Part shown: in pieces, positions 1 to 64,000 of the stretch
How positions within the stretch are numbered: the first letter of the stretch is position 1
How the letters are laid out: every line of letters starts with the position of its first letter
NCBI GenBank assembly: GCA_951406725.2
Contig: OX597830.1
Location: 56,916,001 to 56,980,000 of the forward strand
Length of the DNA: 64,000 bases
Origin: Octopus vulgaris
Lineage: Eukaryota
Direction: 5' to 3'
Notes under the pieces: model-generated
Seen by the model: only the letters and a program-made list of their open reading frames with translations
Told to the model about the DNA's origin: nothing
Databases searched by the model: none
Made by a program: the position numbers and the translations under genes

Positions 1-279
1 TTTATAGACAAATAAAGAGAAAAGTTTCTGTTGGTAAGCAGGTCACTGTTAGCCATGACAGAGCACTGAGTCTCGTGTAAGAGTAATAGTAATGTGTCGT
101 GTATAGACTTTCTTTCCACTGCTTCGTTATATTATATGTCCAATAGAATGATATGAAAATATTAAATTTATTTACAATAGACTATAACCTATAAAAGACT
201 GGTTCCCAATTAAAAATAAATATTTAATATGTTGTATGCATAAAATTAACAAGGTATTCTGAATATTTCGTTTAAGCCA

Positions 280-495
280 GCAAGTTGGCAGAAACTTTAG
301 CATGCTGAGCGAAGTGCTTATTTGTATTTCATCTGTCTTTACATTCTGAGTTCAAATTCTGCCGAGGTTGACTTTGCCTTTCATCCTTTCGGAGTCAAAA
401 CATTAAGTACCAGTTGCATACTGAGGTTGATATAATCGACTGCCCCACCACTCCCCAACAATTTCGGGCCTTGTGCCTAGAGTAGAAAAGAATAT
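280..495 (+). mobile_element. tRNA-derived SINE; family also at ~1600-1722(-), 5496-5535, 8572-8780, 25565-25750, 52720-52925(-)
   Basis: Shared gagttcaaattctgccgaggt(t/c)gactttgcctttcatcct with B-box-like GTTCAAATT. Confidence 0.75.
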
Positions 496-547
496 TTCGT
501 TTCAGCTCTGCATGTTATGTTTAGATTTTTCTGTAATAACAACCTAC

Positions 548-722
548 CTGGGATATTTAAATCAGTAATAGTATTTTCAAACATTTTCCTGAACTCCATT
601 TCTACTCCAGAAGTTTCTTGGGTACCATCATCAACAAGGATAAAATGTGAATGATTAGGATCCAAAGCAGATGTTGTTGAGTCAGTGTCATCTTTTATCT
701 CATACTTTGCAGGCCATGATCC
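548..722 (-). CDS. TRPM-family channel exon (SLOG/MHR1-2), GSWPAKYE...LDPNHSHFILVDDGT...DLNIP
   Basis: Hallmark TRPM motif LDPNHSHFILVDDGT; acceptor tttctag, donor gtaggt; 175 nt, phase 0 to 1. Confidence 0.93.
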
Positions 723-845
723 CTAGAAACCAAATTAATATCTTAGTTGTTATATATATTATGAACATCATTTTCATCTAAGTATAATATGTGATGTATT
801 TGTTCTGACACAAAAAATATGCAGCAAAGAGGAAGGAGGGAAAGA

Positions 846-864
846 GAGACAAAGAGAGAGGGGC

Positions 865-950
<86 letters not shown>

Positions 951-1010
951 GAGAGAGAGAGAGAGAAACAGAGAGAGAGAGAGAGAAACAGAGAGAGAGA
1001 GATATAGAGA
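846..1010. repeat. (GA)n microsatellite
   Basis: Direct reading. Confidence 0.98.
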
Positions 1011-1019
1011 GAATCAGTA

Positions 1020-1590
1020 TTCGGTTGCACTGGTAGAAGGGGAAAACTGTGAAATTTGGTTTGATGTTACTTGCACATTTCTCTGTGTTCATTTAGAGGA
1101 ATTTGTATTCTGGGAACTGGATCTGCTCTTTATGTAGAATGGTTCTCTGTCTCAAAGTCATACTCGTATGTCCAATATAGCATAGTCCACAACTCGAGCA
1201 GGTTATTACATAAATTAGGTTCTCAGAGGCACAAGTCAAACTGGTTATAATTGTGAACCTCTCTCCTTGTTTGAAAAGAAAATCCGAGCCTTCAAGTAGG
1301 TTGGGACAGGTTCCACAGTTTGGGCGTCCACATTTATTTTACTGTTGGTTTTGTGGTTGTTTTGTAAAGCTTCGTATTTGTTATGCCTCTCTTTAGCGAT
1401 TTGTGTTGCTTTTTGCATTTGATGAGTTTATGTGTTTTCAGGATGTAGTTCATTTTTAGGTCTCTAGCTAGTAAAGGGTGATTTTACGCAATAGTGTTGT
1501 ATGCCTCACTGTTTCTAAGGTTGTGGGTTGATATAAACAGTAATGTTTTGGGATGAAGTGTGGTGTTATGTTTTGTTGACCTGGTTCTTA
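1020..1590 (-). mobile_element. Penelope-like element fragment (GIY-YIG endonuclease)
   Basis: Minus-strand TCASENLIYVITCSSCGLCYIGHT and CGRPNCGTCP. Confidence 0.8.
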
Positions 1591-1741
1591 ATTTCTCGAT
1601 CCTGAAAGGATGAAAGTCAAAGTCAACCTTGGCGAAATTTGAACTCAGAACATAAAACGGACGGAAAAATACTGCTAAGCATTTTGTCCAGCATGCTAAC
1701 ATTTCTGCTAGCTTGCCGCCTTCAATATATATATATATATC

Positions 1742-2365
1742 CTCATCATCATCACCATCATCGTTTAACGTCTGCTTTCCATGCTAGCATGGGTTGGATG
1801 ATTTGACTGAGGACTGGCGAACCAAATAGCTGCACCAGACTCTAATCTGATCTGGCAGAGTTTCTACAACTGGGTGGCCCTCGTGCCGGTGGCACGAGGG
1901 CCAGTCAGGTGGTACTGGCAACGGCCATGCTCAAATGGTGTTTTTTACATGCCACATGCACAGGAGCCAGTCCAGCGGCACTTGCAACGACCTCGATTGA
2001 ATGTTTTTTCATGTGCCACCAGCACAAGTGCCAGTAAGGCGATGCTGGTAACGATCATGCTCGAATGGTGCTTTTTATGTGCCACTGGCACGAACGCCAG
2101 TTTGCTGCTCTGGCAACGATCATGCTCGGGTGGTGCTCTTAGTGCTCCACTAGCATGGATGCCAGTCATCAAATTTGATTTCGAATTCACTTGCCTCAAT
2201 AGGTCTTTGCAAGCAGTTTAATGTCTAATGAAAGAAAGGTATGCATATGTGGGTTGGTTACACCCCTAGCATAGGCCATGAGGTTATGGTCTCACTTGGT
2301 TTGCCGGGCCTTCTCAAGCACAGCATATCTCCAAACGTCTTGGTCACTAGTCATTGCCTCGGTCA
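1742..2365 (-). mobile_element. RTE LINE 3' UTR fragment with (GAT)n tail
   Basis: Reverse complement of the 3' end of the 10745-15402 family; (cat)n at ~1744-1762. Confidence 0.85.
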
Positions 2366-2794
2366 TCATACAATCTGTTCTTCACTGTAACAGAAAGTTC
2401 CTATTACAAACAAAGTAGTTCTCTGAACTTTGTCCATGGCATTTTTATTCAAGGAGCTACACTCTCAGAGTTTCTTCCTTTACTGCTAACTTGGTCACCT
2501 ATCTATTACTTCTAAGGACTCCACCAGATATCTGAGGAAATCTATTCTCTGTGTATTCTTGTTGCTTAATATACCTGCAAATCTACCACATATAAAGACT
2601 AGCTTCTCTGTTAGCTTTCTGTGATACCGCTGCTCCTGTTATGTGACCATATCTTGCACTCAGTATACCACATGAAGTTCTATCAGCATCTTTTCTATGC
2701 ATCAAAACGTTCAGATAGTGATTCAGCTGTAGGGACAAGTTTAAAGGAGTTTCCAAATTTTCCGGTTATGGCCTGGAGGACTATGATAAACAAG

Positions 2795-2980
2795 AGGGCA
2801 CCAAAAACTTATCATTGGTGAACTCCTACCTGTAGACTAACTTTCATCCTATGCTCATTGCCAACATTGACCTTATTGAAAGCATCCCTGTACATGACTG
2901 CCACAGCACTCACTAACCACTCATCTACCCCTAGCTCCTGTACTGACCACCAGATGTGGACACAAAGGATCCTGTCAAAG
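2795..2980 (-). mobile_element. RTE RT fragment
   Basis: Reverse-complement similarity to ~11580-11790. Confidence 0.7.
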
Positions 2981-3136
2981 CTATGGAAATTATATTGGTC
3001 TTTTCATGATTCGTTGATGTAATCTAATGTTTAAACACTTCAATTAATATCAGAATTAAAAAAGAAAATTATAATGTTATAAATCAATTCTTAATATTAA
3101 TATAGGGAAAGAAAAAAAGATTGAATAGAAATTTAC

Positions 3137-3279
3137 TTTATTCACTAGGGATTCCTTGTTTTGTACACAGTTCCATGGTGCAATACCAATTGTAACAACT
3201 CTATATCCGACACTATTTATAGTTTTCCCAATATGTTTTTCAATTCCAGTATGTAAACCTGTACTTATGATCCAGGCAC
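3137..3279 (-). CDS. TRPM-family exon GAWIISTGLHTGIEKHIG...IGIAPWNCVQNKESLVNK
   Basis: Matches TRPM GAWIxTGG..G..KHVG and IGIAPWG motifs; acceptor ttgtcttgcag, donor gtaaat; 143 nt, phase 1 to 0, in frame with neighbours. Confidence 0.93.
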
Positions 3280-3379
3280 CTGCAAGACAAGACATCAAGG
3301 ATTATATTCAAATATTGATTTCTAAAATGACAGTAGATATTTGGACAAAGTATCTTCTGGCCACGACCACCACCACCAC

Positions 3380-4975
3380 CATCATCATCATTTAACATCT
3401 GCTTTCGATGCTGGCATAGGTTGGGCACTGATCTGGCAAGGTTTATACGGCTGGATACCCTTCCTAATGCCAACCACTCTGAGAGTGTAGTGGGTGCTTT
3501 TTACATGCCACTGGCAAGGGGGCCAGTCATGCGGCACTGGCATTGACAACACTCAAAGTACTTTTTATGTGCCACTGGCACAGGAGCCAGTCAGGCAACA
3601 CTGGCATCGACCATGCTCAAATGGTGTTTTTACATGCAATCAGCAGGCGGCACTGGCATCAGCCACGACTATAATTTCACTTGACCCAACAGGTATTCTG
3701 AAGCGATTGGAGGGTACTTTTAATGAGACCGGTTATGCGACACTGTCATTGACCATGGGTACAATCACACTTTGACTTGCCGGTCCTTCTCAATCACAGC
3801 ATATCTCTAAAAGTCTCGGTCGCTTGTCATTGCCTCGGTGAGACCCAATGTTCAAAGGTCATGCTTCACCACTTCAGTTCATGACTTCCCGGGGTTTACC
3901 TTTTCCATAGGTTCCTTCCACTGTTAGGGCATGACACACCTTCACACAGTTGTCCTTGTCCATACACAACACATGACCATACCAGAGCAGTCGCCACTCT
4001 TGCACAGCATATCTGATGCTTCTTATATCTAAATTTTCTCTCAGGGCATTTACACTGTGTCATATATGCACACTGATATTACACATCGAAGCGAAGCATA
4101 CTAGCTTCATTTCTTTAAAGCCTACGCATGTCCTCTGCAGTAACAGCCCATGTTTCACTGCCATGTAGCATAGCTGTTTGACACATACATCATACAGTCT
4201 ACCTTTCACTCTAAGTGAGAGTTCCTTTGTTGCCAGCAGAGGTAGGGCTCACTGAAATTTGCCCAGGCTATTCTTATTCTAGCAGCTACGCTCTCAGAGC
4301 ATCCATCCCAGCTACTGACTTGGTTACGGTAACAGAAGCTATCAACTACTACTTTTTCCCTCTGGCATATGATGGAATCTGTGTTTTTGTACATCTTTGG
4401 TGTTAATGCCCTTGTGCATCTGCCTCACAGCAAAAACTATTTTCCCAGTTAACCTTCTTTGATATTGTTTCACTGCTTATGCATCCACAGCTTACACTGG
4501 GTATATCTTATGGAGTTCCTACCAATGCCTTTTCTACAGATCGAGCAGGGCCATCTACTTGAATGGGTTTGTGATTTGTCCTACTTACTAGGACTTTGGT
4601 TTTGCTTGACTGACTCTAAGGACCTTTGATTCTAGACCTTGCTTCTGCAACTGGAACTTCTCTTCTAGTTCTGGTAGTGTCTCAGCTATTAGAGCAAGGT
4701 CATCAGCATAGAGGAGCTCCCAGGGGAGCTTGTCTTGAATTCTTCTGTCATTGCTTGGTGGACTATGATGAATAAGAGGGGCTGAGAACTGATCCTTGGT
4801 GAATCCCTACTTCTACTAGGAATTCTTCACTATACTTGTTGCCAACCCTCACCTTGCCAACAGCATCCCTGTACAGGGTTTGAACAACTCTCACAATCAC
4901 TCGTTTATCCCTAGTTTACACATTGACCATCAGATAACTGATCAGGAAACCTGTCTAGGGCTTTCTCAATGTCAA
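3380..4975 (-). mobile_element. Degenerate RTE LINE 3' half (RT, PHD insert, UTR, tail)
   Basis: Homologous to 11570-15400; ESVAARIRIAWANF; (cat)n tail. Confidence 0.9.
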
Positions 4976-5432
4976 CTGGAGTCCTGGAATCAACCCAGGC
5001 TCAAGTCTAAGTAATGTTCTGGAATAATACATAAATGTCACTCTTTCCCTTTCCCAAGACCTCAGATAATCTTTACATGGTCATTTGACCTTTAAAAAAT
5101 AGCAGTTATATCTCCTCTTTTCCCCCTACTATCTTTGAAAAAGGGAGAACATATTGGATAAAGTAGTCTAACAAACACTTTCTAAGAAATTTAAACGTAA
5201 AGTATGAATGAGAGCAACTAGCGTCCACACGTTGATGGAATATCTTAAAAACTGATGATGTCATTCCATCAATGTGTAGACGCTGGTTGATCTCATTCAT
5301 ACTTTACATTTAAATTTCTGTAATTTTGAATTTTTATCACTTCTTATTTTGAACTTGACACAGACAAACATACTGTTGAAATATCGTTCAACTAATAAAA
5401 TATCTTACAATCAAATCGCACTCTTCGTCTTG

Positions 5433-5457
5433 ACTATTATTATTATTATTGTTATTA

Positions 5458-5495
<38 letters not shown>
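5433..5495. repeat. (TTA)n microsatellite
   Basis: Direct reading. Confidence 0.95.
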
Positions 5496-5499
<4 letters not shown>

Positions 5500-5539
5500 C
5501 GGTGAGCTGGCAGAGTCGTTAGCACACTGAGTATCTCAA

Positions 5540-6168
5540 CAGGTATGATACAGCTGCACAATATATTCACTGGGTAATTTGCAAAAACCTTGACTTGCCC
5601 CATGATAAAAACTGGGGGGAACACAAACCACCTCCAGTGCTTGAAAATGATCACATCTCACTCCTCTGGAACTTCACCATTCAAACTGACAGAAAGATAG
5701 TTTCAAATAGGCCAGAACATCACATTGAAAGACTTCAGACAAAAACTGAGCAAGTATAAAGATCTTGAAATTGAAATTAGAAAAATGTGGAACCTGAAGA
5801 CTAAAACAATACCTATTGTCATAGGTGCCCTAGGAATGATAGCAAAAGGGGTTGATTGCTACCTAGCTTAGATACCAGGAAACCCGAAAATGGCAGAAAT
5901 TCAAAAGAGAGTGCTCATGCGAACTGCCCATATCCTATGCAAAATACTTTCTATGTAATCTCAAATTTTAAAACAAACACATAATTTTCTTATGTTTTCT
6001 TAAACATTCTCTAGAACAACACTATGAACAAGACCAAATATATGGCACCCTAGGCATAACACCAACATGAACTTCTAACTTGTTGTCTCTTGAGGTCTCT
6101 GGGTGAGACTTGGAGCCAACTTGTACAAATACAAAGCAAAAGTCAAACATGTAATAATAATAATAATA
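5540..6168 (+). mobile_element. Dong/R4-clade LINE 3' fragment (restriction-like endonuclease) with (TAA)n tail
   Basis: LLWNFTIQTDRK, KYKDL, IPIVIGALG motifs; taataataa tail. Confidence 0.75.
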
Positions 6169-6169
6169 G

Positions 6170-8555
6170 GAGTGACAAAAAGAATACAGGTGGAAAAAAA
6201 GAATACAGGCGGGGTTAGATAAGCTCTCGAGAAAAGAAAAGGAGCCACTTAAAAGTGAACAAAAATACAGGGTACTGAACAGGAAGTATTATATTGAAAG
6301 AAAGGGCCTAGAAGTGGAAATGGAGGAACTGAAACAGCGTCACATTGCAAAGAAAGCAAAAATGGTAAGATAGGACCAAAAAATGAAAGGATGCCAGCAG
6401 AATAGGTTATTCAGCGTAGATCAGAAGAGATTCTACAAAGAAATAAATGGAGAGTGTACAGATGAAAAGTTGATACCAGAAAACATTGAAAGTCAAAGAT
6501 TTTGGAGTGACATCCGGAGCAAAGACAAGGAGCACAAGAAGGATGCTGAATGGTTGCAAGAACTGAAACAAATAGTAGTCTGTCCAAAACATGCAGAACT
6601 AGGCATTTCATTTAGAGAAGTGAAGGAAATCAGCAAAAACATGGGCAACTGGAAGGCCCCAGGAACAGATGGAGTTCAAGGCTACTGGATCAAAAGATTT
6701 GGTAAATGTCATGCACGAATAGCTGCACAACTCAACACCTTGTTAAATTATTACCTAGTAATACCTAGTAATACCAGAGTGCTCGACAATAGGTAGGACA
6801 CTGCTGTGCTTGAAAAACATTGAAAAAGGCCATACAGTAGACACTTACAGGCCAAGATATCCTGCTTGCCACTTATGTGGAAATTATTGACTGTAATTGT
6901 CACAGAGTCAATGTATGGACATCTGGAAAAAATGGAGTCCTGCCATATGAGCAGAAGGGGTGCAAGCATAAGTACAGAGGTACCAAGGATCAACTCCCAG
7001 TAGACAAAATTGTACTTAGAGACTGCAAGAGGAGGAAAACTAACTTAACTCTGGCATGGATCAATTATCAATTTGTTATTCATAGATGACCTCAAATTTT
7101 ATGGTAAAGAGGAATCCTAAGTCAGTTCCCTCGTTGATACTTTTAGTGCTGATATAAGAATGGAGTTCGGATTGAAAAAGTGTGTTGTGTTAGTCTTGAA
7201 GACAGGAAAAATCAAATGTATGCATGAACTAGCAATACCGTTGGTTAATGTTATGAATCAGATAGAAGAGACGGGCTATAAGTATTTGGGGATATTGGAA
7301 ATGGATAAATTGATAGAGAAAGAAATGACAGAAAAATTTAAGGTGGAGTACTTGTGCAAATTGAGACTAATCCTTAAGTTGAAATTAAATGGACGGAATA
7401 AAATTGAAGCTATCAACATCTGGGTGGTTTCATTCGTTAGATATGGAGCAGGGATAATCGCATGGACAGTAGACGAACTAAACAGCATAGACAGAAAGAC
7501 AAGGAAGTTGCTGACTAGATATAGGACACTCCACCATAAAAGTGACACAAACTGTATGTACCAAGAAAAAGGGGGAAAGAGGATTGTTTGGATGCAAACA
7601 CAGCATTAGAGTAGAAGAAAACAACATAGCATGGTATGTAAAAAATACCACTGAACCACTATTATCAGAAGTGAGAAGGCCAGGCTTGTGTAGGGTGGAA
7701 GATTGTAAAGTTAAAGCACTGTACAAGGACTTGAGAATAAATGAAACTGAAAATAGGTGAATAAAGAAAAGAATGCATAGATGTTGAAAATAAGTCAGAG
7801 TAATAAAGATATCTATGGATGACTAAAAGTGATTTAAACCTGAAACGGAGGCTGTGCTGCCCAAGGGCAAGCATTAAGAATCAATTACATCAAACAGAGA
7901 ATAGACAACTCATCAGAAAATGATAAGTGTAGAATTTGTGGACAAAATGGTGAAACCATATGGAATATTACCAGTCAATGTATGCCACTAGCCCAGAAAG
8001 AATATAAGAGGGGTCATGACAATATTGCAAAGTATAGACTTGACAGAGCAAAAAAGTGGTACGAACATAAACCCGAAGGCATCATCGAAAATGATAATGC
8101 AAAGATCCTATGGGATTTTATGATTCAGTGCGACCATCAGATAGAGAATAGTAAACCAGACATAGTGTTAATTGAGAAAGAAAGCAAACGATGCTGGATC
8201 ATAGATATAGCATGCCCAACTGATAACAAGATATGCGATAAAGAAAAAAGAAAAGTTGATAGATATGAGGTTAACTTGGGAGGTTAAGCAGTTGTGGTCA
8301 CTGAAAAAAATGTGGCAGTAGTATCATTAATTGTCAGAGCCCCGGGAACAGTGAGTAAAAATCTTGAGAAGTATATGGAACAAATAGGAGCACTTGCAGA
8401 AAACAGCACTGCATGGAATCACTCGAATACTCCGGATGGTGATTGAAAAATAAGGAGTGTTACCTTAGTTTACTGGTAGTGAACAGCTGATACCGTAGTA
8501 CATCTCCAGCATTAGAAGCTGCGTAAAGACAATAAGTAATAATAATAATAATAAT
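6170..8555 (+). mobile_element. Degenerate Dong/R4-clade LINE (RT with internal deletion, CCHC-like region, RLE)
   Basis: WKAPGTDG, QKGC..GTKDQL, FGLKKC, YKYLG, CRICG..ET, ILWDF..KPDIV..IIDIACP; (AAT)n tail; many stops. Confidence 0.88.
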
Positions 8556-8820
8556 TATTATTATTACTATTAAGACGGTGAGCTAGCAGAATCAATAGCA
8601 TGACGAGCGAAAGCTTAGCAGTATTTCGTCTGCTGCTGAGTTAAAATTCTGCCCATGTTGACTTTGCCTTTCATCTTTTCAGGGTCGATAAATTAAGTAC
8701 CAGTTATGTACTGAGCTCGATGTAATCAACTAGTCCCCCCGCCCAAGTTTGAGTTATTGTGCCTCCAGTAGAAAGGATTATAATTAATTATATTTACATT
8801 TCAATTTTAAAAAATCATAC

Positions 8821-8998
8821 CTGTAGTTTTTGCAGCTATGACCAAACTATACACAAAAGTTTCAATTTCTCGAGTCAACTGGAGATCTTTTCTTTCTCCG
8901 ATCATCGAAATGAGAAGGTTTGGCAATGCCAAATTCCATAGAAATGCTATCAAATACATCATCATTCCCATTGGGGTCTTGTGATCCACACGGAGAAA
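8821..8998 (-). CDS. TRPM-family exon FLRVDHKTP...WNLALPNLLISMIGE...AAKTT
   Basis: Resembles TRPM YVRV...W.L..P.LLISV.GG...AAxTTG; acceptor catacag, donor gtatga; 178 nt, phase 0 to 1. Confidence 0.9.
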
Positions 8999-9429
8999 CT
9001 GTATGTGAGATGAAAAAATTTGATTTATATAACCTGCGGTTTGATATTATGGAAAAGATAGTCAAATAGTAACAATTTGGAAATTGGATTTCATTGTGAT
9101 GGTATATTGCCGGCATTCATATTAACGAGAATTGTGGTATTGAAAATGAAATACTTGAGAAGTTATGGGTTGTCCTGTTACAGATAAAATCAGGGAAATT
9201 TGCACAACAATTTCAATGGTTATAGGCCATTGATATTATTGTAATGATGATTTATTATATGCCTGTTACGCTCTATGTTGCAACAAATTTGAATTTCCCC
9301 CTTATACATACAGCTTAGCCATGAATATAAATTTAGAATTAGTCATTTCTTTAAACAATTATTTACTACTAAACATTATGTTACCCAGATCCTATTTTGT
9401 GACACTTATTTCCATCATTACACACACAC

Positions 9430-10705
9430 ACATAAACTTACTGCTGACAAAGGTTGCGTGACTTTCAATTATAAATAATTAAAAATATGCATTAAGTACA
9501 GGACATCACCAGCGAGTGAAAAATATGTACACACACGACAGATAAGTACAGAGTAAGTATTAAAAGTACGCATTAAGTACAGGATATTATCAACGAGGGA
9601 AAAATTTGTAAACACACAGAGATAAGTACAGGAAAAACACCAAAGGAAGTTAAACTCCTCCTCAGTTGTCGGCTGTTTATATCTACCTGTTTTGAGCTTT
9701 CAACAAGACAATAAAAATTCATAATACAGCAGCATCCAGAAATTTTTAAAATACAAAATTTATGGAGAGTTGTGGCTTTGAAAGAACAAACGATACCAGA
9801 GTGGACATAAACAATCAAAGTGTGTTTATGTACTTTTCACTCGTTGGTAATAATCCTGTAATTAATGCGTATTTCTAATTATTTTCGATTATTTATAAAT
9901 GAACACCATGCAGCATTTCTCAGCAATAAGTTTTTATATTCATACATAATTTTTGTGACTCCACACTCTGTTCTCTGCTTATTTTCTTTCTTTCTCCCTA
10001 TCCGTCTATAATCCTCTATATTTCTTTTTCTCCCTCCTTCTTTGCGGTCCCCCCATCTATCTTTCTTTGCTTCTCCCTTCTCCCCACTCCCTCTGTTTCT
10101 TTTCCTCTCCTCTTTCTTGTCCCCCTTCCCCCTCTGCCTGTTGGTCATACATGACTACAAGCCATTTTCCTCATCTTTCTGTCTTTTTTGAATGAGGTGT
10201 CTAGCCAGCTGGACATTAGTTTCTCTCGCAGCACAATATTTTTTCTTTTCTATTTTTTCTCTTCTATTTATTTTATATCCTTTCAAAATTTCTCCCAGAC
10301 ATTACCAATTACAATCTGTTTTGGCCTAACAGCCCATAATATAATTCTTCATCAGTTGTTTACTCTGTACATCTGCTCTGGTGTTGTTTGTTTATTCGAA
10401 GCCCCAACTCTCTATAAATATTATATTTTAAAAATTTGTGGATGCTGCTATGAAGTTTTCCTGTCTTGTCATTGAAAGCTCGAAACAGGCAGTAATAAAC
10501 AGTTGATAACTGAGGAGTTTGACTTTCTTTGGTTTTTGTCCTGTACTTATCTCTGTGTGTTTACATATTTTTCACTTGTTTGTGATGTCCTGTACTTATT
10601 GTGTGTTTTTAATTATTTATAATTGAACACCATGCAGCTTTTGTCACTTTGTCAGCAGTAAGTTTTTACATTCATATATTATTTCTACGATTCCACACTC
10701 TTAAT
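9430..10705. repeat. Diverged inverted copies of an interspersed repeat (9432-9815 vs 10355-10665; also 9820-9970), possibly Penelope pLTR-derived
   Basis: Reverse-complement blocks such as aaacttactgctgacaaag / ctttgtcagcagtaagttt. Confidence 0.7.
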
Positions 10706-10810
10706 GTGCATTCTTAATTATATATATATATATATTTATATATTGTTGACAGGGCTATTAGACAAAAGAAACAGGCTTGGAAGGCCTGGAAGAACGGTGG
10801 TAGCAGGGAA

Positions 10811-12786
10811 GTGTATCAGTCTGCCAGAAGGGAAGCCAGGAGACAGGTCTATCTAGCCAGAGGGGAGGCAGATAAGGAAAAATTTGCCAATGTCCTGCGT
10901 CGTGAGGATGAAAGACTTGAGGTATTTCGTGTTGCAAGACAGTGTGTGAGAGAGAATCGTGATGTGGTAGGAGAGAAGTGTGTTCGCATGGATGATGGTT
11001 CACTTGCGCTAAATGAGGATGCAAAGAGAGAGGTTTGGAGATGCCACTATGAAAGGTTGCTGAATAAAGAAAATGAATGGGATAAAGAGAGTCTGCCGAA
11101 TGTCGACCCAACAGAGGGACCAGCAATCCGAGTTAACAGTTCCTTAGTAGATAAGGCAATTAGAAGCATGAAAACAGGGAAAGCCCCAGGCCCATCAGGA
11201 ATTACTGCAGAGATGCTCAAAATATCTGGTGGTGTCGGCTATAGCTCTTAGTCACCCGTATAGTTAACCAGGTGATACACGAGGGGGTCATACCCAATGA
11301 CTGGTGTAGCAGCATAATAGTCAACTGCTACAAAGGTAAAGGCGACGCCCTAGAGACAAATAACTACAGGGGCATCAAGCTGCTGGATCAGGTAATGAAG
11401 GTTACGGAGAGGGTTATAGCCCAACTAATTAGAGAGAGAGTTAGCTTAGATGATATGCAGTTTGGGTTCGTGCCAGGGAAAAGTACTACTGATGCTATAT
11501 TCCTGGTAAGACAGCTGCAGGAGAAATACCTAGCCAAAGATAAGCCCTTGTACCTGGCTTTTGTTGACTTGGAGAAAGCCTTTGACAGGGTCCCCCGATC
11601 CCTTATCTGGTGGTCAATGAGGAAACTAGGGATAGAAGAATGGTTGGTGAGAGCTGTGCAAGCCATGTACAGAGACGCTGCTAGTAAGGTGAGGGTTGGC
11701 AACGAGTACAGTGAAGAATTCCGGGTAGAGGTTGGGGTCCACCAAGGTTCAGTCCTCAGTCCCCTCCTATTTATCATAGTCCTCCAGGCAATAACGGAGG
11801 AATTCAAGACAGGTTGCCCCTGGGAGCTCCTCTATGCTGATGACCTTGCTCTAATTGCTGAGTCACTATCAGAACTAGAGGAGAAGTTTCAGGTGTGGAA
11901 ACAAGGATTAGAATCGAAGGGCCTTAGAATCAACCTAGCCAAAACCAAAGTCCTAATAAGTAGGAAGGTAGATCAATCACAAACGCCTTCAGGTAGATGG
12001 CCCTGCTCGATCTGTAAAAAAGGTGTAGGTAGAAACTCTATAAGATGCACCAAGTGTAAGCTATGGACACATAAGAGGTGCAGCAATGTCAAAGGAAGGC
12101 TAACTAGGAAAATAGTTTTTGTCTGTGGCAAATGCTCAGGAGCAATAAACACTGGAAATGTGCAGAGACCAACTTCTGCCACGTTCCAGGGAGACAAACT
12201 AGAAGTAGTTGATAGCTTCCGCTACCTAGGAGACCAAGTCAGTAGCGGGGGTGGGTGTGCTGAAAGTGTAACTGCTAGAGTAAGAATAGCCTGGGCAAAG
12301 TTTAGAGAGCTCTTACCCCTGCTGGTGACAAAAGGCCTCTCGCTCAGAGTAAAAGGCAGACTGTATGATGCATGTGTACGTACAGCCATGCTACATGGTA
12401 GTGAAACATGGGCCGTGACTGCTGAGGATATGCGTAAGCTCGCAAGAAATGAAGCCAGTATGCTCCGATGGATGTGTAATGTCAGTGTTCATAATCGTCA
12501 GAGTGTAAGTTCCTTGAGAGAAAAGTTGAACCTAAGAAGCGTCAGTTGTGGTGTGCAAGAGAGACGGCTGCGCTGGTATGGTCATGTGACGAGAAAGGCT
12601 GAAGATAGTTGTGTGCAAAAGTGCTACACCCTAGCGGTTGAGGGAACCTGTGGAAGAGGTAGACCCAGGAAAACCTGGGACGAGGTGGTGAAGCACGACC
12701 TTCGAACTTTAGGTCTCACTAAGGAAATGTCTAGAGACCGAGACCTATGGAAGTATGCTGTGCGTGAGAAGACCCGGCAAGACTAG
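10811..12786 (+). pseudogene. RTE ORF2 reverse transcriptase (frameshift ~11245) with internal C4HC3 PHD-like finger
   Basis: GKAPGPSG, NYRGIKLL, QFGF, FVDLEKAFDRV, GVHQGSVLSP, LYADD, FRYLG, RLRWYGHV, RGRPRKTW. Confidence 0.95.
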
Positions 12787-15230
12787 TCAGGCCATAACAC
12801 ATGGCCCCTACCTGGGACGTAGTCAGTCCTCCTGTGCATAGCTTCCTTCTTGAGACACTTATGAAGACCTGTTGAGGCAAGTGAAAATCAAATCAAAACA
12901 AATCAAAATAGATGAACATCAGTGGAATTGTATTCTTGTGGTACCAGTGCCGGTGGCACACAAGAAAACCACCCAAACGTGGCCGTAGCCAGTACCGCAT
13001 CGACTGGCCTCCGTGCTGTGGGCACAACAAACACCATCCGATCGTGGCCGTTCGCCAGCCTCACCTGGCACCTGTGTCGGTGGCACATAAAGACACCATC
13101 CGAAGACCCGGCGATGTAGTCAGTCCACCTGTGCATACCTTCCCTCTTATGACACTTGTGAAGACCTGTTGAGGCAAGTGTGTGACCCTTGTGAAGACCT
13201 GTTGAGGCAAGTGAAAATCAAACCAAATCAAAATAGATGAACATCAATGGAATTTGTATCTTTGTGGTTCCAGTACCGGTGGCACACAAGAAAACCATCC
13301 GAACGTGGCCGTAGCCAGTACCGCATCGACTGGCCCCCGTGCTGTGGGCACAACAAACACCATCTGATCGTGGCCGTTCGCCAGCCTCATCTGGCACCTG
13401 TGTCGGTGGCACATAAAAACACCATCCGAAGACCCGGCGACGTAGTCAGTTCACCTGTGCATACCTTCCCTCTTATGACACTTGTGAAGACCTGTTGAGG
13501 CAAGTGTGTGACACTTGTGAAGACCTGTTGAGGCAGAGGCAAGTGTGTGACACTTTGTGAAGACCTGTTGAGGCAGAGGCAAGGGTGTGACACTTGTGGA
13601 GACCTGTTGAGGCAAAAAACACCATCCGAAGACCCGGCGACGTAGTCAGTTCACCTGTGCATACCTTCCCTCTTATGACACTTGTGAAGACCTGTTGAGG
13701 CAAGTGTGTGACACTTGTGAAGACCTGTTGAGGCAGAGGCAAGTGTGTGACACTTTGTGAAGTCCTGTTGAGGCAGAGGCAAGGGTGTGACACTTGTGAA
13801 GACCTGTTGAGGCAAGTGAAAATCAAAAAATCAAATCAAATCAAACCAAATCAAAATAGATGAACATCAATGGAATTTGTATCTTTGTGGTTCCAGTACC
13901 GGTGGCACACAAGAAAACCATCCGATCGTGGCCGTTCGCCAGCCTCATCTGGCACCTGTGTCGGTGGCACATAAAAACACCATCCGAAGTCCCGGCGACG
14001 TAGTCAGTCCACCTGTGCATACCTCCCTACTTATGACACTTGTGAAGACCTGTTGAGGCAAGCGTGTGACACTTGTATAGACCTGTTGAGGCAAGTGAAA
14101 ATCAAAATCAAATCAAATCAAATCAAATCAAATCAAATCATACCAAATCAAAATAGATGAACATCAATGGAATTTGTATCTTTGTGGTACCAGTACCGGT
14201 GGCACACAAGAAAACCATCCGAACGTGGCCGTAGCCAGTACCGCATCGACTGGCCTCTGTGATGTGGGCACATAACAAACACCATCCGATCGTGGCCGTC
14301 CGCCAGCCTCATCTGGCACCTGTGTCGGTGGCACATAAAAACACCAACCGAAGACCCGGCAAGACTAGTCAGGCCATAACCCGTGGCCCCTACTTGGGAC
14401 GTAGTCAGTCCACCTGTGCATACCTTCCTTCCTTCTTGTGACACTTGTGAAGACCTGTTGAGGCAAGTGAAAATCAAATCAAATCAAATCAAGTCAAAAT
14501 AGATGAACATCAATGGAATTTGTGTCTTTGTGGTACCAGGGCCGGTGGCACACAGGAAAACCATCCGAACGTGGCCGTGGCCAGTGCCGCATCAACTGGC
14601 CTCCGTGCTGTGGGCACGCAACAAACACCATCCGATCGTGGACGTTTGCCAGCCTCATCTGGCACCTGTGTCGGTGGCACATAAAAACACCATCCGAAGA
14701 CCCGGCAAGACTAGTCAGGCCATAACCCGTGGCCCCTGCCTGGGACGTTGTCAGTCCACCTGTGCATACCTTCCTTCTTGTGACAATTGTGAAAACCTGT
14801 TGAGGCAAGTGAAAATCAAATCAAAATAGATGAACATCAATGGAATTTGTATCTTTGTGGTACCAGCGCCGGTGGCACACAAGAAAATCATCCGAACGTG
14901 GCCGTAGCCAGTACCGCATAGACTGGCCTCCGTGCTTTGGGGACGTAACAAACACCATCCGATCGTGGCCGTCCGCCAGCCTCATCTGGCACCTGTGTCG
15001 GTGGCACATAAAAACACCATCCGAGCGTGGCCGTTCGCCAGCCTCGACTGGCACCTGTGTCGGTGCCAGCCTTATCTGGCACCTGTGTCGGTGGCACATA
15101 AAAACACCATCCGAGCGTGGCCGTTCGCCAGCCTCGACTGGCACCTGTGTCGGTGGCACATAAAAACACCATCCGAGCGTGGCCGTTCGCCAGCCTCGAC
15201 TGGCACCTGTGTCGGTGGCACATAAAATCA
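12787..15230 (+). repeat. Hierarchical tandem repeats in RTE 3' UTR (~320-350 bp units, ~60 bp hairpin sub-units, ~30-40 bp gacacttgtgaagacctgttgaggca sub-units, (AAATC)n)
   Basis: aaatagatgaacatca recurs at ~12906, 13231, 13854, 14152, 14497, 14824. Confidence 0.95.
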
Positions 15231-15402
15231 CCCACTACACTCTCGGAGTGGTTGGCGTTAGGAAGGGCATCCAGCTGTAGAAACACTGCCAGATCTGACT
15301 GGCCTGGTGCAGCCTTCGGGCTCCCCAGACCCCAGTTGAACCGTCCAACCCATGCTAGCATGGAAAACGGACGCTAAATGATGATGATGATGATGATGAT
15401 GA

Positions 15403-16867
15403 TAGTATTATTAGTGAATTGAAGAAATGGAGTTGAACGAAGATTGAACAGAATTCCTTTTATTGCATTCTACACATGTTTCAAAAGCCACAATTTTCCA
15501 AATTCTGATTAAATAAGGATCCCATATTGTGGCTTTCTCTTCAGGAAAAAAAATAGGAATTCCGTTGGCAGAACAAAACAGAACAGAGGCGCAGCAAAGC
15601 AATTTGAACGAGGCGGCTCTTTAAGAGCCCATGGGTGAACTGATTATCAATGTACGTTGAAATCGGGTGGTGGGTGCGTTGAAGATATTTACAGGTCAGG
15701 CGGCGGTCAAATCCAGTAGGTGAGAGCAAGGGGTGTGGAGATGTTCTGTGTGACCAAAACTAAAATTCTGAATATTTTAAAGAATACTGGGTGTATTTTT
15801 TGGGGGCGAGACAAAAAATACCTAGAAGCATGTATGTGTGTACTGGCCTATGTGTGCGCGGCCGTATGTTGGTAAAAGGCGCTACTTAATGGTCACTGCT
15901 GAAAAATTCGTCAGGCGGCAGAAAATATTTTTTTGTGTACGTGTGTTTGTCTAGGCCTGCTTGTCAAAAAATTAACGTCGTCAAAGAATCCTAAGGGTTC
16001 AATCCACATATTGTTCGCCAGAGACCGGTTGGTAAACGGACTTTTACAGTCGGCTTTTCGATGTCCCCATTGGCGGCGTTATACTTATCTTGCTTATAAA
16101 TGATACCTTAGACAATTAGCAACCTGTCACACCACTAAAATGAAAATAATCCTTGGAAATAATTTTTTGAAAAAGCTTTTTAAGAAATATATGAATAACC
16201 CTAGCAAGGGGAAATTACTCACATTAGGCGAATGATGGTTTGTTTTTTGAAGCAAAAGCTGGAATTTTATATACCCTTAGGATTCTTTGACGACGTTAAT
16301 TTTTTGACAAGCAGGCCTAGACGAACACACGTACACAAAAAATATTTTCTGCCGCCTGACGAATTTTTCAGCAGTGACCATTAAGTAGCGCCTTTTACCA
16401 ACATACGGCCGCGCACACATAGGCCAGTACACACATACATGCTTCTAGGTATTTTTTGTCTCGCCCCCAAAAAATACACCCAGTATTCTTTAAAATATTC
16501 AGAATTTTAGTTTTGGTTACACAGAACATCTCCACACCCCTTGCTCTCACCTACTGGATTTGACCGCCGCCTGACCTGTAAATATCTTCAACGCACCCAC
16601 CACCCGATTTCAACGTACATTGATAATCAGTTCACCCATGGGCTCTTAAAGAGCAGCCTCGTTCAAATTGCTTTGCTGCGCCTCTGTTCTGTTTTGTTCT
16701 GCCAACGGAATTCCTATTTTTTTTCCTGAAGAGAAAGCCACAATATGGGATCCTTATTTAATCAGAATTTGGAAAATTGTGGCTTTTGAAACATGTGTAG
16801 AATGCAATAAAAGGAATTCTGTTCAACCTTCGTTCAACTCCATTTCTTCAATTCACTAATAATACTA
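15403..16867. mobile_element. Foldback/long inverted-repeat element (arms 15403-15998 and 16273-16867, 274-bp spacer)
   Basis: Arms are reverse complements with only about 5-6 differences; mirrored ORFs in the track. Confidence 0.92.
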
Positions 16868-17013
16868 AAATTCAATTATCCGCACCAACGCACGGTTGCA
16901 ACACCAAAAGGTTTTATCTCCAACCGTGCTTTCTTCTGCCGTGATTTTTGGTACCAAGGTATCGGTTAAACTTTTGATTAATCTGCAACAAGATTATTCA
17001 TCTTTCTATTTTA

Positions 17014-17072
<59 letters not shown>

Positions 17073-17149
17073 GAGATAGGTTGCAAAGAAGAAAGACTAC
17101 ACATGGGATAAATAGGGGAAAAGTAAAAAGAAAACAGAGAAAATGTACA

Positions 17150-18310
17150 TTAGATTAGGAAGGTTGGTTTAAGGTTCCTAGCACATCATTCTATGTGCTC
17201 ATTGACCTGCATCTATCTATATGGTGGGTAGCGGATTTGTTCATTGTGAAGAGTTGTTCTTTGTTGGAGTGACATACCTGTTTGGCCTATATAGTAATTT
17301 TTGCCTCTTTAGCAGGTAATAGAATAGATTAAGTTTTCAGAGCAACAGGTGAAATTTGATTTAATCTTAAATAGTTCACTTTGTTTGAAGTGAAACTCTG
17401 TACCCTCCAAAAGGTGGGGGCATGTTCCACAGTTAGTCCGCCCACCTTTTTTCACTTGTGGTTCCGTTGTTGATTGATATAGACTTGTGCTTGTTAATAG
17501 TTTTTCAATGATTTCGGTTGCATTTTGCTCAAGTGTGAGCTTAAAATTTTGTTCGTTGTTTTACCTCCAGTGAGAATGGGTAGATTTTGGGTGATGATGT
17601 TGAAGGCCTCATTGTTTCTAGGCTTGTATGTGGAGATGTATGGGAGTATTTTTTAGATCTGGAGTAGTATTTTGGTTATCTTCCCTTAATGCTTGTATGT
17701 CTATTTTTTTCGCTCGTTTAATCTCATCATTTATTCATGATGGTGGGTAATGTCTCCTGATTAGTGTTGATTTAAGTTCAAGGTGTTTTCGTTTACGAGT
17801 ATTGGTATCCCAAAATATAGTACAGATTCTTTTCGCTAGATTATAAGGTACATTAATTTTTATGTGTTTGGAGTAGCATGAGTTGAATAATAGGTATTGT
17901 TTTGAATTTGTGGGTTTGTAGATGTCCATTTCGATGTGGCTATTGACTATTTTAATTAGGATGTCAAGAAAAGGAAGTTGTTTATTGCTGTATTTCATGG
18001 TGAATTGTATGCTGCTATTGATATTGTTGACCATTATTTTGAAATCAAGTAGTTTGTCCATGCTATCGTTCCTGAGTATAAAGCAATCATCTAAGTACCT
18101 CTTCCAGTTCTCCTTTAAATAGCAATGAAATGAGGTACCATATTTTTGTAGTGATGATTAGTAAATTTCAAGTTCTAGATGATCCATTACAAGATTCGCA
18201 ATCACTGGTGCAGCTGGAGTTCCCATTGCAATTCCACATTTTGTCAATAGTAAACCTATATCGAACATGAAATAGTTGTTCTGTAGGATAAATTTCAGTG
18301 TTTTCTTTTT
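17150..18310 (-). mobile_element. Penelope-like element relic (RT + GIY-YIG)
   Basis: GIAMGTPAAP.IANL.M, YLDDCF, LPFLDI, IYKPTNSKQYL, LIYSITC..YIGQT. Confidence 0.9.
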
Positions 18311-18334
18311 ACTTTTCTCATATATATATATATA

Positions 18335-19535
18335 CATTTGCAGTTTCAGCTCATAGCTGCGGCCATGCTGGGGCATTGGCGTTTTTTACTGAGAGCCTCT
18401 TCTAACATGTGGAACTTGGTGAAGAATAAAGTTTGATGTAGCTACCCTCGTTTGCACCCCTTGCCACGAGATAGGTTCATCTGGGGCTCTCGACAGGAAG
18501 GGGTTCACCCTTGATTTAAAAATGTCTACATCTACTTTGTGCAGGTTCCTCAGGCTCTTTGAGAGAATATTAAAAAGCTGTGGGCTTCTGAAACCCAGGC
18601 TGTTAGAGTAAGGGGTCCTGAAGCATGATAGCATTGCTGGGATCTTTGGCACTGTGCAGTATTGACTCATTCTAGCATTGGTGTAGCTTTCAATGTCAAA
18701 ATTTGGCACAATTCCTTCCAGATGTATATTACTGCATGCCTCTCCTGCCTTCACTGCAAGGCATAGAGTCTTAGCTGTTTCAGACTTTCCCAGTAGCTGA
18801 GCTGTTACAAAGAGACAATCTTCATTGTGAAACTTCGCTGGATTGCTTTAAGGTGTGCTGTTAATTTCACACTGTTGGGTGACCACAGCTGTGAGCAGTT
18901 ATCCAGACAGCTGAGGATGAATGTCCTCCAGAGGACCATCATGGTTTTCCTTATCTCTGGTTCTGAATGTTCTCAGGATCCATTCAGCCGCCAGTTGTCT
19001 GCACTTTGGTGCCATCCTGGTAATATGCACTTGGAAAGAGGTATCATCACTCATGTCAATACCCAGGTCCTTCACTGATTTAGGCTCTGGGATTGTAATT
19101 CCCTGTGGACCAGTGTACCCTATAAGTTTCATGTTCAGTTTTGGATGCTGGTAGTGCAGGGCCTGGAAGTTTTAAACTGCATGTTATTATCCTCAGCACA
19201 TCTGTAAATTGAGTCCAACTCCTGCTGCATATGTGCAACATCACTGGGGTTCTGTATTTTCTGTGAGACTTTCATATTGTCTGCGTAGCTAGCAAGGTTG
19301 GCTATCGGGGCAGTTGAGGGCATATCTGATAGGACCACTATGAAAAGCAGTGGTCCCAAGACAGTGCCCCATGGAACACTGCTCTCTGTTTGAGTTTTCA
19401 TTGAGTTGGCTCCAATGACCACGACTGCCGGACTTCTATCTTTCAGAAAGTCGTGTAACCACTATCCAAGTTTTCCAGCTATGCTAAGATCACGCAGTTT
19501 GTGTCATATCATACCATGATCCATTTTATCAAATT
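18335..19535 (-). mobile_element. CR1/L2-group LINE 3' RT fragment
   Basis: SVPWGTVLGPLLF, YADNMK, NNMQF, VKDLGI. Confidence 0.85.
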
Positions 19536-19864
19536 GAGGGAATGGAATGGGTATTTATTCACACACACACACACATATATGTCTTAGTTTGTATGATTCT
19601 GTATAGAGCAATATATTAATGAAATTCCAAAGTAGTCTGATTTTCACCTTTTATTACTTGGAATTTTTACAATTTAAAAATTTTACAATTTCATATTATG
19701 GAATTGAACTTTCAAGTATTATGCAATCATCAGGTATATGTAGTGACAGTCGTGTTCCACAATTGACATCTGGTTGACTTTAATCTCTAAATATCCTCCA
19801 ACGTTCTCTAGCAAGCTGAATCTTATGAATTATATTTTCACCACTCAGCATATATCTATATATA

Positions 19865-21402
19865 TCTGCCCCTGGGAGCTCCTCTATGCTGATGACCTTG
19901 CTCTAATTGCTGAGTCACTATCAGAACTAGAGGAGAAGTTTCAGGTGTGGAAGCAAGGATTAGAATCGAAGGGCCTTAGAGTCAACCTAGCTGAAACCAA
20001 AGTAGGAAGGCAGTCAAACCACAAATCCCTTAAGGTAGATGGCCCTGAACGATCTGTAGAAAAGGCGTACGTAGAAACTCTATAAGATGTATCCAGTGTA
20101 AGTTATGGACACATAAGAGGTGCAGCAATATCAAAGGAAGGCTAATTAGGAGGATAGATTTTGTATGTGGCAGATACTCAGGAGCAATAAACACTGAAAA
20201 TAGGCAGAGAATAACTCCTGCCACATTCCAGGGAGAAAAACTGCAAGAGGTTGATAGCTTCCATTACCTAGGTGACCAAGTCAGTAGAGGGGAAAGGTGT
20301 TCTGAAAGTGTAGCTGCTAGAATAAGAATAGCCTGGGCAAAGTTCAGGGAGCTCCTACCTCTGCTAGTGACAAAGGGCCTCTCGCTCAGAGTAAAAGGTA
20401 GTCTGTATGATGCATGTGTACGAACAGCCATGCTACATGGCCTGGAAATATGGGCTGTGACTGCTGAGGACATGCGTAAGCTTGCAAGGAACGAAGTCAG
20501 TATGCTTCAATGGATGTGTAATGTCAGTGTGCATACTCGACAGAGTGTAAGTGCCTTGAGTGAAAAGTTGGATCTAAGAAGCATCAGATGTGGTGTGCAA
20601 GAGTGACAACTGCGCTGGTATGGTCATGTGGTGCAAATGGATGAAGATAGCTGTGTGAAAAAGTGCCACACCCTAGCGGTTGAGGGAACCTGTGGAAGAG
20701 GTAGACCTAGGAAGACCTGGGGTGAGATGGTGAAGCATGACCTTCAAACATTGGGCCTCACCAAGACAATAACTAGTGACCGGGACCTTTGAAAATGTAC
20801 TGTGCTTGAGAAGACCCGGCAAGCTCAAGTGAGACAATAACCTTGTGACCTATGCCATGGGTGTAACCAGCCCACTTATGCATACCTTTCCTTCATTGGA
20901 CACAAAACTCTGCTTGCGAAGACCTGTTGAGGCAAGTGAAATCGAAATCAAAATCAAATTCGATGACTTGCATCCGTGGTATCATATTAGCGTGACCGTT
21001 ACCAGACCAACTACCGGCCTCTTTTCCGATGGCACATAAAAATCACCATTCGAGTGTGACTGTTACCTGCGTCACCTTACTGGCACTTGTGCTGTTGGCA
21101 CGTGAAAAACATTCGAGCAAGGTCATTGCCAGAGCCGCTGGACTGGCTCCTGTGCAGGTGGCACATAAAAAGTACCATTTGAGCATGGCCGTTGCCAGTG
21201 CTGCCTGACTGGCCCTCATGCTGGTGGCACATAAAAGCACCCACTACACACCCAGAGTAGTTGGAGTTAGGAAGGGTATCCAGCTTTAGAAACTCTGTCA
21301 TATCAGATTGGAGCCTGGTGCAGCCACCTGGTTTGCCAGACCTCAGTCAAATCGTCTATCCCATGCTAGTATGGAAAGCGGATGTTAAACGATGATGATG
21401 AT
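19865..21402 (+). mobile_element. Degenerate RTE copy (RT 3' part, UTR, (GAT)n tail)
   Basis: High similarity to 11815-12900 and to the element 3' end. Confidence 0.92.
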
Positions 21403-22155
21403 ATATATATATATATATATATACATATATACATGAGGAGTTTAGTTCACTGGTAATCTAAATGAATAGGTACATTTAACTACTATAATTGGTCATCCGT
21501 TAGGTTTTAAGTTCACAGTTAAGGCTGGAACTAGGGATCAGTATTAAGGTTCTGTGTGAGCAGGTATATATTGAAGGAAAAGGACAATAAAAATCAAGGC
21601 AGGACGACTATCTCAAGTCATTTATAATAATTTAATTAGGGTAAGGTGAATTTAAAGTCTTGCAGCTGTTTCTAAGATATCCCAAGTGATAAGCTAGCAT
21701 GTCTGTACACTGGGTACTCCCTTAAGGCGAGTATGTATGAAAGTTCTAGGCAGGAAAATTCACAGTTCATAAGGAATAAAAATAGAGGAATAAAGAGTAG
21801 AAGTAGATAGAAGAATACAGATAGGATAAAAAAATTGAACACATCTTTTAAAATACTGCCAAAATACTGCCTGGATCTACCTGGGATCATACCTAAGGGA
21901 CTATTCAATCCCAGAAGTACGGACCAACCTCCATGCTTCTGGAAAAAAATGAACTGTGAACATTTTTCTTTGATACACCCCAATAAGAAAAATAATTGCC
22001 AGTTTACAAAAGAATGAAAATGCATGTAAATATATTCACAAAAGACGTAAAATGTTGTTGCCATACAAATCCATTGGCAAAATCATGAATTTATTGAATA
22101 CAATTTTTATAAACAAATAATAAAAATTTAAAAAACAAATTAAAAAAACAATTAC

Positions 22156-22237
22156 CTTTGCAGTGCTCCAACATCCTACAAAGCTTAATGTACCGAATGC
22201 ATCACAGGGTTTTGATGGTTCCTTATCTAAAGTATTT
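22156..22237 (-). CDS. TRPM-family exon NTLDKEPSKPCDAFGTLSFVGCWSTAK
   Basis: TRPM (P)TDAFG.I.F...AK motif; pyrimidine-rich acceptor tttctcttttgatag, donor gtaatt; 82 nt, phase 2 to 0. Confidence 0.85.
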
Positions 22238-24479
22238 CTATCAAAAGAGAAATAGAAACCAAATCAATAGTTGAAGTGAAGTTGTGATGGGGAAGATAGA
22301 AATTGATTAATAGCAAAATCAAGTGATAAAGATCATCCCCAATGAAAAATACAAAATTTTCACAGATATAGATACATAAATCCCAACACAGAAATAGGTA
22401 AATGTCTTTTAATTTAGTTTAATCAAATAATGATTAATTTTAAGCAATAATAACACCCTTAGTGGCTTGCCATATTGAGATGGCTAGTATATTTTATGAT
22501 TAATTTTAAATAAACTGAAAAGGAATAACAAGAAATATTTTACCATCAGAAGTAAATGTAGAAAATGGGATACATAGTGGAATAATGATTCAGCATCTGG
22601 GATGGTGCTGGTATCATAAGATATCATAAGACCAATTCCAAAAAGGTACTCAACTGACTGGCATGAAGTCACCAATATAAACCAAATTCTTACCCATAGA
22701 TGTGCTGTGTCCTCTCCTTACCTTTTCTATCACTACTACAATACCCTCTGCTCCTCAGAGCTGGTTGCTCTCTTGCCACTTTATCTAGATACCACTGATG
22801 CACACATCTCTTGTGTCCATTAGACTAGAACCCACACTAACACTAATGCCTGTTTTCCTGAAGCATTATGGAGTCTCTGGGTTATTTCCTTCAAAATCAT
22901 TAGTTATATTGATACGCTAACTTTATCTTTTTTTACATACATACCTGTGGCATGTGTCATGCTTATTTTAAAAGAAGAGATAAAAATGTTGAAGGGAGAG
23001 GTAAAAATAAAAAAAAGGTGTTAAGCAGAGGAGGTATAGTTGAAGTGAGTGGGAAAGCAAGAGAGGGGGAGAGACAGAGAGGAAGTGAGAGAGAAAAACA
23101 GAAAGTGAGTGAGACAGTGAGTGTTGCTTTTAAATGTTTATCAGTTTTATCAGAGTAGGACTGCTGCATATATCGAAAGAAAAATAGATACATACGTACA
23201 TGGATACATACACAGATTGTTAAATTAAAAGTGAGAGAGGAGGGACAGAGAGGAAATGAGATAGAGAGAGAGAGAGAGAGTGAGTGAAAGAGACAGTGAG
23301 TGGTAACTGAAAGGAAGGTGGTGTTTGTTTTGTGTTTTTAAATGTTTATCAGTATTTTTAGAGTAGACTGATACATACATCGAAAGAAAAGTAGATACAT
23401 AGATACACAGACACATTGTTAAATCAGAGACAAATAACTACAGAAGATATTGGATGTCACTTTCATGTTTCATTACCACACAAAGATAAAAATTAATGTG
23501 CAAGTGGATGAGTACTCCACAGATTACACTCGATTAACATACTTCTCAGAGATATTCAGCCTCACACAGAATGTGACAAGACTAGCCACTTTCTATTACA
23601 GCTACAACTCATTTTGGCCAGCTGAGTGGACTGGAGCAAGATAAACCTTCAAATGGTTGGAAGAAAATGAAAAAGATCTTATATATGGGTAGGAAAATCT
23701 TTTTAATCATTAGGGTCACAATGGATGTAAATTCGGACCTAACAGTGACATTTGTAGGTCTCACAGATTTGGAGGCCAAGCTCTCATATAAACATTGACG
23801 CACAGGTAATTTTTATCAAACCGAGCAGGCGTCCAGGGGGAAGTCACTACACAAGGAATAGCAATTATTTCGTCTTAGCTTTCACTGCTTATACTGAACA
23901 CATAACATTTTTGCCTTACAATATGGAACATTTCCTGTTCTTTCACTCTTTTAAAAACGGCACTCCATCGGTTATGACAATGAGATTGTTATTTATCTAT
24001 TCAACAGAACTGTCTGCTCATAAAATTAACATGCAAGTGGCTGAGTACTTCAGCTGAGTGGACAGCAGCAAGGTGAAGTAGAGTGCCTTGTCCAAGAACA
24101 CAGCACACCGCTGGGAATCATACTCATGACCTTACAATCGTGGGCCAAATATCCCTAACCACTGAGCCACACATCTTCACTCTCTTAACCACAGAAAAAA
24201 GGAGAGAAAAGATATAGAGACAGGGAAAGGAAAGCTTCAGTCATTTAAAATGGTAATTAGATTGAAATACGATTGATTTTTTCTAGTTTCTTTACTTTTA
24301 ACAACGAAGAAGAGAGAAAAACATTTAGTTATGAATATAGGGAAAGTCTTTCAGGTGTTTAGGTTTTCCTTCTGGGAGTTCTAGAAGGATTGAGTGTTAG
24401 CTCTCTCTTCTTGCTCCAATCCCTGGTATTTATTCACCTTGTTTGATAGTTCTTCATGTCTTTTAGTTGGAGGTGGGGA

Positions 24480-25540
24480 CCATGTATTTTTTAGAGATGT
24501 TTAACGTTTTCTGTATAAACTACAAAGAAGCCACCCCATGTCTTTGGTTGTTTCTTTCTCTTACAAAAATTAATGAAAATTTCTGCATCTTTCTTTACCA
24601 ATAAACCTTGGTTGAAAGTTAAGCATTTAAACATATCTGGTGTTAATTCGTTGATTTTAAATCTCTCACTTTCCTTATAAATGATTCCACTGTATGTAGT
24701 AAAATCTTCGTCCTTTTTTTCTATAATATTCATGCATTGTCAGCATATATTACATAAAGAGTATTTTCCACTGAAAATCTTTGATTCACCGTTTCTTCAG
24801 AACAGATTTCACCCAGTTTCTTTGGTAATATGAAATTGCATTATTTCTCATGCTCGGCTGTTGTCATCTTTCTCAAAACAAGTTGAGTTATTTTTTCGTC
24901 TTGCCAGTTACAGCATTCTTCTCTAAGAACTTCCTCATACCTTCTAAAGTAAGCAGAGAAGGTGGTACCCTCCTCTAGGTTACATGCGAACTCTTAGATT
25001 GAGTTTGTGACAGTGTCAGGGTTGAATGAACTAGATGTATTTTCTGTTTTCTTCTGTATCAGTTGTACTAACAGTTGCTGTTGCTTCTGAAATTCTGTTG
25101 TTATTGTTGCTATTGTAGCTGCTGCCGTAACTGAATTACGGAAGCTAGTAAACCTTCCATGTTCAAACAAATATCAGTCCAGCAAGAGCTTCAAATAATC
25201 CTGTCACCAAAAATGTCATGACATCGGGGTACACATCAAGTGTAAAATGGTACGACTCATTATTAAACAGTTGGTTGTGGTCATCTAAAAATAAGCTATT
25301 GCAGAAATATATGTTAACACAGAATGCACACACACTACTCCAATGTAGGTACGATACTCAGCATTCACTATTCAACTACTGACTGTTAAACAAAACCATG
25401 TCAAATTAACATGGTAAAACAACATGGTTGAACTGACACCGTCAACTACCTGATAGTTCAATAATCAGATCTTATTTATAGTAATCGGTTTGTCCAATTT
25501 TAGTCACTTCGGGGGTGTTCGGGATTCTTCCATAAAAATA
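24480..25540 (-). mobile_element. Gypsy-type LTR retrotransposon 5' relic (LTR, PBS, gag)
   Basis: Minus-strand LTR end CA (~25214) followed by PBS-like TGGTGACAGG; gag-like EDFTTYSGII..ERFKINELTPDMFKCL. Confidence 0.65.
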
Positions 25541-26349
25541 TGTTATAAGAAAATAAGAGGGAAATCTGGCAGAGGTATCATTAGTACGCTGGGCAAAATG
25601 CTAGCAGCATTTTGCTCATCTTTACTTCTTGATTTCTAGTTCAGCTTAGGTTGGCATTTTGAGTTGATAAATTAAGTACCAGTTGAATACTGGGGTTGAT
25701 GTATCTATATACCCCTCCCCTGAAATTGCTGTCCTTGAGTCAACCTTTGAAATCAATATTTTATAAGAAAATATAATAAAGCGATTAAAAAAATATAAGT
25801 ATGTTGTGGTGGTTATCACTCATCCTCCATGAGGAAGTCATTTTAGTTTCAACACACAAAATTAGAACAAATCTCTCATTAAAAAAATAGAATTCGATAT
25901 TCAATGAAAGAATACAAGCTGCCTTTGTGCATCAGTTTTATCTACTATGTAAAGACTTTGAAGAACATCAAGATGAATTCAGTGCCAAAATCACTTGAAA
26001 TTCAAAGAGTCAAAATGTAATACATCAAACTGCTTAAGGCTGTGAAAGCCAAATACACACACACACACACACCCATATATATATATGGGGATATAATTCA
26101 AGCTGTGTTCTCATGAAGCACATCTCTCTCTCTCTCTATCTATCTATCTATTTATCTCTCCTGGTAGTCCATGAATATAATTAGGATCATCATTAGCAGA
26201 TATTATGGATTTCCCATTGAGTTTACAAACCAGTTTAAAGTTTTGTTTAATTTACATCAATCTGTTCCTTATACAATAGAGAAAGGAATCAATATCACAA
26301 AATGTAAATTCTTTCACCAATAAGATGTGTGTGATTGTTAAAATTACTC

Positions 26350-27870
26350 TTCCAGGCAATAACAGAAGAATTTAAGATGGGCCCCTCCTGGGAGCTCCTC
26401 TATGCTGATAACCTTGTTCTTACAGCCGAATCACTACCTGAACTAGAGAAGAAATTTCAGATGTGGAAGGAACGTCTAGAATCAGAGACCTTAGAGATAA
26501 TCTAGCAAAAACAACCAAAGTCTTAGTAATTAGGAAAGCAGACAAATCCTAGATCCCTTCTAGTAGATGTTCCTGCCTGGTCTGTAGGAAAAGTATAAGT
26601 AGAAACTTCATAAGATGTACCTGGTGTAAGCTATGGATACATAAGAGGTGCAGCAATATCAGAGGAAGGTTAACAGGGAAATAGTTTTGTGTGTAGTAGG
26701 TGCACAGGTACAATAAACACTAAAAATGTACAGAAAATAGATTCCATCAAATGCCAGGGTGAAAAGCTAGAAGTTGTTGATAGGTTCCATTATCTAAGTG
26801 ACCAAATCAGTAGTGGAGGTGGATGCTCTGAGTGCATAGCTACAAAAATAAGAATAGGCTGGGCTCAGTTTAGAGAGCATGTGCTATTTGATGGCAACAA
26901 AGAGAGCCTCTCCCTCAGAGTGAAAGGTAGATTGTATGATGCCTGTGTGCGAACAGTCATGCTACATGACAGTGAAACATAGACTGTAACAGCCAAGGAC
27001 ATGTGTAGGCTTGAAAGAAATGAAGCTAGTATGCTTTGCTGGACGTACAATGTCATTGTGAATGTAGGGTAGAGAGTGTCATGAGAAAAAAGTTGGGCAT
27101 AAGAGATATCAGATGTGGTGTGCAAGAGAGACAACTGCGCTAGTGTGATTATGTGATGCATTTGGATGTAGACAGCTGTGTAAATGTGCTGATTTCTAAG
27201 GATGGATTTAACCTGTGGAAGAAGTAAACCCAAGAAGACATGGGACGAGGTGGTGAAGCATGATCTTCGAATGTTGGACCTCATGGAGGCAATGACTAGT
27301 GACTAAGACCTTTGGAGATATGCTGTGCTTGAGAAGACCAGTCAAGCCAAGTGTCAAATCATAGTTGTGGCTGAGCTGGTGCCATGTAATAGGAGTTCCA
27401 TGCCAGTGGCATTCAAATAGCACATTTCGAGCACAGGGCCTCATGAGGTAATGTGGCTGATGCTGATAAAAAGCACCTTTAAAGCTTTGGGCCTCACAAA
27501 CAATCGAGACATTTGGTACTTGTACTTGTGATGGCGTTCACCCAGGGTGGGTTGAGCCGGCTTCTTCTCTGGTCCTAACGGCATCACGAACCATGGCAGC
27601 TCACACTCGACGGTTCTGTGCGAGGTCACTGGAGATAGTGAGTCATTCGTGGTTCCATCTGCGCAGACCGACCACCTGCAGACCTGACACACAACTGACA
27701 CTGGAACCAGTTGCACATTAAAGCACCCTTAATTCTCTTCGAGTGGTTGGCATTGGGAAGGGCATCCAATGGTAGAAACCATGCCAAATCAGACTAGTGT
27801 CTGGTGCAGCCCCTCAGCTCACCAACTGTCCAACCCATGCTAGCAGATGTTAAAAGATGATGTTGATGAT
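26350..27870 (+). mobile_element. Degenerate RTE copy inserted in duplication unit 1
   Basis: WELLYAD, SLRVKGRLYDACVRT; paralogous empty sites at ~32435 and ~49293. Confidence 0.92.
27512..27700 (-). mobile_element. 3' end of a different RTE family nested antisense, (CAAGTA)n tail
   Basis: Minus-strand DLAQNRRV*AAMVRDAV...AGSTHPG followed by caagtacaagta. Confidence 0.7.
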
Positions 27871-28059
27871 TAATGGTATAGCTATCTTAAGAGAGATAAA
27901 TGTAGAGAAACGATAGTTTGCTATATTAAATGCCAATCATTTGCTTTTTGTGAGCCATCTGTTATTTTTCCATCTGTATGCCATTCATAAATAATACTAG
28001 TGATCTAATGGAGTAAGATAAGATTTAGAAGAGTAGCAATTTAGTATGCTATTTAGTAC

Positions 28060-28100
28060 CTCAATTTTATGTCTTCCTGTACCAATTCCTGAACATCATC
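28060..28100 (-). CDS. Micro-exon type A (DDVQELVQEDIKL) of TRPM-like gene
   Basis: Acceptor tttatttgcag, weaker donor gtacta; 41 nt, phase 0 to 2; other two frames contain stops. Confidence 0.6.
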
Positions 28101-29133
28101 CTGCAAATAAAAGAAATGATATTGAATATGAGAAAAAAATGTTGGGGATTCAACTATTCACAATCTTATAGCATCAATTTTTGCCAACGATTATAGAAAA
28201 GGCATATTTCTTTTAAAACGTTTTTAAAACCAACATTCTTAACATCCCTTCTCTAAAACTTCTAATCTTTGGAACTGCAAAAAAAATTTCTATAGAATTT
28301 CTGAATGATCCCCTCAAGAATATAAGGGTGATTCCATGTGACATATTCATACTTTGAAACTGTAAGATCTGAGTTTCCAATGACAAGCCAAATGTATGTC
28401 TATCTCAGTTTGTTAAATTAGGGGTTTTAATTTAGATGGCTATATTTTTTAAGTCACTTTGGTGTATCAGTTAGCATGGCTAAATAATTTACTGGAGAGA
28501 TAGTGTTCTATTCCCATAAATATTCTTAGAACATTTTTTTCTGTCTTCTTGTTTATAAGATATACCATCCCTTGATTGTCTTACAACATCTGGGGAAATT
28601 AGGAACTGGCTCTACTGATATGAAAAATAGTAAGTTAGGCTCCATCTTATCTAAAATAATTTTCCACCACTAATGATATGTAAACTAGCAGCTTACTCAA
28701 CAAATTTCAAAAAAATACTAGTCTGGTTTACCAATATGATATATTGTAGCTCATTCTTCTAATACGAAAAACAGCATCCAATAATTCTAAACTGAAAACT
28801 ACTACACTGGCCATAATAGCATGACATAAAGAAGCCTGCTGTAAATGTATTGTATATAGTTGCTGGATCTACCTGTTGGAAAACTGGTAGATGGCTCCAC
28901 TAGTCTGAAGAATAATAGCTTAGTCTACAGGTATAAAAAATAGTAGCCTGTTGTACCAATATTGGAAAATATATAAATATATTTCAAAACATAATATACA
29001 GCATTCTTTTATAAAAAAAAAAAAAATTATGAAATTCTCAACAAACCATTCGTTATAGTTTATGCAAATAGAACTAATCAAAGAATTATACAAAATTAAA
29101 AATAATTACTTATCTGCTTTTCTGAACACTTAC

Positions 29134-29209
29134 CAATATAGGTATCTTTAGTGGAAAGTTTGGAATACAGTATGAGATAGTTCTTTGAAACGGTAAACTA
29201 TTCGTATTG
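29134..29209 (-). CDS. Micro-exon type B (NTNSLPFQRTISYCIPNFPLKIPIL)
   Basis: Acceptor cttatttacag, donor gtaagt; 76 nt, phase 2 to 0, open frame. Confidence 0.7.
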
Positions 29210-29824
29210 CTGTAAATAAGTAACTGAAATGATTCCTGATTAGTAAAGTGAATTTGACATGAGTGTAGAGTCTAATATTTCAGTCTTTATCATTGAAAAG
29301 AAAGTGAAAAACAGAAGAAAAGTTGCATCGTTGCTTGGAATGGAATCAAGGACATGGAAATGGAAGTAAAATTTAAGGAATTGTGTAGCAGGTGGAAAGT
29401 TATAACCAGAGAGAGTGATTCAGTCAGAGATGAAGGGTGAGAGGGAAAGAAAGAGTAAAGGAGTCTAAGAAATTAAGGCAAAAATTAGAAAGAGGCAATT
29501 TCTCAAAGGAAGTCAAGTAAAAATATACTGAAAATTCTAAGTGACAGAAAGGTGGAGAAACTATTTGTGACAGGGACATGTGACAAAGAAGAGGAATCAT
29601 ACCTTAAAACTAGATCAATTTACAGATATATAAATATTTGCAACAGTACCGTTATAACATGGGTCATTATTAAATAATTATATCAAATAATATCCATATA
29701 TATTTAGTGTTTCTTTGCAATTATGTCAGATGAGGTCTCAGCCATTGAGGATAAGAATCAAAGTGACCAGTTTTATTGTTTCTTTGTGATTCACCAAGAG
29801 CCAAAGAATTCATATGGCTATTAT

Positions 29825-30118
29825 TTCATATATGGGAAGGTGCATAGCTTGGTGGTTGGGCTATTTGCCCCATGGTCATAAGGGCTTCAGTCCAATATCT
29901 GGCAGTGCCTTTGTGCTTGAGCAAGATACTTTATTTCATGTTGCTTCAGTCCATTCAGCTGACAAAAATGAGTTGTCCCTGTATTGCAAAGGGCCAGCCT
30001 TGTCACATTCAGTGTGTCATGCTGACTCTCTGTGAGAACTGCAATAAGGGTATGCATGTCTAAGGAATGCTCAGCCACTTGGATGTTAAATTTCACAACA
30101 GAGTTGATCCATTGATTC
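29825..30118 (+). mobile_element. SINE-like element shared by duplication units (paralog 39030-39350; family fragments 23470-23640, 23960-24180)
   Basis: Shared cttg(a/g)gcaaga(t/c)actttatttc and tcagccacttg blocks at the same unit position. Confidence 0.7.
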
Positions 30119-32775
30119 ATAATTTCTTTATTCCTAACCCATAGTATAGTAATTGTTATCCAGCCATCAATCTTTTACTATTATGCAAATCAGTAATAAC
30201 TAGACACATGCAGTTAACATTTTAACAAATAACAATCAAATATTTGATAAAAAAATATAAAAACTTCAGTATATTAAGTTGTTTGGAAAATGAACAAGTC
30301 ATCAATGCTTCAAATATCAGCCCTTCCTTTTTAAGGTAAAGAAGAGAGAAATTAAGGGAAATACTGTGTGCTATTTCAGAGCATGATGGTAACAGACACA
30401 GGAAGTGTGTAGACAATACATATGGGTTTTAGTAGAAGAAAGAGAAGAACTATTATTATTGTTGTTTTCTGCATAGGTCATCCCTGATTATGCAGTCATA
30501 CAACAGACAAATAGGTTAGCAAACAACAAGGTATGAGCCAGAGATTCATCTTGCCAGTTCTACTATGTCTCCATCTGAGACCTCAGTACACATGCACACT
30601 AAGACATTCAATTATGAAATGTATGGTATGTAGCATAGTGGTCTGGAAATATTGCAACCTCTCTACTCTCTCTCCAGTGAACAATACAAAATCCTGGGGA
30701 GCAAACAGTCTATCAAGCTGCCATGTCTATGTAGTGTACAAGAAAAACACTTTGGGAATATAATTTCCCAAATCGAATCTGTTGGGCATCTCCATCGTGT
30801 TTTCAATCTCTTCCTACACAACCTTTCCTTACCTCCTTAATACACTTAGACAGCTTTATTAGCAGACACATAAATACTCACATCCTCCCAACAAATTACA
30901 GATAGTGCTGCACAAATAATCCAATCCAACATAAATTGCTAAGAAACCTGGTCCCAAAACAAGCTTTTGAGAAACACTTAGGGCTTTTCTGGGTCTGCAA
31001 GTCAGTCTTTGATAGAGTGAAGTAAATGAAGTGAAAACCTTTAACCAGGATCAAATGGTCAGTATTGGAAAGTGGTAGGTCATGGGGTCGAGTCACTAAC
31101 ACATGTAAAATTGAGACAGGTGTGAAGATGATTGGTCAACATGCTAGTGGAGGTTACAGATTTCTCCAATACCAGACTTCATCCATCAACCAAATTTTTT
31201 GTGAATACTGATTGATTTTCGTTTTAGATACACTCATCGACAGCTAGAATTAGCCATTAATTAGTTTTATCCTAATTGTTTCCTTTCTCTTTTCACCCTT
31301 CCCCCGCCACTTCTACACCTGATTAACTGTCCCTTTATAGGTATTATCCCCCACTGGAATTAACTTCTGTTTCTGTAAGTCCTTCCATCATTTGCCATCC
31401 ACCACATGTACATACACACATATTCACACTACTTGAATCTTACACTCACCCTCTCACATATACATACTGTGTAGTGACACACACCCCTGTCACTTTTTAG
31501 TCTTTCCTTATTTCATTTTCACCTATTTTTTCTTATTTCATTTGCACTCACCCTCTCACACATACATACTGTATAGGGACACACTTTTTATTCTTTCCTT
31601 ATTTCTTTTTACCTGAGTTCCACATGTACATCACCAACCCATTTCCACTCTCCTCTTCAAGAACTCACATACCTGCTACCACTTCCTGTATCCATTACTA
31701 TGATGACCATCTGAAATAAAACATGGACAATCCATTTCTCCTTTGCTTAATATTCTCTCTTTTCTCTCTTAATAGAAATAGACTTTTGCTTCAATCTTTG
31801 TTGTCTTTTCCATTTCCTCTTGGTTTTTAATTCACTGTCTTTATCTTATATTTCTCATATTTTTGTATCTTTGAATTATTTTTGTTAAGGAACACAAAGA
31901 CCTGAATTTCTCATAAACTGAATTTCATGCTTTAATTGCAGCTTACCCATAGCATCTTGGGAAGGATATGAAACTGTATTCTGTAGAATTGTTAAGTAAC
32001 AATAAAACTGTTCATTTTGATCTTCATCCCAAACTGCCACAAATCATGGGTTTGGTGTAACCTTTTGAGACTTACTCATATTTAATATTTATAAGAAAAT
32101 ATAATGGAGTGAATATAATAATATATGTTGTGTTTGGCTCTCATTCATCTTCCATGATTAAATCATTTCATATTAAACACACAAACTTTACTCAAATCTC
32201 TTGCCAGAAAATAATAGAATTCCCAAATCAGTAAATCTCTCTCTCTCTCCTTCTCTCCTCTTCTATGCACGAATATAATTAAAATTATAATTATCAGATT
32301 TCCCACTGAGTTCACAAATCAGTTTCAATTTCAGTTTAATTTGCATAAATCTGTTTCTTATATGATAAGAGAAAGAAATCAATATCATAGAATCTAAATT
32401 GTTTCACCAATAATAAAGTGTTTGATTGTTGAAATCATTAATGCTATACTTGTCTTAGAGAAATGATGGATTGCTATATTAAATGCCAACCAAATTTTGA
32501 ATTATTTGAGCATTCTGTTGATTTCTGTCTTTCTGATTTTGTAAATAATGCCAGTGATAGAATTGAGTAAGATTTGGAAGTGTATTTCCAACATATTATG
32601 AGAAAAGACTTATATAGAAATTCGATAGTAAACTGATTTTAAGAGAAGTTTTTGTTTAGCATTTACTGGGATAATCTCAGCTGAGTGAAGTTTTTGAATT
32701 CACTATACACCATAGCTGAAATTCTAACATATATATACATATATATTATCAAATTTTACTAGTTCCTTGCATTAC

Positions 32776-32807
32776 CTCTCTTCTTCTCTGCTGTATTTAA
32801 CAATATT
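32776..32807 (-). CDS. Micro-exon type A (NIVKYSREEE)
   Basis: Acceptor cttttgttttcag, donor gtaatgc; 32 nt, phase 0 to 2. Confidence 0.7.
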
Positions 32808-33758
32808 CTGAAAACAAAAGAAATGATATATATAATAGAACTATGCAACAATGTGTCAGCACAAAAAAATAGGGGTTTAAATGATAATGATGATGTTTGA
32901 TAGTATTTATCATATTAATTGTTTTATACGAAGCACATGTCAACAATTTTATGGGAAGAAAAATACAAAGCTATGATAACTTCTTATTTCTCTTCAAACA
33001 GAAATTGAAACTAAGAATTGAAACTGAAAATTAAAACCAAGTGAATGTCTCTGATCACTTGGTATTTATATTCCAATGTAAGAAGCTTAGGAAGGTCCAA
33101 CTAGTGACTATATCCTTCAAAATCTTTCTTCCTCTGTATATGAAGTCAGTACCATTCAACTTACATATTATACTCTCTAATTATTATTTTTCTTTCTTTG
33201 TCAATAAATAGAAACCAAATCAGACATTGAAGCTAAACACAGTCCTTTAACTCATTGGATGCTATTGAATTGTCAAGGAAAATGGAAGTTACTTAATGAT
33301 GATGATGATGATGTGATGGAGACAAACACCAATATGGTAGACTTGAATAATTGTTGAGATATTTCTCTCCCTCCATGAAACTAATGGTAGTCAGGATAAC
33401 CCAAATGTAAAGAATATTTATCCACCAATATGATGTTGAGAGCACTCATTCACCCTGATTGATACTAATGCATGCAGCATGTATGTATGTATGTAATTGT
33501 TTTAAGAATAAAACAATTAAAAATTAAAACTAAAAATACAAGACATAAATAGAATAAAAATTAAAATTAAGGTATGAGCTGTATTGTTAATGAATATATA
33601 TTCCATTTGAGAATCTAAGGATGTGATTAAGTAATTAAGACGATAAACTCAAAGTTAATTGAAGGTAAATGTAGATAGATACTTAAATGAAAATGTTTAA
33701 ATGTATAGTACCAATGGATAGTATTAATTGTACCAATGTGCAATGATATGGAGACGTA

Positions 33759-34749
33759 TTGGGTCACCCCATAAATAATGCAGTTTTATCAATTGACTGA
33801 ACTAAAAGTCGGAGGTGGGTGGGATAAACTACCTGCATCAACTTGCTATAAAAGCAGGTAGTAATTTTACCTTATACATACATATCTTTAGTGCAAGTTT
33901 TGAAGAGTGTAATTCGCTTTTAACAGTTATTTGTTCAAACCTATAATGGAAGTAACAAAGGAGCATCTTTGGTGTATTTTACTTTATGTGTTCAATAAAG
34001 ACAACAATGCAATGGAAAGTGTGAGGAATATTTATGCAGAGTATGATATGGAGATCAGACAATAAACATAATCCAGAGTCAACAGTGGTTCCAGAAATTC
34101 TGAGGACGTCCTGCAAACCCTAGTAGAATGAAATCACATTATAACTGTTAAGGAACCTGCAGAGAAGCCTGGATTTAGCAGGGAAGCTTGGATTCAACCA
34201 TTCATTGACACCTGTGTGCCATTGGAAAAGTCAGAAAATTGGGTCAATGAGTTCCTCATAAACTTTCCAAATGTTAAACCCAAACCAAATTATAACAAAG
34301 GAGATCTACTATGAGCAACTTGAGTGGCTTATGTTAGTACTAGAAGAAAAACGACCATCTTTGGTTTCTAGATGAAAGGTGTTCTTCCATGAGGATAATT
34401 CTCAGCTACATACAGTGGGGATAGCATTCTGAAAGCTGAACAGTTTGAATGGGAAACGATGTCCCACCCACCATTGCTCCATCTTATTATCATTTATTCC
34501 ACAGTCTTCAAAATCATTTGGACGGAAAAAATATGAATTCTGTAGATGAGGCTGGAAAAGTACTAGAGAAGTATTTTTCATCATGGACAAATGAATTTTG
34601 GAAGAGGGATCTTACAATTCTACTAGTTAGATGGAAGAGCATTGTAGAAAATGAAGGAGAGTATATTTTAGATAAAAAAGAACTTTGTTCATCTTAATTT
34701 TGAAAGATAAAAGAAGTATAAAAACTGCATTATTTATGGGATGACCCAA
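33759..34749 (+). mobile_element. Internally deleted mariner element
   Basis: TIRs ttgggtcaccccataaataatgcagtttt / aaaactgcattatttatgggatgacccaa, flanked by TA; APSYYHLFHSLQNHL, RWKSIVENEGEY. Confidence 0.92.
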
Positions 34750-36314
34750 TACATACACATGTGTGTATGCATGTGTGAATTTGTGTGCATGCATGCATGA
34801 GATCAACGAAATCTGTAAAATGTTTTATTCTTGGAGAAAGAAATAACGTTTTGAATACAATTCAGTTTGATATTTAATTTCATATATATATATATATATA
34901 TATAAATATATATTTTCATGTGTGTGTGGGTGAAACTAAAAATCTAAATTTAATTTACTTTGAAAATTTGCAGTTTTACTTCGATTAAAACACCAACGAG
35001 TCTTTAACTGACATTCCATTGATTGTTTTAGACTTCTCTTCTCAGCGTAACAAAAGACAAAGGAGTCCATAAAATTTTTACAGCATCCACACATCCGAAC
35101 TTCAGATTGTAAAGATAATTTATTCTTCTCCATCAACTCGTTTTCAGTAAAAAGAAGTTCATTGTGAGTAGGACGGAGGTAAGATTAGTTGAAAGCCCCC
35201 CCCCCCTCTACACACACAAATAATTTATTATCAATTTTATTTATTGACAATAACTGTCTACGTAGAAACAAACTTTGCCAACTCCAGAAAGAGCAACTGT
35301 GGAATCACTTGAATTCATGAGTGAATTTATCCTACTCCAACCTGTGCCAATGCCAATGAGATTCAACAAAAACACGTTAGTAGCAACACTAACACTCTCC
35401 GTAATTATAATGTTACTATCAGTCCGAATATGCTTGATGCACAGTTGAACTGGGAAACAGGCTACTAACTGCATTTTGTCATGCAGCACCACCTACCTAG
35501 ACTGTGAGATGCTAGCATTTTGGTGTAGTTATCCCCTCTTTGGTCACAGATACGAGGCAGATGATGCGATGAACTGATACTCTTACACTTTTCCAGTCAC
35601 CATACAGTGACTGGTAGGGCTATACAGCATGTTCAATTATTAACAGTCCCCAAACCATTTTTGCTATTAATACAAATATACCATTGCATTACTGTTATTT
35701 TGCAAACATAAGATGGTATGTTTTTTCCTTTTCAGGATTTCAGTTAGCTACAAACATTTGCTAATTTTAAAATAAAAAAACAAGCCCTATGTAGTGGAGT
35801 TTATCACAGAAAGCACACAAGCACACCTTATTAAATGGATTTTATTATTAATTTCAAAAGGGAAAAGATGTGGTGAATTGTCATGCATGAAATTGTCAGT
35901 GTTGAACTGTCATGTGAAGAATTGTTGGGTGCCATTGAAAATACTAGTTGGTCTAGTACTATAAACAGTATACATCCATACTAAAATAGAAACTATTACA
36001 CTTGTTATAAAACATGAAAGCCTGCTGTAAATATATGAAATATAGTTTTTATATCTACCAATAAGAAATAGCATAGACAGTTCTATCTTGTGGAAAATAG
36101 TAGATTGTTCTACCAGTGTAAAATTAGTAGCCTGTTGTACCAATGTGCGAAAATATATAAAAATATTCATAAACAGAACATACAACATTCCTTTTAGGCA
36201 AATCCATTGATGAAATTCTCAACAAACCATTTGTTACAATCTATGCAAAAAAGAACTCATCTATAAAATATAAAATTTATAAAGAATTACTGTTCTTCTT
36301 TTCTGAGAACTTAC

Positions 36315-36366
36315 CTTATATCCATATTTATATCCTGAATGACCAGATGAGATAATATTCGTAAAT
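36315..36366 (-). CDS. Micro-exon type B (FTNIISSGHSGYKYGYK)
   Basis: Acceptor ctgattttacag, donor gtaagt; 52 nt, phase 2 to 0. Confidence 0.7.
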
Positions 36367-36543
36367 CTGTAAAATCAGTAAATTAGAAAATTCCAGATTG
36401 GTAAAGTGAATCTGACATAAGTCTAGAGTTTCAAATTTCAGTCTTTATCTTTTGACTGGGAGTGAAGAATAGAAGAAAAGTTGTGTTTTGGCATGAAATG
36501 GAAATAGAATGAAAGTTTAAGGAATTATGTGACAGGTAAAAAG

Positions 36544-36575
<32 letters not shown>

Positions 36576-36577
<2 letters not shown>

Positions 36578-36934
36578 TAGCAGTATCGCCCGGCGTTGCT
36601 CGGGTTTGTAAGGGAAATAACTATAAAGCATTTTTAGAGAGTTATAGCCAAAAAATGGGAAAAAAATGATGGTAAATTTTTTTTTTTAGTTAAAAAGGTC
36701 GAGTTGCGTCTGTGGTTTGTGTTTGTGATTCTCGACCCCATGTCGAATTTATCGATTTTTTTCAGAACTGGGGGAACTTTTCAAAATTTTCGCTGCGTTA
36801 GTTTTGAATTATGACATTGGGCTATGTGTGTGTCAAGTTTCATCAGAATCGGTTGAAAGCCGTGGTCAGTGTGAGGGTACAACCTAACAGACACACAGAA
36901 ACACACACAGACAAACTGCCGTTTATATATAGAG

Positions 36935-36935
<1 letters not shown>
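36576..36935 (+). mobile_element. Helentron/DINE-1-like non-autonomous element
   Basis: actagcagtatcgcccggcgttgctcggg start, aagtttcatcagaatcgg core, tttatatatagagat end, set in (TA)n. Confidence 0.65.
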
Positions 36936-36983
<48 letters not shown>

Positions 36984-37199
36984 CTGGGCCAGAGTAGTAT
37001 GGTGAAAAGTAAACAAGGAGTAAAGGAAACTAAAAAAATAAGACAGAAATTAGAAAGAGGAAATTTCTCAAAGAAAGGCAAATAGAAACATGTTGAAAAT
37101 TGTAAGAGAAGCTAAAAAGATGGAGAAATCTCTATGTAACAGAGGCAAGTAACAAAGAATAGGAATCATATGTTAAAAATAGATCTATTCACAGATATA

Positions 37200-38405
37200 T
37201 TAGGTTGTCTCACATGAAATATTGTATTTTAACTGGGTTTCTTATGAGTCATCTATAAATGGATTTTGAATGAGTTTCTATGTACATGCTTGTGTTTACT
37301 CTTACTCTTTTTCTTTCTAGACAATTCTATTATTCAAAATTGCTACCCACAGCTCTTATGACAATGTTGACAACAGAATAATATCAAGTGATATTCTTGT
37401 GTGAATACAAGTTGGGTCACTCTACCACCGAAGCTCTACAAAATATCAAGTGCACTTTTGGTAATGAATCTGTTGACATTAGAACTGTTCAGAAATGGTT
37501 CCAAAGATTTTGTTCAGGAAATGAAAGCATTAAAAATAAATCAAGAGGGAGACTAAAATCTGATATCTGGCATGATGAATTGAATGCTTTGATTAAATGG
37601 AATCTGGGAACAACAGTCCAGAAAATTAGATCAGAGCTCCAGACATCTGCAACTGCTTCTTGACACTTGAAGAAAATTGGAAAAGTAAAAAAGATGGATA
37701 GGTTTGTTCTGTGTTCCATGTTGATTTCTCGGTTGGAAAGAAAACCACTTTTGAATTGACTCATTATGTATGATGAGAAATGGAAACTCTTTGATAATAA
37801 TAGCAGGTGGACAGGACAGTGGTTAGATGCAGGTGAGTCACCAAAACACTACTCAAAACCACCACTGCATCCTAAAAAGTTGGTCACTGTATGGTCAACA
37901 AAGAGGTAGTTCATTTTTCATTTTTGCAACAAAGAGAAACTTTAACAACAACAACCTATTGTCAGGAAATTTTATGCATGGAAAATTAAAAAAGAAGCAA
38001 CCTAAATTAGTGAATAGTGATGGCCCAATTTTGCTTCATGATAATGCATGACCTCACACTTCTCATGCTACAGTCCACAAGTTGCAATGCCTGAATTATG
38101 AAATTTTGGCACATCCTCCTTATTCTTCTGATATCTCTCCTACTGGTTATCACATATTTAAACACTCCAAGCTTGCTATATGCAATAAAACATTCTTAAA
38201 TAAAGAAGAGGTAACTGAAGCATCTCAAAAATTTATCAGTGATAATTTATCAGATGATAAATATATGCCTTAGAGGGAACGTTGGATGAAGGGCATAAAT
38301 TAATAACGATCATATTTTGATTAAATAAATAAATATTCTAAAACTTAAAAAACAAATTTTAATGTTTCCTTTTTCAAATGTGACATTTCATGTGAGACAA
38401 CCTCA
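37200..38405 (+). mobile_element. Degenerate mariner transposon
   Basis: TIRs aggttgtctcacatgaaat / atttcatgtgagacaacct; TA TSD shown by empty paralogous site ~29625; DEKW, LHDNA, HPPYSSDISP. Confidence 0.93.
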
Positions 38406-38479
38406 TATAAATATTTACAACAGTACCAATATAACATGGGTTATTATTAAATAAATATATCAAATAATATCCATATATT

Positions 38480-38893
38480 CTTTTATTCGTTATCTTGTTT
38501 CAATCATCTGCCTGTGGCTATGCTGGAGCACTGCCTTTTAGTCAAGCAAATCACCCCCCCCACTCCAGGACTTGTTCCTTGTAAGCCTAGTACTTATTCT
38601 ATTGGTCTCTTTTTGCTGAACTGCTAAGTTACGGGGACGGAAACACACCAGCATCACATGTCAAGTGATGTTGCTGGGGGTGGGGGGAACAAACACAGAC
38701 ACACACACACATATATATACATATATACGACGAGCTTCTTTCAGTTTCTGTCTACCAAATTCACTCACAAAGCTTTGGTCGGCCCAAGACTATAGTAGAA
38801 GACACTTGCTCATGGTGTCACACAATGGGACTGAACCTGGAACCATGTAGTTGGCAAGCAAGCTACATACCACACAGCCACTCCTGCGCCTAT
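38480..38893. mobile_element. SINE-like element (family also 40715-40830 and in opposite orientation 50130-50515)
   Basis: Absent from the paralogous site at ~29700; shared tttc(t/c)gtctaccaaat(t/c)cactcacaa. Confidence 0.75.
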
Positions 38894-40137
38894 ATATTTA
38901 GTGTTTCTTTGCAATTATGTCAGATGAGGTCTCAGCCATTTAGGATAAGAATCAAAGTGACTAGTTTTACTGTTTTTTTGCAATTCATCAAAATTCATAG
39001 AATCCATTTGGCTATCATCGCATATATGTGAAGATGTGTGGCTTAGTGGTTGGGGTATTTGGCCCACGATCATAAGGTCTTCAGTCTGATATCTAACAGT
39101 GCACTGTGTGCTTGGGCAAGACACTTTATTTCGTGTTGCTTCAGTCAATGCAGCTGGAAAAAATGAGTTGTCCCCGTATTGCAAAAGGCCAGCCTTATGA
39201 CATTCAGTGTGTCATGCTGAATCTCCGTGAGAACTGCAACAAAGGTACGTGTGTCTAAGGAATGCTCAGCCACTTGCAGTGTTAATTTCCTGAGCAAGCT
39301 GATCCATTGATCGGATCAACTGGAACCCAAATCATTGTAACTGACAGGGTACCAATATATATATTACATATATTTATTTATTCCTAACCCATAGTGTAGT
39401 ATCATCTAGTCATCAACCTTTTACTGTTATGCAAATCAGTTATTACTAGATGCAAGTATGTTTACATTTTAACAAATAACAAACATTTGATAAAAAATAT
39501 AATGAAGTCAGTATATTAAGTTAATTTGAAAGGGAATAAATCATCAATGCTTCAAGTATCAGCCCTTCTATTTAGGTAAAGAAGAGAGAAATTAAAGAAA
39601 ATACTGTTATTTCAGGCTAAGATGGTAACAGACACAGGAAGTGGGTTGCTGGTATATATGAATTTTAGTAGAAGGTAGTGGAGAATTATTATTGTTCATA
39701 GTAGAGAAAGAAATCAGTATCACAAAAATCTAACTTCTTTCACCAATAAAAAAACATGTCTGATTTTTAAGATCAATAAATCTATAGCTGTGTTAAGACA
39801 GGTAAGCGTAGAGAAATGATGGATTGTTATCTTAAATGCCAACCAAATTTTGCTTTTCTGACCTCTCTGCTTTATTTTAATTCTACTATTCAAAAATAAT
39901 ACCTGTGTCCTAATGGGATCAGGTCTGAAAGTTGAGCAGTTTATTGCATTTCCGACATGAAAAAATGTTTTAAGGAAATTAACAATCAACTGATCATAAG
40001 AGTAATCTCCGCTGTTCGTTTCTTTTTATTTTCTTTGCATTATCGACATCCCCAAAAGTTTTTTTGTTTAGTATTTACTGGGATAATCTGAGCTAAGCAA
40101 AGTTCTTAAATTCACTATACACCATAGTTGAAATCAT

Positions 40138-40169
<32 letters not shown>

Positions 40170-40210
40170 CTTATTTATTATCAAATATAAGGATATATTT
40201 ATTGCATTAC

Positions 40211-40242
40211 ATTTTTGTGAATAGTTGGTCTATTTCAGGTTC
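40211..40242 (-). CDS. Micro-exon type A (EPEIDQLFTK)
   Basis: Acceptor tctcttattttcag, donor gtaatgc; 32 nt, phase 0 to 2. Confidence 0.7.
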
Positions 40243-40825
40243 CTGAAAATAAGAGAAAGAATAGCAAACGTTAGAAGGAATGATGGAGTTCAAACTTCTG
40301 ACATTAATGAAATAATACATAGATTAAATTTTTACAACAAATTATGCAGAGAAACATAATTAAATACAAAGTGTACATGTTTAAGACATAAATGTAGCCA
40401 AGATTATCTGGTGGAGATAATCCAATAGCTATTAACAGAGATATACGATTTCTTTTTTCCTATTTACAGTTTTTAGTGTGGTACACTGGTTTTGATATGA
40501 GATTTGAATGGATGAAATCGTCTGGATCAAAATAGTTTTCCATGATGATAACAGTATTTTATTTAATCATTTTAAACATTTGTGTAAGACTTGACAGAAA
40601 ATTGCACCTCCAGTCGTGGTAGATATTTTACAATCAATATTTTAAACAACCTCACAGAAAACCAGCCATTCACCTAATCACTAATCAGTCTGGTGGGCAC
40701 ATAAGCCAGATCGACAATTCTTTGTAAGCCTAGTACCTATTCTATTGGTTCTTTTTGCTGAACCGCTAACTTACAGGGACATAAACACACCAACATCGGT
40801 TATGCAATGGTAGGGTACAAACACA

Positions 40826-40880
<55 letters not shown>

Positions 40881-41505
40881 GCATGTATTTATCTACAGAT
40901 TATGATATTCTCTTCTCATTGGATCGTAGGAAAACATTAAGTGATAGGAAAGAGTAATTTTGATATTTCAAATGACCACCACAAACATTCTATGAAGTAA
41001 CATAAAATTATCAAAACAGTTTTCAGAAACTTTGCTTTCAAAGACCTGTATAATGTAAAAACTAGCAACTTATTCAAATATCAAAAATACTAGCCTGGTC
41101 TAACAATATGGTATACAGTAGCTGGTTCTTCTAATATTATAAATAGTATCCAGCCATATTAAAATGGAAACTAATACACTGACCATAATAATATTTAAAA
41201 ACATAGAAGACTGCTGTAAATATATGAAATATAGTTGTTGGATCTACCAATAGGAGATAACGCAAACAGTTCTACTTATTGGAAAATAGTAGTTAGGTCT
41301 TCCCGTCTGAAGAATCATAGCTTGGGCTACCAGTATCAGAAATAGTAGCTTGTACCAAGATGAGAAAATATATAAAAATATTCATAAACAGGATATACAA
41401 AATTCCTTTTATACAAATGCATTGATGAAATTCTCAACAAAAATTTCATCATAATTTATACAAACAGAACTAATTAAGCATACATAAAAGTTTTAAAAGA
41501 CTTAC

Positions 41506-41533
41506 ATTTTCTAGCCATGAATCGTCAGCTGAT
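41506..41533 (-). CDS. Micro-exon type B (SADDSWLEN)
   Basis: Acceptor ttctgattttgcag, donor gtaagt; 28 nt, phase 2 to 0. Confidence 0.7.
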
Positions 41534-41617
41534 CTGCAAAATCAGAAAATGAGAAAATTCCAGATTAGTAAAATGAGCCTGTCGTAATGAGTGAAGCATC
41601 TTATAGTTCAGGCTTTA

Positions 41618-43360
41618 TGAAATGTAATGTGTCTTGAATGGCTCAACAATGCAGAGTGGACTGTAATAACTGTGAAATAATTTAATTATTTATAGTCTAA
41701 TATAATATTTAGGAATATAAAAATTCCTTCTTCAGATATTGCTTGGAATTAATCGAGTCACTGTTATAAACGGTTTTCTAACGGTTACTGATTTTTTTTC
41801 TTTTTTTGGAAGTGTCTCTGCAGTGGTCTCATGAAGCTCCTTCTGAAATTCCTCATGAGGAGTGCTTGAGGGTGGCCATGTCTCAAGCTTATGTGTGTTG
41901 GCATATCCACAATGTTGCTTCTAAGTTATGTATTATACGTGCATTTTTTTATACATAAGCATGTTACTATTGTGCGTGCAGGATGTCAATGTAAAATAAT
42001 ATAGTGATTGCTAATTTCCAACCTGTTGTTAATTTGGGGCCCTAATCTGTCTGTGAGGATAGCTTCTTTAATTCTGAAATTTCTGTCATTGGCTTCAATT
42101 GTGATTGTTATGTTTTTGTCGGTGTTCTGGCATCTGTCCAGATGTTTTCTGAAGGAGGAGGCTCACGTGTTTAAATATTCTTTGATGCGAATGTGTGACA
42201 GTCTGGTTGTGCCACCCACTTAAAAATTGTTGCATTTGTTACATTGGATTCTATACACAGCATTTACTCGTTGGCATAAATCTGTGTCGCGGATAGTTTG
42301 TGGTTGGGTTCTTGGTTTGTTGTGGGGGGGTCTAGTTGGTACGTTGGAAATTTGCTGAGTGTGTTGTTGCTGTTTTTCTTTATTACCAATTTCCATTTGA
42401 GTTGATCGGCTGTTCAGGAAAAGGTAGGCTTCCAGGTTGAGTAAGATTTTCTCGTTCGGCTGTTGGCTCAAGATAAATTTAGGGCCCAGACTGATGAGTT
42501 CTAGCTCTTCATGGGAGAGTGACCCACTCAAGTGTGTGACTAGGGGTTTCATTGTTGATGGTATGCTGGTGCCCCTGATGTTAGGGTTATCTTGATCAGT
42601 GGATGTCCCGTTCATCTGTGTCAGTGTAATAGACTGAGTTGTGGCAGTATTTGGTACAAAGCTACAAGAATTTAAGTTTGAGGCATTTCTTCTCTTGGTC
42701 AACACAGTGATGGAAGCATTGGTCAATAGCTGTGGAGGTTTTTCGGTGTGTAGATTACACATTCGCACCAAAGAACATCTAAACGTGAGTCTCCTCCTTG
42801 AGAAAACTTCCAGACAAAAGCATAACAGTCACAATTGAAGCCAATGACAGAAATTTAGGAAATTTAAGAATTAAAGAAGCTATCCTCATAGACAGACTAG
42901 GGGCCTCAAATTAACAACAGATTGGAAATTAACAATCACTATTATTTAACTACATTGACATCCTGCACATACAATGGTAACATGCTTATGTATAAAAAAA
43001 TGCATGTATAATACATAACTTAGAAGCAGCGCTACGGAAATGCCAACACACATAAACTCAAGACAGGGCTGCCCTTGTGCACTTCTCAAAAGAAATTTTG
43101 GAAGGGGCTTCGTGAGACCACTACAGACACACTTCCGAAAAAAATTCAGTAACCGTTGGAAAACCGATTATAACAGTGACTCGATTAATTCCAAGCAATA
43201 TCTGAAGAATGAATTTTTATATTCCGAAATATTATATTAGACTATGAATAATTAAATTATTTAACAGCTATTATTGTCCACTCTGGCCTGTTGTGTCATT
43301 CAAGACACATTACATTTCAAAAACAATATACAATGCTTCCAGCAAACAACAGTAACCATT
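41618..43360 (-). mobile_element. Internally deleted Penelope-like element with inverted pLTR and ~11-bp TSD
   Basis: Arms 41618-~42190 and ~42760-43320 inverted; LSHEELELISLGPKF N-terminus fused to VYRIQC..C..VGGT..RIKE GIY-YIG; TSD ttcag(g/t)cttta at 41607-41617 and 43361-43371. Confidence 0.85.
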
Positions 43361-43709
43361 TTCAGTCTTTACCTTTAAACTTAGCATGAGGAATAGACAA
43401 AAGGTGTTTCAGCCAGAGATGAAAGGTGAGAGGCGAAGAAAGAGATAAAGGAAGAGAAGAAATTCAGACAGAAGTTGGGAAGAGGTAACTGGCAAAAAGA
43501 AATTATACCATAAAATAGATCAGTTCACACATGCGTATGCACTCACACACATGCACACAAGTATATATATCCTGCGTTTCAAATTATTAATGGCGTAACA
43601 TTTAAGTTTTATTCAAAAGTGGCGATCGTTCGTTACGAGAACAAGATAGCCTATATGGATGGATGGATATATATATAAATATATATATATAAACAGATAG
43701 ACAGATAGA

Positions 43710-44925
43710 TATCTATAATAATGGTATTTTTATATAAGCTTAAAGCTTATGGCGATCACCGTGCAATGACTAGGGAAAATAGTCTAATAAAGGGGCATAT
43801 AAGCCCTCGACAGAAAAAAAGAAGGCATTGATTAATTTTAATTTTAATCCTTCAGCTATTTAATGCTTTTCTTGGGCATGCAATCGCCTATATATTAAAT
43901 CTGTTGTCATTTTTTAAAATAGTCATTCCAGATAATAACAATATTAATAATATCTTAGCAAATTTCGAGAATTATATTTTCTTGCGAATTGTTTGCCCTT
44001 GTATCGAGAGTATTTCCTCACTGGTGGCTGTAATTTGATTTCAGTGCAAAACGAAACAGGTGTAATACAAACTTCAATACGATAGTTTGGGGGTGCTTTC
44101 TGTCTGAATCATAATGTCTGTATTTTTTCGCATATTTAGAAAATAAAAAAATTCTTAAAAAGAGTTTTACAAAAAGTTTTGGAAATTTTTTCAGAATCAT
44201 AATCTCTGTATTTTTCCACATATTTTGGGGAAAAAAATTCTGAAAAAAGTGAAAAAATGAAGGAAATGGGGGTGGGGGTAATTTAAAAATGCCGATTTTT
44301 GCCAATTTTTTTGCAGATTCGTATTTCCCGTAGCCGAAAAGAGGCAGGTTTGTGTCAAAAAAAATTTTTTTTGAAGGGTGGTTTTTGGAAGGGGACGGGC
44401 GGAAGTCTTGCCAACAAATATATAAATGGACTAGCTTAAGGTGACCCACTCTACGCATGGGTGAGGGTGTGGTTGCTACTTTCTGTTTCTTATCACCACA
44501 TTCTCCCTCTTTGTTTCTCTCTCCTTTCTCTCTCACTTTCCCACTCTCTTACTCTTCCTTTCTCTCAGACTCTCCCTTGCTTTCTCTTACTCTCTATCTT
44601 TATCTATCTCTCTCCCATTTATAAAAAAATTAGATTTCCACGCTTAAATTACAAATCCACTTCCACTTTACCATGTTGAAAATTTAATTGAAATCGGGCA
44701 AAAGGTGTCCAATCTAGACCCCCAAGTGTCCCCCAGAATCAATAAAATCCCCGTTTTCACATCAAAGCAACCACTGTAGCGCCCCAAAATGTCTTCCAAT
44801 CAATTTCTCACCTCAAGTTACCCCCTCCTGTAAATTTTAATCCCCATCCAGCCCCATTAGACCCCTTTTTACATAAAAATCCAATTTGTATCACTGTTCG
44901 CCTTCTTCATTTTATAGATTAGACA
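43710..44925. mobile_element. Non-autonomous Helitron/Helentron-like element
   Basis: No coding motif; tctataataa start and cttcattttatagattaga end, GC hairpin-like blocks; family assignment tentative. Confidence 0.4.
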
Positions 44926-45239
44926 GATATACCCGGCCTTACTCGGGATTAAAATAGTTTATTATTGTTTTGCTTGTTTCGGTATTATAACCCGATTTCA
45001 TTTGGGTCTATGCGGGTCACATTTTAAAAGATGAGGAATTTTGTCCCAGAGGCCATGCCTTTCAATTGAGCAAACTCAAAGGTGCCATGCAAACTCACTA
45101 GCACTTTTAACATAGGTGTGCATATTTTCAGCTCAGTCAGACCACATATGCACACATTACATATATATATATACATACGCATTAAATATGTACATATATA
45201 CTCATTATATATACATGTATACACACAACTTTCAATAGG

Positions 45240-48200
45240 AACATGCTCAGCAATGGCAGTATAAATGTACATGGCTTGGGGTCACCTTGGAAACAAGGCT
45301 ACCTGTTAAACGACATCAAGTCACAAAATCTACAGACCAGATTCTATCAGCGAAACCAGACTCCACAGCCTGCGGGCACTCCAGCACATGTTCGGCGAAC
45401 ATTTCAACATTTTTCTCCATGTCTGCCGAGAATGGGCAGAGGTGGCACCACGGTGCTTCTTCAGAAGTGTCTGGACCTCAAAGTAAGAGCAATTTTCCTA
45501 GACCCGGAGGGTAGGCTGGTTGTTTGGATGTCAATGGCAGCAATGGGTGTGCTTTTTGACCGATTACAGTTTATGCACCATTCTTAACAGGCCGGCCAGA
45601 TTTCTTTTGACGTCTAGAGGTTTTCCTGGGTACGTCTCAACCTTTACTTTTACTGAGGGATTGGAACACTACCCTGGACACGCATCTAGACTATGTGGAG
45701 ATGCAAATGCTTCAAAGACCCGCTCAGATGTTTTCAACTGTTTGGGAGGTACCGACTGGACCACCCGAATGTGCCGATGTGGACATGGAACAACCACATT
45801 GGGTCATCCAGATTGTACTTAGAATATTCTGTAGGACAGTGGATAAAGATAGTGTAGGTTGTCCACAATTCCATATAGTCAGCTACACAGACCACAAACT
45901 TGTGACTTGTACACTTGACTTAGTTAAGACATATAGGGAGGGTCCCAGTTACTGGAAGCTGAACATGTCGTTCACAGCACGCCAGGCTTACAGGGACTGG
46001 ATTAGCACATTAGTTAAGAGGGCATTGACTGGTGCCATCATCAACAACAGATGGTGGTATGCCCTAAAGAAAGCAATTAAAGCAAAATCAGTGAGGTACA
46101 ATAAGGCCCTAGCATTAGACTGAAATAGAATAGAGGGAGAGTTAGTTAAGAAAATAGAAGAGGCACTTAGATCTGGCATCACATCCCATGTACTGGCAGT
46201 GAGGTTGGCCCCCGATAAACACTTCAACACCAAACACGAAGGATACATTGTCAGAGCTAGGATGCATGCTTTGAGGAATAAAGGAGTTGGAGCCACCCAA
46301 GAGGCCCAAGTGGCGGAGGTGCAACGAGGCAACAGAGCCACCATTAGGTCACTTACAGATGAAGAGGGGCGTGAATTACTTGAGCCTGAAAAGATGTGTG
46401 AGGCCTTTCAACAACACTTTGCCCGACTGTTCAGGACAACTGGTGGGTCAGAATGCAGAGTGTTCTGTAGTGCCTACCTTCGTGGCCTGCCACGACTCTC
46501 AGCAAGAGAGGCAGAGTGTTGTAAAAGACCCATCACAGCTGCAGATGTATGGGATGTGATGGCAAGCTGCGCGAGAGACAAGTCACCAGGCTTGGATGGT
46601 CTGCCCTATGAACTTTATTGCCATATGCCAGACTTGTTTGGAGGCATCTTGGTAGCTGTCTACTGCAACTGGCAGCAAAACGGGAATATCCCAGTCTTTG
46701 TAAAGCAAGGAGTGGTGATCCAAACAAGGGAAACGTAGATAACTTCAGGTCCATCACTCTGCTCAATGCATATTTGAAAATTTTGGCCAAGAGGTTGGCG
46801 CCTGTCATCAAGAAACTAGTCGACAAGGCACAAACGTGCGCCATGCTGGTATCCATGACAACCTCCATCTTATTTCTTTATTGCCCACAAGGGGCTAAAC
46901 ATAGAGAGGACAAACAAGAGGGGTCAACCTCCATCTGATGCACTACATCATAGACAGGGTAGTTAAGGAACCTGGCATGGGTGGAGTGATGATCAATTTA
47001 GATCAATCAAAAGATTTTGATAGGGTAGACCATCACTACTTGGAGGCTGTCCTCAAAGTGGCTGGTTTCAGTCCCGTCTTCTGTGGTTGGATCGCTGCCT
47101 TATACAGTGGCATCTGCTCGGTATTTCACATAAATGGTCATCTATCCGGATCATTTAACATCATGCGTTTGGTTCATCAAGGTAGCCCTCTCTCATTGTT
47201 GCTGTATATTTTGACTCTTCAGCCACTACCGTGGAAGCTGGTAACGCCGAGGGGCATGCTATGAGAGCTGGGATGTGAGAAGAGCGTGTCTGCATATGTG
47301 GACGACGTCACCATCATAATGTCAAGCCACAAGGACATCGACCTGGTCGGAGAGACACTAAACGCACATGAAGCGGTAATGGGAGCAAAACTTAATCGAG
47401 AAAAGTCAGTGGGCTTGCGGCTCGGCACCTGGAGAAGCAAGCCCATGCCATCCAACAGTGTCTCCATCGTTGGACGCTTGACCAACAGACCGGTTCAATT
47501 TCTCAGGGTCTGATTCAGTCCAGATTTCCAAATGGAGAAGAACTGGGGTGAAATAATGACTAGAGTGGCCTAAAAGGTCGCATACATCACATCCGTCATC
47601 GATTACCATCTGACCATCGTGCCTTGTCCCAACCCTACCATCACCAAACTGGAATGCATACTCTTCCATTTTTTGTGGAAGGGAAGCGTTCCAATGGTTA
47701 GGCAGTCCATTTGCTGTCAACACCCGCTAAATGGAGGCCTAGGCATGAGGTGGTTGATGATGCGCTGAGACTGTGTCATCTCCGGCACTTCATAGACGAT
47801 GGTGAACAGGTGTGGTCGCCGTTTGTGTGGTGTGCTTTCCTGCAGCTCATCTCCTTGGCTGAACTGCAGTTGTGGAATAAACAGAGACCGAGGCTAGGCG
47901 AATGGGACTGCGAGTGTCGCGTTGCTGTCAAGCAACTCTGCCGTCCGGGACCAAACTTGTGTGACTTCATTACAACAAAGGCATTCTATAGAGGATTAGT
48001 GGAGGGAGATGCGATGACATTCTCGGGCAGAATCTGGGCGTTGATGAGGAACACCTGACCTGCCTGTTCAGAACACCTTTCGGGCCGGGACCTATGGACT
48101 ATCACCAAAGATCCCTGGCCTGGCAGTGCTATCGAAAAGCATTACCTGTTCGGGATAAGCTCTACAGGCATGGTTCGAGAGACACTGGACCGACTTGCCC

Positions 48201-48930
48201 GAGATGCAGTCAGAGCGATGAAACCATTCTGCACGCACTCATGCAGTCTTTAACCATTTTGGACCTGTGGGCTTATGCCTAACGGCTGTTTTCATGTGTG
48301 AGACGAGTCCGCCTGTCGGCCGAGTCTATCTTGAAAGCTGCTCCACCATCTTCCCTCAACTTGGAAGGCAAGACAGTCTTCATCATACTGGTGGCCATGG
48401 TGAAAGAAAGTGTGTGGTAGACTCGAGCAAAAGGATTAGAGACAAACACTTACCTCTCTGGCCAATCGCTCATCAACTTTTTCAAGTACCACTTGAAAAG
48501 GAAGGTGAGAATGGAGAGGCAGGTTTTGTCTTGTGAAAGTTTCAAAAAAGGGTGGGTGAACGTAGCAAAGATGGTGCATGTGAGTGACGAAACCACTTTG
48601 AGCATGATCCTGTAATGGATTGAGAGAGAGAGAGAGAGAGCACTTTGCTCTCATGTGTTTATTCCCTCCCTGCCTGAGGATACCGTAGTCTTTTCCATAG
48701 GCTTTTCTTTCCATGGATAAACATAATCTTGCTTTTCAGATTTTTAAAATTCTTCTGTGATACACGATCACTTTTGACCGTCTTTATCCCCCACCCATCC
48801 CTTTTGATCAGAATTTTACATTTTTTTCTCAATTTTTCCCTTTTTCTTTTTCATTTTCAAAAAGAAAAGCTTTACATTTGTATTTGTCCCCTCTCTGTTC
48901 AGCCCTGTGTGGCCAATAAAGAAAGTTATC
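45240..48930 (+). mobile_element. Degenerate L1/Tx1-group LINE ORF2 (APE, RT, zinc knuckle)
   Basis: SINVHGL, YTDHK, YWKLN, KSPGLDGLPYE, NFRSITLLN, LDQSKDFDRVDH, QGSPLS, AYVDDVT, CPRC..ETILH; aataaa ~48915. Confidence 0.92.
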
Positions 48931-49678
48931 TATCTATCTGTCTGTCTTTCTGTCTGTCTGTCTGCTGCTGCCTGCCTGTCTGTATGTATGTCTGTCAGTC
49001 GATCAATCAATCTATCTATTTTCTCTCTCTTTCTCTGACTCTATCTCTCTCTTCCTCCCTCTTTCTCCCTCCATCCTTCTTTCATGTCCTCACTCTCTCT
49101 GCCCTTCTCACACTGTTTATGAATATGATTAAAATCATTATTAGTAGAAGCTATGAATTTCCCACAGAGTTCACAAACCAGTTCTAACTTCTGTTAATTT
49201 GCATAAGTCTTTTCTTCATATAATAGAGAAAGAAATCAATATCACAGAATCTAATTTCTTTCACCAATAAAATTGTGTGTGATTGTTAAAATTGTTAATG
49301 CTATAGCTGTGTTAAGAGAAATAAGTGTAGAGAGATGATGGATATTAAATGCTAACCAAATTTTGGATTTTAAAACATTTTATTAATTTCTTTCTGCTGT
49401 TTGCAAATAGTACCAGTGATCTAATCGGGTAGAATTTGGAAGAGTAGCAATTTAGTATATTTCAAACATATATGAAATGAGGTATATAGAAATCAATAAA
49501 AAAATATTCTTTGTTATCTGCCTTACTTATTGTTTTTTGGGTGCTACTGTCTACTAAAGAAATTTTTGTCTACTAATTACTGGGATAATTGCAGCTTACA
49601 ATACACCATGACTGAAACCCTGCTATATATATATGTACTTATATATTATCGAATTTAGGGACATATATCATGCATTAC

Positions 49679-49706
49679 CTGTCTTCCTCCGAGCTGTCCT
49701 TATCGT
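49679..49706 (-). CDS. Micro-exon type A (..DKDSSEED), 5' part lost in assembly gap
   Basis: Donor gtaatgc at the homologous position of the duplication unit; open frame ending in phase 2; abuts the N run. Confidence 0.6.
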
Positions 49707-49806
49707 NNNNNNNNNNNNNNNNNNNNNNNNNNNNNNNNNNNNNNNNNNNNNNNNNNNNNNNNNNNNNNNNNNNNNNNNNNNNNNNNNNNNNNNNNNNNNN
49801 NNNNNN
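49707..49806. other. Assembly gap (100 N)
   Basis: Direct reading. Confidence 1.
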
Positions 49807-50514
49807 TGGTTGAAAAGACTCAGTGTTATAATGTTTATTGTATAATGTTTAATGATTATTGCATGTTATTGTGTTTAAGAGGCTTAACGCCCCAATTCTT
49901 AAATGGAACTATTAGTCCAAAAATTGTAAAACTGAAGTAAGAGGTTCATTACCTCGTTTTGTCTTTTTCTGTTAAAAAAAACGAAGAGAATTATGTTTTA
50001 GAGAAGTAAAAACAGGCGGACGTTTTTTGTCTTCTATTAATATCATCCTTTTCATTATTCCCCTCATCAATGTCTTTGTCCAACCCGCAAGCTACTCTAT
50101 ATCATGCCTTTATGGCAAATTTTTGAAATAAAGTAGCTTGCTTACCAAACACATGGTTCCGGATTCAGTCCCACCGCATGACACCTTGGGCAAGTGTCTT
50201 CTAGTATAGCCTCGGGCCGAACAAAGCCTTGTGAGTGGATTTGGTAGACGGAAACTGAAAGAAAGCACGTCGTATATATGTATATATATATGTGTGTATT
50301 TGTGTGTGTGTATATGTTTGTGTGTCTGTGTTTGTCCCCCCAATCTCGCTTGACAACCGATGCTGGTGTGTTTACGTCCCCGTAACTTAGCGGTTCGGCA
50401 AAAGACCGATAGAATAAGTACTAGGCGTACAAAGAATAAGTCCTGGGATCGATTTGCTCGACTAAAGGCGGTCCTCCAGCATGGCCGCAGTCAAATGACT
50501 GAATCAAGTAAAAG

Positions 50515-52562
50515 AGAAAATTTTTTTAAAAGAGCGAAGAGAAACAAAATTTTCCCAAGCAGCTTTCTTTACTGGGTTTAATTTTTCTTGAAAAAGCTCA
50601 TCACAGATTAGTGCGCAAATTTCTGGTCCATTAAAAACACTAGCTTTGATCTTAGCTTCACTCTTACTAGAAACAAATTTTTCCTTGAGATATTTGAATC
50701 CTACACCGTCTTCATTTATGGCCTTAACAAAATTCTTAAATAAGCCAACTTTAATGTGTAAAGGGGAAGATAAATTTTCTGCGAGTCAACTAAAGAGATA
50801 TATTTAATGTTGTATTTCCCTGGAGTGAAATCACTTCTTTTGGCCACTCTTTTTGATCATAGTGATGCTTGTCATCTCTGCTGGTCCAAAAGCACAAAAA
50901 ACACTGATGCTTTGTATACTCCATTTGCAACCCAAGAAGCAAACCAATAACTTTCGAGTCTCCGCATATTTTCCACTTGTATTCAGAATGCTTAATCAAG
51001 TGCAAAATTCATAAGTTTCCTTTAATCCTACAGCATGTGCTAGTGGTATTGAAAGTTTTTGATTGCTATTATGCAGCAAAACTGCTTTTAGGCTTGCTTT
51101 TCTGGAATCTATGAAGAGTCTCCATTCTTCAGGATTATGGCTGTACCCCATCTCACGCAGGAGTCCAACATCAAAACAAAAACAAATACCGTCTTTCTCC
51201 GTAAAAAATCCATGTAATTCTGTATGCAGTTTTCGAAAATACGAGCATTATACATCATCGTGTTAAAGATCCCATTATTTCAACCTGGAGCCAAGTAGTT
51301 TTGACTTTTCTTTTGTTAAACCCAAGTTTCTAACTAAATCATTTAACTCAAGTTGACTTAATAAATAAGGAACATTTTTGAAGATCCTGGTTCATCACAG
51401 GGATCTGCTGCATTACTAGGCACGACTTCAATTGAAGTAGATGCAGTACTTTCTTCACTTAAACTATCTTTGTCAAAAGATGAAAGAGGTTCTGGAATTG
51501 GACTATTTTCAGCACTATGAGCAACTGATATTAAAGCCGAAGGGCAATCTGGATAAATAATCTTGGATTTGGTCTTCTTTGAGAAACCTGTGATGTTAGT
51601 TAAGCAGAAATAACAATCGGTATAGTGGTTTGTTGGTTCGCGCCATATCATTGGTAATGCAAATGGCATACTTTTCCATTTACCATTCAGCCATTGGGTT
51701 AGTGCTATAGAGCAGATTTTGTAACAAACATGAGGCCCCAACAGTTTACCTTGATACCCAACTTTGCACCCAAAGCAAAACTTGTAAGCATTTAAAAATT
51801 TCTTTGTAAGCATATTTCTCTGATCTTTTGGTGCAAATTTTCCACACACTTAACAAAAGCTGTTCGGGTGATTAACACAAACGTTTCTGCTCATCATAAG
51901 TACATACAGTAATAACCTAAATCAACACTCAAAGAAGCCTATCAGTTAACTAAAATATAAAACTAATCAACGGTAAATGTTACAGTAAATCATCAAAATA
52001 TATTTCTCTCGAAAAAAAAAATCATTGAAATTATTATAGAATGTACTGAAACTCTGGCTATCATGAAACAGTTTTTTCCATCTCTAAATTTCAAACATTG
52101 ATCACTTTAATAAATAACTAAACTACTTTTCATATAACCTGGCTCCCTTATTTGATGTCCTTTGTTTTAACAGCAGTTATCAAGAAAAGTGAGTGTGTGT
52201 GGTTTACTATAACCTAATATCAATAGCCTACCGTTAGGAGAACTTTACTATAATTACAGCGATAATGAAGTAAAATAAATTCTCATCTTTTGTAGCAATA
52301 TAACAGGTATCCTACATTTTCTTCTGATAGCACTTAATTGTCTTTCAGTGATGAGTTTATGAATGAAAATCGAAAGCAAATAGCCTACTACTTTGTCAAT
52401 ATTATCAATTGGTTGGAAAATCTGATGCTTTGAATAAGTAAAAATTCTACACGTGCTGTCTGAAAACTGATGTCACATTGGGATTCGGCACCCTCAAGTT
52501 ACTCTAAATCAGCTCAAAATGTTTAAATAGCATGACAATTTTTCTTTCCTTTTAGCCCAGTG
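50515..52562 (-). mobile_element. Degenerate CMC/Chapaev3-like DNA transposon
   Basis: MPFALPMIWREPTNHYTDCYFC, ICGDSKVIGLLLGLQ..YTKHQCFLC, PLHIKVGL.KNFVKA; terminus CACTGGG with TWA flank; superfamily call from recalled motifs. Confidence 0.7.
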
Positions 52563-53289
52563 TAATTTAACTCAAGTAAACACTGGACAGAAAATGAACA
52601 CGTATCTTTTTCTTTTCTTTTTTTTTCAATCATTTTTTAAATAATTATTATTTAAAAAATTAACAAAGACTTCGCAAAGATATATTTACTCAAGCGTCTA
52701 TATGACATTTAGTGAAGCATCTGTACAAGGTATCAAATTTGGGGGAAGGGTTTAAGCCGATTACATCGACCCGAACGCGTAAGTGATACTTATTTAATCA
52801 ACCCCGAGAGGATGAAAGGCAAAGTCGACCTCAGCAGAATTTGAACTCAGAATATGAAGAAAGATGAAATACCGCAAAGCATTTTACCCGGCGTGCTAAC
52901 GATTCTGCTAGCTCGCCGCCCTTAGTTAAACATATACGTATGAACGCAATGGAAACGTTTTCGGAAAACTTTTAATTACCTTTAGTTATCTCCCTTAGTG
53001 AATCTAACTTCTTCTGCAAGGGAAATAACTCCGACTTCAATATAAAGGGAGGTAATTCAGGTTTTAAATACATAATACTGATTTTAAATTTACACAGTTA
53101 AACTAACAAGGATGTTTTTGTACAACTCATGAAACAAAAAGAAAAAAGGCATAAGTTACTTTTGTTCAATTCACAGGTTATTAACAATTTTCTGACTGAT
53201 GCGCATGTTTTATTTTTACGGATCCATACATACAGTGATACCATACGCGGCTAAACATCGATCCAAAATGCCTTTGAATGTCGCATCAT

Positions 53290-54473
53290 TTCCCTTCGGC
53301 AACATTTTCAAGCTATCAAGTGTCGAAGTGCATCCCTTGATCAAGTTTTGCATACATGAGGCTGATAGCATCATGAGACTTGGAAGGCAGCTCCTTGAGC
53401 AACATTCTTTGTTTGATAACCTAGAATACATGCCCAAAGAAGTCGCACGACTCTACCACAGCATATCATCAGATGAAAGGAAGAACCTATATGAACAGAA
53501 GACTTTGCATGGATATGTCAGCAGAAATCGCCGTGATGATAGTAACCTCGATCACCAAAGAAGTTTATCATGGATTTGTTGCCAGATTACAACCTTCCAC
53601 TTTCAAGGATATGCGTTTGCAATCCAGGAACAGGAAATATCAACCGAGTACCTGATGCATAAAGGGATAGAGATGCAAGAAAAACTGTAAGTTGTGACAA
53701 CCGATGCAGACTTTGCGAAGTTCATACTGAAGATGCCACGCATATCATAAGCAATTGTCCGAAAATGTCATCACGATATTATCTATCGATGAGACATGAT
53801 GTTGTAGCTAGAACACTCTACAATGAAATCCGTCGGAAGGATAATTCCGAGGACAAAGAAATAAGAACCGCAAGCTATGGTAGAAGCCATAGCCACTAAC
53901 AATAAAAATGTAAAGGTATACCGGTGAAATGTACCAGGGAAGACCTCAATAAAATGTAAGCACACCAGACCTGATATAAAGGCTTGGATAGAGAAGAGAG
54001 ACTGCACAATTGTGGAAATTAGCTGCCCAGTAGATGTTAACATAAAGCTGAAGATAAGTAAAAAAGAGAATACCTACGTTGAACTATTGAGAAATCTGCG
54101 TTGAACTATTGAGAACTATTGAGAATCCAGATTACAAGTTCAAGTTTATATCTGTAATTACTGGGAAACTGGTATATGTATTACACTGCCTAAATACCAT
54201 TCTTGAGAAATTAGGCTTCTCAAAACCAGAAAAGAGAAAGCTAATTCGAAGGCTACTGATCCAATCAATCACTGGAACTGTAAAAATTTGTAAAACTTTA
54301 CAGAAGTTTATCATTTAAATATATATGAGCATGTCTAGATATGCAACTATATGCATGAGATTACATACATAAAACATACAAATCTGCACATCTATACATG
54401 CATACATACATACATACATACATACATACATACATACATACATACATACATACATACATACATACATACATAC
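53290..54473 (+). mobile_element. Dong/R4-clade LINE 3' fragment with (TACA)n tail
   Basis: LHGY, AIQEQEI, CRLC..E...HIISNC..RHD, RPDI, IVEISCP. Confidence 0.85.
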
Positions 54474-54534
54474 AAAAATACCCTGTTGATGATGTTGAAA
54501 TTTCAATGAAGGAGTCTTGGATCGAGGTTAGAAA

Positions 54535-56290
54535 GAGTGAAGTGTGTGCGAGTGGGATTTGCGCGCCCCCATTATGTCCCTAATCAACCCCGCCGCGCAA
54601 GTTTTGTTCTCACACCACTTATCTCAACTTCTCCCCAATTAAGTCCTACGGCAATGAGTAACAGATGACGGGAGCAGGAACTGTATGATGTTATAAGCCC
54701 CTAGTCTGGATCCTGCACATAGGTGACTCAGGCAAGACGGCCGACTCGATGTTACCCTGGGACTGCACATCGATTCGTGTTCTACCTGCTTGACCAGGTG
54801 GACCTTTTTAGGACTCACATCGCCTGCCTCAGCTGAAGAGAGGCCTATGAAATGTGGTCTAAAAGACGCCAATCCCTTTTCGCCTGGTCAGGAAATCGCA
54901 CCTGGCAGGCCATTCCACACTGTACTGGATGATTAAAAGGAAAATCCTCAAGGCCTCTCATTTTTGCTACTTGCAACATACGAACCTTGATACACCATGA
55001 TGACCACGTTGGGGCCGTGTTCATCGCCTCTGAACACAAACGATGAATGTGGATATCGCTGCACTCAGAGAAACAAGATTTCCTGATGAATGCTTTCTCA
55101 CTGGGATACATATACTTCTGGAAAGGCCTTCCTCTAGGCAATAATAGAATTCATGGTGTTGGATTTACTGTCCGTTCGTTATTACTGGAGAACATCTCTT
55201 CGGTTGCAACCGATATAAGTGAAAGGCTGATGACTTTCCGAATTCTCCTCAGTAACAAAGTGCACGCCACTATCTTCAGGGTCTATTCCCCAACATTAGA
55301 CACTATTAAAGACACGAAAGACACCTTCTACGAGGCTCTTAACTCGGTTAAGAGAAGGTTACGTAGCACAGACAAAGGTATTCTTGGAGATTTCAGTGCT
55401 AGAGTCGGTTCCAATGTAAACATCTGGCCCAGAGTTCTCGGTACTCATGGGATAGGCAAATGAATACCAATGGTCTTCACCTTTTGCGCCTGTGTGCCGA
55501 GCACATTCTCGTGATTACGAAGACCATTTTTCAGCAGCCCAATAAATACAAGTTCTACTGGAGACATCTTCGCTCCAAGATGTGGCATCTCCTCAATTGC
55601 GTGAGCGTTCGTGAACATGTTCAGAAAGTTGTCTTCCATATCAAATATATGCGTGATGCAGAATGTTGGACCGATCACCGCATGTATGTGTCCTCAGATC
55701 CGCCCTCCGGCTACGAAAAGCAAAGTGTTTCCCATACTCAATGTGGCCTGTTTTTCCAGCACAACGAAACAAGATAAGCTTCAAGAAGACCTCGCTACTG
55801 CCTTCCCACTTCTTCCAGCTCTTCCAGTTCCAAAAGAGCTCCATCGCAATATGGAAAATAACATTGAGAATTATATTGAACAAATCGAGGTTGAACAGAA
55901 TGAATTCGATTCACTCTGGGACTCTGCCATGTCCATCATTCGACAAACTACTGAATCCACTCTTGGAAAAACCCACATGAAGAACCTTGATTTGTTTAAT
56001 GAATCTGCAGACATCATCCAAACTCTTTTGCAGACGAAGAACCATGCTCATAACGCCCACCTCACAAGTTCTTGTACCTTAGCCCCAAAGTGGTTTCCGA
56101 AGCACAAAATGTCTGGTGGCTCCGCAACTCCGAAGAGATCCAACGTTTGGCTGACGAAAATAAATCTTGCGAATTCTACAACTCGATTAAACATATCTTC
56201 GGTCCTTCGCACCCGATTGCACCTGCCCGTGCCGCTGACGGCAATACTTTAATTAAAGAAAAAGAAAAGATCTTTGCGCAATAGACTTCT
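54535..56290 (+). mobile_element. RTE (BovB-like) LINE 5' part: UTR and APE endonuclease
   Basis: ATCNIRTL, GVGF, VYSPT, LGDFSARVG, WTDHR. Confidence 0.85.
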
Positions 56291-56329
56291 GCTTACAAAT
56301 TCAGAAACCAACAACAAATATTGAACGTG

Positions 56330-57290
56330 AAACTTTAAAGAAGCTCAGCTGTTCATTTAGATAACGGTGCGCATGATTCTGGTTTTCAGGCTGGACACAC
56401 GCGCTTATTCTCCTCGCTTCATTCAAAGAATTTCCAAGAAACATGCGAGAACGGTATTACGAGGCAATGGCTTTAGTAAGTTAACATGGCTCGTCTGATA
56501 TTTTCATTTTATAACATTTAATTCAAATTGACCAGAAATTAAGGATAACATATTTCATGAACAAAATCCCTCAAAAAGACCAGATCTGGGAGCAAGGTAT
56601 TTCAAACTGAAACTAAAATAACTTTTGAATGATGTTAAAACGAGACACGTTTCCGATGGAGTTGCTTGCTCATTTGCTCACCAATGATTATCAGAAGAAG
56701 CGATCGTCATGTGGCCATATCTTGATAATATTACATCCAGATAACCCGTTGGGAATAGATCAGATTGTTTGCGATGAAGGAAGATGGACAGTGAAGTTGT
56801 ACAGGATGAAGTAAAACGTCATTTTCATGGGAGACATGTGAGTGCACCTGGAGTGATGTCGCGCTTGCGTGAAAACTGAATACATAACAAATCCCATGCT
56901 ATTATACTGGCTGCCAGTGCATTTGCAACAAGAATCCGTCTTTTTCAGAGAAGGTAACGAGAACGAAGCGTTAGAGAGAGACAGAGCTGCCCGTCGTAAC
57001 ACGTCTCTGCCATCATGGTTTGTCCTTAGTAAATGATACAAAAATACAAGACGCCGGTTGCATATTGATATTCCTTATCATTATGTGTGTGACAAAGGGA
57101 TGACTGTTTGGAAACTATACGAGAGATGAGAAGAGAAAATTATTTCAAGACTTTAGTTTCTAAGTCCAAAGCAAGAGGAAATATTTTATCTGAGATTGTT
57201 ATTGCCATATTTTGAAGAAGCTCGCACTTTTTGATGATCTTAAAACAGCTGATGGTGTACGATATAAGTTATGATGAAATAGCTGTCATT
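56330..57290 (+). mobile_element. Highly degenerate Helitron Rep fragment (second piece ~58075-58200)
   Basis: RPDLGARYF.LKL, YQKKRSSCGHIL (cf. EFQKRGLPHAHIL), FYLRLLL. Confidence 0.7.
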
Positions 57291-57556
57291 GTTTTAAAAA
57301 CACAAGTGAAAATATACTTTATAAATGAGTGCGACCCATTATTTTCAACTCACAGCGGGAAATGTTACATTTAAGAATTATTGGAATTAAAAAAAAAATT
57401 TTTAACTGCAAAGTCTTTAGATACGAAATTTATCAATGGTTGCTTTAATTGTTTTGACAAAATTTTTGGTATTTTTCACTTGTGTGTAGTACGTACATGC
57501 AAGCAAACACACATACATTCACATGCACGCACGCACACAGACACACATACATATAC

Positions 57557-57616
<60 letters not shown>

Positions 57617-58002
57617 GTGTATGTATGTATGTATGTATGTATGTATGTATCATCTGGTGATCTTATGCCATCTCAAGCGTTAAGTCAATACCTGTTCATC
57701 CGGAATATCTTTATAAGGTGTATTGAATAGATACAAACACTTCACTTGAGGAATACAATGCCAGCTAATAGCGATAAATCGATACGAAGTTCATATAATG
57801 ATTATCCTTCATCAAGAAGATAGATTTAAAGTAGTAACATCACGTTCTTGACAGCCATTTCTACCTAGAAAACAGACGGGATGCTGAGGAGGAATAGTTT
57901 TTTCAAATTATTTGTATGTAAGCGTCTCATTTTATCTTTAATATATCATGTTTTTAATTACATAATATTTTAGCCATCACGACTGAGACTCCACTTATAT
58001 AA

Positions 58003-58033
<31 letters not shown>

Positions 58034-58328
58034 TGTATGTATGTATGTATGTATGTATGTATGTATGTATTTTAGATTTTAGAGTTGTTGCTCATTTATT
58101 CACCACTGAGTATCACAAGGAACGATTATCATGTGGCCATATCTTAATAATGTTACATGCAGACGACCCGTTGACACAACAAGATCTCTCAATGCAGAGA
58201 AACGTTTGCATAACCAAATACCTGCCAACATGGAGGACTACGTTTCGTGGAAACAATTGTAGGGTTTACAAATAAATGTTCTTCTATACTCCTTCTTCTT
58301 GACTCCGACTTATTCAATTATACATATA

Positions 58329-59556
58329 CACAGACATGAGAGAAGTAAATAGACGTCCCATATAAAATATTGCCCTATGTTTATCCTAACTAGGAAATGT
58401 TTATATTTTTTATTAATTGACATTTTTGTGTCATGTTCTATACGTGACTGTTTAATCATGTCATGTACAAAAAATGCCTTGGAACTGTCTGAATTCCAAA
58501 GAGGCTTATTGAGGGTCATTCCGAAGGTAGATATAGCGTAAAATCACAGAAAAACTTGGGCTCCCGCTTTCTACAATTGATATAGTGAATATGCAATTCA
58601 CCAGATAGAGGAAGGAATCCACTTCACTTCGCGAAGATTAACCAGGGCCCTCTGACAAGACCCTTCTCTTTGCTAAGAGAATTGTGGGGGATAATTCTCA
58701 TTGCTAGGCCTCTACCATAGCAGAATAAGTTATGTTAGTCCCAGAACAGCAATCAGGTATCTCCACAAACTTGGTTACTATGGCAGAGCAACAAGAAGGA
58801 AGCCACTTCTTCGAGCAGCCAACACCAAGCGGAGAAAAGATTGGGCCAGTGAGATGGTGGAGAGGCCACTAGCATTTTGGAACACTGCAATAGTCTCTGA
58901 TGAGTCTAGATTTGCTGTATTTCCTGACAGTGGTCGAGTGTCGGTCTGGAGACTCTGTGATCAAAACTTTAATGTGAAAAGATTCCGGCCAAGAAACACG
59001 GCAGCTATTCTGTGATGATCTGGGGAGCAATTTGGAGCAATGATTGATCAGAGTTGGTGGAGTGTGAGAGAAAGATAAACTCAGAAAAATTTATGTTCAC
59101 ATTGCAGAAAGGACACCTTCCAATCTTCTTCAGTGGTGAAATGATCAAAGAAGACTATTTATGAAAGATAGGGCTCCTTGTCACACAGCTAAAATGAGAT
59201 GAGAATGGCATTAAAAAGCTTCCATGACCAAGCCAGTCACCAGATATGAACTCTAATGAACATTTCTGGGACATAATGGACAAGACACTTCATAAAAATA
59301 ACAAGAAGGCATCATCAAAGCCAGAACTTTTGAGATTACTGCATGACACTTGGCAAGAAATTCTGCAAGAGAATATTCGTCATCTAATCAGTAAGATGCC
59401 TAATAGGGGCTTTGCATTGAAAAATGCATAGGGCATGTCTACTAAGCGTTAGATATTCACATTATGACAATTATTAAATAATTTGTATGTATTATTTCAG
59501 ATTTGAATAAATTTCAATGATTATAAAGGTGTCTATTTACTTCTGTTATGTCTGTG
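58329..59556 (+). mobile_element. Degenerate Tc1-like transposon
   Basis: TIRs cacagacat...gaagtaaatagac flanked by TA; RKPLL, SDESRF, MIWGAI, SQSPDMN.NEH.W. Confidence 0.92.
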
Positions 59557-59784
59557 TATGTATGTATGTAAGTATGTATGTATGTATGTATCTATATATA
59601 TACATTTAGGTAGCCATATAATATGTAAGTACATATGTATATACATATATATGTGTAAAAAAACAAAGTTAGTGGTTGAAAATAAACAACATAAATGGTC
59701 ACACAACTTCAAATCATCCCCATAAATTCATACCGTAGAATGATGGATCATCAGAACGGGAAACTTCTCTGATGAAGATTTTTT

Positions 59785-59862
59785 TCCTGATGAAGGGGCG
59801 CTGCCGGTTTAGTGTTTTAATGTGTAATGGATCGTGGCAGTGGCTCTTGAAACGGCCGTAGA
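59785..59862 (+). ncRNA. Minimal type I hammerhead ribozyme-like motif (Penelope pLTR type)
   Basis: CTGATGA, long stem II, GAAAC-GGCC-GTA; stem I only ~2 bp. Confidence 0.55.
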
Positions 59863-59959
59863 CGTAACTTTATTCTTACATTATTTTGGATTCCTTTTTC
59901 TTTGGGACTTGACGCCGGATGTATCCCGGATTCACTTTAAATTTAACAGTCTACCTAGT

Positions 59960-60640
59960 ATATAATATTTTCAATCGCCTCGCTATATGCATTTATATTT
60001 TCTTCATATGTTTTTCTTCATACGCTTTTTACAGTTTTTCACACGTTTTTTTTTTTTATATTTACATATACATGTATATTCTTATAACTTCGGGCTTGGT
60101 GTCACAAGAAGTTTTGTTCGTCTCTCGCTCAACTGCACCTCACACTTAATAATCAAGGGGGTTGCAGTCTGGAGAGTTAGGTGGCCAGGCGTTAGCGATG
60201 ATGTGGTTGCAGAAATTGTCTGACAGGCATAGGGGTCTCTCGGCAGCCAACCTCTTGACCCAGGACAGCACTACCTCCTCCAGGCCTCCGTGTTGAATCA
60301 GAGGCCGTGTGAGAAGATGACTCGAGGTATAACTTCGCAATCACTAATGATCACTCCAAAAACCATGATGTTCACAGTATGTTCGATTTTTATCTCTCTC
60401 GGTACGTGTCCTCAGATTGCACTGTCCTCAGATTGACACCCAAACATTCTTAAATGTTCGTATTGGAACTTCCGGCGCGAATGCCAAGCAGTACGGTATG
60501 TCATTTCCAAATTTCTGGCAGCGTGAATCGCATCATTGTGTTGTTTTTCTTACAGACGGTGCCCAACCGTCTCTACTATACTGTGTAGTTGACAAAATAC
60601 AAAGACAAATAATGCAGCTACGCGAAATTTGAAATATAAA
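59960..60640 (-). mobile_element. Tc1/mariner (maT-like) fragment
   Basis: WPPNSPDCNPLDY; IMVFGVIISD. Confidence 0.7.
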
Positions 60641-60664
60641 ATGGCAACAATTTACATATTGCAC

Positions 60665-60897
60665 CCTCTCTCTCTCTCTCTCTTCCTCTCTCTCTCTTCC
60701 TCTCTCTCTCTTCCTCTCTCTCTCTTCCTCTCTCTCTCTATCCCTCTTTCTCTCTCCCGTTCTTTTTCTCTCTCGCTCTCTCTCTCTCTCGCTGTCTCTC
60801 TCTGTTCTCTCTCTCTCTATATATATATATGTGTGTATACACACGCACACACACACACGCACGCACGCACGCGCACACACACACACACACATACATA

Positions 60898-60968
<71 letters not shown>
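60665..60968. repeat. Compound microsatellite (CT)n/(CA)n/(TA)n
   Basis: Direct reading. Confidence 0.95.
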
Positions 60969-60972
<4 letters not shown>

Positions 60973-63282
60973 AGGATTAGCTCGTATACGAGTAGGTATA
61001 TATTTGTAAAAAATGAAGTTCGAAAATGCTGCTGTATTATACAATTTTTAATTTTTATATATACATTATAACATGTTTCAGTTCCTGAAATGAACCTTAT
61101 CAAAAAAAGTTATATATAAAAAAAGACAGCTCATGCCGTCAAACACAAGAAATTCATTTATAATACACAACGGAGTCAGACATCTTAGGGTTCATGTATA
61201 GTTGATATATAGTTCATGTATAGTTGATATATAGTTTGAAGTATATGTTCAAAGTGTTCGATGCAGTGGCCCACGGTGGCGATACGTATTCAATACAAAA
61301 AACAGATCAAAGTGGTGGAAAGCGGTCAATACAGAAGATTGATGTTTCCGAAAGAGCGAGGAATTCATTTTTACCTTAAGCAATTGTGATGACCCATGGT
61401 GGAAGTTCGCTGGGTGGTTCTATAATATATGCATGAATATATCCTTGGATGTATTTCATTTGAGAGGTTTTTATTCAGATTTTATTCTCTCGGATATAGA
61501 TGAATATATGCTGTCTACTATTTTATTGGATTAGTTAATGTCTAGAGAATGTGTTGTGATACATTGCTTCGTTGTGATTCTTAACAGTATGGGTTGTGTA
61601 AAATGTAAATATTTTATTGTCCGGTGATTATACAAGGAATGTTTTATATGCAGAGAATGGGATTATTTGAGATGTAGGATTAAATTGAATGACAAAAAGA
61701 TCTTGATATTATTGTTCTATTCTTTTCCTTGATATCTTTATCTGCCATTCCCAAGTTGATTGTGGTCAGGTCGCTGTAATGTCTCATGTTTCATGCATAC
61801 TATTATTACTTCTTATCCATTCTTGTCTTCAAATGATGGTACATGTTCCAGTGAAGATAGATTCCTTTCCAGGAAAAAAATTGCTCTTGGCAAGGAATGG
61901 ATCACAAGAAACGATGTTGTCAACTATCTCATTATATTTTTACTTGTATAGTCTACGTTCCGCATACAGAAGGAAGTCTTACGAAACATTCCATCGTATT
62001 ATTTTAAACCAATGCCTATTCAGTGAGTAATTTTCACACAAAAATTATATTCTATGATCTGGTTAAATACATATTGGGGTATATTTTCTAATGAATATCT
62101 GATAAGACTAAAACATGTCCGGAGTTATCCCCAAACTTACTAAAATTTAGTAATCAATTTCAATTTCGGAATTCTCTCCCTTCCATCTCTTGACAATGGT
62201 TATTATTCATTCAGGTGGGTTTTTTTCTCTTCAATACCTGACTATATCTCGATTAATTAAAAAACTTTTTGGTTCACTACTCTTTGTCCTGCTCCTTATA
62301 TACGTAATACTTTCACAATCTTTTCTGAAGTGTCCAGAATTTTCTCTTCCAAGAAATACTGATGCTTCTTGTCTCAATTGAAATAGCATTTCCTTTTCTT
62401 TCTTCATCTTCTCCTTTTTCCATTTCTATTCCTCTCTCTTTATCTCACTCTCACTCCTCCTCTCCCTCTACTTTTGTTTATCTTTCTATCCCTCTCCAAT
62501 TTATCGCTCTCCCTCATTATTTCAATGGATAATTTTATGGTGATGTAACGGTGGTCATCGTCGTATTTGTTATGGAATTATGCTTGTAACACTTCTCTTT
62601 CCTATTCATTTTATCTTTATTCTTTGTAAATGAATGTTAAACGTGAATATGAAATATGAAATGTTTTACAAAATAAATTTTCGTTGCAGTTCTCTTCTAT
62701 ATCTCATTGAAATTTGGAAATGGACGTGAGTAGATTTATATCAATATATAGACCTATATGTACGAAAATTATGAAAATCACTACACTAACTTATCAATTC
62801 AGTGCAGGAAAATATTTTCTTTCTCAAAGTAAATTAGTTGGAAAGGAAATTTTAAATTCTGAGTTCAATAAAAAAAATACAGCCGCATGATGACGAATTC
62901 AATTCTTAACATAATTTCTACTGGTTAAAATTCAAATTTTCGTCAGTTAGTAGGCATTTTGTTAAATTTGACTAAGTGCTGACATTGGGGCAAACTTTAC
63001 AACACACAACAGTTAAGCATTATAGAACATAGCATATGAATCATTTAAATAATAGAATTAATTAAACAACTTTAAAACCTCATATTTATTAAACAGATAA
63101 TATATTCCAAGATGCTTTGTACCTACACTATGGTAGTAACAACTTTATCACTTCTTCCTGGTAAAAATATCAATATTGATCCTCAAACATTTAATATTCT
63201 CTTTCTTTATATTATATATTTTCACAATATTGTATTTACGTCTTTCTATTTGGGTTGTTTAATTTTCCTGGCTTTGTTATAG

Positions 63283-63540
63283 TTGAACATCTGAACTATT
63301 TTATAAAAGTAGGAAACTGTCTTCTCAAGGAAGGTAAAACATTGATGACGCTTGATGTGGATGCCTTCGACTGTTCGAAGAGGTGTTTTGAATCTTCTGC
63401 ATGTAAATCCTTCGTGAGCAGAACGATAAGTCCAAGCTGTATTTTATACAAAGATGACGCAACAGAGAAAATGCTAATAGGCGCAACTAATACCGATTTT
63501 TATCAGTTGAGAAGATCTGTGCCGACCAATTATACAGACG
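63283..63540 (+). CDS. PAN/Apple-domain exon of an extracellular modular protein
   Basis: C..RC....CKSF.......C.LY pattern; acceptor ctttgttatag, donor gtaaac; 258 nt, symmetrical phase 1-1. Confidence 0.8.
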
Positions 63541-63752
63541 GTAAACAAATTTGAATCTTTTTGTGTTTATTTCATTCCTTGACTTGTATTCTGTGTTTTA
63601 TTCCGAAGAGAGACAATACTGTCGTCATTTGAAGTCTCAACGATTTCTCTGGTCAATGTAGAATGGTGTCTGTAGATAAACATTATTTGTAGAGATTTCT
63701 TTTCAGAGAGTGAAAATTTTAATTGTGGATTGGGATACAAAATCACCAAGAA

Positions 63753-63834
<82 letters not shown>

Positions 63835-63900
63835 TAGGTAGAGAGGAACGGTTTTATAAATCATCATTGACAGCTAGAAACCCAGAACAGATAGATAGAA

Positions 63901-63948
<48 letters not shown>

Positions 63949-64000
63949 TAGATAGATAGATAGATAAAGATAGAGAACGAGATAGATAGATAGATAGATA
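63753..64000. repeat. (TAG)n, (GA)n and (GATA)n microsatellites
   Basis: Direct reading. Confidence 0.95.

What the first reader, a model, noticed from the sequence alone, without database searches (positions are those of the whole stretch)
22156..49706. Tandem array of phase-alternating micro-exon pairs builds a modular N-terminus on a TRPM-like channel
Seen: seven micro-exons, invisible in the ORF track, with canonical GT-AG sites alternate type A (phase 0-2; 41, 32, 32, >=28 nt) and type B (phase 2-0; 76, 52, 28 nt). Spliced in order they give a stop-free frame: ..DKDSSEED-R-SADDSWLEN-EPEIDQLFTK-I-FTNIISSGHSGYKYGYK-NIVKYSREEE-S-NTNSLPFQRTISYCIPNFPLKIPIL-DDVQELVQEDIKL-R-NTLDKEPSKPCDAFG, which joins the SLOG domain. 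Any A can join any downstream B, or the 22156 exon, in frame. Inference: a cassette system able to generate combinatorial N-terminal isoforms of a sensory-type channel; I do not know of such an array in TRPM genes.
Basis: partly seen in the sequence, partly recalled or inferred. Interest (0 to 1): 0.88.

Follow-up and report, generated by a model that had tools for sequence, protein, structure and literature searches.

The report
Octopus TRPM micro-exon linker array
An octopus ion-channel gene carries a chain of tiny, really spliced exons that likely arose by repeated copying of one exon pair and likely forms a spacer between repeated ligand-sensing domains; the RNA examined keeps all of these exons rather than shuffling them.

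Summary
The seven micro-exons are real: minus strand, with the stated sizes, phases and AG/GT sites. Spliced RNA contigs from 6 runs join them consecutively, and RefSeq models of two other Octopus species carry the same chain. No skipping joint was seen, so the combinatorial reading is possible (13 in-frame paths) but unshown for this array.

The alternation likely comes from tandem duplication of the TRPM-beta exon pair (phase 0-2 plus 2-0) that encodes the Cys-rich segment in the ordinary paralogue; flanking introns are homologous. It is probably not the N-terminus. The window's first exon is cut by an assembly gap. A gap-free paralogue shows 11 micro-exons between the third and fourth of four tandem SLOG (MHR1/2) modules ahead of one pore. 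Contig C17 has about 24 SLOG modules but 8 pore loci.

One O. sinensis RefSeq gene has a pair-skipping isoform in a paralogous array, and isoforms with different SLOG modules on one pore. Reads carry paralogue-type bases, so expression of this exact copy is not shown. Verdict: an undescribed multi-SLOG TRPM variant with a mostly constitutive micro-exon linker.

The parts
49707..49806 (.). Assembly gap (100 N) that cuts the first micro-exon; no array or TRPM sequence found in the 74 kb beyond it
49679..49706 (-). Micro-exon A2 (phase 0-2), 28 nt visible, 32 nt in paralogues
   Evidence: direct RNA joint not seen
41506..41533 (-). Micro-exon B2 (phase 2-0), 28 nt
40211..40242 (-). Micro-exon A3 (0-2), 32 nt
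   Evidence: joint 36366->40211 in 4 of 4 runs
36315..36366 (-). Micro-exon B3 (2-0), 52 nt; a second in-frame GT lies 24 nt downstream
   Evidence: joints on both sides in 4 of 4 runs
32776..32807 (-). Micro-exon A4 (0-2), 32 nt
   Evidence: joint 32807->36315 in 4 of 4 runs; loose end upstream of B4 in 4 of 4 runs
29134..29209 (-). Micro-exon B4 (2-0), 76 nt
   Evidence: joint to A5 in 4 of 4 runs
28060..28100 (-). Micro-exon A5 (0-2), 41 nt; closest to the ancestral A exon
   Evidence: joints (3 of 4 runs; 4 of 4)
22156..22237 (-). Exon X (2-0), 82 nt, first exon of the SLOG/MHR1 module (DAFG motif); shares its downstream intron with the B exons
8821..8998 (-). SLOG exon 2
3137..3280 (-). 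SLOG exon 3 (approximate ends)
549..722 (-). SLOG exon 4 (approximate ends); the rest of the gene, with MHR3, MHR4 and the pore, lies up to 130 kb beyond the window start
28682..41505 (.). Homologous intron flanks of the repeated units (e.g. 28682-29109 vs 41059-41505, 71%; 28758-29404 vs 35952-36548, 70%; 32649-32746 vs 40061-40158, 89%)

Best explanation
The seven exons are spliced in order into an Octopus TRPM-beta channel mRNA, and they likely arose by tandem duplication of one ancestral exon pair and likely form a mostly constitutive, acidic spacer between repeated SLOG (MHR1/2) modules. Shown: exons, phases, consecutive RNA joints, homologous flanks, the paralogue's layout. Inferred steps: in the ordinary octopus TRPM-beta gene a 0-2 exon and a 2-0 exon encode the Cys-rich segment and the DAFG strand; in an Octopus-only clade the Cys-rich content was lost and the pair, a frame-neutral 0-0 unit, was copied head to tail, so A and B must alternate; the coding letters diverged fast while lengths stayed in frame. 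The whole N-terminal module (A, X, SLOG, start of MHR3) is also a 0-0 unit and was copied up to four times ahead of one pore. The array would tether upstream modules to the pore-proximal one, whose ADP-ribose pocket is altered, so ligand sensing would be shifted or handed to other modules. Pair skipping is allowed and would only tune linker length.
For: RNA: E8-E7 in 3 of 4, E5-E4 and E4-E3 in 4 of 4 runs; E7-E6, E6-E5 and E7-E8 in 4 of 4 runs, 6 of 6 contigs confined to exons, no skip. Flank homology: downstream intron B vs X median z 5.4, 63% of 84 pairs z>4, controls 1-2%; ancestral A upstream flank vs A exons z>=6.3 in 8 of 10, control maximum 4.8; ancestral pair 77 nt (0-2) + 145 nt (2-0) at C17 44.33 Mb. 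Layout: four modules then one tail at C17 79.26-79.62 Mb; modules 1-2 joined by a single A; modules 3-4 by 6 A + 5 B. RefSeq XP_036366207.1 has three SLOG domains then the array; XP_052830018-20 join the module-3 tail to the array. Array 70-75% identical between O. vulgaris and O. bimaculoides, like MHR3 (72%) and below SLOG (84.5%). Modules form an Octopus-only clade, 100/99. Y295 and R358 equivalents are S and Q in module 4.
Against: The upstream intron of B and X is not detectably homologous (median z 0.1) and B coding letters no longer resemble X; the ancestral X flanks match neither B nor X. The module-3-to-array joint was not seen in RNA here; it rests on RefSeq models whose support I could not inspect. 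The 79 Mb copy has frameshifts in module 1 exon 3 and module 2 exon 5, and the 67.67 Mb copy has a 53-nt B3: errors or decay. Contigs drop rare variants, tissues are unknown, 261 of 276 joints were hidden, and two contigs branch upstream of B2. The fold was uninformative (mean pLDDT 33), so 'spacer' rests on composition (35 D/E of 139 residues). Reads carry paralogue-type bases, so this copy's own expression is unshown.
Confidence: 0.62

Rival explanations
1. A regulated combinatorial system: tissues or cells skip A-B pairs, and splice different SLOG modules onto one pore, to make many channel isoforms.
For: All skips are in frame: 13 paths from the window's first exon, 89 in the 11-exon copy. 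O. sinensis XP_036366253.1 (X4) lacks 70 aa between the first B and last A of a module-1-type array. In the same gene X1-X4 carry a module-1-type SLOG and X5 a module-4-type SLOG on the same tail. Contigs of X15 and X7 both stop two letters upstream of B2, a branch. Two predicted O. vulgaris proteins join B2 to A5 or A4. Exons diverge faster between units than their flanks.
Against: No skipping joint in 6 runs of 6 studies; 0 of 4 O. bimaculoides isoforms skip a pair; the branch is equally explained by paralogous A2 variants ending in different letters; the two O. vulgaris models are 'hypothetical predicted' and one misreads an A exon frame; module swaps in RefSeq could be reads of chimeric paralogues mapped to one locus.
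Confidence: 0.2
2. The array is the true 5' coding end of a single-SLOG channel, and the upstream modules are separate, truncated SLOG-only genes or decaying duplicates that annotation fused.
For: Single-SLOG paralogues at 42.9 and 43.0 Mb do start with such arrays; about 24 SLOG modules face 8 pore loci; frameshifts in the 79 Mb modules; one O. bimaculoides isoform (X4) starts at B3.
Against: RefSeq models in two species join the phase-0 end of module 3 to A0, and module to module through a single A; no start codon exon was found in the array; module ends and A starts are phase-matched at all three boundaries examined.
Confidence: 0.13
3. The window's copy is an uncollapsed haplotype or a silent duplicate; the feature is real only in its paralogues.
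For: Gaps border this copy and two others inside or next to the array; near-copies at 94-98% identity; best run holds 0.56 of the exon's words and reads show paralogue-type bases.
Against: Its reading frame shows no break in the exons matched from the array to the C-terminus; its pore region is nearly identical to a distinct O. sinensis gene (98.8-100% over two exons). This rival does not touch the architecture itself.
Confidence: 0.3

Closest known systems
TRPM-beta channels (TRPM2/4/5/8 clade; Morini et al. 2026, PMC13143021)
   Same: SLOG/MHR1-2, MHR3, MHR4, six-helix pore, C-terminal coiled coil; the array-bearing O. bimaculoides protein XP_052830018 is listed there as TRPM-beta (Table S1).
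   Different: Cys-rich segment replaced by a micro-exon array; two to four tandem SLOG modules; no NUDT9H; ADP-ribose pocket altered in the pore-proximal module. The passages I read describe one melastatin region per channel and do not mention this.
Schistosome micro-exon genes (MEGs; PMC4350168, passages)
   Same: Runs of very short exons in long introns, in-frame skipping possible, fast coding divergence.
   Different: MEG exons are individually symmetrical, make up most of a secreted protein and yield pools of variants; here only pairs are symmetrical, the array is about a tenth of a channel, and variants were not seen.
Symmetric-module exon duplication in disordered regions (PMC3632108, search listing and abstract start only)
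   Same: A 0-0 unit is duplicated without frameshift and encodes low-complexity sequence.
   Different: Here the unit is a two-exon 0-2/2-0 pair nested inside a larger 0-0 domain module.
Dscam1 exon clusters and clustered protocadherins (recalled, no call)
   Same: Tandem variable modules ahead of one constant part.
   Different: Those use one variant at a time; the micro-exons here are included together. Only the SLOG modules might behave so, and that is unshown.

Membership tests
TRPM | SLOG/MHR1-2 domain (PF18139) | tested here: met
TRPM | MHR3 and MHR4 followed by the ion-channel domain | tested here: met
   exons in order on the same strand downstream of the window; PF25508 and PF00520 in close relatives
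TRPM | Placement in the TRPM-beta clade rather than TRPS | tested here: met
   SLOG tree nests the modules with cephalopod and mollusc TRPM2-like proteins, but no TRPS or TRPM-alpha row was in it; published assignment of the orthologue
TRPM | N-terminal Cys-rich segment (usual, not universal) | tested here: not met
   present in the ordinary octopus paralogue, absent here; other losses are known
TRPM | One melastatin region per subunit | tested here: inconclusive
   relatives annotated with 2-3 SLOG domains; this copy's 5' part is lost in a gap
TRPM2 (ADP-ribose gated) | C-terminal NUDT9H domain | tested here: not met
   gene ends after the coiled coil; no PF25969 in P0001 or P0015
TRPM2 (ADP-ribose gated) | MHR1/2 pocket residues Y295, R302, R358 | tested here: not met
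   S, R, Q in module 4 (residues from PMC6759353)
TRPM | Cation channel activity, gating stimulus | not testable with these tools
   needs expression and recording
Schistosome-type micro-exon gene | Individually symmetrical micro-exons | tested here: not met
   lengths are 1 or 2 modulo 3
Schistosome-type micro-exon gene | Pool of skipping variants | tested here: inconclusive
   none in contigs of 6 runs, which drop rare forms; one RefSeq skip in a paralogous array
Dscam-type mutually exclusive cluster (recalled) | One copy used per transcript | tested here: not met
   consecutive A and B copies are included together; not tested for whole SLOG modules
Neural microexon programme (recalled: 3-27 nt, frame-preserving, neuron-specific) | Size and symmetry | tested here: not met
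   28-76 nt, none a multiple of three; tissue specificity not testable

The most novel reading that the evidence does not exclude
Octopus has built a combinatorial TRPM sensor: one locus splices different SLOG ligand-binding modules (with diverged ADP-ribose pockets) and different numbers of micro-exon pairs onto one pore, a protocadherin- or Dscam-like diversifier for an ion channel.
Probability: 0.2. Interest if true: 0.85.

Novelty: new variant of a known kind. Interest (0 to 1): 0.55.

Why it matters
TRPM channels are described with one melastatin region. An Octopus-only clade with up to four tandem SLOG modules, diverged ligand pockets and a Cys-rich segment turned into a micro-exon linker is a new channel architecture, hidden because annotation splits or misreads these exons; a 2026 cephalopod TRP survey lists one beta-TRPM for O. 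vulgaris (PMC13402157, Table 1 passage) where C17 has 8 pore loci. It also shows step by step how a 0-2/2-0 exon pair becomes a micro-exon array. If modules or pairs are spliced alternatively, it would be a rare case of receptor-type diversification in a channel. If not, it is a linker expansion of moderate interest.

Tried and rejected
Splice-motif scan as proof: no better than the opposite strand. Structure prediction of the O. bimaculoides orthologue on 7 sequences: pLDDT 33, no verdict; no fold search run. PDB search with one short paralogue exon failed twice on my coordinates and was dropped; the same point came. B and X upstream-intron homology, and ancestral X flanks: not detected. One 68 Mb exon was off by one base; those two comparison rows are void. 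Array relatives outside Octopus: none among 1.84 billion representatives (6 hits: 5 Octopus, 1 Biomphalaria repeat protein judged chance) and 2 of 454 candidates, both Octopus; Sepia proteins found have the ordinary Cys-rich start. No run is on record as RNA; the laid contigs are taken as RNA because they are spliced and cover no intron. 6 of 24 listed runs were laid. Sequence beyond the gap: no TRPM or array hit in 74 kb. Literature: searches found no description of this array or of multi-SLOG TRPMs; the library lacks most subscription papers. Earlier scan findings: none.
Full report
Setting. The window is G000:C17:56,916,001-56,980,000 of a 2.80 Gb genome. Named protein records on a contig of the same length as C17 are Octopus vulgaris. 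The gene lies on the minus strand; three SLOG exons are in the window and MHR3, MHR4, the pore and the last exon follow within 130 kb.

The observation. All eight exons were found with the stated lengths, splice dinucleotides and phases, and their ordered join is open. The first is cut by a 100-N gap; in paralogues it is 32 nt. Nothing of the gene was found in 74 kb beyond the gap. Motifs alone are not above chance (6 candidates against 5 on the other strand), so the case rests on other evidence.

RNA. Twenty of 24 listed runs, from 7 studies, hold part of SLOG exon 2, at most 0.56 of its 16 words; none is on record as RNA. Four runs laid on 22050-41700 gave exact CT..AC joints at 22237-28060 (3 of 4), 32807-36315 (4 of 4) and 36366-40211 (4 of 4); 15 of 276 joints were shown and none of these was an exon skip. 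Four runs (two new) laid on 28000-29260, with nothing cut from the tables, gave 6 contigs, all confined to the two exons: the joint between them in 4 of 4 runs, exon 32776-32807 upstream in 4 of 4, exon 22156-22237 downstream in 4 of 4, no other partner. In X15 and X7 the upstream part is 144 letters, the exact sum of the next four exons plus two; both stop there, which marks a branch before exon 41506-41533. Paralogous versions of the preceding A exon differ at that point, so the branch may be paralogues or a skip. X17 runs 207 letters upstream without that stop. The joints 40242-41506 and 41533-49679 were thus not read directly. The contigs carry paralogue-type bases in two exons, so transcription of the window's own copy is not shown. 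Contigs lose rare forms and tissues are unknown.

Annotation elsewhere. CAI9735657.1 (O. vulgaris, 79 Mb paralogue) and O. bimaculoides XP_052830018-21 contain the chain; 0 of the 4 isoforms skip a pair. X2 lacks 13 residues between A0 and B0, X3 differs in MHR3, X4 starts at B3. O. sinensis XP_036366207.1 has three SLOG domains, then the first seven array exons. The array is 70-75% identical between the two species compared, against 84.5% for SLOG and 72% for MHR3. It was found only in Octopus.

Origin. Intron flanks of the units are 70-89% alike. Profiles of the flanks find A and B units before SLOG modules in every region fetched. The intron after the B exons is homologous to the intron after the 22156-type exon X (median z 5.4; 63% of 84 pairs above z 4; controls 1-2%), the intron before them is not (median 0.1). 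The ordinary TRPM-beta gene at C17 44.33 Mb has one 77-nt 0-2 exon and one 145-nt 2-0 exon that encode the Cys-rich segment and the DAFG strand; its A flank matches 8 of 10 A exons at z 6.3 or more (one control reached 4.8), the 3' part of its second exon matches X, and that exon's flanks match nothing. So A descends from the first exon, X from the second, and B likely from X. The pair is frame-neutral, which forces the alternation without any need for a splicing purpose. All 19 B and X exons tabulated are 1 modulo 3 and all 10 A are 2 modulo 3 despite many length changes; I chose some paralogue borders by phase fit, so this is partly circular outside the window. Between units the exons are less alike than their flanks (B: exon 0.26-0.58, flanks 0.58-0.86; A, ungapped means 0.50 against 0.60 and 0.64), which fits fast divergence after duplication, though splice signals also hold flanks.

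The larger structure. C17 has about 24 hits to the middle SLOG exon (my count of the listed rows) but 8 pore loci. The gap-free copy at 79.26-79.69 Mb has four modules (A, X, SLOG exons, start of MHR3 ending in phase 0) and one tail. Modules 1 and 2 are linked by a single A; modules 3 and 4 by 6 A and 5 B, of which the window holds the last seven. The array is therefore likely an internal linker of 139 residues with 35 acidic ones. That copy has frameshifts in two module exons and one B without an A before module 3, so a four-module protein is inferred, not shown. Near-copies of the window's region at 94-98% lie at 67.67, 68.07 and 79.37 Mb, with a partial one at 67.78 Mb; three end at gaps; haplotypes and true duplicates cannot be told apart here. 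In a tree of 28 SLOG domains the 11 array-associated ones form an Octopus-only clade (100/99) beside the ordinary Octopus and Sepia gene (midpoint root, no TRPS or alpha rows). By the alignment to human TRPM2, module 4 has S and Q at Y295 and R358 and keeps R302 (residues from passages of PMC6759353); modules differ from each other there. NUDT9H is absent.

Evidence for combinatorial use. Thirteen in-frame paths exist in the window and 89 in the 11-exon copy. The O. sinensis gene whose tail is closest to this copy has an isoform (XP_036366253.1) that lacks 70 residues between the first B and last A of a module-1-type array, and isoforms with either a module-1-type or a module-4-type SLOG on one tail. 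I could not see the reads behind these models or that genome; mis-mapped chimeric paralogues could give the same. Two predicted O. vulgaris proteins also skip pairs but are weak models.

Literature. PMC13143021: abstract, passages, section 28 and Table S1 rows read; it classes the orthologue as TRPM-beta and does not mention the array in what I read. PMC13402157 and 10.1101/2024.05.23.594666: passages; local TRPM expansions are known in bivalves and vent gastropods, octopus is reported as poor in them; the preprint's supplements are closed and might list these loci. PMC4350168: passages on MEGs. Searches found no account of this array or of multi-SLOG TRPMs. Dscam, protocadherins and the neural microexon programme are recalled.

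Verdict. Observation confirmed; interpretation partly supported. Best reading (0.62): a duplication-built, mostly constitutive linker in an undescribed multi-SLOG TRPM-beta clade of Octopus. Combinatorial use 0.2; separate truncated genes 0.13. Novelty: new variant of a known kind. Interest 0.55; 0.85 if module and pair shuffling is shown.

Noticed in passing
G000:C17:42.9-44.7, 56.8-57.0, 67.3-69.5, 79.2-80.0 Mb (L001-L120 in part): Large TRPM-beta expansion: about 24 SLOG modules against 8 pore loci, in segmentally duplicated blocks with gaps and inversions.
   Followed up: partly
O. sinensis proteins P0134-P0137 vs P0135: RefSeq isoforms of one gene carry different SLOG modules (module-1 type vs module-4 type) on the same pore-bearing tail; P0008 also switches from module-2-type to module-3-type sequence inside one domain.
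   Followed up: partly
window 36291-36315 and 29110-29134 (-): Exons B3 and B4 use a donor 24 nt upstream of the position used by other B exons; the older GT would add 8 residues in frame after B3 but ends in a stop after B4.
   Followed up: partly
L109, L080 (C17 43.013-43.030 Mb) and L077-L078 (42.91-42.93 Mb): Single-SLOG paralogues have their own, differently diverged micro-exon arrays in place of the Cys-rich segment, one rich in Pro and Ser.
   Followed up: partly
L085 (C17 67.677 Mb), L031 (79.606 Mb), L023 (79.522 Mb): One-base length changes in coding exons of paralogous copies: assembly errors or decay.
   Followed up: no
window 63198-63554 (+): PAN/apple domain exon (PF00024, E 1.4e-6) of an unrelated gene beyond the gap.
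   Followed up: no
window 11245-12786 (+), 19900-20800, 26360-27350, 45600-48600 (+), 55000-56300 (+), 5500-8300 (+): Fragments that read like non-LTR retrotransposons (judged by eye, no family search), one with a 513-residue open frame.
   Followed up: no
window 12900-15250 and 15400-16860: Tandem repeats and a roughly 1.4 kb inverted repeat in the intron between exon X and SLOG exon 2, seen in the ORF list; absent from the 79 Mb paralogue's intron.
   Followed up: no
L042:4110-4262 (-): The penultimate coding exon has an internal repeat of the coiled-coil unit and no obvious donor at its end; an earlier GT or a stop in read-through would both give a C-terminus.
   Followed up: partly

Follow-up and report, generated by a model that had tools for sequence, protein, structure and literature searches.

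Exon and intron divergence in the micro-exon array of an octopus TRPM-beta channel gene

When short exons recur in tandem together with their introns, why should the exons differ more from one another than the introns do? The question is raised by a window of Octopus vulgaris DNA (the whole analysed stretch, 64,000 nt), in which a preliminary description had placed four such units, with alternating A and B micro-exons, at 25760-49706. Paralogous micro-exon units are indeed present, but the identity of the gene and the probable derivation of the units from a repeated channel module were missed. The bounds were also drawn too narrowly: the last partner exon is a channel exon at 22156-22237 (the DAFG exon, B0), and database proteins have further A-like peptides upstream of the array. 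Searching 49807-64000 by tblastn for upstream spacer or module exons returned none.

A TRPM channel gene and its micro-exons

The gene is a fast-evolving octopus TRPM ion channel, a TRPM-beta (TRPM2-like) gene on the minus strand. Its exons in the window are listed below with identities to O. vulgaris proteins or models (P0001; also P0009 and P0010 in the text), O. bimaculoides P0005 and O. sinensis P0008.

49679..49706, minus: micro-exon A4, 3' 28 nt, 5' end inside a 100-N gap (49707-49806); 9/9 to P0001 and P0008
41506..41533, minus: micro-exon B3, 28 nt; 9/9 to P0001, 5/9 to P0005; donor homologous to the DAFG exon donor position
40211..40242, minus: micro-exon A3, 32 nt, the outlier; 11/11 to P0001, 7/11 to P0005
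36315..36366, minus: micro-exon B2, 52 nt; 16/17 to P0001, 15/17 to P0005
32776..32807, minus: micro-exon A2, 32 nt; 11/11 to P0001, 9/11 to P0005
29134..29209, minus: micro-exon B1, 76 nt; 22/25 to P0001, 20/25 to P0005
28060..28100, minus: exon A1, 41 nt, ordinary first exon of the last SLOG module; 14/14 to P0001
22156..22237, minus: DAFG exon (B0), 82 nt, start of MHR1; 22/27 identical to P0001; BLAST E 3.7e-7, 5.2e-5
8821..8998, minus: SLOG/MHR1-2 exon S1; Pfam LSDAT_euk E 8.8e-6; 90% to an O. vulgaris TRPM-like protein
3137..3279, minus: SLOG exon S2; tblastn E 5e-32; 42/48 to P0001
548..722, minus: SLOG exon S3; Pfam LSDAT_euk E 2.2e-12; 57/58 to P0001

Besides the two window exons, P0001, P0005, P0008 and P0009 match Pfam LSDAT_euk. 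P0001 carries MHR3/4 and the six-helix pore in one chain (Pfam TRPM2 and Ion_trans matches), encoded by exons that lie outside the window and are known from the O. vulgaris model. The best solved relative is 6co7 (TRPM-like 2, presumably of the Nematostella type; E 1e-104), with TRPM2 second. All modules cluster with octopus TRPM-like proteins (100/98) in a tree without alpha, gamma or TRPS references, and the O. bimaculoides orthologue XP_052830018 has been assigned to TRPM-beta (Table S1 of PMC13143021).

With TRPM-beta (TRPM2-like) channels (Pfam LSDAT_euk PF18139, TRPM2 PF25508, Ion_trans PF00520) the octopus gene shares SLOG, MHR3/4 and pore domains. Unlike them, it has multiple tandem SLOG/MHR1-3 modules, a deleted Cys-rich N-terminal segment, pocket residues altered module by module, no NUDT9H-type tail and a micro-exon spacer. 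The ADP-ribose pocket of TRPM2 MHR1/2 involves Y295, R302 and R358 (PMC6759353). The last octopus module retains R302, with Y295 replaced by S and R358 by Q, and in this departs from the TRPM2 pocket; each of the other modules has different substitutions. P0001 shows no Pfam match to a C-terminal NUDT9H-type domain, and PF25969, which is common to most TRPM2 matches and probably represents NUDT9H, is absent from the octopus cluster proteins.

The seven micro-exons are all genuine coding sequence: an annotated O. vulgaris protein contains them in the same order, and O. bimaculoides has them in diverged form. Donors are GT throughout, acceptors AG in all six that are visible, and phases run from 0 to 2 in A exons and from 2 to 0 in B exons, confirming what had been said of phase and splice sites. 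The lengths (28, 32, 52, 32, 76 and 41 nt) are multiples of three only as A+B pairs; together with the four channel exons the micro-exons form a 288-codon frame with no stop, and O. vulgaris models join B3 in frame to A1 (P0010) or to A2 (P0009). Their product, 96 residues in a channel of more than 900, is part of an acidic spacer (24-25% Asp/Glu) ahead of the last SLOG (MHR1/2) domain. AlphaFold2 on the spacer (3-row alignment) gave a mean pLDDT of 41 and pTM of 0.27, compatible with disorder and uninformative at this depth. A HMMER search with the spacer against 1.84 billion representatives matched six proteins, five from Octopus and one Biomphalaria repeat protein (E 3e-4), which we rejected as a chance match.

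Could these nonetheless be decaying pseudo-exons joined by gene predictors, with the upstream modules being separate genes? The O. sinensis model P0008 does stop just past A3, reading into the intron, and none of the database proteins examined holds all five modules. However, the seven exons are annotated with conserved order and frame in two species ~34 My apart (O. vulgaris and O. bimaculoides), and P0001 is a single annotated protein comprising module 4, the spacer, module 5 and Ion_trans, so that we consider this scenario very improbable. As for reads, none of the 15 joints listed, out of 1190 on 22001-42000 (four repeat-swamped runs), falls at an exon border; in run X16, which we guess to be RNA, two positions of the DAFG exon have contig depth and three in the intron nearby have none, which is no more than a weak hint.

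Exon divergence measured against the introns

Introns had been described as aligning over hundreds of base pairs. This holds for selected blocks:

29697..30460, unstranded: longest homologous intron block, upstream of B1/B2; partner 38891-39696; 78% over 822 columns (BLAST), 640/748 ungapped columns
28673..29115, unstranded: intron block downstream of B donors; partners 35944-36290, 41050-41512 and, weaker, 22005-22159
32236..32799, unstranded: intron block downstream of A donors; partners 49090-49702, 39703-40210 and 26139-26345 + 27865-28047

Compared with shuffled sequence, introns align downstream of A donors (z 11.8-41.6, 6/6 pairs), downstream of B1-B3 donors (z 38.9-55.1, 3/3) and upstream of B1-B3 acceptors (z 11.8-23.0, 3/3), but neither in the 400 nt upstream of A acceptors (z 0.8-2.9, 3/3) nor in the remainder of the B-to-A introns (z -0.6 to 2.6, 6/6). 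The intron downstream of B0 is homologous to those of B1-B3 (z 3.8-7.3, 3/3); the one upstream of B0 does not align with theirs (z -0.1 to 0.9). Note that any comparison of exons with introns is biased because only selected intron blocks can be aligned.

In each of the six pairs among A2-A4 and B1-B3 the exons are less alike than the introns. For A2-A4 exon identity amounts to 15/27, 18/28 and 16/29 (55-64%) versus 72-82% in the introns (one-sided Fisher p 0.056, 0.022 and 0.0043); for B1-B3 to 63-76% versus 75-78%, where B1-B2 yields p 0.047 and the other pairs 0.29 and 0.51. The earlier claim that exons had outrun their introns is thus clear for A pairs and weak for B pairs. The excess is real, small except for A3, and stems partly from the use of alignable intron blocks only. 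A3 resembles A1, A2 and A4 no more than shuffled sequence does (p 0.28-0.38); the remaining A exons are recognisably similar (A1-A2 p 0.02, A1-A4 p 0.002, A2-A4 p 0.002). Under a neutral simulation that admits no stops and lacks indels, divergence as observed has P 0.0007 for both A3 pairs and 0.013 for A2-A4, and A3 requires about three times the intron rate or more.

One might suspect that some exons, chiefly A3, are not paralogues at all, the duplicated block beginning at the A donor and unrelated upstream sequence having been captured. The unalignable sequence upstream of A acceptors and the shuffle-level similarity of A3 would fit. Yet A2 and A3 are both exactly 32 nt long, with equal phase and eight identical donor bases, and A1, A2 and A4 are significantly similar to one another, which makes capture quite unlikely.

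B exons had been noted to differ in steps of 24 nt (28, 52 and 76 nt). The lengths are correct, but the steps are arithmetic, and we reject a 24-nt repeat unit. Indels that offset one another account for the difference between B1 and B2 (gaps of 18+5+1 nt), and a donor shift for B3, whose donor is the homologue of a site lying 24 nt further downstream than the B1 and B2 donors. Two stretches mark that shift:

36291..36314, minus: 24 nt that separate the B2 donor from a second GT, located at the ancestral donor position; open in frame; matches the final 24 nt of B0 at 11/24 and its counterpart in B1 at 19/24; probably the intronised 3' end of a DAFG-type exon
29110..29133, minus: 24 nt that separate the B1 donor from the ancestral donor position, ending in an in-frame stop; 10/24 to the last 24 nt of B0

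The 3'-terminal 20 nt of B1 and B2 agree at 4/20 positions in register and at 10-11/20 when shifted by one base. These ends are thus read in different frames, which supports relaxed constraint on the peptide.

Has selection gone further and driven new peptides faster than neutrally in an episode after duplication and before 34 Mya, followed by the gene-wide rate? Lower exon identity in 6/6 pairs and the simulation P of 0.0007-0.013 are what such an episode should leave behind, as is pN in excess of pS in 4/8 in-frame comparisons (e.g. 0.35 vs 0.13 in the 5' part of B1-B2). Replacement changes are clustered in the SLOG exons of this gene, an observation that also speaks for selection. However, pS itself lies far above the intron distance: the six A pairs pooled, which are not independent and have 4-6 synonymous sites each, give pS 0.53 and pN 0.55, and A2-A4 has pS 0.77 against pN 0.25. 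Because synonymous sites have diverged as much as non-synonymous ones, and with just 8-10 codons per exon comparison, diversifying selection is unproven. Nor do the micro-exons show an excess between species. Amino acid identity between O. vulgaris and O. bimaculoides (protein sequences only) is 73/94 for micro-exons, 155/192 for adjacent channel exons and 1127/1193 for a canonical paralogue; the micro-exons have evolved no faster than the channel exons next to them (Fisher p 0.54, 0.16), and the gene as a whole is far faster than the paralogue (p 2e-7). Of the two kinds of selection on the peptide proposed at the outset, the relaxed kind therefore gains support and the diversifying kind does not, while selection for frame and splice sites is borne out by kept phases and by the persistence of the exons in O. 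bimaculoides. We regard episodic positive selection as less likely than not.

Alternatively, the exons could be older than the similarity of the introns, the introns having been made alike by ectopic gene conversion or unequal crossing-over while tracts covering exons were purged. Equal synonymous and non-synonymous divergence would follow naturally, and at A1, which is an ordinary module exon, the intron is 74-85% identical to those at A2-A4. The cluster also recombines, as seen in P0017, where a module-1 start leads into the channel, and in the tree, where module 3 of P0008 clusters with module 4; the closest pair shifts between adjacent blocks (A3-A2 at 85%, then A4-A2 at 84%). Against this, such block differences are small and intron identities are star-like (71-87%) without near-identical tracts, so that conversion would need to have ceased simultaneously in every unit, a long time back. 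We found no description of intron homogenisation in a mostly non-subscription literature, and think the scenario unlikely.

A proposed origin from module starts

Each module start consists of an A exon followed by a DAFG exon. A1 aligns with the conserved TRPM N-terminal W-I-x-x-x-I motif (alignment with TRPM2) and resembles module-start peptides in 3/5 comparisons (p 0.001-0.003). A4 resembles the module-2 A exon (p 0.006, 1/5 targets) and B1, weakly, the module-2 DAFG exon (p 0.014, 1/6 targets); BLASTP of B1 against P0008 gave no match, and A2, A3, B2 and B3 resemble none of the module starts. The body of B0 is not significantly similar to B1, B2 or B3 (p 0.14-0.74). Adding 24 nt gives p 0.03 for B1 and 0.22 for B2, and the donor positions of the B units and the DAFG exon line up; we infer a DAFG origin of B1-B3. 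We also weighed an intron-generating transposon that split a single old exon, and rejected it: there are two alternating intron types with fixed phases, and the A3 and B1 flanks are at single-copy read depth.

On balance we lean towards the view that the units are truncated tandem copies of an A + DAFG exon pair, worn into a spacer under near-neutral peptide evolution. An A exon of phase 0-2 would have been copied in tandem along with a DAFG exon of phase 2-0 and the introns of both. As the pair is phase-symmetric, gaining, losing or skipping a copy would leave the frame intact. No SLOG exons follow the copies as they do in a module, and the copies would hence have lost their structural role. 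Substitutions, small indels that compensate one another and shifts of the donor site would have turned them by drift into an acidic and probably flexible spacer that separates the last two SLOG/MHR1-3 modules, with selection retaining splice sites, phase, an open frame and little else. Spacer function, exon skipping and near-neutrality are putative; that the remodelling is older than the O. bimaculoides split is shown. Against drift, neutrality would predict equal exon and intron identity.

Exon shuffling works by tandem duplication of phase-symmetric exon modules. Given phase-0 borders, A+B pairs and whole SLOG modules can likewise multiply in frame; unlike in usual shuffling, the octopus copies would have lost the original fold and become a spacer.

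Known systems and a multi-SLOG channel

Exons of schistosome micro-exon genes (MEGs) are mostly symmetric (3n) and individually skippable. MEGs have runs of short exons, long transposon-rich introns and fast peptide change (PMC4350168, PMC10526429), all of which the octopus array shares, and encode secreted host-interface proteins with elevated dN/dS (PMC4350168). The octopus micro-exons, in contrast, encode intracellular channel sequence and are symmetric only as A+B pairs; the protein is neither secreted nor mostly made of micro-exons. For snake three-finger toxins (accelerated exon evolution, ASSET), PMC2474615 describes similar introns alongside some unrelated exon segments, as for A3, though between paralogous secreted-toxin genes rather than among repeats within one channel gene. 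Of the marks of accelerated exon evolution, identity below that of introns is clear here for A and weak for B, and as to dN above dS with dS near the intron distance, pN and pS are about equal, both exceeding the intron distance, over 8-10 codons per pair. This contrast between exons and introns has precedents in toxin and parasite genes; in the octopus gene it is modest, and more than one cause may account for it.

Of more interest is the channel with several SLOG modules. More than one SLOG occurs in 8 of 124 SLOG-bearing proteins fetched, all eight from Octopus, with up to four tandem SLOG (MHR1/2) modules per model; overlaps between models imply five in the gene. TRPM channels have been described with one melastatin region (PMC13143021), a 2026 cephalopod survey gives one TRPM-beta per octopus species (PMC13402157), and the mostly non-subscription literature yielded no description of a multi-module gene. 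More speculatively, and rather doubtfully, there may be a single TRPM-beta subunit of ~2,700-3,000 residues (the sum of overlapping models) with five SLOG/MHR1-3 clamshells, each nucleotide pocket remodelled, in which a skippable spacer made from dead module starts would tune the coupling of the outer four to the pore, and diversifying selection would act on a multi-ligand sensor or decoy array for, e.g., nucleotide-type stress, infection or chemical signals. Five modules on one transcript, if true, would be an unusual channel architecture, and conserved channel exons would have been put to new use as a spacer in the course of the last tens of millions of years.

The micro-exons and their gene

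The minus strand of the window carries the following exons of a TRPM-beta (TRPM2-like) channel gene, in transcript order:

49679-49706, minus: micro-exon A4, 28+ nt (cut by a gap)
41506-41533, minus: micro-exon B3, 28 nt
40211-40242, minus: micro-exon A3, 32 nt
36315-36366, minus: micro-exon B2, 52 nt
32776-32807, minus: micro-exon A2, 32 nt
29134-29209, minus: micro-exon B1, 76 nt
28060-28100, minus: micro-exon A1, 41 nt
22156-22237, minus: DAFG exon (B0), start of MHR1
8821-8998, minus: first SLOG exon
3137-3279, minus: second SLOG exon
548-722, minus: SLOG exon

The exons at 8821-8998 and 548-722 match the TRPM-channel SLOG domain (Pfam LSDAT_euk), and the former shares 90% identity with the TRPM-like protein P0001 (CAI9735657) of Octopus vulgaris and 76% with P0002 (XP_052830019) of O. 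bimaculoides. The orthologue XP_052830018 of O. bimaculoides appears as TRPM-beta in Table S1 of PMC13143021. All seven micro-exons recur in the same order in P0001, with 92/96 residues identical, and in O. bimaculoides P0005, with 73/94; both proteins continue with the DAFG exon and three SLOG exons. Joined, these eleven exons (seven micro-exons and four channel exons) form an open frame of 288 codons; A exons have phases 0-2 and B exons 2-0. The micro-exons are thus real; sequencing reads showed no splice joint directly, and coding status is judged from annotation in two species and from conservation. In the spacer, part of which the micro-exons encode, a 13-residue in-frame cassette further upstream differs between the O. 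bimaculoides isoforms P0002 and P0005, and isoform P0004 starts just ahead of B2.

A 100-N gap (49707-49806) interrupts A4. Because tblastn yielded no TRPM exons in 49807-64000, the stretch beyond the gap is possibly a long intron or a mis-join. Compared with contigs from two DNA runs (8 listed pieces per run), the window differs at 54/6173 and 63/5190 letters, or ~1%; bioRxiv 10.1101/2023.05.16.540928 gives a heterozygosity of 1.22% for O. vulgaris, and splits from O. sinensis and O. bimaculoides ~2.5 and ~34 Mya. We assign the window to a member of the O. vulgaris complex.

Origin of the units

In Octopus cluster proteins, each SLOG/MHR1-3 module begins with an A-type and a DAFG-type peptide. 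A1 is such a module-opening exon (p 0.001-0.003 against 3/5 module-start targets), A4 is similar to the shorter form found in module 2 (p 0.006, 1/5 targets), and B1 is weakly like the module-2 DAFG exon (p 0.014, 1/6 targets, failing multiple-test correction); A2, A3, B2 and B3 matched none of the module-start peptides compared. The intron that follows the DAFG exon shares homology with the introns downstream of B1-B3 (z 3.8-7.3), and by the same shuffle z no homology was detectable between the intron preceding this exon and those preceding B1-B3. We infer that the units, each an A and a B exon with their introns, are truncated duplications of an A+DAFG pair. P0006, P0010 and P0011 carry further A-like peptides upstream, which suggests at least 5-6 units. 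In O. vulgaris gene models the A4-B3 pair occurs three or more times, and B3 is joined in frame to A3, A2 or A1, which may reflect deletion, skipping or prediction.

The B exons had been described as growing in exact 24-nt steps (28/52/76). The lengths stand, but their even spacing is coincidental, all of them being constrained to 1 modulo 3: aligning B1 with B2 requires gaps of 18, 5 and 1 nt, and the B3 donor aligns both with that of the DAFG exon and with a spare GT that follows the B1 and B2 donors at a distance of 24 nt. The last 20 nt of B1 and B2 match at 4/20 positions in register and at 10-11/20 with a one-base shift, so that the two exons translate homologous DNA in different frames and peptide likeness is lost without many substitutions.

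Several inserts lie among these exons. One of four copies (75-84% identity) of a LINE family (11245-12786, 3765-4976, 19867-20988, 26345-27353) breaks the intron after A1; the copy at 11245 has a 513-codon frame with RVT_1 and then a weak PHD/C1-like match. From the LINE end region is built a complex tandem array at 12768-15232 (periods 326-346, 200, 90 and 62 nt; up to 99% identity). An inverted pair (41614-42196 / 42757-43323, 83% identity) has inserted 80 nt ahead of the B3 acceptor, and the 202-codon frame between its arms has no Pfam match. A 596-bp inverted repeat (15403-15998 / 16273-16867, 99% identity, 275-bp spacer) is probably a recent non-autonomous DNA transposon. On visual inspection, the unit introns also contain what look like decayed mariner-, gypsy-gag- and LINE-type inserts at 33750-34750, 37200-38400, 24300-25300 and 45260-48620; two frames within 45260-48620 lack a Pfam match.

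Divergence and selection

The preliminary description suggested that the micro-exons had diverged faster than readily aligning flanking introns. The blocks that align far above shuffled controls (z 11.8-55; 71-87% identity, star-like) follow the A donors, precede the B1-B3 acceptors and extend ~400 nt past the B donors. No such alignment is seen in the 400 nt leading up to the A acceptors or in the remainder of the B-to-A introns (z <=2.9 against shuffles). Some 200 nt opening the A2-A4 introns are shared by these and absent from the A1 intron. Running exon and flank through one aligner, we compared identities by one-sided Fisher tests, intron identity being taken on blocks picked for alignability and hence biased toward the contrast originally proposed. 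For three A pairs, exons matched at 15/27, 18/28 and 16/29 positions versus 298/413, 323/392 and 287/361 in introns (p 0.056, 0.022, 0.0043). Among B1-B3, exon identities of 16/21, 11/16 and 33/52 (B1-B2) against 75-78% in introns gave p 0.51, 0.29 and 0.047, and the three pairs with B0 showed no significant difference (p 0.17-0.39).

Ungapped in-frame identity is 11/32 for A2-A3, 9/28 for A3-A4 and 18/28 for A2-A4; a neutral, stop-avoiding simulation at intron distance, run without indels, gave P 0.0007, 0.0007 and 0.013, respectively. A3 is no more similar to A1, A2 and A4 than shuffles are (p 0.28-0.38), and A1-A2 (p 0.02), A1-A4 (0.002) and A2-A4 (0.002) are similar. Of the B pairs, B2-B3 alone is significant (p 0.004; B1-B2 0.07, B1-B3 0.90). 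Divergence beyond the introns therefore holds for the A exons, chiefly through A3, and weakly for B, so that the original observation is borne out in part.

Does this imply diversifying selection? For the six A pairs, Nei-Gojobori pN/pS over 8-10 codons was 0.53/0.38, 0.67/0.67, 0.45/0.26, 0.72/0.45, 0.25/0.77 and 0.67/0.65; B2-B3 gave 0.41/0.41, and the 5' part of B1-B2 gave 0.35/0.13. Pooled over A pairs, pN (0.55) and pS (0.53) both exceed the intron distance (0.13-0.29), a pattern that does not point to positive selection alone: it would also arise if the exons were older and their introns homogenised, and multi-hit codons inflate pS. Selection on frame and relaxed peptide constraint, both part of the earlier interpretation, are supported; diversifying selection is unproven.

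The remodelled micro-exons are already present in O. bimaculoides, making the remodelling older than ~34 Mya (bioRxiv 2023.05.16.540928). Since that split, micro-exons (73/94 identical) and adjacent channel exons (155/192) have changed alike (Fisher p 0.54). Both have evolved much faster than a canonical paralogue of the cluster (1127/1193; p 2e-7); identity between orthologous modules 1-4 is 77-84%. Along the short branch leading to the window copy, derived residues number 12/192 in channel exons and 1/96 in micro-exons. The window shows 18 differences from P0001, where a divergence of 0.9-1.2% predicts 4-5 (P <=1e-5, or 0.06 at the local 2.7%), and P0001 may not be its exact orthologue. Recent acceleration, if real, sits in the SLOG exons and not in the micro-exons. 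In the window copy, twelve amino-acid changes derived relative to O. vulgaris and O. bimaculoides cluster, together with one codon deletion, in the DAFG exon and the first two SLOG exons, while introns differ by ~1%; recent positive selection, paralogy and decay are all possible causes.

Tandem modules and the spacer

Four tandem modules occur in O. bimaculoides P0015 and O. sinensis P0016, three in P0008, P0009 and P0018, and two in P0001, P0022 and P0026. Among the 124 SLOG-bearing proteins examined (of 130 collected), these 8 alone have more than one module; the underlying listing covered 120 of 964 matches, with lengths of 705-2246. Some models of the cluster (P0008, P0009, P0015, P0016, P0017, P0018, P0022, P0026; 2-4 SLOG modules per model) are chimeric: P0017 sets a module-1 start on a channel, and module 3 of P0008 groups with module 4. 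P0015 and P0016 hold modules 1-4 and P0001 runs from module 4 to the pore, an overlap that implies five modules; no Octopus cluster entry examined contains all five, and the P0008 model ends after A3.

In the tree all modules fall in one octopus clade (100/98) on long branches. They lack the Cys-rich segment, the TGGAK loop is changed in every one, and the residues equivalent to human TRPM2 Y295, R302 and R358 (PMC6759353) differ by module, being S, R and Q in module 5. The spacer, ~140-155 residues with 24-25% Asp/Glu, lies between module 4 and the pore-bearing module 5 in P0001 and links the two. We found no description of tandem melastatin modules or of this micro-exon spacer in the literature searched, including the available parts of PMC13143021, PMC13402157, bioRxiv 2024.05.23.594666, PMC12919962, PMC6759353, PMC4350168, PMC2474615 and bioRxiv 2023.05.16.540928, although absence from print is unproven.

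Judged from sequence, the channel would not be gated by ADP-ribose in the manner of TRPM2 and would carry an array of divergent putative pockets, with a spacer that is probably flexible and may change length in frame. The weight of the finding lies mostly in a multi-SLOG TRPM-beta gene in which channel exons appear to have been recycled into a spacer.
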